Numbered from the stretch's first letter, positions 1 through 35,838 are shown. The stretch is 35,838 nt of DNA from an uncultured Gemmatimonadales bacterium (GCA_963851265.1 CAWKNZ010000011.1:1-35838); one strand, 5' to 3'. A program made the numbers and translations. Notes: a model not told the origin generated them from the sequence alone.

Positions 1-835
1 AGCGTTTGCGGGACGGCGATCCAACGCCGTGTGTCGATTTCGGGACGGGTTTCGAGACGATCGCCGTTCCGGTCGCCTGCCCGTTAGGCGTGATCGTCCG
101 TGCCTCACGTACGCCTGTTCAGACCACGCGGTCGCCTACGGATCGCCCGTGCGATTATAGCCACAAGCTGTCCCGCTGTCGGGCGTTACTGGATAATCGA
201 ACGTGTCGACCGAACTTGCCGCCGACGCCGGTACCGCCCCCGTGCTCCGCCCACGGTCTGAGCGTACGCGCGGTGCGGCCAGCGCGATTGGGCCGGCGCC
301 GCGGGTGGACGACGCGCAGAGTTCGGGCACTGCGCGTCTCACGCGAGACGCCCGAACTGCCCGTAGGGTCGCACCGCCCGATGATCGCGGCCGCGGTGCG
401 GCCGCCCGCGTGCCACCAGTGCGCTGCTATCGCGCTGCCCGCCTCCGAGGTGTCGTACGACGTTCGGCGACGTTGGCGGAAAGCGGCTCGCACCGGACCT
501 CGAGGTGATCGTCGTGGGGTGCGGCCGTTAGGCGACGCGCGTATGGCCCGCAAACCGGCTGGTGCCACGACGGGCCTCGTGCGCGACCCCACTGGCCGCG
601 ATTGACCCGGTCCGAGGATCCGCGGGGCGCGCGGTCGGGCGACTCCGAAGGTGGGTGGCGGCATCACACGGATCATGCCCGTGAGCGCGTCCCGCGGTGC
701 GTCGACTTGGTCCCACCGCACCGTGTCCCCACGACGACGCCAACCTCGACCGATCCCGTTATCGCCGAACCGGGCATCGCCCCGCAGTCCGGGTCGCTCG
801 TCGCGACGTCATGCGCATGCCCCGTGCACGCGCGG

Positions 836-1951
836 CTACGGCCTGACCGATCCCGCGTACGCCGCCGCGGCGATCATGTCGTCCACGGTCAGGCCCGCCA
901 CGACGGCGCGCATCGGCGCGGCCGTCGCCGACGCGCGCGTCCCCGCTTTGAAGGCGAACAGCTGGCGCAGCAGGTACGACGGCGCCCGCCCGGCGATCGC
1001 TGGAACGGCACCGACGCCGCGCAGGTCAGCCCCGTGGCAGCGCACACAGGCCGTCGGCGACGCCGCACCCACGGTGCCGACAGCGCCCCCGGTCGCAAGC
1101 ACACGGCCGCGCGCGAGACTGCCGCGCGGCACGTAGGTCACGTACGGGACGCCCGGGTCGTGGCGCTCGTGGCGCGCGATGTCGGTGGTCGCTTCCAAGA
1201 GGCGGTGACCGAGCCACACGTCGGGTAGCCCGTCGATCGCATAGAGACCCGTGAGCTGGCGCAGCGTCGGCACCGAGTCTGACTCGACAACCCGCGCGCG
1301 CGGCCGCGTGAGGCGGAGCGCCGCGAAGTAGCGCGCCGCGACGGCGACTTCCTCGGGTGTCGCGTGCGCGGCGATTGCGCGCATAGCCTCGAACGGTGGC
1401 GATACGCCCTCGAGCGCCACGCGGCGCGCACCGGAGGCCATCTCGGCCACCTGCGCCACGATGTACGCCGCTGGGAGCCCGGTGAGCGTGGCGTTCTCCG
1501 GCCGGCCGCGCCCGTCGGGAAGGTGGCAAAAGCCGCACGCGATCACCGACGGCCGGCGCCCGTGCGCGACTACCGGCGGCATCGCGGGGTGCGCGGACGG
1601 GAACCAGTCGGCCACGTCGAACGCGGCGGCGCCGAGCCGCGCGGCCGTGTACGTACGCCGGCTATCGGGCACGTGGAGGCGCTGCATGGAGTCCGCCGGC
1701 GGCGCGGGCGCCGAGGAGGGAGGCGTGGCGGGGCCGGCGGGCCGGACGGGGTAGGCCCAGCGCGGCGCTGCGAACGGCACCGCCGACGGATCGGCGCTCG
1801 CCTGCCCCGCCGCCTGCCCCCTCGCGCCGCTGGCGGCCGTCGCGATGCACGCGAGGGACACGAGACGCGTCGTCCGGCAGAGGAACCGAGTGCACTGGAT
1901 GGCGAGTCGCACCACAGCGTCGCGGGAAAGAGAGTCTTCGATCATGCGCAT
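836..1951 (-). CDS. Di-haem cytochrome c (c4/c553-like), exported
   Basis: Two CxxCH motifs (ACGFCH, ACVRCH), each followed by a c4-type segment (LTGLPAAYIVAQV, IAGRAPSYLLRQL) and a distal Met (EAMRAIA, APMRAVV). Signal-like N-terminus. Start uncertain (ATG 1951 or 1945, or later). Confidence 0.85.
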   Translation of the reverse strand: MRMIEDSLSRDAVVRLAIQCTRFLCRTTRLVSLACIATAASGARGQAAGQASADPSAVPFAAPRWAYPVRPAGPATPPSSAPAPPADSMQRLHVPDSRRTYTAARLGAAAFDVADWFPSAHPAMPPVVAHGRRPSVIACGFCHLPDGRGRPENATLTGLPAAYIVAQVAEMASGARRVALEGVSPPFEAMRAIAAHATPEEVAVAARYFAALRLTRPRARVVESDSVPTLRQLTGLYAIDGLPDVWLGHRLLEATTDIARHERHDPGVPYVTYVPRGSLARGRVLATGGAVGTVGAASPTACVRCHGADLRGVGAVPAIAGRAPSYLLRQLFAFKAGTRASATAAPMRAVVAGLTVDDMIAAAAYAGSVRP

Positions 1952-2286
1952 GCGGACGACAGCTGCCGTACCCGAGCGGACACCCGAGCGGACGCGCGGC
2001 GTGGTTCGCGTCCACGCATCTGGAACGACGGTGGCCATTCGCGCAGAACCTAGCAGCCCGCGATCGCGCACCAACGCTCAGGCGCGGGTCGCCTCGGTGT
2101 TTAGGCAAGGGAATGCTTCGCGCGTGCGCTGCCTGCGTTGCCGCTGCCTGGCAGCGACCGGCCCGGATCGCTGGTCCAGCGCGCCGCCGCGTCGACGACT
2201 TGGGATTCGTCGACGGCACGGGTACTCTGGACCGGACCGTCGGTGTGCCTGCCGATCCCGCGCCTCTCCCCCGCTCCGCCGTCCAC

Positions 2287-3798
2287 ATGCCTCGCACACC
2301 TCGTCGGTGGTGGCTCGACGCCTTCGTTGCGCGCCTCGCGGTCCGCGCCCTCGCGTTCGTCGCCCTAGCGTGCGCCGCGCTCGTGCGTCCCGTCGTCGCA
2401 CGGGGCCAGATTCCCGCGGGCGAATACGTGGCGCGCCGCGACTCGCTCGCCGCACGGCTCGACAGCGGCGTTGTGCTCGCCTTCGGCGGGCGCACGCCCG
2501 TCACCGACTTCGGCCCGTTCTATCAGCTCCCGGCCTTCCGGTACCTCACGAACTACCTCGAGCCGGATGCCGCGTTCGTCCTCGTGGCGCGCGGCGGGCA
2601 CCCGACGGCAATGCTGTTCGTCGCGCCGATCGCGCCGCGGAGTGCGATGTATTACGGCCGCCGCCCCGACTCGGCGACCGTCGCGCGCACGCTCGGGCTA
2701 CCCGCGCGCCCGCTCACCGCACTCGCCGGCGTCGTCGACTCGCTCGTCGCCACCGGATTGCCCGTCTACCAGCTCGCCGACGTCGCGGACGCCGACTTCG
2801 CGCGACAGGATTCACTCACGCGCGGCGGTGCCTTCGTCGCCGCGCTCCTCGCTCGCCATCCCGGGCTGGTCGTGCGCGATGCGCACCCCGTCGTCGACGC
2901 GCTCCGGGCGCGGAAGAGCCCCGCGGAGATCGCGCTCCTGCGCCGCGCCGCCGTGGTGTCGAGCGCGGGGCACCGCGCGGCGCTGCGCGTCGCCGACCCC
3001 CGGTTCGAGTACGCGTACCAGGCCGCGCTCGAGGGCACCTTCCTCCGCCTCGGGGGGACGCGTCCGGCCTACGGCTCGATCATCGGCGCCGGGGAACACG
3101 GGACGCAACTGCACTACATGCGCGATCAGGGCCCCGTCCGCCCCGGGGATCTGGTCGTGATGGACGCCGCCACAGAGGTCGAGGGCTACGCGGCCGACGT
3201 CACGCGGACGATCCCGGCGAGCGGCACCTACACAGCCGACCAGCGGGTGCTCTACCAGCTCGTGCGTGACGCGCAGGCCGCCGCCGAGCGGAACGCGGGC
3301 CCGGGGCGGCCGGCGGCAGTGGCGCAGGACTCGGCGACCGCGGTGCGCGCAGCGGGGCTGGCTCGGCTCGGGCTGATCGATAGCGTGAACGCGCCGATGG
3401 ACCCGCCCTGGCCGGCCGACTGCGCGCGCACCCCGCAGCCGTGCCGGCAGTCGCAACTCTGGATGATCCACGGGATCAGCCACGGGCTCGGCCTCGCAGT
3501 GCACGACCCCGCGCAGTTCTCCACCGGCGACCACACGTACCGCCCCGGGGACGCGTTCACCATTGAGCCCGGGCTCTACATCAGTCGCGCCTTCCTCGAC
3601 GCGCTCCCCGACACGCCGCGCAACCGGGCCTGGATCGCACGGGTGCGCCCGGTGGTCGACCGGTACGGGGGGACCGGGGTGCGGATCGAGGACGACTACG
3701 TGATCACCGCGGCGGGGCTGGAGCGGTTGAGCACCGCCCCGCGCGAGGTCGGCGAGATCGAGGCGGTGATGCGCCACCGCGCCCGGCCGGCGCCCTGA
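2287..3798 (+). CDS. Xaa-Pro aminopeptidase (peptidase M24B), probably secreted
   Basis: AMP_N-like 'FYQLPAFRYLTNYLEPDA', 'LRARKSPAEI', metal-ligand motifs LHY, DAATE..YAADVTRT, HGISHGLGLAVHD, TIEPGLY, GVRIEDD. Signal peptide after ATG 2287. Confidence 0.92.
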   Translation: MPRTPRRWWLDAFVARLAVRALAFVALACAALVRPVVARGQIPAGEYVARRDSLAARLDSGVVLAFGGRTPVTDFGPFYQLPAFRYLTNYLEPDAAFVLVARGGHPTAMLFVAPIAPRSAMYYGRRPDSATVARTLGLPARPLTALAGVVDSLVATGLPVYQLADVADADFARQDSLTRGGAFVAALLARHPGLVVRDAHPVVDALRARKSPAEIALLRRAAVVSSAGHRAALRVADPRFEYAYQAALEGTFLRLGGTRPAYGSIIGAGEHGTQLHYMRDQGPVRPGDLVVMDAATEVEGYAADVTRTIPASGTYTADQRVLYQLVRDAQAAAERNAGPGRPAAVAQDSATAVRAAGLARLGLIDSVNAPMDPPWPADCARTPQPCRQSQLWMIHGISHGLGLAVHDPAQFSTGDHTYRPGDAFTIEPGLYISRAFLDALPDTPRNRAWIARVRPVVDRYGGTGVRIEDDYVITAAGLERLSTAPREVGEIEAVMRHRARPAP

Positions 3799-3845
3799 GG
3801 GCGCGTCGCCGGACGGTGGAGCCCGTCGTCGTCCGGCTGCACCCC

Positions 3846-4101
<256 letters not shown>

Positions 4102-4914
4102 CACAACTCGTCGCAGAACGGAGACGCTCATGCGCCCGGCTCCTCTCGATCGGGCTGGCGGTCTCAATGATTCAGCGCACCACCGGCCCGGGCGAGAGCA
4201 TACGGGCCGGCAGTGTTAGGCGCTACCCGGCCTCGGCCAGCGCGAGGAAGCGCTCGGCCGGCGTGCGCCACCCGAGCGTCGCGCGCCGGCACGAGACCGA
4301 CCGGCTCTTCTTCAAGGAGGAGGCAGAGTCAGCTCACGTCGCGGCGCAGACCGCGCGATCGACGCCCGGCAGCGGCCACCGCTGAGCGGGCCACCGCCGA
4401 CGACCTAGAGACGTCCGCTGCGGATCGGCGCCGAGACGCCGCCGCACGCAGCGGCCCGATCGAGACGGCGCACCGTTCGGCAAGACGCTGGTACACTGTG
4501 CGATCCCGGACCCTGATTGCGGGCATCGCGCTCCTGGCGACGGCCCGAGTCTGGACCGCTTACGTCCCCGACTCCACACGGGCTCCGACGAGAGCGGGCT
4601 GGGTGAGCGCCTCCGGTTCTGTCGCGCGCTGACTCGTGCGCACTCCCGCACGCGACCCCGCCGGCGACGGGCGGTCGACCAACGTGACGCTCCCTGTCCT
4701 GCAGCCCGGGGGCGCGCGGCTGCCCGTGTGGTCGGCCCCGTCCACCAGCACCGCCGCCCGCCACTCGGCGCTCGCCTACGGAGTACGTCCGCCCTGGCGG
4801 GCGCCTTGCCTGAGCGGCAGCGCTCCCCGGGCACGCTCCGCCCCGGATCCCCGCGAGCGGCCCGTCCGTTAGGCGTCGCGGAAGCGTCACGCCTCGTGGA
4901 TCACGCCGTTGGCG

Positions 4915-5175
4915 TCAGCCGTGGGGCATCACGCCCCCGTCGACCCCGAGCCGGGCGAGGGCGCCGGCCGAGAGCCGGCGCCAGTCGGCCGGGTACGTCC
5001 ACACGCGGCGTGCGATCCTTTCGGCCAGGAAGATCAGACACCACGGGCCGCGCGCGCCGGGCACGTCCGCGCAGGCGGTTTCCACCACGCGCCACGCGAG
5101 CCCGTCCGCATCGGTGAACGTCACCGCGTCGGGCGTGTGCCAGAGCGGCGCGGCGAGCGGGTCGCGCGCGCTCAT
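4915..5175 (-). CDS. Small hypothetical protein (FTDxDGxxWRVxE...CLIF...RRVWxYPxDW type)
   Basis: Protein-like 86 aa sequence. ATG at 5175 overlaps the upstream stop (ATGA). The motif pattern resembles small proteins I recall as common in Gemmatimonadota. Confidence 0.75.
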   Translation of the reverse strand: MSARDPLAAPLWHTPDAVTFTDADGLAWRVVETACADVPGARGPWCLIFLAERIARRVWTYPADWRRLSAGALARLGVDGGVMPHG

Positions 5176-5702
5176 CGCGCCGCACCAGCCGCCAGGGTCG
5201 GTGCCGGCGGGTCGAGCGCGTCGAGGCGGCGCACCTCGCGCAGCAGCACGGCCGCGGACGCCGGCTTCGCGAGCACGCCGTCCGCCCCGGCATCCAAGGC
5301 CCACGTGCGATCCTCGGGCGTGTGGTGCCGCGTGTAGGCGAGCACGCGCAGGCGCGGCAAGCGCGTCCGATCGCCCCGGAGGGCCGCGATGACGCACCGA
5401 CCCTCGCTACACGGGATGTAGAGCTCCGAGACGACGCACCGCATCAGCGTCGCCCGCACGACGCGCAGGGCCGCGTCGCCGTCCGCGACCTGGACCACGA
5501 CGTAGGACCCGGTCTCGAGCGCGGTCCGGGTGTCGGCCGCCTCGGCCGGCACCGGCTCGATGAGCAGCAGGGGTGGCCCGGCGGTCGGTCCACGGGCGGT
5601 GGCCCGCGCCGGGGCGGACGGCACGCCCGCCCGCGGCGTGAGTGGGCGCACTACGGGTGCGCGCGCCGCGGGCGGCGGCGGTTCGAACGACGGGGCAAGC
5701 AT
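5172..5702 (-). CDS. Stand-alone atypical response-regulator receiver domain
   Basis: CheY-like pattern: LLLIEP, VADGDAAL, CVVSELYIP, VLAYT, ALDAGADGVLAKP. The canonical phospho-Asp position holds Glu. Start uncertain. Confidence 0.8.
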   Translation of the reverse strand: MLAPSFEPPPPAARAPVVRPLTPRAGVPSAPARATARGPTAGPPLLLIEPVPAEAADTRTALETGSYVVVQVADGDAALRVVRATLMRCVVSELYIPCSEGRCVIAALRGDRTRLPRLRVLAYTRHHTPEDRTWALDAGADGVLAKPASAAVLLREVRRLDALDPPAPTLAAGAAR

Positions 5703-5952
5703 GCGGCGCTCCAGGACCGAGACCGCCGCGTGGAAGGCGCGGCGGAGCGAACGGGCGCTGACGGGGCGCGGCGGGCACGACGTCGGGGGCCGACGTGAAC
5801 GGCTGATGGTCGGCGGACGAGATACCGGTGTCACCCGGTCGCGTCGCCCATCAGTAGTCTTCCGGACCCGAGAGCACGTTTGGGACCGAACCGGGATTTG
5901 CGCCACGCTGCGCGCGTCGGTGGCGCCCGCCGGTCGCGGGCGGGCGTACCGT

Positions 5953-6777
5953 TACCGCGCCCTTCGCGCGAGCGTGATCCGGCTCTGGACCGCCGAGAAC
6001 GGCAACCTGACCGGCGCCGACCTCGCCGACCTGATGCGGTTCAACGAAGCCATCGACCAGGCGCTCGCCGAGTCGGTGACCCGCTACACGCTCAACCTCG
6101 AACGCTCGAAGGAGATGTTCCTGGCCGTCCTCGGGCACGACCTCCGGACGCCGTTAGGCGCCGTCCTGATGTCCGCCCAGTTCATGCTCGACGTCGGGGA
6201 GTTGGCCGAGCCGCACCTGACGCTGACCACGCGCATCGTCCGGAGCGCGCGCCGCATGAACGCGATGGTCGGCGACCTGCTCGACTTCACGCGCAGCCGA
6301 CTCGGCTCGGGCGTGCCCGTCGTGCGCGCGGGTATGGACCTCGGGACCGTCGCGCGCCAAGCGGTCGACGAGGTCGCGGCCGCGCACCCGGGCAGCGTGC
6401 TGCAGTGCGAGGTGTCGGGCGACCTGCGGGGCGCGTGGGACGCGGCGCGGCTCAGCCAGGTGCTGACCAACCTGTTGGGCAATGCCGTCCAACACGGCGC
6501 CGTCGGCACGGCGATCCGCGTCCGGGTGGACGGCGAGACCGATGCGGTCGTGCTCCGGGTGCAGAACCGCGGGCCGGCCATCCCGCCCGCCGAACTCCCG
6601 GACCTCTTCAGTCCGCTCAAGCGGCTTCGGGCTGGCGACGCGGCGCCGAACGCGTCCGGGAACTTGGGGCTGGGCCTCTACATCGCGGAGCGGATCATGA
6701 CGGCTCACGGCGGCACCATCGGCGTGACCTCGTCCCCCGGCGCCGGCACCCAGGTCACCGCCCGCCTCCCGCGCTGA
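5953..6777 (+). pseudogene. N-terminally truncated sensor histidine kinase (RsbRD_N-like, HisKA, HATPase)
   Basis: Homology starts abruptly at 'YRALRASVIRLW'. H-box LGHDLRTPL, N-box LTNLLGNAVQHG and G-box GLGLGLYI are present. The upstream in-frame sequence is not protein-like and has no suitable start/RBS. Confidence 0.7.
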
Positions 6778-6954
6778 CGCGTCGCCGCGAGGCGGCAGAC
6801 GGGCGCGTGGGCGACGGCGAACGCCCGGTATGCCACGGCCACCGCGGGCGGGACGGCCTCGCCCGCGTGGATCACAGCGTCGACCGCGACGGCCAGGGCG
6901 TCGATTGCCTGGCGGTCCTCGGCCCGCGCGGTCGGCACGTTGTGGGCGTCGGTG

Positions 6955-7518
6955 TCAGTCGAGTTCTGCTTGCGAGGTCGCTTCGGGGGCTCTGGGCGTC
7001 ACCGCCGCCGCGGCCGCGACGTCAGCGGGCGGGGTCGCGCGGCCGTCGGCGTCGAGGAGCGCGTCGAGGAGCGCCAGCACGGCCGCCAGCGCGGCGGCGT
7101 TCTTGAGCGCGCCGAAGCCGATCCGCAGCCGGTCGCCGTCGGCGCGCACCTCGCGCGAGTGCGCGTTGAGCGTCGCGAGCGCGTGCGCCCGGCCGGCGTC
7201 GGTCAGCCACCGACCCGCCGGCGGCGCGAGCTCCAGCGTGGGCGCACCACCCCGCGTGTGGCGGACGGCCCAGAACACCCCCGACTCGCCGGCGCGCGCG
7301 AAACTGAGGGTGCCGGCCGGGCCGTCGTCGGCCCGGAACGCGACGCGCGACGGGCGCGCCGCGCTCCACGCGAGGAGGGCGTCGAGGATCGCGACGAGGC
7401 GCGGCAGATCCGACCCGGGCGTGTCACGCTGGATGGCGACGACGAACGCGTCGCGCGCGAGCGGGAGGGTGCGGGGTGCCGCGCGCGGCGGCGTGTCGGA
7501 GACGGGAGCGTGCGACAT
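6955..7518 (-). CDS. Hypothetical protein, 187 aa
   Basis: ATG start, globular alpha/beta-like composition, GC-rich third positions. No family recognised. Confidence 0.7.
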   Translation of the reverse strand: MSHAPVSDTPPRAAPRTLPLARDAFVVAIQRDTPGSDLPRLVAILDALLAWSAARPSRVAFRADDGPAGTLSFARAGESGVFWAVRHTRGGAPTLELAPPAGRWLTDAGRAHALATLNAHSREVRADGDRLRIGFGALKNAAALAAVLALLDALLDADGRATPPADVAAAAAVTPRAPEATSQAELD

Positions 7519-7649
7519 GGAGGGGGCCGGGCGGAAAGGGATCGCGGGCGGCCGCGCAGCGGAGTGCGCGGTGGCGGGGCAGGCGGACGCGCACGGCCGC
7601 GCGCGTCACGTCTCGCCCCCGCTGCCAGCCGCCGCGAAGGGAGTGTGCG

Positions 7650-7682
7650 CACCGCGTGCACACCGCGTGCACACCGCGTGCA
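7650..7682. repeat. Tandem 11-bp repeat CACCGCGTGCA x3
   Basis: Three perfect copies at 7650, 7661 and 7672, intergenic. Confidence 0.95.
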
Positions 7683-7703
7683 GCGGCGTATGCGGCTCGG
7701 GGC

Positions 7704-8090
7704 TCACGTGTGCGGTGGGCCGGAGCCTCGCATGAGGATTCGGCAGGCGGCGGCCGTCGGCGCGCCGAGTCCGACCGGACCGGTGATCGTGAGGCCGACG
7801 GCCGCGCCGTCGGACTGAACCTCGACCGCAAACCGCAGGAAGCCCTCGTCCCGGCACTCGCGGGCGACGACGTCAGCGAGCGCCGCGGCCAGCGCGTCCG
7901 CCGCCGTGTGGCCCTCGGTGGGCGCGAAGAGCAGTCGCACCCCGCCGGGGACCGGGGCGACACGGACAGCCGCGCCGGGGAATTGCTGCGCGCGCGGTCG
8001 GCGGCGTGCCGGGGCGGACCCGGCGCGGGGCCGCCCCGGCGCGGGCGGGGCGTCGCGCGTGGGGTCAGGGGGGACCAGGAACTCGGACAT
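7704..8090 (-). CDS. Hypothetical protein resembling the small 'ExxCCPFLxF...LxxTGP' family found with MerR/metal genes, lacking the CC pair
   Basis: Strong RBS GGAGG 4 nt before ATG 8090. Sequence 'GGVRLLF...LADVVARECRDEGFLRFAVEV...GLTITGP'. Confidence 0.6.
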   Translation of the reverse strand: MSEFLVPPDPTRDAPPAPGRPRAGSAPARRRPRAQQFPGAAVRVAPVPGGVRLLFAPTEGHTAADALAAALADVVARECRDEGFLRFAVEVQSDGAAVGLTITGPVGLGAPTAAACRILMRGSGPPHT

Positions 8091-8325
8091 GCGACCTCCG
8101 GGGACGTGGTCACGTCGCGCCACGACGCGCAACGACGCACCGCGTGGCGACGCGGGCGGGCAACATCGCGGGGCGCTCCTACGCGCGCAAGGTCAGGCCG
8201 CGGCGTGCGTCGGGCCGCCGCCCCGAGCTATGCTGCCGGATCCGGTACGCCTCCCGCGCCGAACGCCGAACGATCCCTGTGCCCGCCGACTTTTCCCGCC
8301 CGTGTTCCGCCCGAGCGCACGCGCG

Positions 8326-9300
8326 ATGACGGTCCCGACTGTCCCGCACGACCCGCTCGCCCCGGCGCTCGACGCGACGTGGCGGATGCTCACCCCCCCG
8401 GGAGTGGGCGCCCTACGGTGCTACGAGGACGAGGCCCCCGCCGACACGCCGGACGGCCCGCCGCTCGTGCTCCTACACAGCATCAACGCGGGCGCGTCCG
8501 CGTACGAGGTGCGGCCGCTGTTCGCGCGGTACCGCGGCCGGCGCGCCGTCCTCGCCCCCGACCTGCCGGGCTTCGGCGGGTCCGACCGAACGGACCGCGC
8601 CTACACGCCCGCGCTCTACGCGGCCGCCATCACCGCAGTGCTCGACGACGCGGCGCGCGGCCGCGGCCCGGTGGACGTCGTCGCCCTGTCGCTCACGAGC
8701 GAGTTCGCGGCGCAGGTCGCGGTCGACCGGCCCGACCTCGTGCGCTCGCTCGTGCTCCTGTCGCCGACGGGATTCCGGGCGCCCCGCGACGGCCGGGCGC
8801 CCGACCCCCGCGACCGCGACAGCCGCGGCCGCGCGCCCGGCGCGGTCGGGGGCAGCGCGCGCGTCTATCGCGCGCTCACCGTGCGGCTCTGGGCGCAGGC
8901 GCTCTACGCCGGCATCGCGTCGCGCCGGAGTGTGCGCTTCTTCCTGCGGAAATTCTTCGTCGGCCCGATCGACGAGGGGCTGGCCGAGTACGCGTACCGC
9001 ACCGCGCACCAGCCGGGTGCCCGCCACGCGCCGCTGACGTTCCTGAGCGGCCGGCTCCGTACGGTGGGCGTGCGCGAGGCCGTGTACCACCGGGTGACCG
9101 CGCCCGCGTTGGTGCTCTACGACGCCGACCCGTTCTCGCGCTTCGAGCAGCTGCCCGACACGTGCGCGCGGCACGCGAACTGGCGCGCCGCCCGCATCGC
9201 GCCGACGCGCGGCCTGCCCCACTGGGAGCGCCTCGACGACGTGGCCCGCACGCTCGAGGCTTGGTGGGCCGCAGCCCGCGGCGGTCCGGCCCCGCCGTGA
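8326..9300 (+). CDS. Alpha/beta-fold hydrolase
   Basis: PLVLLHSIN, APDLPGFGGSDR, nucleophile elbow VVALSLTS, LVLLSPTG, C-terminal GLPHWE. Confidence 0.9.
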   Translation: MTVPTVPHDPLAPALDATWRMLTPPGVGALRCYEDEAPADTPDGPPLVLLHSINAGASAYEVRPLFARYRGRRAVLAPDLPGFGGSDRTDRAYTPALYAAAITAVLDDAARGRGPVDVVALSLTSEFAAQVAVDRPDLVRSLVLLSPTGFRAPRDGRAPDPRDRDSRGRAPGAVGGSARVYRALTVRLWAQALYAGIASRRSVRFFLRKFFVGPIDEGLAEYAYRTAHQPGARHAPLTFLSGRLRTVGVREAVYHRVTAPALVLYDADPFSRFEQLPDTCARHANWRAARIAPTRGLPHWERLDDVARTLEAWWAAARGGPAPP

Positions 9301-9698
9301 TCTCCACGCTCGTCTCCCGCGCCAGTGCCGCGGCCCTACTCGTGGGCGGGCTCGCGCTCCTTTTCGGCGCCGACGCCCTCCTGCCGGCCCTCGTGCCCGG
9401 CGTCCCGCGCGCGGCCGCGTGGCTCGGGCAGCTGCTCGGCGCCGCGTGGCTCGCCCTCGCCGCGCTCAACTGGCTGCAGCGCGCCACGACGCTGGGCGGG
9501 ATCTACGGCCGGCCCCTCGTCCTGGCCAACCTCGTGCTCTACGGCGTGAGCGCGGCGAGCGGGCTCCGCGCGCTCCCGACGGGCGGCGCGCGCCTGTGGC
9601 TGGTCGCCGCGCCCGCGGCCCTGCTCGCGGGTGTCTACGGCGTGCTGCTCTTCCGCGGGCCCCTCGACCCCATACCAGGCGCGGCGCGGACGCGCTGA
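9297..9698 (+). CDS. Hypothetical four-TM membrane protein
   Basis: GTG start overlaps the hydrolase stop (GTGA). Four hydrophobic segments and a 'GGIYGRP' loop. Confidence 0.75.
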   Translation: MISTLVSRASAAALLVGGLALLFGADALLPALVPGVPRAAAWLGQLLGAAWLALAALNWLQRATTLGGIYGRPLVLANLVLYGVSAASGLRALPTGGARLWLVAAPAALLAGVYGVLLFRGPLDPIPGAARTR

Positions 9699-10014
9699 GC
9701 GCTCCGGACGGGGCCGTCGCGAACCGGCCGCCATTCGCCGGCGCGACCGATTCGCGCACTCGGCCCCAATATCACTTCAATCTTCCCCGACATCCGAGGA
9801 GGGCCGGCGTCCCGCTCGTCACGGGGCACGCCGGGGACGGCGCGCGGAGCGGGATATTTTGTGCATCGTGGACCTTTTCCGCGGCGTGCGTGTGCTAGGT
9901 GCGTTAGGTTGCGAGACGCGCCGCGGTGGTACACCAGGCGGGCGCGTGGGGCGGCCGTGCCGCCCCCGATGTTCCCGGCGCTTCTGGCGACGCCACGCGC
10001 CAGAGGTACGCTGC

Positions 10015-10320
10015 ATGTCGTCTGCCCCGCGTCCGTCCGCGCCCGTCTGGGCGGCCCCGCACCCGACCGCGCCGACCGCGGCGGTGCTCCGCCTGCACCG
10101 CCCGACCGACGGCGGCGCCGACGCCCGGTCGGGCCGCGGTCGCGAATGCGGCGACCCGGAGGCGGTGCTCACGCGCGCCGCGCGCCGGAAGGCCCGGATC
10201 CGCATACGCCGGCTGGTGGCAGGGGCCACACGGTCGACGGGCGACGATCCGCGCGAACTCGACCGGTGGGAGGACGAGGGCGGCTCACCCCGCGGCGTGG
10301 AGTCGCGTCGAGACGCGTGA
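10015..10320 (+). CDS. Small hypothetical protein with C-terminal 'DRWEDEGG' motif
   Basis: ATG 10015 with a GAGG upstream. W-E-[DN]-E-G-G is a motif I recall in many small uncharacterised bacterial proteins. Confidence 0.5.
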   Translation: MSSAPRPSAPVWAAPHPTAPTAAVLRLHRPTDGGADARSGRGRECGDPEAVLTRAARRKARIRIRRLVAGATRSTGDDPRELDRWEDEGGSPRGVESRRDA

Positions 10321-10382
10321 AGACACGGAGGCCGCTCGCCTCGGCGAGCGCAGGCACACGTTCACCTGGCCCGGAACCACCA

Positions 10383-10568
10383 ATGCTCGGAATCGCTGTT
10401 GCGCGCCGCGGCACCGTCGCCCTCACGCTCGTCGGCGTCGTGTTCTTCCTCGCCGGGGTTGAGCAGCACCGGGGCGGCGGTTCCGGCGCGTTCGTCCTGA
10501 TCGGCGTCGTCTTCGTCCTGATCGGCGTTCGGCGGCTGCGGCGCAGCACGCCCGCGTTCCCCGGCTGA
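10383..10568 (+). CDS. Small two-TM membrane protein
   Basis: Two hydrophobic helices joined by a Gly-rich loop, followed by a basic tail (RRLRR). Confidence 0.55.
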   Translation: MLGIAVARRGTVALTLVGVVFFLAGVEQHRGGGSGAFVLIGVVFVLIGVRRLRRSTPAFPG

Positions 10569-11219
10569 CGCCCGCCGGTTCGCCCGGGCGGTCGTCGGCG
10601 GCGCGATTCTCCGCCGGGGCGTGGGATCGCGGACGCCACGCGTCGGGACCGCATCGGAAGCGCAGGGGCCCACCGAGCACGGAGGGCGGGGAGGACGGGC
10701 GCCGGCCGGTGTCGCGACACCTCCGTGGCGATCGGGCCGGTGCAACCTGGACGCCGCCGACCTGGCCGGCGCCCGGCGGGCGGACGCGTGTGGGGCTGCG
10801 TGTCCCGGACGCGGGCGCCGCGCGAGGCGGCGGAGGAACGCACGACGCCGGACGTCAGCGCGCAGCAGCAGGGTGGCGTCCGCGCGTTCGCCGCGCTCGA
10901 CGCGGCGCGTCGTGGTCCCCGACGCCGGCACCGCCTAACGGACGGACGCCGCGCTCACGGGCGCCGTGCCGGTCCCCCGGCGTACGACGGGGACCAGCAC
11001 GCGGAGCGCGAACACGCGGCGCGCCGCGACGAGCGGGATCGAGACAACGAAACCGAGTAATCCGCCGCCGGCCGCGCCCGTGCGAGTCGAACCCTTCGGC
11101 CGGCGTCGGGGGTAGGATGCAGGACGACGCGGCCGGGAGTACACCAGGCGACTGCGTAGGGCGGCACCGCCGCTCGCCGATCGGCGCTTCTGGCGACGCC
11201 CCCACCACAGGCCGCGCCC

Positions 11220-11756
11220 ATGCCGTCCGCCGCTCGTCCGTTCGCCCTGCCGTTCGCACTCCCGTTCGCCCTGCCGACGTATGTCGGCCCCGCGACCGGC
11301 GACCCGACCCCGGCCATCCCGTTGCACCGGCCGGCGCTGGCCGTCTCGGTCCGAACGGCGCTCGAGGCGGCGTCCGGCGCGTTGTGCAACGCCGTCGCCG
11401 ACGTCGGCCGACACGAGCTCTGGGCCGCGCACGAAGCACAGGCGACCGACCGGCGGGCGCACGCAAGTGGCCCACCCGCACTTCGGTACGCCGTCGACCG
11501 CGAGCCGCGCTGGCGGGAGCGCGGCGACGACGCGGCTTTCTACGACGCCAGCGATGCGGCCGCCCGCGATGCGGTCTACCGCGCGGCCGGCGGGTACGCG
11601 CGCGCGTTCCGGGCCGAGGGCGGACCCCTCGCGACCGCCCTCGCCACCGTGCGCGCGCGGGTGCAGACCGCCGCCGGCCGGCTCTCGGCACCGGCGCTCG
11701 CCGCCGTCCAGCGCGACGCGGCCGAGCGATGCCTCGGCGCGTACCACGCGGAGTGA
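11220..11756 (+). CDS. Hypothetical helical protein with 'YARAFRAEG...CLGAYH' C-terminal domain
   Basis: 178 aa, protein-like. The C-terminus resembles a small helical family I recall as expanded in Gemmatimonadota. PFAL x3 12-bp repeat near the N-terminus. Confidence 0.65.
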   Translation: MPSAARPFALPFALPFALPTYVGPATGDPTPAIPLHRPALAVSVRTALEAASGALCNAVADVGRHELWAAHEAQATDRRAHASGPPALRYAVDREPRWRERGDDAAFYDASDAAARDAVYRAAGGYARAFRAEGGPLATALATVRARVQTAAGRLSAPALAAVQRDAAERCLGAYHAE

Positions 11757-11929
11757 CGCGGCACGGGATAGTCCCTCGGTGTCACGGGGGAGATCGGCCC
11801 TTCACGCGACGGCCGCGGATACGCCGCGGCCCGCCGTTCGGAGGTGTGCGCAGAGGACCGCACGACGCGCGTGGGACGTTCCCGGTGGGACATGTCTGCG
11901 CCGCACCGCCCGGTCGAGGATGTACGGCC

Positions 11930-12154
11930 ATGTTAGATCCCAAGGTGCAGCAGAAGGGCGGGTTCGGCGCATTCGCCGCGCGCTCGCAGGAGCGCGACGA
12001 CGTGCGAGCGGCCGCGCGGGTGCAGGCGGCCCAGGACGCCGCGACGGGCGCGATGCCCGTGGTAGTGCGGGACGACCCGGCGCCGGGCCTCGCGTCGCGC
12101 GCGGACGGACGCCGCGCCGAGAAGACGAGCGAACGCCCGGGCGGCGTGCGCTAG
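11930..12154 (+). CDS. Possible small hypothetical protein (74 aa)
   Basis: ATG 11930 with GAGGA upstream. 'MLDPKVQQKGGFGAFAARSQER' looks protein-like. Confidence 0.4.
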   Translation: MLDPKVQQKGGFGAFAARSQERDDVRAAARVQAAQDAATGAMPVVVRDDPAPGLASRADGRRAEKTSERPGGVR

Positions 12155-12176
12155 GCGCGTCGCCGGCGGGAGCTAG

Positions 12177-12216
12177 CCGTCGCCGGCCGTCCCGTCGCCG
12201 GCCGTCCCGTCGCCGG
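12177..12216. repeat. Tandem 15-bp repeat CCGTCGCCGGCCGTC x2.7
   Basis: Copies at 12177, 12192 and a partial copy at 12207, lying between convergent ORFs. Confidence 0.85.
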
Positions 12217-12352
12217 GAACGCGGCGGGCGGTCGTCGGGCAGGGTCACCGCGGGATACGGTCCCCGCGCGGGCTCGTGCTGCCCATGCCGTGCCGTGCGC
12301 CCGGCGGTCCGGTTACGTCCGCTCGCGCGGCGGACACCACGTACGCTGACGG

Positions 12353-12901
12353 TTAGACACCGCGGGGTGGCCCGTACGGCACTGCGGGCAGGGCGCCGAC
12401 GACGGCAGCGTCAGTGCCGACCCCCGTGCCGGCCGGCCACGCGCGCCCGAGCCCGACGAGTGTGAGTGCCAGCCCCACGAGTACGCACACCGCCGCGGCG
12501 ACGAGCAACGTCGTGACCGCCGTGTCGGCCGTGCCCCGGGGCGGCGCAGACGCCGCGCTGGCCACCGAGAGTAGGGGTGAGGATCGTCCAACGACGCCCG
12601 CGAGCAGGGCGGCCGTTCCGTTGAGCCAGGTGCCGCATTGCAGGGCGACGAACCAGCTCCGGAGGCCGGTGCGCCCGAGCCGCAGCTCCGGCAGGAGCAG
12701 CGCCAGCAGTACGAGCAACATGCCATTGCCCGTGTACTCGACGTGCGCCATCACGAGGCCGCGGAACCAGGGCACGGCCGCGGGCGGGACCAAGCCGACG
12801 AGACACCCGACCGTGATCTGGGCGACGCCGAGCAGGAGCGTGAGGCGGCGCAACGCGTCCTTCAGCTGCCCTGCGGGATCCGTGCCCCGCGCCCCGGCCA
12901 T
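12353..12901 (-). CDS. StyC (styrene-oxide isomerase)-like four-TM membrane protein
   Basis: Pattern 'GCLVGL...RGLVMAHVEYTGNGMLL...LRL...GTWLN...LAGVVG...L' with the conserved His of TM2. Confidence 0.6.
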   Translation of the reverse strand: MAGARGTDPAGQLKDALRRLTLLLGVAQITVGCLVGLVPPAAVPWFRGLVMAHVEYTGNGMLLVLLALLLPELRLGRTGLRSWFVALQCGTWLNGTAALLAGVVGRSSPLLSVASAASAPPRGTADTAVTTLLVAAAVCVLVGLALTLVGLGRAWPAGTGVGTDAAVVGALPAVPYGPPRGV

Positions 12902-13195
12902 GATGACGCGCGGGCCGTTGCCGTCAGTGGGCGTAGAACGCGGCGACCGCCGAACCGACGGACAGGGGTGCGACGACGGGATGGGCGACGACAGGCATCG
13001 GACGACCTCGCGCGAAAGGCGTCGCCAGAAGCGCCGGTGAAGGTGACGGAAGTCATGCCTAACGCGGTCGCCTGGTGAACTGCCCGGCCGCGTTCGACGC
13101 GTGCCCCGCCGCAACATACGGCGACGGTCGTACGCGGTTCCACAAATCGGATCCTACCCGGCGGCGGGCCGGCACGCCGGCGCGCGCCGGAGCCG

Positions 13196-14119
13196 CTACG
13201 AGAACGCCTCGTACGTCCCCGTCTGAATCACGGTCGGACCGCCGCCCGACACGTCAACCGTTCCCGTCGTGTGCACGCGGAGGAGGTCGCAGCACAGTCC
13301 GCCCGCGCCCACCTCGAGCGTCGCGCCGGCGTTCACGGTCACGACGTTGTAGACGAACACGCCGATCTCGAACGGGTCCGTCGCGAGCACCTCGGAGAGC
13401 AGCGCCTGCCACTCGCGGCTCACGCTCTGCGAGTTGCCGTAGATGAACTCGCGGAGCACCGCCCGCTGGTCGATCGTCAACTGCCCGGCGACGAACGGGT
13501 CGGGCGTCCGACCGAACACCGCACCGAACCGCGGATGCTTGGTGGCCCAGTACGTGTCGTCGCTTCCGAGCGTCGCCTTCGCCTCCGCGGGCGTCCGGAG
13601 TATGACGCGGTGCAAGTCGGCTTTCATCGTGTCGGCGCGCGCGTCCAGGCGCACGTGCTGTTCGCGTGCGACGGTCAGGTCCTGGATCGTCAGGTCCGCA
13701 TGCGCGAGGTGGAACCGCTTGAGCCGGTCCGCGAAGGACGGCGCGACGTTCGTGTGCTTCGCGAGTCGCGCGTGCACGGCCGCGGGCTTCGCGTGCCGCA
13801 CGTCGACGAACCCGCGGAATGGCGCGTGACCGGGCGCGGCGACGGCGACGGTGTACGCGCCTTCCGCAAGCGTCAACGTCGTCGGCTTCTCGCGGACGAG
13901 CGTCACCCGGTGCTGCCGGGCCCCGAGCGGGCGATGGTCGGTGACGAGGGCCGTGGCGGACGCCGGCGCGGCCGCGCCGCCTTCGAGTTCGAGTGCCAAC
14001 ACGCCCTGGCGTGTGGCGGGGTACAACCCCCGGGATCGCTCGGCCATGGCGTCGAGGAACCCTTGCGGGGTGAGAACGGGCGCGGCAGCAAGCGTCGGAG
14101 CGCGTGTGGGAGCGAGCAT
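13196..14119 (-). CDS. Uncharacterised protein: PEGA/carboxypeptidase-regulatory-like N-domain plus beta-rich C-terminus
   Basis: RBS GAGAGG before ATG 14119. 'LAEGAYTVAVAAPGHAPFRGFVDV' is PEGA-like. C-terminal stacked strands 'VYNVVTVNAGATLEV...LRVHTTGTVDV'. Confidence 0.8.
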   Translation of the reverse strand: MLAPTRAPTLAAAPVLTPQGFLDAMAERSRGLYPATRQGVLALELEGGAAAPASATALVTDHRPLGARQHRVTLVREKPTTLTLAEGAYTVAVAAPGHAPFRGFVDVRHAKPAAVHARLAKHTNVAPSFADRLKRFHLAHADLTIQDLTVAREQHVRLDARADTMKADLHRVILRTPAEAKATLGSDDTYWATKHPRFGAVFGRTPDPFVAGQLTIDQRAVLREFIYGNSQSVSREWQALLSEVLATDPFEIGVFVYNVVTVNAGATLEVGAGGLCCDLLRVHTTGTVDVSGGGPTVIQTGTYEAFS

Positions 14120-14136
14120 GTGTGCCTCTCGGATGG

Positions 14137-14820
14137 TCAGATGTAGATGTTCACGGTCCCGATCTTTCCGTTCGTGCCCGTCGGGCCGGCATCCCCGAAG
14201 ACGGGATCGCCTGGGGGCGCGAACGCGCCGCCACTGCCCGCGCGACCGCCCGCGCCGCCGGCGCCGGGCGTGCCGCCGGCCCCGCCGAGGGCACCCAGGC
14301 CCTGGTCGTAGGACACGATCAGGTCGGCCACGCTGAAATCGCCCCCGACGTAGACGTCGACGTCGTACGCGTTCCCGCCGTTGCCACCGGGACCGCCCGT
14401 GCCCCCTTTGCCCCCGCTGCCCCCTACGCCGCCGGCGCCAGCGGGCTGCTCGTCATCGTCGTTGCCGCCGTCCTGGCCCTCGCCGCCAGCGCCGCCGGCA
14501 CCGCCAAGTCCGCCCGGCTGCCCGTGGCCGCCGCCCGCGATGACCTGAATCGGCCCGCTCTTGAGGGTGCTAACGTGGAGCGAGATGCCGGCCGGTCCGT
14601 CGGAGCCGCGTTGCCCGGACACGCCGGCCTGCCCCTGGTCGCCGCCATAGCCGCCGGCACCGGGCTGCCCGGGGTCGTCGTGGTCCCACCAGAGCGCGCC
14701 GCCATCATTCGCGTTCCCCGCCTGCGGCGGCACGAACTTCACCTTGCCCGGCGGGACGAACGTCGGGGTGTCGGGGACGCTTTGGGGCGCGTCCTTGCCC
14801 TTGATGCTGATGCTGCCCAT
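14137..14820 (-). CDS. Gly-rich collagen-like / PGRS-like protein
   Basis: 227 aa from ATG 14820. Runs of GGX and GXX triplets are interrupted by short beta-strands (ISLHV, IQVIAGGG, VDVYV, VNIYI). No signal peptide. Confidence 0.85.
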   Translation of the reverse strand: MGSISIKGKDAPQSVPDTPTFVPPGKVKFVPPQAGNANDGGALWWDHDDPGQPGAGGYGGDQGQAGVSGQRGSDGPAGISLHVSTLKSGPIQVIAGGGHGQPGGLGGAGGAGGEGQDGGNDDDEQPAGAGGVGGSGGKGGTGGPGGNGGNAYDVDVYVGGDFSVADLIVSYDQGLGALGGAGGTPGAGGAGGRAGSGGAFAPPGDPVFGDAGPTGTNGKIGTVNIYI

Positions 14821-15115
14821 GATCGCCACCGGTCGCGGCCCCGGTTGGGGCCTGAGGGCTCCAGCCGAGACGCGCTGGAGGAGCGGACCGCGGCGTCTAT
14901 CGTCGCGGTTGCTCTTGGCAGGGTACGGGCGGTGCCGCATGTTGGAGTGGGCAGCTTCTGCCCATCTTCGTAGCCTCGCGGGTGCGCGGGTCGCGACTCA
15001 CACACAGCGACCCGCGCACCGACCCGTCCCGGTCGGCGGCACCATGCGTCGCGGATCCGTCCAGGATCGCAGCACCCGCGTGAGGCCTCCGCGGCTCGGC
15101 AGGAGGGCTCGGCCG

Positions 15116-16081
15116 ATGCTCCAGTTCACCGCCCGCGATGCCCGCCATTTCAGTGAGGCGTCGCAGGTGCTCGTGTCGCCGCAGGACTACCCGCAGTGCG
15201 CGGCATGGCGCGCCGGCGTGACCGCCGCGGTGCGCGTGTTGTTCGCGGCGGACCGCGCGCTGCTCCTGATGTCGGTGCAGCCGGATCTCGCACCCGGCGC
15301 CCGGATCGTCGCAGGAATCCCACATGACGCGTGGTGGCCCGCCATCGCTCCCGCGTCCACCGCGTTGGCGCTCCACGACTCGGCGCGGCGACCTGGCGTG
15401 CGGAGCGAAGGCCGCATCCTCGTCGGGCCGCTCGCGGAGGAGGGCCGCACGACACTCCGCGGGTGGCCGCCCGCCGTTCAGCTGCCACTGCTGTCCGGCA
15501 CGCTCCGGCCCGCGCGGGATGTAACCGCGGCCGGGCTCGACGCGAACTTACCGACTTGGGCCTGGGTGCATATCAGAGCCGAGGCCGGCGCGGGCGGCGC
15601 GCTCCTCATCGTGGGATCGTGCGGCGCCCTGAGCGCGCGCTTTGACGAAACGGACGCGCTCCTGCTCGGCGCCATGCTACGCCCCGCGTTTGTCGCCGGC
15701 GCCCGCGACGCCCGCGCGCGCTGGGGTCCTTGCCGGGGCGCGCTCGGGAATGCATCGCGACCGATCACGGGCGGGCCGGACGCGGTGGATCCGCGGACGG
15801 CTCCGTCCTCGGAGCCGTCGTCCGGGATCGCGATGACCCTCCGATCGTGCGACGACGCGCGATTCGCGAGCGTCCGCGGGTCCACCGGCGCGCCGGGGAC
15901 GCTCGCGGCCGCCCACCTCACGGCGCGGGAGCACGAGATCGCGGCGCTCCTGGCGCAGCGGCGCACCAACCGCGAGATCGCGGCGGCCCTCACGATCACG
16001 GAGCACACGGCTCGCCACCACACCGAGCGCGTGTTGCGGAAGCTCGGGCTCTCGACGCGGCGAGACGTGCCACGGCCGTAG
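15116..16081 (+). CDS. LuxR-family HTH transcriptional regulator
   Basis: RBS AGGAGG before ATG 15116. C-terminal 'LTAREHEIAALLAQRRTNREIAAALTITEHTARHHTERVLRKLGL'. N-terminal sensor region is degenerate and GAF-like. Confidence 0.85.
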   Translation: MLQFTARDARHFSEASQVLVSPQDYPQCAAWRAGVTAAVRVLFAADRALLLMSVQPDLAPGARIVAGIPHDAWWPAIAPASTALALHDSARRPGVRSEGRILVGPLAEEGRTTLRGWPPAVQLPLLSGTLRPARDVTAAGLDANLPTWAWVHIRAEAGAGGALLIVGSCGALSARFDETDALLLGAMLRPAFVAGARDARARWGPCRGALGNASRPITGGPDAVDPRTAPSSEPSSGIAMTLRSCDDARFASVRGSTGAPGTLAAAHLTAREHEIAALLAQRRTNREIAAALTITEHTARHHTERVLRKLGLSTRRDVPRP

Positions 16082-16196
16082 AGCGTTAGGCACGCGCGGG
16101 CCTCGACGGCGCGCCCGACGTGCGCGGGCCGTGTCCGGCGCGCCACGGCCGTGCGGCGCCCTACGGGCGGTGCGCCGCGAGCCGCGGCGCCGTCTG

Positions 16197-16772
16197 CCGC
16201 TCGCGCACGTGTACTTCCCCGAGACCGCCGTGTGCTCCATCATCGCCCGCATGGCCGACGGCGCCGGCGTCGAGGTGGGCACGATCGGCAACGAGGGCCT
16301 GGTCGGCCTCGCCGCCCTCCTCGACACCGCGGCGAGCGCGAACCAGACGCTCGCCCAGATCCCCGGCACGGCCCTCCGTATCCCGGCGGCCGGGCTCGTC
16401 GCGGCCGTCGACGCGCGGCCCGCGCTCCGGCGCTTGCTGCACCGCTACACGCAGGCATACCTGACGCAGGTGGCCCAGGGCGCGGCGTGCAACCGGCTGC
16501 ACGGGATCGAGGCGCGGTGCGCGCGCTGGCTGCTGATGACGCACGACCGGGTGGGCGGCGCGGACCGGTTCCCGCTCACGCAGGAGTTCCTCGCGATCAT
16601 GCTCGGCGTTAGGCGCTCGGGGGTGACGGTCGCGGCGGGCGCGCTGCAGGCCGCGGGGCTCATCCGCTACCACCGCGGCGGCATTCGCGTGCTCGACCGC
16701 GCAGGCCTCGAGCGCCCCGCGTGCGAGTGCTACGGGGTCGTCCGCCGCCAGTTCGATCGGCTGCTACCCTAG
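16197..16772 (+). pseudogene. N-terminally truncated Crp/Fnr-family regulator
   Basis: 'HVYFP...VEVGTIGNEGLVG...ACNRLH..EARCARWLL...LTQEFLAIMLGVRR...ACECY'. The usual 'NRLLAAL...' N-terminal ~35-40 aa are absent. Confidence 0.75.
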
Positions 16773-17490
16773 CTGGCCCGGCGTCCGCGCGGTCTATCGG
16801 ACACCGCCTAACGCGCGATTCCGCCGGCGTTCGCCTCGGATTCAGGGCTGCCGGACGGTCGACCGCGCGGAACGCCGCGGAACGCCATGGGCCGAAACTG
16901 CCCACGCGCGGTCGGCATCCGCTACCTACCCTGTCCGGTGCGACGCCGCCCGCGTACGACGCGGGCGGCCGCACCAGCGCCGCTCGGCTGGAGCTCTCAC
17001 GCCACAGAGGTGGCCTCGCATGCGCAACTTCGGCCTCACGCGGCACGACGCACCGCAAAGTCGTTCGAGCTGGTCAGACAGGGCGTACTGGACGGGCGTT
17101 CCGCACTCGGCGCCGGCGGTACGATGACGCCGATCGCGTCCTGGTCGCCGTTCAGCTGCTCGACTGCCCCGCGCGGTGCGACCGCCTGATGCTCGCATGT
17201 ACCGACGCGTTCGACCGGGCGACGGTACGCGAGCGACTCGAAGCTCAGGTCGTGCCGCCCCTCGTGTCGCTCGCTGGGACGCGACGGTTCGCGACGCTCG
17301 TCCGTTCGCAGGCTGTGACCCAACTCGGTCGGGAACGCGCCCGTCGTGACGCCGGCATCCGGGCGATCGCCGAACGACGAGGCGCCGGCAGCCCGCGGTC
17401 GCGATGTCGCGGGGCACGTGCAATAGGATCAGCGTGACCCGATCGCGCGGCGGTGGCGGCACACGCGTCGTCCCCCGCCGTCCATCCCCG

Positions 17491-17709
17491 ATGCCCGACA
17501 GCACGTTCCTGGAAGAAGTCGAGAGCCTGTTCGCGTCGGTCCGGGTGCACCTGGGACAGACGGAGTACACCGAGAACGTGATCGGGACCGATTACATCCG
17601 GCTCTCGAACGGGAACACCACCCACCGCATCCCGCTCGCGTCGATCCACTCGGTGCGGATGACGACCACGGTCGCGACGATCGTCCTGCGCGAACCCAAG
17701 CGCGAGTGA
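17491..17709 (+). CDS. Small beta-rich hypothetical protein (72 aa)
   Basis: Clearly protein-like, less Arg/Ala-biased than shadow frames. Its stop overlaps the GTG of the transporter (GTGA). Confidence 0.7.
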   Translation: MPDSTFLEEVESLFASVRVHLGQTEYTENVIGTDYIRLSNGNTTHRIPLASIHSVRMTTTVATIVLREPKRE

Positions 17710-19049
17710 CATCGCGTACGCGTCGCCCGAGGCCGACCAACGCGCCCGACCGCGTGGTGCCCGACGCGCGGCGCGGTGTCGCGCGAAGCGTCGCGGGCCT
17801 GATGCGCACGCTCGGGCCGGGGCTGATCACGGGCGCGGCGGACGACGACCCGTCGGGCATCTCGACGTATTCGCAAGCCGGTGCGGCGTTCGGTTACGGC
17901 ACGCTCTGGGTCGCGGTCGTCAGCTTCCCGCTCATGGCGGCGGTGCAGCTCATGTGCGCCCGCATCGGCTTCGTCGCGCGCCGCGGGCTCGCCAGCGTGC
18001 TGCGCGAGCACTACCCGCGCCCGGTGCTCTGGGCCGCGTGCGCGCTCCTCCTCGTCGCCAACACGCTCAACATCGCCGCCGACCTCGGCGGCATGGCCGC
18101 GGGGGCACGCCTGCTCACCGGCTGGCCCGCGGCCGTGTTCGTGCCGCTGTTTGCGGTCGCCATCGTCGCGCTGCTCGTGTTCGCGTCCTACGTGTGGGTG
18201 GCGCGCGTGTTCAAGTGGCTCACGCTCGTGCTCTTCGCGTACGTGCTCACCGCGTTCCTGGCGCACCCGGACTGGCGGGCCGTGCTGCGCGGCACGGTGG
18301 TGCCGCACGTGGGCGGCTCCGCCGAGTTCCTGCTCACCATCGTCGCGCTCCTCGGGACGACGATCTCGCCGTACCTGTTCTTCTGGCAGGCGTCCCAGGA
18401 AGCCGAGGAGGTCGCGGCGCGCGAACGGACGCGGGCCCGGGGCACCCGCGTGCAGCGGCCGCGCGCCGAGTGGCGGGCGTTGCGCGCGCTCCGACTCGAC
18501 GTGTTGGTCGGGATGTTCGCGTCCAACCTGATCATGTACTTCATCATCCTCACCGCGGGCGCGACGCTGCACGCGGCGGGGCTGACCAACGTGCAGACGG
18601 CGGAGCAGGCCGCCACCGCGCTCCGCCCGCTCGCGGGCCCGGCCGCGTCGCTCCTGTTCACGCTCGGGCTCGTGGGCACCGGGATGCTCGGCGTGCCCGT
18701 GCTCGCCGGGTCTGGCGCGTACGCGCTCGCGGAGGCCGCGGCCTGGCGCAGCGGGATGGACGAGACGCCCGACACGGCGCCCCATTTCTACGCGATCATC
18801 GCGCTCAGCATGGTGCTCGGGACCGCGCTCACCTTCGCGCGCGTGGACGCGATCCGACTGCTGTTCTGGTCGGCGGTGGTGAACGGCGTGTTCGCGCCGC
18901 CGCTGATCGTGCTCGTGCTCGTGGTCTGCAACAACCGCCGTGTGATGGGCCAGGTCGCGAACGGGGCATGGCTCAACGCGCTCGGTGGACTGGCGGCGCT
19001 GGCGATGGGCGCGGCGGCGGCGGCGCTGGTTGTATCGCTCGTGCGGTGA
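17706..19049 (+). CDS. NRAMP-family (NRAMP-related) divalent metal transporter
   Basis: LGPGLITGAADDDPSGISTYSQAGA, GTTISPYLFFWQ, about 11 TM helices. Confidence 0.92.
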   Translation: MTSRTRRPRPTNAPDRVVPDARRGVARSVAGLMRTLGPGLITGAADDDPSGISTYSQAGAAFGYGTLWVAVVSFPLMAAVQLMCARIGFVARRGLASVLREHYPRPVLWAACALLLVANTLNIAADLGGMAAGARLLTGWPAAVFVPLFAVAIVALLVFASYVWVARVFKWLTLVLFAYVLTAFLAHPDWRAVLRGTVVPHVGGSAEFLLTIVALLGTTISPYLFFWQASQEAEEVAARERTRARGTRVQRPRAEWRALRALRLDVLVGMFASNLIMYFIILTAGATLHAAGLTNVQTAEQAATALRPLAGPAASLLFTLGLVGTGMLGVPVLAGSGAYALAEAAAWRSGMDETPDTAPHFYAIIALSMVLGTALTFARVDAIRLLFWSAVVNGVFAPPLIVLVLVVCNNRRVMGQVANGAWLNALGGLAALAMGAAAAALVVSLVR

Positions 19050-19105
19050 CGCGGGTCCACGCCGTGGACCCCTCGAACCACGTTAGGCACTTCGGGGAGG
19101 CGTGG

Positions 19106-19636
19106 TCACCCCGACGTCGCTGCACGGCCCGTCATCCGGTCCACGTGCACGCGGAAGAGCACCGTCCGGTCCGGCGTCAGATCGTCGGCGCGGAACAGGG
19201 CCGGGACGAGCTCGCGCAGCCGCGCGAGCGTGCGGTCGTACGTGTCGCGATCGTCCGCCGTTGCGCCGGCCGTGACGCGGTAGACGCTGCCGTGCACGAC
19301 CACGCTGCGCCAATCGAGCAGGCCGTCGACCTCGTCCACCTCGAACGCCACCCACCGCCGGTGCTCGATCGTGTGCAGCATGTGCCCCGGCGCAGTCCGC
19401 GCGTACAGCACGCGGTCGGCGTACACGTAGTGGATCGGCTCGATGTCGACGTCGTCGTGGAAGCTGTAGGCGATCCGCCCTACGTGGTTGCGGGCGAGCA
19501 ACGCCTCCATCTCCGCCGCCTCAAGCGAGCGGAAGCTCGGGCCGCCCGTCCGGGGTCGGGTGGCCGGCTGCGCGAGCAGAGCGCCGGCCGGTGCCGCGTC
19601 GTGCGCGGGCGACGTGGGCGACGTCTCAGTGCGCAT
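19106..19636 (-). CDS. Pyridoxamine 5'-phosphate oxidase-like (Nim-type) flavin-binding protein
   Basis: 'LLARNHVGRIA...PIHYVY...YARTAPG...VAFEVDEV...WRSVVVHG...FRVHVDRMTGR'. Confidence 0.88.
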   Translation of the reverse strand: MRTETSPTSPAHDAAPAGALLAQPATRPRTGGPSFRSLEAAEMEALLARNHVGRIAYSFHDDVDIEPIHYVYADRVLYARTAPGHMLHTIEHRRWVAFEVDEVDGLLDWRSVVVHGSVYRVTAGATADDRDTYDRTLARLRELVPALFRADDLTPDRTVLFRVHVDRMTGRAATSG

Positions 19637-20205
19637 GGAGCGCCTCGCGGCAGCACTGGGCCTCATCCGAGTCGTGGGAGGTCTGCAGGCTGGTGCCGCC
19701 AAGCGCCGCGATTGCCACTCGCAGCTCCGCGCGGTCCACGCGGGACGCCGCAGTCGGACGCGGCACTCCGATCGACGCAGCGAGCGTAGCGGCAACCGCG
19801 GCTGGCGGATCGGCGCCGGGACGTTCGGCCTTCGGAGAGCGGCGGAATGGGAGCGCAGCCGACGGCATGGTGGCGCGACCTTGAAGCGGCGTCGCCAGTA
19901 GCGCCGAGAGACTGGGCGGCCCCGCCGCCCGAGGCAGCCGCCTGGTGTACTCCCCGGCTGCGGTCGGTGATGCCCGAGATGCTACAAATGCTACCCACGC
20001 CGGGTCGCGAGGGTCCCGGGCCGATCGCGCCGCGGTCGCGCGCGACGCGCTGACGCGCGTTGGAGGGGCAAGAACACATGGGCCGCGTCTCTGCCCTAGC
20101 GCCTCAGTGACGGCGATCGCTACACGGCGTGCCTCGCCCTCATAGGAGTCGGTCGCGATCTCGAGCACGATGAGCCCGGAGCGCGAGAATCAGCTTGAGG
20201 GCGAG

Positions 20206-20780
20206 TCACGCGACGCCGACGCGCAGGCCGCCCGCGAGCGCGAGCCGCAGACTCTCGGTCCGCGCGTGGCGGGCGAGGCGCACTCGGCCGGCGCCTAACG
20301 CGGTGCGGACGGCGAACTCGCGCGGTCGCGCCCACGCCCGCGCGATCAGGAGCTTGCAACGTTCGCGCAGGCGATGACCTGGAACTCGCAGGACGCGAGG
20401 TCCGGCGCCGAATTCCGCGACAGTCGGATGTTGAACCCGGCTGGGGTGACGCCGACGACAGTGAGCGGTCGGCCTTCGACCGACACGGGCGCGCGGCCAC
20501 ACGCCGTAGCTGACCATGGCGACCGTGGGCAGGCTGTCCCGCTCCTCGCCGGGCGCGAAGCCGCGCCCCAGCGCCGGGCGCACGCGCCTCGACCGGCATC
20601 ACGATGCCTCCGCCGTTCGGGTACGGCAGCGGCGCGAGCAGCAGCCGGTGGACGACGCTAGAGATGGCGGTGTTCGCCCCGATCCCGAGCGCGAGGGTGA
20701 TGACGGCGAGGGCCGCGGTCGCGGGGCAGCGCGCGAACTGCCGCGCGGCGAACCGGGCGTCCTGCCGGATGCCCCGAGCG
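20206..20780 (-). pseudogene. Shattered ADOP/MacB-type ABC permease remnant
   Basis: Non-contiguous permease motifs in different frames: 'QDARFAARQF..P..AALAVITLALGIGANTAISSVV..LLL.PLPYP', 'PALGRGF...EE...VAMVSYGVW' and 'LLIARA.AR.REFAVRTALGAGR.RL.R...TES'. Confidence 0.85.
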
Positions 20781-21064
20781 CCCGCCCGAAGCCGGTGTGC
20801 GGCGGTCTGCCAGCCGTCGGCGTCCCGAGCCGTCATCGTCGTGCAACAAGGAGCGTTCACGCGACGGTCATCGGCCACGTTCGGTCTGCGGCCGGCGGCG
20901 GGTCGTCACCCCAACGCGTTCATCTCGGCCCGCCGGACGCGACGCGTGCTCGGCGCCGAGAAGTCGCCGGATGGCGACGGTCCTGGCGTACCCGCGCTGT
21001 GGCGAGGGCAGCCGGGATGCCAGATTCCTGGCCGAAGCACACGACGGGGACCCGGGATCGATGC

Positions 21065-23425
21065 ATGACGGCGAGCGCACGCGGGCGGGACGGGAGGGAA
21101 GAGGGAGCGGGCCACGTGGGAGAGGTGGCCCGCGGGCGGGCGGCCGCGGCCACGCTCTTCGCCGGGTCGGGCGAGGTGCGCGCCCTCGCCCGCACGCTCG
21201 ACTGGGGTGCGACCCCGCTCGGCTGGCCCGACACGTGGGCGCCGGCGCTCCGGATCGCGACGCGGGCCATGCTCGACGCGCCGCACCCGATCTGCCTCTG
21301 GACCGGCCCCACGTACGCCCTCGTCTACAACGACGCGTACCGCCGCATCCTCGCGGCCAAGCACCCCGCCGCGCTCGGCCAGCCCGGGGCCGCGGTGTGG
21401 GCCGAGATCTGGGAGGGGCTCGCGCCGCAGTTCGCCCAGGTGTCGGCGGGCGGGCCGCCGGTCTACGGCGAGGACGCGCGCTTCGTGATGGCGCGCCTCG
21501 CGGGCGGCCGGACGGAGGACGCGTGGTTCAGCTACTCGCTCTCCGCGCTCCGCGACGAAGACGGCACCGTCGTCGCCGTGCTGAATATCTCGCCCGAGAC
21601 CACCGCACGCGTGCGCGCCGAGGCCGAACGGCAGGCCAGCGAAGAGCGGTTGCGGCTCGCGGTCGCGGCGACCGGCCTCGGCATCTTCGATTGGGACCTG
21701 GCGACCGACCAGGTCACCGTCAACGCGCGCTTCCGCGAGATGTTCGGCCTGCCCGAGGGCAACGCCGTGATCGGGGCCGCGATGCTGGGCGGCGTGGTCC
21801 ATCCTGAGGACCGCGCGTTCGTCGAGGCGCAACTCGCCGCCGCCTTCGACCCGCGCTCGTCTGGCAGCTACCGGTTCGAGCACCGCGCCGTGACGCCCGC
21901 CGGCGAGGTCTGGCTGCTCACGTTCGGCCAGGTCTTCTTCGCCGGCGACGGGGACGGTCGCCGGGCCGTGCGCGTGGTCGGCAACGACCTCGACGTCACC
22001 GAGCGCAAGCAAGCGGAGGCCGAGCGCGCGCACGCGCATCAGCAGCTCGAGGAGCAGGCCGCCGAGCTCGAAACCCAGGCCGAGGCGCTGCAGGCCACCG
22101 CGGCCCACCTCGAGGCGCAGGTCCAGGAGGCCGAGCGCGCCCGGGCGGACGCAGAGGCGGCGGTGGGCCGCGCGACGCTCCTGCAGGACCTGACGGCGGC
22201 CCTGTCGCGCGCGCTCACGCGCGAGCAGGTCGCCGCCGTCGTGATCGAGCGGGTCAGCACCGCGCTCGGGGCGCACCTCGGCGTCCTCGCGCTCGTCACG
22301 CCCGACGGCGAACGCCTCGCCATCGCCGCCGCCGAGCGCCTGCGCGAGGACACGTGGCGCGCGTGGGCGACCTTCCCGCTCGACGCGCCCGTACCGCTCG
22401 CCGACGCCGTGCGCGAGCGGCGGGCCGTCCTGCTGCCCACGTTCGACGCCATCGCCCGGCACGCCCCGGCCGTCGCCGAGCTCTGCCGCGCGAACGCGAC
22501 GGCGGCCCTGTGCGCCCTGCCGGTGCTCGCGCCCGACGGCGGCGTGCTCGGCGCCCTCGGGCTGAGCTTCCCGGCGCCGCGTGCGCTGGCCGAGGAGCTG
22601 GGGCTGCTCGAAACGCTCGCGGGGCAGGCCGCCCAAGCGCTCGAGCGCGCCCGGCTCTTCGAGGCGGAGCACGCCGCGCGCGCGGCCGCCGAAGCGGCGA
22701 ACCGGGCGAAGAGCGAGTTCCTCTCGACGATGAGCCACGAGCTCCGGACACCGCTCAACGCCATCGGCGGCTACGCCCAGCTCCTCGCGCTCGGCCTCCG
22801 CGGGCCGGTGACCGACGCGCAGCAGGAGGACCTGGACCGCCTCCGCCGGGCGAACCAGCACATGACGGGGCTCGTGGACGCGGTCCTGAACTTCGCGCGT
22901 CTCGACGCGGGGCGGGTCGAGTACCACCTGGAGGCCGTCCGGCTCGCGCCGCTCGTGCAGGACCTCAAGGCGCTCGTCGGGCCGCAACTCGCGGCCAAGG
23001 GGCTCGCGTACGACCACGACGGGTGCGGCCCCGAGACGCCTGAGCAGCCGCACGTGGTCTCGGCGGACGCGGAGAAGGTGCGGCAGATCCTCCTCAACCT
23101 GCTCACCAATGCGATCAAGTTCACCGACCCGGGTGGGCGCGTCGCACTCGGGTGCGAGAGCGACGTGGTGGCCGGGGTGGTCCGGGTGTTGGTCACGGAC
23201 ACGGGACGAGGCATCGCGACGGACCAGCTCGAGCGAGTCTTCGAGCCGTTCGTGCAGCTCGACCGGCAGCGCACCCACACGAGCCAGCAGGGCGTCGGGC
23301 TGGGGCTGGCGATCAGCCGCGAGCTGGCGCGCGGCATGGGCGGGGACCTCACGGCCGAGAGTACGCCCGGCGCTGGGAGCACGTTCACGCTCACCCTGCC
23401 GGCCGCACCCGCGCGCGCCTCGTGA
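21065..23425 (+). CDS. Cytoplasmic PAS-PAS-GAF sensor histidine kinase
   Basis: 'DWGATPLG.PDTW..ALR' N-terminal PAS, second PAS (GIFDWD..VHPEDR), GAF, H-box MSHELRTPLNAI, N-box NLLTNAIKFT, DTGRGI, GVGLGLAI. Start is ATG 21065 or GTG 21116. Confidence 0.92.
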   Translation: MTASARGRDGREEGAGHVGEVARGRAAAATLFAGSGEVRALARTLDWGATPLGWPDTWAPALRIATRAMLDAPHPICLWTGPTYALVYNDAYRRILAAKHPAALGQPGAAVWAEIWEGLAPQFAQVSAGGPPVYGEDARFVMARLAGGRTEDAWFSYSLSALRDEDGTVVAVLNISPETTARVRAEAERQASEERLRLAVAATGLGIFDWDLATDQVTVNARFREMFGLPEGNAVIGAAMLGGVVHPEDRAFVEAQLAAAFDPRSSGSYRFEHRAVTPAGEVWLLTFGQVFFAGDGDGRRAVRVVGNDLDVTERKQAEAERAHAHQQLEEQAAELETQAEALQATAAHLEAQVQEAERARADAEAAVGRATLLQDLTAALSRALTREQVAAVVIERVSTALGAHLGVLALVTPDGERLAIAAAERLREDTWRAWATFPLDAPVPLADAVRERRAVLLPTFDAIARHAPAVAELCRANATAALCALPVLAPDGGVLGALGLSFPAPRALAEELGLLETLAGQAAQALERARLFEAEHAARAAAEAANRAKSEFLSTMSHELRTPLNAIGGYAQLLALGLRGPVTDAQQEDLDRLRRANQHMTGLVDAVLNFARLDAGRVEYHLEAVRLAPLVQDLKALVGPQLAAKGLAYDHDGCGPETPEQPHVVSADAEKVRQILLNLLTNAIKFTDPGGRVALGCESDVVAGVVRVLVTDTGRGIATDQLERVFEPFVQLDRQRTHTSQQGVGLGLAISRELARGMGGDLTAESTPGAGSTFTLTLPAAPARAS

Positions 23426-23591
23426 CCATCGAGGCGGTCGCGAGGGCGTGCCGACGCACGGCCGGTGCGCGACCATTTGGCACCGAGTCGCCGGCCCGTC
23501 TCCTGCTACATGGGACCCATCGGACACCCATGCGGCACGCGCCATCCGCGGCGTGCTGCCGCGACCACGCCACCGCTGGAGTGAGACCCGC

Positions 23592-24140
23592 ATGCCCACG
23601 CGCCCGACCCCCGGTGACCTCTCGACGCTGCCCGCGATGGACGACGACTACACCACCGTCGTCGTCGAGACGCCGAAGGGGCAGCGCACCAAGGTGGCGT
23701 ATGATCCGGCCCGGCGCGCGTTCGTCGTGAAGAAGGTGCTGCCGGAGGGGATGAGCTTCCCGCTCGATTTCGGCTTCGTCCCGAGTACGCGGGGGGAGGA
23801 CGGGGACCCGCTCGACGTGCTGCTGTTCCTGGACGAGCCCGTGGCCTCGGGGACCGTGGTCCCCGCGCGCCTGCTCGGCGTCATCTCGGCCGAGCAGACG
23901 GAGCGCGATGGGACGCGCGAGGAGAACGACCGGCTCGTCGCGGTCGCGGGCGCGAGCGAGCTGTACAAGGACGTGAAGAAGCTGTCCGATCTGCCCGACG
24001 TCGTCGTGCACCAGATCGAGACGTTCTTCCAGTCCTACAACGCGCAGGAAGGCAAGACGTTCGCGCTCACGGGGACGCACGGACGAAAGCGAGCCCAGGC
24101 CTGCGTCGAGCGCGGGCGGCGCGCCTTCCGCCGCGGGTAG
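23592..24140 (+). CDS. ppa: Family I inorganic pyrophosphatase, divergent
   Basis: VETPKG..K, FGFVPST.GEDGDPLDVL, ENDRLVAV, IETFFQSYN. Confidence 0.85.
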   Translation: MPTRPTPGDLSTLPAMDDDYTTVVVETPKGQRTKVAYDPARRAFVVKKVLPEGMSFPLDFGFVPSTRGEDGDPLDVLLFLDEPVASGTVVPARLLGVISAEQTERDGTREENDRLVAVAGASELYKDVKKLSDLPDVVVHQIETFFQSYNAQEGKTFALTGTHGRKRAQACVERGRRAFRRG

Positions 24141-24351
24141 CCGCCGCCTGCGCCCGCAATCCGCGGGCACGGCGCGGTGGCCGCGGGCCAGGGCCTGCGC
24201 GGCACCGCCGCCGGGACTGGGCGCCGCGATCGACGAGATCCTCGGCGATCGCCGCATCGGTCGTGGCTCGCAAACACACCGGTTCCCGGCGTCTCTTACG
24301 AGCGATTCTGAGCCGCGGCCGCCGACGGCGCAGCAAGGTCCGGGCTCGGGG

Positions 24352-24960
24352 TCAGTCGCCCGGGGCCGTGTCGCCCGGGGCGAGACCGCGGGCGAGACCG
24401 CGGGCGAGCGCACGGACGCCGCGGGCGAGCCCGCCGCGCGGCCCGCTGACGCCGTAGAGCCCCGCGGCCCCGAGCGCGGCGTAGCCGTGCAGGAAGGCCC
24501 ACACGGCGACCGCGGCGTCGGTGTCGTCCGCGTCGCCCGTGAGCGCGCCGACCACGGCCAGCAACCGGGTCCAGAGCGCCTTGCGCTCGGCGCCGGGCTG
24601 GCCGGGGGCGGCCGGCGTAGTCAGGAGCGCGTAGAGGGCCGGGCGCTCGGCCGCGAACCGCACGTAGGCGTCGGCCGTCGCGCGGAGCGCCGCCGCGCCG
24701 TCAGCCGCACCATCGTCGCCCCCCGCGGCGACGGCCGCGAGCGCCTCGTCGAGGGCGCCGGCCATCGCCGCGGCGGCCGCCTCGGCGAGTAGACCCTCGA
24801 GGCCGGCCAGGTTGCCCACGTGCCGGTAGAGCGAGGCGGGGCGGACGCCGAGCGCGTCGGCCACGGCGCGGACGCCGAGCGCGGCGCGGCCGTCGCGCTC
24901 GACGAGCGCGCGGGTCGCCTCGACGACCGCCGCGCGGGAGAGTTTCGCCGGGTAGGCCAC
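24352..24960 (-). CDS. TetR-family regulator (WHG-type C-terminus)
   Basis: HTH 'LGVRAVADALGVRPASLYRHV', 'YVRFAAERPALY', 'WAFLHG'. GTG start at 24960. Confidence 0.9.
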   Translation of the reverse strand: MAYPAKLSRAAVVEATRALVERDGRAALGVRAVADALGVRPASLYRHVGNLAGLEGLLAEAAAAAMAGALDEALAAVAAGGDDGAADGAAALRATADAYVRFAAERPALYALLTTPAAPGQPGAERKALWTRLLAVVGALTGDADDTDAAVAVWAFLHGYAALGAAGLYGVSGPRGGLARGVRALARGLARGLAPGDTAPGD

Positions 24961-25034
24961 GGCGGACAGTGTACGTCTTGACGATGCGAACCGCAACACG
25001 TACAGTGTACACCGTAAGGCGTACGCTGTTCACC
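24961..25034. promoter_or_regulatory. Overlapping divergent sigma70 promoters with three TetR operator-like sites
   Basis: + strand: TTGACG (24978-83), 17 nt, TACAGT (25001-06). - strand: TTGCGG (24996-91), 17 nt, TACACT (24973-68). Repeated motif GnACAGYGTAC at about 24964, 25000 and (reverse) 25021-25031. Confidence 0.75.
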
Positions 25035-25052
25035 ATCATACCGGAATCCGTC

Positions 25053-25505
25053 GTGTCCGCTCACCCGTCCTCGCTCTCCGTCGCCGTGGCCGCCGCCGCG
25101 CCTGCCGCCGCGCTCGGGGCCGTCACCGGCGGCGTTGGCCGCCTGCTGCGCGCCGAGGGCCTCGCCGCCCTCGCCGTCGCCGTCGTGCTCTACGCCGGAA
25201 CCGGGCGCGGGTGGAGCTTCTTCGCCCTGCTCTTCTTCGCCCCCGACCTGACGTTCGCCGCCTTCCTCGCCGGCCCGCGCGTCGGCGCCATGGCCTACAA
25301 CGCGCTGCACACGTACGTCGGGCCGCTCGCCCTCGGCCTGCTCGCCCACGCGGCCGCCGCACCCGCCCTGCTCCTCGTCGCCTACGTGTGGGCGGCGCAC
25401 ATCGGCTTCGACCGCCTGATCGGCTACGGAGTCAAGTACGCGAGCGGCTTCGGCGACACGCACCTCGGCCGCAAGGGGCCCGAGGCCCGCGCGCCCCGGG
25501 CGTGA
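25053..25505 (+). CDS. DUF4260-family membrane protein
   Basis: 'LLRAEG...W..FALLFFAPDL...YNALH...WAAHIGFDRLIGYGVKY..GF.DTHLG'. Confidence 0.9.
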   Translation: MSAHPSSLSVAVAAAAPAAALGAVTGGVGRLLRAEGLAALAVAVVLYAGTGRGWSFFALLFFAPDLTFAAFLAGPRVGAMAYNALHTYVGPLALGLLAHAAAAPALLLVAYVWAAHIGFDRLIGYGVKYASGFGDTHLGRKGPEARAPRA

Positions 25506-26356
25506 GCGGGACGTGCACGCGACGTCGGCCCACGTGCCGGCGCCCGCGTGCCGGTCGCACCCGCGACGGCCACCGCCCCTCGACGCTTCAGGTGGTCCGG
25601 CGGGGTCGTTTTCGCGACGCGCGCCGGGACGTTTCAATCGGGTGGGCTGATTCGGTCCGGGGATGAGTAATGGGACCGGGCGCAGGCGCGACATGTGCTG
25701 TCGCGGAACTCGTTTGCTCTGAGACGCTATGCCGTTAGGCGTGTCGCAGTGGCATGTCAGAACGCGAGGGTTTCCCGGACCCGTCTTCCGTCGAGCCACG
25801 ACGGGCGGGGTCGTCGCCGTGCCAGCCTACGGGCGCCCGTGCGACCGGTCGTCCCGACGGTCGTCGGGGGCGCGCCGGTCTTGCCGGTCGCACCGGGTAC
25901 GGTCCGGCGCGCGGCGGTTCCCGCGCATCCGGGCATGTCGCGTCGACGGCACATCGACGCCGCGGTGGCCGCGGCACGCGCGGGCACTCCGCGACATCAG
26001 CTGAGTGCCGTCGCGACGGATCGTGATGCCCGGCTGCGGGGCCGCACCCGAGGCGGCGACCACGGATCGCGTCATTCCCAGCGGCAGTAGCACGGCAAGC
26101 CGTCGAGGACGCATTCGGTGAATCCAGCAGTTCGAGGGCGATGGGGATCGAGCCCGACGGGGCGACGCCAGATTACCGGCCAGACAGCGGCCGGGGGACT
26201 TGAGGCATGGATGGGTACCCGTCGCGGCGACGGTGGCCCTGGGTGGGCCCGAGCGGTCACGCACGGGATCTGAGTCGGGAGTCGGTAGCAGGAAGCACGG
26301 CTACGCAACACCTGGTTCCGCGCAGACACGCCGGCATGTCGGTGCAGCTGACGATG

Positions 26357-26372
26357 TGGCACGGCTGCTGCT
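26357..26372 (+). promoter_or_regulatory. Putative sigma54 (-24/-12) promoter
   Basis: TGGCACGGCTGCTGCT versus consensus TGGCACGNNNNTTGCW: GG-N10-GC spacing exact, one mismatch. Lies 150 bp upstream of the PEP-CTERM gene. Confidence 0.6.
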
Positions 26373-26521
26373 GCGAACCTGTGCGGGTAGCGCCCAGCCG
26401 TTCGCAGGCGCGCCCGCACCCGTGCGGCTCATGGTCGCCGGACCCGGCCGGCTGCTCGGGTGCGCGCGGCCGTGTGCTGCACCCGAGCGGTCGTGTCCCA
26501 TCCTTCAACGCGGAGGTCCCG

Positions 26522-27130
26522 ATGAACGCGCGTCCGCACTTGGTCGCACTCCTCGCGCCGGTCCTGCTCGGCGTCGGTGGCACGGTGTTCGTGACCGGCC
26601 GCGCCGATGCGCAAGTCGTCGTCCCCCCACTGGTCGGCATCCCCGACCTGCTGCCCCATGGGCTCTGCACGAACGGCCTTGACCCGGCGAACTGTGCGGA
26701 GGGCACGCTCCAAACGCGGGGGTTCGGCCACACGACCGACCAGTGGAGCGTCACGGTCCAGAACACCGGGACCGTGAGCTGGTACGACTTCCACGTCGCG
26801 ATCATCGGCGCGGCTGGAAATGGGCTCGCGTTCCAGGTGCCCGCGACCGTCACCGGCTGGCCGGGGATCACGACGCCGACCGCGCAGCAGTTCACCTTCC
26901 CGGGGCTGAGTTTCAAGTCGGGGGACTTCGACGCGGGTAGCCACGCACTGCCTCCAGGCGGCACGATCATGCTCAGCTTCGGCGTGGAGAACGTCGGCAC
27001 GCGGTCTGAGGACTACTACGTCCAGTTGCGCGCGACGACCGTCCCCGAGCCCGCGACCTGGGCTCTGCTCGGCGCGGGGCTGCTCACGGTCGGCGGCATG
27101 GCTCAGCGGCGCAGAACCGGAACGAAGTAA
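26522..27130 (+). CDS. PEP-CTERM sorting-domain surface protein
   Basis: RBS GGAGG, signal peptide ending ADA-Q, C-terminal 'VPEPATWALLGAGLLTVGGMAQRRR'. Confidence 0.92.
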   Translation: MNARPHLVALLAPVLLGVGGTVFVTGRADAQVVVPPLVGIPDLLPHGLCTNGLDPANCAEGTLQTRGFGHTTDQWSVTVQNTGTVSWYDFHVAIIGAAGNGLAFQVPATVTGWPGITTPTAQQFTFPGLSFKSGDFDAGSHALPPGGTIMLSFGVENVGTRSEDYYVQLRATTVPEPATWALLGAGLLTVGGMAQRRRTGTK

Positions 27131-27209
27131 CAGCGCGCGTCGCCGCAGTCCTGAACCGCCTCGCCCTCACCGGCAGGGCGTTCGCGCGTAGGCGGCCGCC
27201 CAGGGGTCC

Positions 27210-27253
27210 GCCACCGCTCGGGTACGACCCCGTAGGGATCGTCGAGCGGCGGC
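27210..27253 (+). terminator. Imperfect GC-rich hairpin downstream of the PEP-CTERM gene
   Basis: CCGCTCG (27214-20) pairs with CGAGCGG (27243-49), enclosing an inner ACGACCC/GGGATCGT stem. No U-tract. Confidence 0.35.
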
Positions 27254-27460
27254 CGTCATCGTCGACGGGGGCTACGGGCGCCTGCCGACCCGGTCACCCC
27301 GATGGTCGCCCTGGTCGCACCCAGCGTCGGAGCGCGGGCCGGTGTGGCGCCGCCGCCTCGCGCACCCGATGCCGAAGGGTCGGATCCTGTTGGCGAATTG
27401 GCCCGAGGTTCGCGGCGGGGGGACCCCCTGCCGCGAGGTGCCGCGTGTCGATGCGTCCGG

Positions 27461-27500
27461 GCCCGTTCCCGCCCGTTCCCGCCCGTTCCCGCCCGTCCCC
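27461..27500. repeat. Tandem 10-bp repeat GCCCGTTCCC x4
   Basis: Three perfect copies plus one with a single mismatch. Confidence 0.95.
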
Positions 27501-27604
27501 GAGTCCCCGGCCGCGGTCGCGGTCGCGCGAGCGGCGGAGCCGTGAGCGAGAGCTGCGACGCGGGCGACGGCCCGCGCCTCGTCACCCACGTCGACACCAC
27601 GTCC

Positions 27605-27718
27605 GCGACGCGCCACGAGGCGACGCGCCACGAGGCGACGCGCCACGAGGCGACGCGCCACGAGGCGACGCGCCACGAGGCGACGCGCCACGAGGCGACG
27701 CGCCACGAGGCGACGCGC
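27605..27718. repeat. VNTR: 15-bp unit GCGACGCGCCACGAG x7.6
   Basis: Seven perfect copies plus 9 bp, no spacers. Confidence 0.97.
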
Positions 27719-27941
27719 ACCGACGCGAGCCCGCAGACGGCGGCCGGCGGCCGGCGGCGGCTCCGGCGTCGGCTCCTGCCGCCTCGACGGGGCGCGCCGC
27801 CCTCGCCGTGCGTGCGACGGACTGTCGCCCCGCAACACCCCCGGACCCATCCATCGGCCGACGTGCACCACTCACCGGGTGGCGGCGGCCGTTCGCGGAC
27901 ATCCGGTAGCCGCGCCCGCCGCCCCGTCGTACTCTCACGGA

Positions 27942-30002
27942 ATGTCCCCGGCGCCGGTGCTCACCGCGCTCGTCCACCTGGCCGGCTTCGGCACGGGTGC
28001 CACGCTGTACGCGATGCTCGGCGTCATGGCGGTGCGGCGCGTGCCACGCCCCGCGCCGACCGGGCCGACGCGGCGATCAGCGCCGTCGGCGGACCAGGCC
28101 GACCCGTTACCGATCGCCACCGCCCTCCTCGGCGTTGCGTGGAACGTGGGGGCGCTCGTGCTCTACTCGCTCCGCGACCTCGCCCCCACGCCGGTGCTCC
28201 GCGCGGGGCCGTGGCTCATGACCGTTGGCGTCCTCGCGTTCGCCGCCCTCGGATTCCTGCCCGCGGTCGCGGTCCAGGCGGCGGCGCAGCCGGTCGCGCG
28301 CGCCACCCGGCGCTGGCTCGTCGGTGCGGCCTACGCGCTCAGCGGGGTCGCCGCCCTGCAGCACGGGTGGGCCGCGGTCGCGACCGGCGCCACGCCGTCC
28401 CGCGCCGCGCTGCTCACGCTCACCGTCGGCTATCTCGCGGTACTCCCGGTGCTCGCCGTCGGACTCCGCGGCCGGCCCGGGGGACGCGCGCCGTTCGTCG
28501 CCGCCGCACTCGCCGCGTTCGCGGTCGCCGCGCTGCATCTGCGACACCACACCGCCGGGGAGTCACTCGCCGCGCACGTCCTCGGCGACCACGCGTCGCT
28601 CCCGCTCGCGCTCGTGGTGCTCTACCAGGACTACCGCGTCGCGTTCGCCGACCTGTTCCTCAAGCGGGCGCTCGCGGCGCTCGCGCTCGTGGCGTCGGCC
28701 GCGGCGGCATACCTCGCCGTCGTCCTGCCGGTGGCGGTGCCGCGGCTCGCCGCCAACCCCGCCGACCCGCTCGGGACCGCGGTCCTCGCCCTGGTGTTAG
28801 GCGCCGCACTCGCGCTCGCGCCGCGCGTACGCCGCGCGGCGAGCGCGATCGTCGACCGTGTCGTCCTCCGCCGGCCCGACGCCGCCGCGGTGCGCCACGC
28901 GCTGGCCGCCAGCATCACGAGCGCCGAGAGCGCCGAGGCGGTGCTCGACGCCGTGGGGACGCACCTCGCCCCCGCGCTGCTGGCCGGCACCGTCACGTGG
29001 GATCTCCGCCCCGAGCCGCCGACCCACCCCCGGACGGGCGCGGCGGTCCGCACCGACGCGCGCGGGGGCGAGGCGACCGCCGACGTCCCGGTCACCGACG
29101 CCCCCCGGTACGTCCTGCACGTCGGCGCGCTCCCGGCCGGGCGTCGGCTGCTCTCCGACGACCTCGCCCTGCTGGAATGGGCGGCGCTGCTCGCGGCGCG
29201 CCGCATCGACCTGGTCCGCGTCGCCCACGAGCGGTACGCACGCGACGTTCGCGAGCGTGAGGCGCTGCAGCTGGCGACGGCGGCCGAGCTCCGGGCGCTC
29301 CGGGCCCAACTCAACCCGCACTTCCTGTTCAACGCGCTGACCACCATCGGCCACCTCGTGCAGACGGCGCCGAACCGCGCGCTCGCCGCGCTCTACGAGC
29401 TGACCGGGTTGCTGCGCGCCGTGCTCCGCCCGACCGCCGGCCACACGGTGCCGCTGGCCGAGGAGATCGCGGTGGTCGAGGCGTACCTCGGGATCGAACG
29501 GGCGCGCTTCGAGGAACGGCTGCAGGTCGTCGTCGACGTCGACGCCGCGGCGCGCGCGTCGGCCGTCCCGCCGCTGCTCGTACAGCCGCTCGTCGAGAAC
29601 GCGGTGCAGCACGGGATCGCGCCGCTCAAGCGGGGCGGCGAGGTACGGGTCTGGGCCCGCGTCGAATCGCACGCGACGCGTGCGCACCTTCACATCCGCG
29701 TCAGCGACACCGGGGCCGGCGTGGACACGGCGCGACTGGCCGAGGGGCGCGCTGCGGGGTTCGGCCTCGCGAGCGTGGAGCGGCGGCTGGAGCGGCTCTA
29801 CGGCGCTGCGGCGACGTTCGAGTTCGCCTCGCACACCGGCACCGGCACGACGGTCGACCTGCGCGTGCCGCTCGCCCTGCCACTCGCCGTCCCACGAACG
29901 CGGCCGACAGACCCCTCGCCCGCGGCGGCCCTGCCCTTGGCCCGCGACCGGGCGCCGGGCGACCAGACGGGGGCGCGGCGCTCGCGACGCGTCACCTCGT
30001 GA
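27942..30002 (+). CDS. LytS/YehU-type membrane sensor histidine kinase
   Basis: About 9-10 TM N-terminus. 'AELRALRAQLNPHFLFNALTTI', 'LAEEI..VEAYL.IE.ARF', 'QPLVENAVQHG', 'GFGLASVERRL'. Confidence 0.93.
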   Translation: MSPAPVLTALVHLAGFGTGATLYAMLGVMAVRRVPRPAPTGPTRRSAPSADQADPLPIATALLGVAWNVGALVLYSLRDLAPTPVLRAGPWLMTVGVLAFAALGFLPAVAVQAAAQPVARATRRWLVGAAYALSGVAALQHGWAAVATGATPSRAALLTLTVGYLAVLPVLAVGLRGRPGGRAPFVAAALAAFAVAALHLRHHTAGESLAAHVLGDHASLPLALVVLYQDYRVAFADLFLKRALAALALVASAAAAYLAVVLPVAVPRLAANPADPLGTAVLALVLGAALALAPRVRRAASAIVDRVVLRRPDAAAVRHALAASITSAESAEAVLDAVGTHLAPALLAGTVTWDLRPEPPTHPRTGAAVRTDARGGEATADVPVTDAPRYVLHVGALPAGRRLLSDDLALLEWAALLAARRIDLVRVAHERYARDVREREALQLATAAELRALRAQLNPHFLFNALTTIGHLVQTAPNRALAALYELTGLLRAVLRPTAGHTVPLAEEIAVVEAYLGIERARFEERLQVVVDVDAAARASAVPPLLVQPLVENAVQHGIAPLKRGGEVRVWARVESHATRAHLHIRVSDTGAGVDTARLAEGRAAGFGLASVERRLERLYGAAATFEFASHTGTGTTVDLRVPLALPLAVPRTRPTDPSPAAALPLARDRAPGDQTGARRSRRVTS

Positions 30003-30991
30003 CGCCCGCCACCACGGGGCCCGGATTCGACGGGGCCGACGGTCCGCGACGCGATCCCGGGACGACGCTCCGGGTCGTGGTCGCCGACGACGAACGGCCC
30101 GCGCGCTCCTTTCTGGTCGCACTGCTGCGCGGGTCGCCGGACGTCGAGGTCGTGGGGGAGGCCGCCGACGGCGCCGAGGCGGTCGCCGTGATCGAGCGTA
30201 CGCGACCGGACCTTGCGCTGCTCGACCTGCAGATGCCCGAGCTCGACGGGCTCGGCGTGGTCCGGGCGCTGGAACGCGCGCGCAAGCGGGACGGGCACCC
30301 GCGCGCCCCGGAGGTGCCCGCGGCGCTCCCGCTCATCGCCTTCGTGACCGCGTACGACGCGTACGCGGTGCGCGCGTTCGAGGTGCACGCGATCGACTAC
30401 CTCCTGAAGCCGGTCGACGGGGCGCGACTGCGGCGCACCCTCTCGCGCGCGCACGCGCAGTTGGACCGCGCCGACGTGCGTGCCGACGGCGAGGATCGGC
30501 TGCGCGCCGCGATGACCGCGCTCGCCGCGCGCGGCGCACCCGACGGACGGGCGGCTGACGGAGTGGCGAGCGACGCTGAGCGGGCGGCGTCCGAGACGAC
30601 GTCGGCGACGACGGAGGACGCCGGCGGGCGCGCGCGGGTGCGGCGGGCCGCGTCGCCGATCGACCGGATTCCGGTGCGGCGGCGCGACGACGTGCTCCTC
30701 GTCCCGGTCGCGCAGGTCCTCGCCGTCGTCGCCGACGGGGAACTCCTGCACGTGCACACCGTCGGCGGCGAGCGGCACACGATCGCGTACCGCCTCAAGG
30801 ACCTCGAGGCGCGGCTCCCCGCGGGGGCGTTCGTCCGCCTGTCGCGCGGCGCACTCGCGCGCGTCGAGGCGATCCGGGTCGTGAGCCCGATGCCGGGCGG
30901 CACGTACCTCGTCACGCTCGCTGGGGGGATGCAGATCCCCGTCAGTCGGCTGCGCTCGCGCTACGTGCGCGAACGGCTGCTGCGACTGTAG
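29999..30991 (+). CDS. LytTR-family response regulator
   Basis: REC domain (ADDE, LLDLQMP, FVTAYD.YA..AF, DYLLKP) and LytTR domain (LKDLEARL...FVRLSR...VSR). GTGA overlap with the kinase. Confidence 0.93.
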   Translation: MTPATTGPGFDGADGPRRDPGTTLRVVVADDERPARSFLVALLRGSPDVEVVGEAADGAEAVAVIERTRPDLALLDLQMPELDGLGVVRALERARKRDGHPRAPEVPAALPLIAFVTAYDAYAVRAFEVHAIDYLLKPVDGARLRRTLSRAHAQLDRADVRADGEDRLRAAMTALAARGAPDGRAADGVASDAERAASETTSATTEDAGGRARVRRAASPIDRIPVRRRDDVLLVPVAQVLAVVADGELLHVHTVGGERHTIAYRLKDLEARLPAGAFVRLSRGALARVEAIRVVSPMPGGTYLVTLAGGMQIPVSRLRSRYVRERLLRL

Positions 30992-31017
30992 CCGCCGTGT
31001 CGCGGCCGGTCCACCGG

Positions 31018-31107
31018 CCCGATCGTCGCGCGCGAGGCACCACTCGTGACCGCGCGACGACCACTCGTCGGAGGGCGTGGGAGGCTCGGGCGAGGGCGCG
31101 CGATACT
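31018..31107 (+). promoter_or_regulatory. LytTR-type direct repeats and a -10 element upstream of the TonB receptor
   Basis: CCCGATCGT (31018), ACCACTCGT (31039) and ACCACTCGT (31060): 9-bp units with 12-bp spacers. GATACT at 31102-07, no good -35. Confidence 0.7.
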
Positions 31108-31165
31108 GCAGGGCCGGCACGCGCGCGCATGCGCACCCGCCGGCGTCCTCGTCTCGTTCGCGCCC

Positions 31166-33604
31166 ATGGCCTTGCTTCCTGCTTTCGTTCCCGCACCGCC
31201 AACCGTGATACTCGCGGCGGTCTTTCCTGCGCGTGGTCGCGCACCCACCGCAGCCTTACGCGCGGCCGCGGCCGACGTCGTCGGCACGGTGCGCGACAGC
31301 GCGTCAGGCCGTCCGCTCGAAGCCGTGGAGGTGAGCGCGCGACGCGGCGGGCAGGTGGTCGCGAACGCGCAGACGGACGCGTTCGGCCGCTACACGCTGC
31401 ACAACCTGCCCGTGGGGCGGTATGTCGTGACGGCCCGCTTCATCGGCTTCCGCGCGGAGGAGCGCACGGTCGACGTCGGGGCCGCCGGGACCGCGACCCG
31501 CGGCGTCGACTTCGCCCTTACAACGGTCGCGACTGCGCTGTCCGGGGTCAACGTGACCGCGAGCGCGCCCGTGGCCGTCGACACGCGCACCGGCAATCAG
31601 ACCTTCCAGCAGAACGAGTATCGCGGCGCGCCGACCAACACGACGTCGCAGATCCTGCAGCAGACCATCGCCGGCGCGGCGCGCGCGCCGACGGGCGAGG
31701 TGCACATCCGCGGGCAGCACGCCGAGTACACCTACGTCATCGACGGCGTCCCGGTCCCGGCCGGCATCTCGGGCTCGCTCAACGAGCTGTTCGACCCGCA
31801 GGTGGTCAACCAGATCGACTTCATCACGGGCGGGTGGGACGCGGAGTACGGCAACAAGAACGCGGCGATCGTCGACGTGAAGACGCGGATCCCCGCGGGC
31901 GGCTTCCACGCCAACCTGGGGACGTACGCCGGCGCGTTCGACGGGGCGTCGACGGCGGGGAACCGCGGGCTCAACGGGCAGTCGGTGAGCGCGAGCACGA
32001 ACGCCGGCCGGTGGGGGTTCTTCGTCGCGGGGAGCCGGCAGTTCAGCGACATGCGGCGCGAGCCGCTCGTCTTCGACACGGCGGGCAACAGGTCGCTCAA
32101 CTTCCACAACGACGGGCGCGACCTGTTCGGCTTCGGCAAGGTGCAGTACACGGCCGGGCCTAACGACGTCGTCAACCTCGACGCCAACCTGTCGACGACG
32201 AACTTCGCGGTGCCCTACGACTCGACGGGCAACGTGTTCAGCAACGACCGGCAGCGGGACCGCAACGCGTTCGTCAACCTGAGCTGGCGGCACCAGTTCG
32301 GCCCGGCGGGCAGTGCGGCGCCCGCGTCCGCGACCTCGACCAGTTCGGCCTCCACGTCGACGTCGGTCGCGGGCGCGCCGGCCGACTTCTTCGGCGCGGT
32401 CTACTACCGCCACGGCTCGCTCAACTACGTCCCGGACCCGCGCGACCAGGCGCAGTTCGTGTTCGCGCCCGACACGGTGCCGTACAACCTGGCGGAACGA
32501 CGCAACTTCGACGCGTATGGGCTCGTCGCCGCCTACACCGTGCACCCGCGGCGCGAGTTGGAGGTCAAGATCGGCACGCAGTCGTCGATCACCCGCGGGC
32601 ACGAGGATTTCAGCTCGCTCGACAACGCGGGGAATAGCGGCCCCGGGTCCAACTCCGCGCTCCACGGATCCGACGTGGGCGTGTATGCGCAGACGGCGTA
32701 CGCCCCCGTCGAGTGGTTCGAACTCCGGACGGGGGTACGCTACGACGCCCACCGCGCCCCGTTCGCCGGCACGCAGCACCAGGTGAGCCCGCGCGTCCGA
32801 CTCAATTTTTTCCCGACCGCGTCGACGACGCTCTACGCCTACTACGGGCGCCTCTTCGTCCCGACCAACGTCGAGGACCTGCGCGCGATCACCAGCTCGG
32901 CGTTAGGCGACTCCGTCACGCCGAACCCGACGCTGCCGGAGCGGGACGCGTTCTACGAACTCGGCGCCGTGCAGCGGCTTCCGTTCCTGGGGGCGTCGAT
33001 CAAGCTCGCCGGCTACCGGAAGAACTCGTCGCCCGGGATCGACGACAATACGGTGCCCGGGTCGGCGATCACGACCTCCGTCAACATCGCGCAGGTGCGC
33101 GTCACGGGGATCGAGAGCGTCGTCGAGCTCCGCCCCGCCGGGCCGTTCTCCGGCTACCTCAACGCGGCACTCAACCACGCGTACGGGCTCGGGCCGGTCA
33201 CGGGCGGGTTCTTTCCCGTGGTGCCGCCGACCGGGTACTTCGACCTCGACCACGACCAGCGGCTCTCGCTCGTCGCGAGCGGGTTCTACAGCCGGCACAA
33301 CTTCTACCTGAGCGCCACGGGCATCTACGGCAGCGGGCTGACCAACGGCGTCTCCCCCGCGGACTGCAGCTGTCGGTACGGAACGGGGCTGTTCGACTTC
33401 AACTCGGGGATCAAGGTGAAGCCGAGCGCGATCGTCAACGTCGGCACCGGCTACACGTTCGTCGCGCGCGGGGCCGTCCTGCGGCCGGAGCTCTACGTCG
33501 AGAACCTGTTCGACACGACGTACCTGCTCAAGGGCGCGTTCTTCAGCGGGACGTCAGTCGGGCGGCCGCGGAGTGTGCAGGTGCGGCTGAACGTCGGGAT
33601 CTGA
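31166..33604 (+). CDS. TonB-dependent outer-membrane receptor with N-terminal carboxypeptidase-regulatory-like domain
   Basis: 'GTVRDSASGRPL...TDAFGRYTL.NLPVGRY', plug 'VHIRG...YVIDGVPV...ITGGWDAEYG', barrel 'GVRYD', 'SPRV', C-terminal 'ENLFD..Y...GRPRSVQVRLNVGI'. Start uncertain. Confidence 0.92.
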   Translation: MALLPAFVPAPPTVILAAVFPARGRAPTAALRAAAADVVGTVRDSASGRPLEAVEVSARRGGQVVANAQTDAFGRYTLHNLPVGRYVVTARFIGFRAEERTVDVGAAGTATRGVDFALTTVATALSGVNVTASAPVAVDTRTGNQTFQQNEYRGAPTNTTSQILQQTIAGAARAPTGEVHIRGQHAEYTYVIDGVPVPAGISGSLNELFDPQVVNQIDFITGGWDAEYGNKNAAIVDVKTRIPAGGFHANLGTYAGAFDGASTAGNRGLNGQSVSASTNAGRWGFFVAGSRQFSDMRREPLVFDTAGNRSLNFHNDGRDLFGFGKVQYTAGPNDVVNLDANLSTTNFAVPYDSTGNVFSNDRQRDRNAFVNLSWRHQFGPAGSAAPASATSTSSASTSTSVAGAPADFFGAVYYRHGSLNYVPDPRDQAQFVFAPDTVPYNLAERRNFDAYGLVAAYTVHPRRELEVKIGTQSSITRGHEDFSSLDNAGNSGPGSNSALHGSDVGVYAQTAYAPVEWFELRTGVRYDAHRAPFAGTQHQVSPRVRLNFFPTASTTLYAYYGRLFVPTNVEDLRAITSSALGDSVTPNPTLPERDAFYELGAVQRLPFLGASIKLAGYRKNSSPGIDDNTVPGSAITTSVNIAQVRVTGIESVVELRPAGPFSGYLNAALNHAYGLGPVTGGFFPVVPPTGYFDLDHDQRLSLVASGFYSRHNFYLSATGIYGSGLTNGVSPADCSCRYGTGLFDFNSGIKVKPSAIVNVGTGYTFVARGAVLRPELYVENLFDTTYLLKGAFFSGTSVGRPRSVQVRLNVGI

Positions 33605-33665
33605 CATGGTCGGCGCGCCGGGTGCCGACCGATGCGGTCGGCACCCGGGCGCGGGGGACCCGCCG

Positions 33666-35555
33666 CTACCGCAGGAGCGGCGGGCCCGCGAGACGCCGGA
33701 CCCGGAGCGCGGCGCGCGCGGCGCGCGCGGCGGGCACCCGCGGGATCAGCTCACGCCGGGCGATCGCCTGCAGCCGCGCGAGGACGGGCGCGTCCGTCTC
33801 GAGCGGCCCGGCCGCAATCGCCGCCGCGAGTCGCGCCTGGGTCGGCCCGCCGAGGGCCACGATGCCGGACGACGCGACGAGCGGTGTCGGCGCGGGGGCC
33901 AGCCCCGTGCCGGTCACGGTGACGCTCTGCGTCGCGGTGTAACTCGGGTCGGCGTCGAAGAGCACGAGCGCGTAGCGCGCCGCGGTGGGGCCGCCGTTCG
34001 TCACCGACACCGCGCCCCCAGTGCCGGCGTCGTAGTGCACGACGGCCGCGTCGGCGGTCGCCGCACCGGGCGCGACCACGCTCACCCGGAGCGTCGCCGG
34101 CAGCGTGCCGGACGACCCGGCCGCCTGCGTGCGGAGCGTCGCCTGGGTGCCCGCGGGCACGGCGAACTCCAGGTACGCGCTCGTGCCGCCCCGGAGCGGG
34201 AACGTCTGCCCCGTGCCGTCGGCGAGCGCGCGGGTCGTGAGCGGGTAGACGCCGCCGTTGATCCTGCCCCCGCCCTGGAGCGTGAAGCCGGTCAGCACCG
34301 CCCGGAAGTCCCAGCTGGCCTGCCGGTAGCGCGCCCCCAGTGCCGACGCCTCGAGCGCGGGCACGGCCCCGTCGGCGTAGCTGGACACGGCCCAGTCCCG
34401 CAGCCAGTCGCTGAGCGACGCGCCGAGCCCGGTGGCCGCCTGCAGGTTGGCGAGCCCCGTCTGCGTGCTGTTCACGATCGGCCGGAAGAACGCGCTGTCG
34501 GTCGTCCCGCTCCGGTCGGCGGCGTAGCGCAGGAAGGACCAGATCGCGCCGCGCATCTCGAGGTAGTCGTACGTCGTCGTCGCTCCCGACCCGGTCTCGG
34601 GCACGTACGGTCCGTACCGCTCGGTGGCTTGCAGGTAGAGGCCGAGCCGCGAGAGGTTCTGGACCTCGTAGCCGTTGAGCGCGGCGAGCCCGTTCTCCTG
34701 CGTGGTGATCGCCGCCGGCGTGAGATGCGACCGGGGCGACTGCCCCGGCTGTCCCGGGGGCCCGAGCCCGGACGCGCGATAGAAGTCGAGTTCCTCGGCG
34801 ACGTGGCTCAGCCCCTCGTTGAGCCACAGCTCCTCGAGGTAGTTGGGCGTGTCGAGCGTGTAGAGCCGGCGCGACGCGTTGATGAGGTGCTGGAACTCGT
34901 GGCCGAGCGTGCCGACCGTGGTGCGGGCGACGAAGTCCTTCGCGCGCGCGTTGCCGTTGATCGCCCCCGCGGGGTCGGGGACGAGCATGTAGAACATCTC
35001 GCTCGCGTTGCTGCCCGCGCAGGCGTTGGTGCCCGTCGTCGGGAAGAGATCCCGCGACCAGAAGAACCCGCCGATGTAGTAGTCGGCGTTCGCGGGCGTG
35101 AGGGCGTTCACCGCACTCGTGTAGAACACGAGGGCGCGCCCGCCGCTCACCGCATCGGCTGGCGCCCCGAAGTGCCGCACGTCGACCGGGTAGACGAGCG
35201 TGTCGAACGCCGCCGCGAAGCCCTGGTAGTCGGCGTCGGTGAACCCGCCGGAGGGGTTGCTCGTGTCGGCGACGATGACCGCGTGCGCGCCGACCGCGGC
35301 GACGCGCCCGACGCGCAGCCCCGAGGCGATCCGGTCGCACGCGGAGGCGGTGTTCACGTTGAGCGACACGCGATCGCCGACCGCGAGCGTCGCGGGGTCG
35401 ATCACGGTCTTGGGGGCCGCGACCGGCGCCGTGCTCGCGTCCTGGCAGGCCGCGAGGGCGAGCGCGGTCGCGGCAGAGGCCAGCGCGCGGGCCCACGACC
35501 GAATTAGTCCGGCTGGCTGGCGGCGTCGGTCGGTGGGACGGACACGAGACGGCAT
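33666..35555 (-). CDS. Zinc metalloprotease lipoprotein (M30/hyicolysin-like)
   Basis: RBS GAGG before ATG 35555, lipobox LAAC, 'TLGHEFQHLIN' (HEXXH) and 'WLNEGLSHVAEE' (third ligand Glu), 'YIGGFFWSRDLF', 'SNASEMFY'. Confidence 0.85.
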   Translation of the reverse strand: MPSRVRPTDRRRQPAGLIRSWARALASAATALALAACQDASTAPVAAPKTVIDPATLAVGDRVSLNVNTASACDRIASGLRVGRVAAVGAHAVIVADTSNPSGGFTDADYQGFAAAFDTLVYPVDVRHFGAPADAVSGGRALVFYTSAVNALTPANADYYIGGFFWSRDLFPTTGTNACAGSNASEMFYMLVPDPAGAINGNARAKDFVARTTVGTLGHEFQHLINASRRLYTLDTPNYLEELWLNEGLSHVAEELDFYRASGLGPPGQPGQSPRSHLTPAAITTQENGLAALNGYEVQNLSRLGLYLQATERYGPYVPETGSGATTTYDYLEMRGAIWSFLRYAADRSGTTDSAFFRPIVNSTQTGLANLQAATGLGASLSDWLRDWAVSSYADGAVPALEASALGARYRQASWDFRAVLTGFTLQGGGRINGGVYPLTTRALADGTGQTFPLRGGTSAYLEFAVPAGTQATLRTQAAGSSGTLPATLRVSVVAPGAATADAAVVHYDAGTGGAVSVTNGGPTAARYALVLFDADPSYTATQSVTVTGTGLAPAPTPLVASSGIVALGGPTQARLAAAIAAGPLETDAPVLARLQAIARRELIPRVPAARAARAALRVRRLAGPPLLR

Positions 35556-35838
35556 GCGAACCTCACGAGTGGCACGGGAGCGAGCGTCAGCCGAGCGGGA
35601 GCCGCGATCGGCCCAGAGTCCCGGTCGCACCATAGGCCCCGGGGGGGACCGCCGCGACCGTGCCGCCGCGCCGTTTCGGGCCCGTGTCGCTCACCGGCCA
35701 GCAGGGACCAGTCATCGGCGCGTGACGCCCGCCTGTCAGCACCAGAAGTTCTTTGCGCATCGTCGCAACTGCCGGCGCGGCAGGTTGGGACGTACTCCCC
35801 GAGAGCGGCGATGCCGGCGATTGGCCGGTCAGAAACCC

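What the first reader, a model, noticed from the sequence alone, without database searches (positions are those of the whole stretch)
83..32908. A highly iterated genomic signal (C)GTTAGGC that overrides codon preference
Seen: at least 17 exact GTTAGGC/GCCTAAC copies counted by eye (11 on +, 6 on -), and 14 of them extend to CGTTAGGC. Assuming about 75% GC and independent bases, I estimate about 3 heptamers and about 1 octamer in 36 kb, and TA-containing words are otherwise rare here. Copies are intergenic and also inside CDSs in different reading frames, where they impose codons a high-GC genome avoids: TTA-Leu at 6154, 28797 and 32903, AGG-Arg at 16611, CCT-AAC at 32159. So the signal is at the DNA level, not the protein level. 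Inference: a lineage-specific iterated motif analogous to HIP1, DNA-uptake sequences, Chi, or a nucleoid-protein or methyltransferase site. It is non-palindromic, not strongly strand-polarised here, and matches the integron core consensus GTTRRRY, but no attC structure surrounds it. I know of no described function for it.
Basis: partly seen in the sequence, partly recalled or inferred. Interest (0 to 1): 0.8.

Follow-up and report, generated by a model that had tools for sequence, protein, structure and literature searches.

The report
Genome-wide DNA word GTTAGGC, Gemmatimonadaceae-like
This bacterium and a scattered set of its relatives write the short DNA word (C/T)GTTAGGC into genes, stop codons and spacers far more often than chance and against their own codon habits, much like the self-recognition tags of Neisseria, Haemophilus and cyanobacteria, and the protein that reads the word is still unknown.

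Summary
The window holds 17 GTTAGGC (11 +, 6 -) and 14 CGTTAGGC, against 1.35 and 0.56 expected. The whole 4.6-Mb genome holds 1762 and 1396, the most enriched octamer (16.9x). A shuffle that keeps each protein and its codon usage gives 71.6 in-gene copies against 1287 seen.

The signal is in the DNA and is strand-symmetric. It fills 16.4% of [APST]-Leu-Gly sites on the sense strand and 21.3% of x-Pro-Asn sites on the antisense strand, and 998 of 1294 in-frame TTA codons precede GGC. It also supplies 205 stop codons and is 10.7x enriched between genes.

New here:
- Copies avoid each other below about 500 bp.
- They turn over by synonymous changes, yet are kept better than matched words.
- Enrichment is patchy, even within one genus.
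- No candidate reader tracks it: integron integrase, RecC, AddB, a DNA methylase, pilins, ComEC, ComEA-like, DprA and VirB4 all fail.

Best reading: a DUS/USS/HIP1-like word kept by biased DNA exchange (confidence 0.42). This scan made the same finding eight times on other pieces of this genome.

The parts
83..89 (+). CGTTAGGC copy. It reads xxG TTA GGC in the open-ended ORF 3-605(+), which is unconfirmed.
   Evidence: no Pfam match for the ORF
527..533 (+). CGTTAGGC copy in the same ORF and frame (xxG TTA GGC); ORF unconfirmed.
4066..4072 (-). GGTTAGGC copy. On the + strand it reads GCC TAA C and gives the TAA stop (4069-4071) of a 64-codon ORF 3880-4071(+).
4215..4221 (+). TGTTAGGC copy outside my gene calls, 149 bp from the inverted copy at 4066. 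The pair does not fold like an attC site.
   Evidence: z -0.9
4868..4874 (+). CGTTAGGC copy in a spacer, about 40 nt beyond the stop of gene 4915-5175(-).
6153..6159 (+). CGTTAGGC copy inside the histidine-kinase gene 5920-6777(+), read as CCG TTA GGC (Pro-Leu-Gly).
10933..10939 (-). CGTTAGGC copy. Its TAG would be the stop of ORF 10935-11747(-), which is unconfirmed.
13057..13063 (-). CGTTAGGC copy outside my gene calls. It would read GTT AGG if ORF 12353-13117(-) were real from its first start.
16085..16091 (+). CGTTAGGC copy 4 nt after the stop of the LuxR-family gene 15116-16081(+).
16608..16614 (+). CGTTAGGC copy inside the Crp-family gene 16170-16772(+), read as GTT AGG C (Val-Arg), the rarest frame genome-wide.
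16806..16812 (-). CGTTAGGC copy 34 nt after the stop of the Crp-family gene.
19082..19088 (+). CGTTAGGC copy between the convergent genes Nramp 17754-19049(+) and 19106-19636(-).
20293..20299 (-). CGTTAGGC copy outside my gene calls.
25734..25740 (+). CGTTAGGC copy in a spacer.
28796..28802 (+). TGTTAGGC copy inside the histidine-kinase gene 27942-30002(+), read as GTG TTA GGC (Val-Leu-Gly).
32158..32164 (-). CGTTAGGC copy antisense in the TonB-dependent receptor gene 31205-33604(+). The gene reads xxG CCT AAC G (Pro-Asn).
32902..32908 (+). CGTTAGGC copy in the same receptor gene, read as GCG TTA GGC (Ala-Leu-Gly).

Best explanation
YGTTAGGCR is a double-stranded DNA word read by an unidentified sequence-specific protein. 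It is kept at high density by a transmission bias: DNA that carries the word is more likely to be taken in or incorporated from kin. This is how DUS (Neisseriaceae) and USS (Pasteurellaceae) work, and how HIP1 of cyanobacteria is now proposed to work. Point mutations that create the word are favoured wherever the protein sequence allows it, at synonymous Leu-Gly and Pro-Asn sites, stop codons and 3' spacers. Mutation pressure towards G+C erodes copies, mainly TTA to TTG.

Shown here: the word is DNA-level and strand-symmetric, it overrides codon usage, it is maintained but turns over, close copies avoid each other, and its phylogenetic distribution is patchy.

Inferred, not shown: that the bias acts at DNA uptake, and which protein reads the word.
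For: 1. Size of the signal. 1396 octamers against 82.5 expected, the top octamer by observed/expected among those with at least 150 copies. 1287 in-gene heptamers against 71.6 +/- 8.2 in 20 codon-preserving shuffles, largest 88.

2. DNA level and strand symmetry.
- Occupancy is 777 of 4733 [APST]LG sites on the sense strand and 171 of 803 xPN[GAVDE] sites on the antisense strand.
- The genome totals are 885 + and 877 -.
- Spacers hold 286 against 26.6 expected.
- Spacer copies between co-oriented genes are 83 same and 76 opposite.

3. Copies fill the least costly places, as reported for uptake sequences (abstract of PMC2817400, seen in the listing).
- 123 of 437 TAA stops and 82 of 743 TAG stops lie in the word, and 210 copies lie within 50 nt after stops.
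- Occupancy rises from 9.2% in genes with atypical codon usage to 23.5% in the most typical genes.

4. Diminishing returns for a second nearby copy. Among 948 occupied of 5536 opportunities, pairs under 200 bp number 4 against 44.9 (sd 6.4), and pairs under 500 bp number 49 against 104.8. 0 of 1000 permutations are as low. A pure mutation bias would not do this.

5. Balance of drive and decay.
- Against a congener at 75-85% identity, 52 of 118 copies are kept (44%), and 52 of 159 (33%) in the reverse direction.
- By comparison, 149 of 472 (32%) are kept for the major-codon version and 3 of 52 for A+T-containing control heptamers.
- Replacements are mostly synonymous (TTG, CTC).
- The one-step variant CGTTGGGC is enriched only where the word is: 1485 and 1496 against controls of 245 and 256, but 233 against 254 in the unenriched congener.

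6. DNA-import machinery is present in G000.
- ComEC in 42 of 42 genomes, a ComEA-like HHH_3 domain in 41 of 42, DprA in 40 of 42.
- Nine prepilins in G000.
- The VirB4 conjugation ATPase is in only 2 of 42, and no HK97 capsid or Terminase_6N was found in G000.

7. A 17.7-kb stretch of the window is 99% identical to another species whose genome is otherwise 75-85% identical. This fits recent exchange, or a mis-binned contig.
Against: - No uptake bias has been measured, and no cultured member was examined.
- The import machinery is equally present in relatives without the word, so it explains nothing about the patchy distribution.
- No reader was found.
- DUS and USS are shared by whole families, with dialects. 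Here one species of a genus has 66 copies while two congeners have 3896 and 4141. Four unenriched genomes showed no alternative word in 100-kb samples.
- The word's specificity is sharp. Of the 24 one-mismatch neighbours, TGTTAGGC (12.9x) stands out; AGTTAGGC (3.0x) and CGTTGGGC (2.5x) are weakly up, two more reach 1.7x, and the rest are at or below expectation.
- A 45-kb stretch around parAB has 0 copies against 17.3 expected. This model does not predict that.
- The exact match to the integron core site is unexplained by this model unless the uptake specificity evolved towards cassettes.
Confidence: 0.42

Rival explanations
1. The word is the binding site of a chromosomal DNA-binding protein with a structural or housekeeping role, such as nucleoid organisation, loading or roadblock control. 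This was proposed for HIP1 from its spacing. Selection on density keeps it abundant.
For: - The specificity is a sharp 7-bp core with symmetric Y/R flanks, typical of a protein site.
- Copies repel each other below about 500 bp.
- A copy-free 45-kb stretch carries mnmG-parA-parB and mnmE. The orthologous stretch in two congeners is thin: 3 copies in about 27 kb and 6 in about 22 kb.
- Copies are maintained better than matched words.
- The abstract of PMC5861425 argues this way for HIP1.
Against: - Per-site selection for a structural role should be far too weak to hold 16-21% of sites in a rare codon (inference).
- The parAB gap is not seen in three other enriched genera, which have copies within 2 kb of parB.
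- The long-range spacing is not more even than random (coefficient of variation 1.09 against 1.00).
- Close relatives live without the word.
Confidence: 0.2
2. The word results from a sequence-specific repair or mutation bias tied to a DNA modification enzyme, as in very-short-patch repair or the methylase link discussed for HIP1. Such a bias would convert near-words into the word.
For: - The distribution is patchy, as for mobile modification systems.
- One specific neighbour (TTG form) is tied to the word by frequent interconversion.
- G000 has a 1141-aa Eco57I/MmeI-type methylase of the kind that reads non-palindromic sites.
- The abstract of PMC4390886 (listing) relates HIPs to methylases.
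Against: - That methylase has an orthologue in 40 of 41 genomes tested, enriched or not, at similar identity.
- G000 has no PF01555 or PF00145 methylase, and its two other PF02384 genes are broken into several frames.
- A pure mutation bias does not predict that copies avoid each other within 500 bp.
- It does not predict higher occupancy in genes with the most typical codon usage.
Confidence: 0.12
3. The word is a Chi-like signal that stops a helicase-nuclease and marks DNA as self. DNA with the word would survive and recombine better after a break or after entry.
For: - Its length (7-8 nt) and its density, about one copy per 5.2 kb on each strand, resemble Chi as I recall it for E. coli.
- G000 has an AddA-like gene and an AddB-like gene pair.
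- Survival of incoming DNA would give the same kind of drive as uptake bias (inference).
Against: - No strand polarity shows beyond gene orientation. Occupancy in majority- and minority-oriented genes is 0.18 against 0.126 on the sense strand and 0.14 against 0.087 on the antisense strand, with no reversal.
- The cumulative curves follow gene strand.
- RecC was found in 5 of 42 genomes, not in G000, and in both classes.
- The N-terminal part of G000's AddB-like protein was found in only 7 of 41 genomes and not in the enriched congeners G001 and G004. In G000 it is split into 579 and 649 aa.
Confidence: 0.08
4. The integron integrase, which binds GTTAGGC as the R box of attC and attI sites, is the reader and in some way drives or selects the genome-wide copies.
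For: - The word is, as I recall it, the canonical integron core site. I opened no paper to confirm this; only lists papers that pair the word with integrons.
- In unenriched relatives the octamer occurs mainly at the 3' end of conserved repeats about 550 bp apart on one strand, which are cassette arrays.
- Integrase genes are common in this order: over the cut-off in 18 of 31 and 29 of 42 genomes.
Against: - The integrase is neither necessary nor sufficient.
- Many genomes with full-length integrase matches and cassette arrays have no enrichment (G005, G006, G019, G029, G288 and others).
- Enriched genomes G008, G018 and G124 have no match over the cut-off.
- G000's own copy is split by a 2.1-kb insertion that carries a serine recombinase, and G012's is in three frames.
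- Copies arise by point substitution without indels or flanks.
- Only 8 attC-like pairs exist in G000.
Confidence: 0.05

Closest known systems
DNA uptake sequences: DUS of Neisseriaceae (reader: minor pilin ComP, recalled) and USS of Pasteurellaceae (reader unknown; ComN proposed in bioRxiv 10.1101/2025.06.16.659825, abstract seen)
   Same: A short non-palindromic word with hundreds to thousands of copies and equal numbers on both strands. It sits inside genes in the frames that cost least, in spacers and near gene ends, and is maintained across species. Import machinery is present.
   Different: It lies in another phylum. Uptake bias is untested and no reader is known. Enrichment is present or absent among genera, and even within a genus, instead of family-wide with dialects (title and abstract of PMC3630211). 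Specificity is sharp. The word equals the integron core site.
HIP1 (GCGATCGC) of cyanobacteria
   Same: A hyper-abundant octamer (15- to 300-fold, abstract of PMC5861425) that overrides codon usage and is conserved between genomes. Some lineages have lost it. Its function was long unknown and is now linked to natural transformation and type IV pilus and competence genes (PMC13756078: abstract and sections 9 and 13; abstract of bioRxiv 10.1101/2024.09.10.611283).
   Different: HIP1 is a palindrome with two cognate methylases. This word is not a palindrome, and no cognate methylase was found. Pilus and competence genes do not track it here.
Integron attC/attI core site GTTRRRY, canonical GTTAGGC with inverse core GCCTAAC (recalled)
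   Same: The seven letters are identical. In relatives without genome-wide enrichment the octamer marks cassette junctions.
   Different: More than 99% of G000's copies are solitary. They have no inverse core 45-150 nt upstream (18 of 1762), no conserved flank and no hairpin. Integrase presence does not track enrichment.
Chi sites of RecBCD/AddAB
   Same: An over-represented 5-8-nt word at one copy per few kb, often read as a mark of self DNA.
   Different: No replication-related polarity was detected. No RecC was found in G000, and the AddB-like gene is patchy. The word is built on a rare codon rather than on common ones.

Membership tests
DNA uptake sequence (DUS/USS) | Strong genomic over-representation of one short word on both strands | tested here: met
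   1396 against 82.5 expected, 708 + and 688 -; 18x over a codon-preserving shuffle
DNA uptake sequence (DUS/USS) | Competent cells take up DNA with the word in preference to DNA without it | not testable with these tools
   Needs an uptake or transformation assay; no sequence test can stand in for it
DNA uptake sequence (DUS/USS) | DNA-import machinery present (type IV pilins, ComEA, ComEC, DprA) | tested here: met
   All found in G000, but equally in unenriched relatives, so this is permissive only
DNA uptake sequence (DUS/USS) | A dedicated receptor that co-occurs with the word | tested here: inconclusive
   One PilA-like pilin has homologues in 40 of 41 genomes of both classes. The other eight prepilins were not profiled
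HIP1-type iterated palindrome | Palindromic word | tested here: not met
   The reverse complement of GTTAGGC is GCCTAAC (sequence itself)
HIP1-type iterated palindrome | Cognate orphan methylases | tested here: not met
   No PF01555 or PF00145 gene. The only intact PF02384/Eco57I-type gene is shared by 40 of 41 genomes of both classes. Other methylase families were not searched
HIP1-type iterated palindrome | Copies conserved between genomes beyond matched controls | tested here: met
   52 of 118 conserved (52 of 159 in the reverse direction), against 149 of 472 (major-codon version) and 3 of 52 (A+T-containing controls)
Integron attC site | Inverse core RYYYAAC upstream and an imperfect hairpin that pairs R'' with R' | tested here: not met
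   GCCTAAC lies 45-150 nt upstream of 18 of 1762 copies, and RYYYAAC upstream of 114 against 72 downstream. The window pair folds at z -0.9. No Rfam match
Integron attC site | Arrays of cassettes next to an integrase gene | tested here: not met
   True of loci in relatives and probably of G000 C10:188-204 kb, but not of the window or of the bulk of copies
Chi site | Orientation bias with respect to replication | tested here: not met
   Strand follows gene orientation only. Replichores could be inferred only roughly, so a weak bias is not excluded
Chi site | RecBCD or AddAB present wherever the word is enriched | tested here: not met
   RecC in 5 of 42 genomes. G000-type AddB N-terminal part in 7 of 41, not found with this query in G001, G004, G012, G299, G235 or G292

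The most novel reading that the evidence does not exclude
Some lineages of this order have evolved a DNA-uptake or incorporation preference for the integron core site itself. Every gene cassette, which carries the word twice in its attC site, would then be preferred cargo. The thousands of chromosomal copies would be the by-product of that preference acting on kin DNA. This would couple natural transformation to integron cassette capture through one shared 7-bp word.
Probability: 0.12. Interest if true: 0.9.

Novelty: new variant of a known kind. Interest (0 to 1): 0.7.

Why it matters
Hyper-abundant genomic words are known from only a few groups: Neisseriaceae, Pasteurellaceae and cyanobacteria. 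In each they point to a sequence-specific step in DNA exchange.

This case is in a widespread soil phylum with few cultured members. It offers a natural experiment.

The identity with the integron core raises a testable link between transformation and cassette capture.

Practically, the word distorts codon statistics, since 77% of all TTA codons belong to it. It also supplies 5.5% of stop codons, so gene finders and codon-usage analyses in these genomes should allow for it.

Tried and rejected
**Candidate readers and transfer routes**
- Integrase as driver: a family search in 31 and then 42 genomes shows no link.
- Methylase link: no PF01555 or PF00145 gene. The PF02384 genes are broken, or belong to a methylase shared by 40 of 41 genomes.
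- RecC and AddB as Chi readers.
- Competence genes as discriminators: ComEC 42 of 42, DprA 40 of 42, HHH_3 41 of 42, PilA-like 40 of 41.
- Conjugation and capsid routes: VirB4 in 2 of 42. No HK97 capsid or Terminase_6N was found in G000, and other terminase and capsid families were not searched.

**Other tests**
- Dialects: 100-kb samples of four unenriched genomes gave only codon-type words, while a G000 control sample showed the motif at 9.5x.
- Replichore polarity: GC skew is weak and the strand follows gene orientation.
- attC reading of the window pair 4066/4215: fold z -0.9.
- My recalled idea that ORF 3880-4071 is an IS110-type transposase tail: no Pfam match even at E 5, and no BLASTP similarity to a G000 IS110 transposase.
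- Rfam on the window and two array loci: no match.
- The copy-free parAB stretch as a general rule: not seen in G299, G235 or G012.
- A ghost of the word in the unenriched congener G288: none, 233 against a control of 254.

**Searches that gave nothing usable**
- Sequencing runs: no RNA holder is listed, and all four runs are kept as contigs only. Read ends and modification could not be examined, and read laying was not used.
- Literature: a search for the letters returned primer-type hits. Searches pairing Gemmatimonad* with integron, uptake sequence or overrepresented words listed no paper on such a word.

**Not attempted**
- Structure prediction and complex prediction were not used, because there was no candidate reader to test.

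Full report
**Observation.** The window has 17 exact GTTAGGC/GCCTAAC, 11 on + and 6 on -. 14 of them extend to CGTTAGGC. Dinucleotide-preserving shuffles expect 1.35 and 0.56, and none of 100 reaches the observed counts. Window G+C is 0.71-0.77. The copies share no flank beyond C/T before and G/A after the word.

**Whole genome.** The window is the whole of contig C11 of a 12-contig, 4.6-Mb, 73% G+C assembly.
- The genome has 1762 heptamers (885 +, 877 -) and 1396 octamers (708 +, 688 -).
- Against a first-order Markov expectation the octamer is 16.9x enriched. Among the 8-mers with at least 150 copies, this word and its overlapping extensions take the top places.
- TGTTAGGC is 12.9x enriched, GTTAGGCA 20.6x and GTTAGGCG 11.6x, so the word is YGTTAGGCR.
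- Of the other one-letter neighbours, AGTTAGGC (3.0x) and CGTTGGGC (2.5x) are weakly up, two more reach 1.7x, and the rest are at or below expectation.
- Pfam content of the window fits a Gram-negative, high-G+C soil lineage: TonB receptors with a CarboxypepD_reg domain, and PEP-CTERM. Earlier notes of this scan name the family Gemmatimonadaceae. I did not check that name myself.

**DNA level, not protein or RNA level.**
- Flanks of all copies show one dominant three-base phase.
- I called genes with my own codon-likelihood caller: 3721 genes, 88.6% coding, not a curated annotation.
- The 1762 copies fall as follows: 989 as xxG TTA GGC, 201 antisense as CCT AAC, 72 antisense as CTA ACG, 23 as GTT AGG, 16 in the frame that would give a stop (caller errors), 175 across gene edges and 286 outside genes.
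- 998 of the 1294 in-frame TTA codons are followed by GGC.
- As shares of the peptide sites that could carry the octamer synonymously, the word fills:

| Site | Strand | Filled |
|---|---|---|
| [APST]-L-G | sense | 777 of 4733 (16.4%) |
| x-P-N-[GAVDE] | antisense | 171 of 803 (21.3%) |
| [CRSG]-L-T | antisense | 61 of 1895 (3.2%) |
| x-V-R-[LPHQR] | sense | 22 of 3091 (0.7%) |

- The excess of sense copies therefore reflects how common Leu-Gly is, not a strand preference.
- A shuffle of synonymous codons within each gene keeps the inflated TTA and CCT counts. It still gives 71.6 +/- 8.2 in-gene heptamers (largest 88 in 20 shuffles) against 1287 observed, and 39.9 octamers against 1031.
- Outside my gene calls the heptamer occurs 286 times against 26.6 expected and is the top 7-mer there.
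- 123 of 437 TAA stops read GCC TAA C and 82 of 743 TAG stops read GT TAG GC. 210 copies lie within 50 nt after stop codons, in both orientations.
- Spacer copies between co-oriented genes are 83 in the genes' orientation and 76 opposite.
- tRNA-Leu(UAA) is present.

**Spacing and regional pattern.**
- Gaps between copies have an exponential-like median, but close pairs are too few.
- I re-dealt the 948 occupied sites among the 5536 sense and antisense opportunities. Pairs under 100, 200, 500 and 1000 bp number 2, 4, 49 and 158, against 23.4, 44.9, 104.8 and 189.1. Under 100, 200 and 500 bp, 0 of 1000 permutations are as low; under 1000 bp, 3 of 1000 are.
- At long range the spacing is not more even than random (coefficient of variation 1.09 against 1.00).
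- Occupancy rises with codon typicality of the gene, from 9.2% to 23.5% across quartiles. It is nearly flat along genes.
- The longest copy-free stretch is 45 kb, C1:182876-227962. It has normal G+C and 91% coding. It holds mnmG, parA, parB and mnmE among ordinary genes.
- That stretch has 71 opportunities, and 17.3 copies would be expected from the genome rate.
- It is syntenic and 74-83% identical to two congeners. Their orthologous stretches are thin: 3 copies in about 27 kb and 6 in about 22 kb.
- Three enriched genera have copies right up to parB. I cannot explain this stretch.

**Polarity.** The strand of the word follows gene orientation along the two largest contigs. GC skew is weak, with a cumulative maximum near 1.35 Mb of C2. 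Occupancy in genes of the locally major and minor orientation is 0.18 and 0.126 on the sense strand, and 0.14 and 0.087 on the antisense strand. The reversal that a leading-strand signal would give is absent, though the minor classes are small (22 of 174 and 2 of 23).

**Distribution among relatives.**
- Among 30 relatives, all 4 congeners are enriched (727 to 2415 octamers against 63 to 142 for the reversed-word control). So are 5 genomes of other genera: 6360, 605, 516, 460 and 345. Most others have fewer copies than the control.
- In a draw of 300 genomes of the phylum, I counted a genome as enriched if it had at least 300 copies and at least twice the control. That holds for 9 of 70 genomes of the window's family, 2 of 125 of a second family (one genus, with a third genome at 1.7x), 0 of 3 of a third family and 0 of 102 in nine further families.
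- One genus holds genomes with 3896, 4141 and 66 copies.
- The tallies include unpublished genomes (G011; G078, G117, G198). No statement here depends on them.
- Enriched genomes differ in G+C. Sampled stretches are 0.59 and 0.64 in two genera and 0.72-0.75 in others.
- 100-kb samples of four unenriched genomes show only codon-type words (GGTGGTG, GAAGAAG, GCTGGTGG) and 0-1 copies of the motif. A 100-kb control from G000 shows GTTAGGCG at 9.5x. So I see no dialects.

**Turnover.**
- A 400-kb sample of congener G001 aligns to G000 over 269 kb, mostly at 75-85% identity.
- Of 118 aligned G000 copies, 52 are conserved. Of 159 G001 copies, the same 52 are conserved.
- Replacements are chiefly GTTGGGC (9 and 14) and GCTCGGC (9 and 16). 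These are synonymous Leu codons.
- Conservation of the word (44% and 33%) exceeds or equals that of the major-codon version GCTCGGC (149 of 472; 149 of 446). It exceeds that of GTTGGGC (27 of 102; 27 of 105).
- It is far above six A+T-containing control heptamers, pooled at 3 of 52 and 3 of 36.
- The one-step variant CGTTGGGC is enriched in two strongly enriched genomes (1485 and 1496 against controls of 245 and 256). It is not enriched in their unenriched congener (233 against 254), and only mildly in two other unenriched genomes (355 against 229; 378 against 220).
- The word is thus actively maintained while individual copies come and go. The unenriched congener carries no ghost of it.

**Integron link.**
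- As I recall it, GTTAGGC is the canonical integron core site and GCCTAAC the inverse core.
- In unenriched relatives the octamer clusters on single contigs, on one strand, about 550 bp apart. It sits at the 3' end of a conserved repeat of about 30 nt. These are cassette arrays.
- Matches to the integron-integrase model pass its cut-off in 18 of 31 and 29 of 42 genomes, in enriched and unenriched genomes alike.
- Enriched G008, G018 and G124 have no match over the cut-off. G000's gene is split (model positions 2-265 and 260-313, 2.1 kb apart) by an insertion that encodes a large serine recombinase. G012's is in three frames.
- In G000 only 8 adjacent GCCTAAC..GTTAGGC pairs lie 66-149 bp apart, four of them in a probable array at C10:188-204 kb.
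- The window's pair (4066/4215) does not fold better than shuffles.
- The integrase is therefore neither necessary nor sufficient. The identity of the word remains a striking coincidence or a clue.

**Search for a reader.** I compared 21 enriched (22 with G000) and 20 unenriched or marginal genomes.

| Candidate | Result |
|---|---|
| Eco57I/MmeI-type methylase of G000 (1141 aa, next to an SNF2 helicase) | Orthologues in 40 of 41 genomes, about 50% identical in both classes |
| PF01555 and PF00145 methylases | None in G000 |
| RecC | 5 of 42, both classes, not G000 |
| AddB-like protein, N-terminal part (G000 has an AddA-like gene and a split AddB-like gene) | 7 of 41, not in two enriched congeners |
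| ComEC | 42 of 42 |
| DprA | 40 of 42 |
| ComEA-like HHH_3 domain | 41 of 42 |
| PilA-like pilin (one of nine prepilins) | 40 of 41 |
| VirB4 | 2 of 42 |
| HK97 capsid, Terminase_6N | None in G000 |

The import machinery for transformation is thus present everywhere. Conjugation machinery is nearly absent. Nothing tested tracks the word.

**Interpretation.** The facts ask for two things. One is a double-strand, sequence-specific reader. The other is a per-site force strong enough to hold a sixth to a fifth of all eligible sites in a rare codon.
- Selection on a collective function is weak per site. A transmission bias acts on each copy.
- The short-range avoidance fits diminishing returns for a second copy on the same fragment. 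It argues against a pure mutation bias.
- The closest known systems are DUS/USS and HIP1. HIP1 has recently been tied to transformation: PMC13756078 (abstract and sections 9 and 13) and bioRxiv 10.1101/2024.09.10.611283 (abstract). An earlier paper argued for a chromosome-structure role (PMC5861425, abstract).
- I put the exchange-bias reading at 0.42, a structural binding site at 0.20, a repair or modification bias at 0.12, a Chi-like signal at 0.08 and integrase-driven origin at 0.05. The rest is unassigned.

**Relation to earlier work of this scan.** Eight follow-up notes on other pieces of this genome describe the same word and reach the uptake-sequence analogy. Three of them also note the integron core. 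I re-derived the enrichment, frame bias, patchy distribution and integron match myself. As far as those short notes show, this report adds:
- the opportunity-occupancy symmetry;
- the short-range avoidance;
- the matched conservation controls;
- the absence of a ghost in the unenriched congener;
- the copy-free parAB stretch;
- the negative reader tests.

**In print.** Searches for the letters and for Gemmatimonad* with integron, uptake sequence or overrepresented words listed no paper on such a word in this phylum. The library lacks most subscription journals, so this is not proof of absence.

Noticed in passing
window 1-17689 (and 17690-35838): The first half of the window is 99% identical to the end of a contig of another species of the genus (G001:C4:1-17669). 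A 400-kb sample of that genome is otherwise 75-85% identical to G000. The second half has no such match. G000 itself carries about 82%-identical counterparts of window genes on C5:143947-150752 and C9:193932-195214. The contig is therefore either a recent inter-species transfer or mis-binned.
   Followed up: partly
G000 C1:182876-227962 (outside the window): A 45-kb stretch has no copy of the word (17.3 expected, 71 synonymous opportunities). It holds mnmG-parA-parB and mnmE and has normal G+C and divergence. It is thin in two congeners but not in three other enriched genera. Unexplained.
   Followed up: yes
G000 C6:3005-6044 (outside the window): The integron integrase gene is split by an insertion of about 2.1 kb that encodes a large serine recombinase (Resolvase, Recombinase and Zn_ribbon_recom domains).
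   Followed up: partly
G000 C10:186001-206000 (outside the window): This is the densest stretch of the word: 13 copies in 10 kb with alternating strands, and four GCCTAAC..GTTAGGC pairs 90-114 bp apart. It also has many short ORFs and IS481- and IS110-family transposases. It is probably a cassette array without an adjacent integrase.
   Followed up: partly
window 4154-4290: A stretch of about 130 bp just after the 4066/4215 motif pair recurs at 77-97% identity in G001 and G004. One copy (G004:C3:191195-191325) lies about 1.2 kb from an integrase-like gene. It may be a small mobile or recombination-site repeat.
   Followed up: no
G000 C7:771474-772495 and C9:923-1858 (outside the window): Two type-I-like N6 methylase genes match their family in four or five consecutive pieces in different frames. 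They are either pseudogenes or indel errors of the assembly. The AddB-like gene (C3:247993-251686) is likewise in two ORFs.
   Followed up: no
whole genome G000: Maximal-order Markov analysis flags a second group of over-represented words of the form AGC..GCT (AGGCGCT, AAGCGCT, AGCGGCT, AGTCGCT, about 2-2.7x). I did not study them.
   Followed up: no
samples of G006, G088, G061, G029: Unenriched relatives have GGTGGTGG and GCTGGTGG at 3-9x over a dinucleotide expectation, against 3.6x and 1.8x in G000. They are strongly one-stranded in two samples (24:3, 40:6). This is probably codon-driven, but Chi-like words were not examined further.
   Followed up: no
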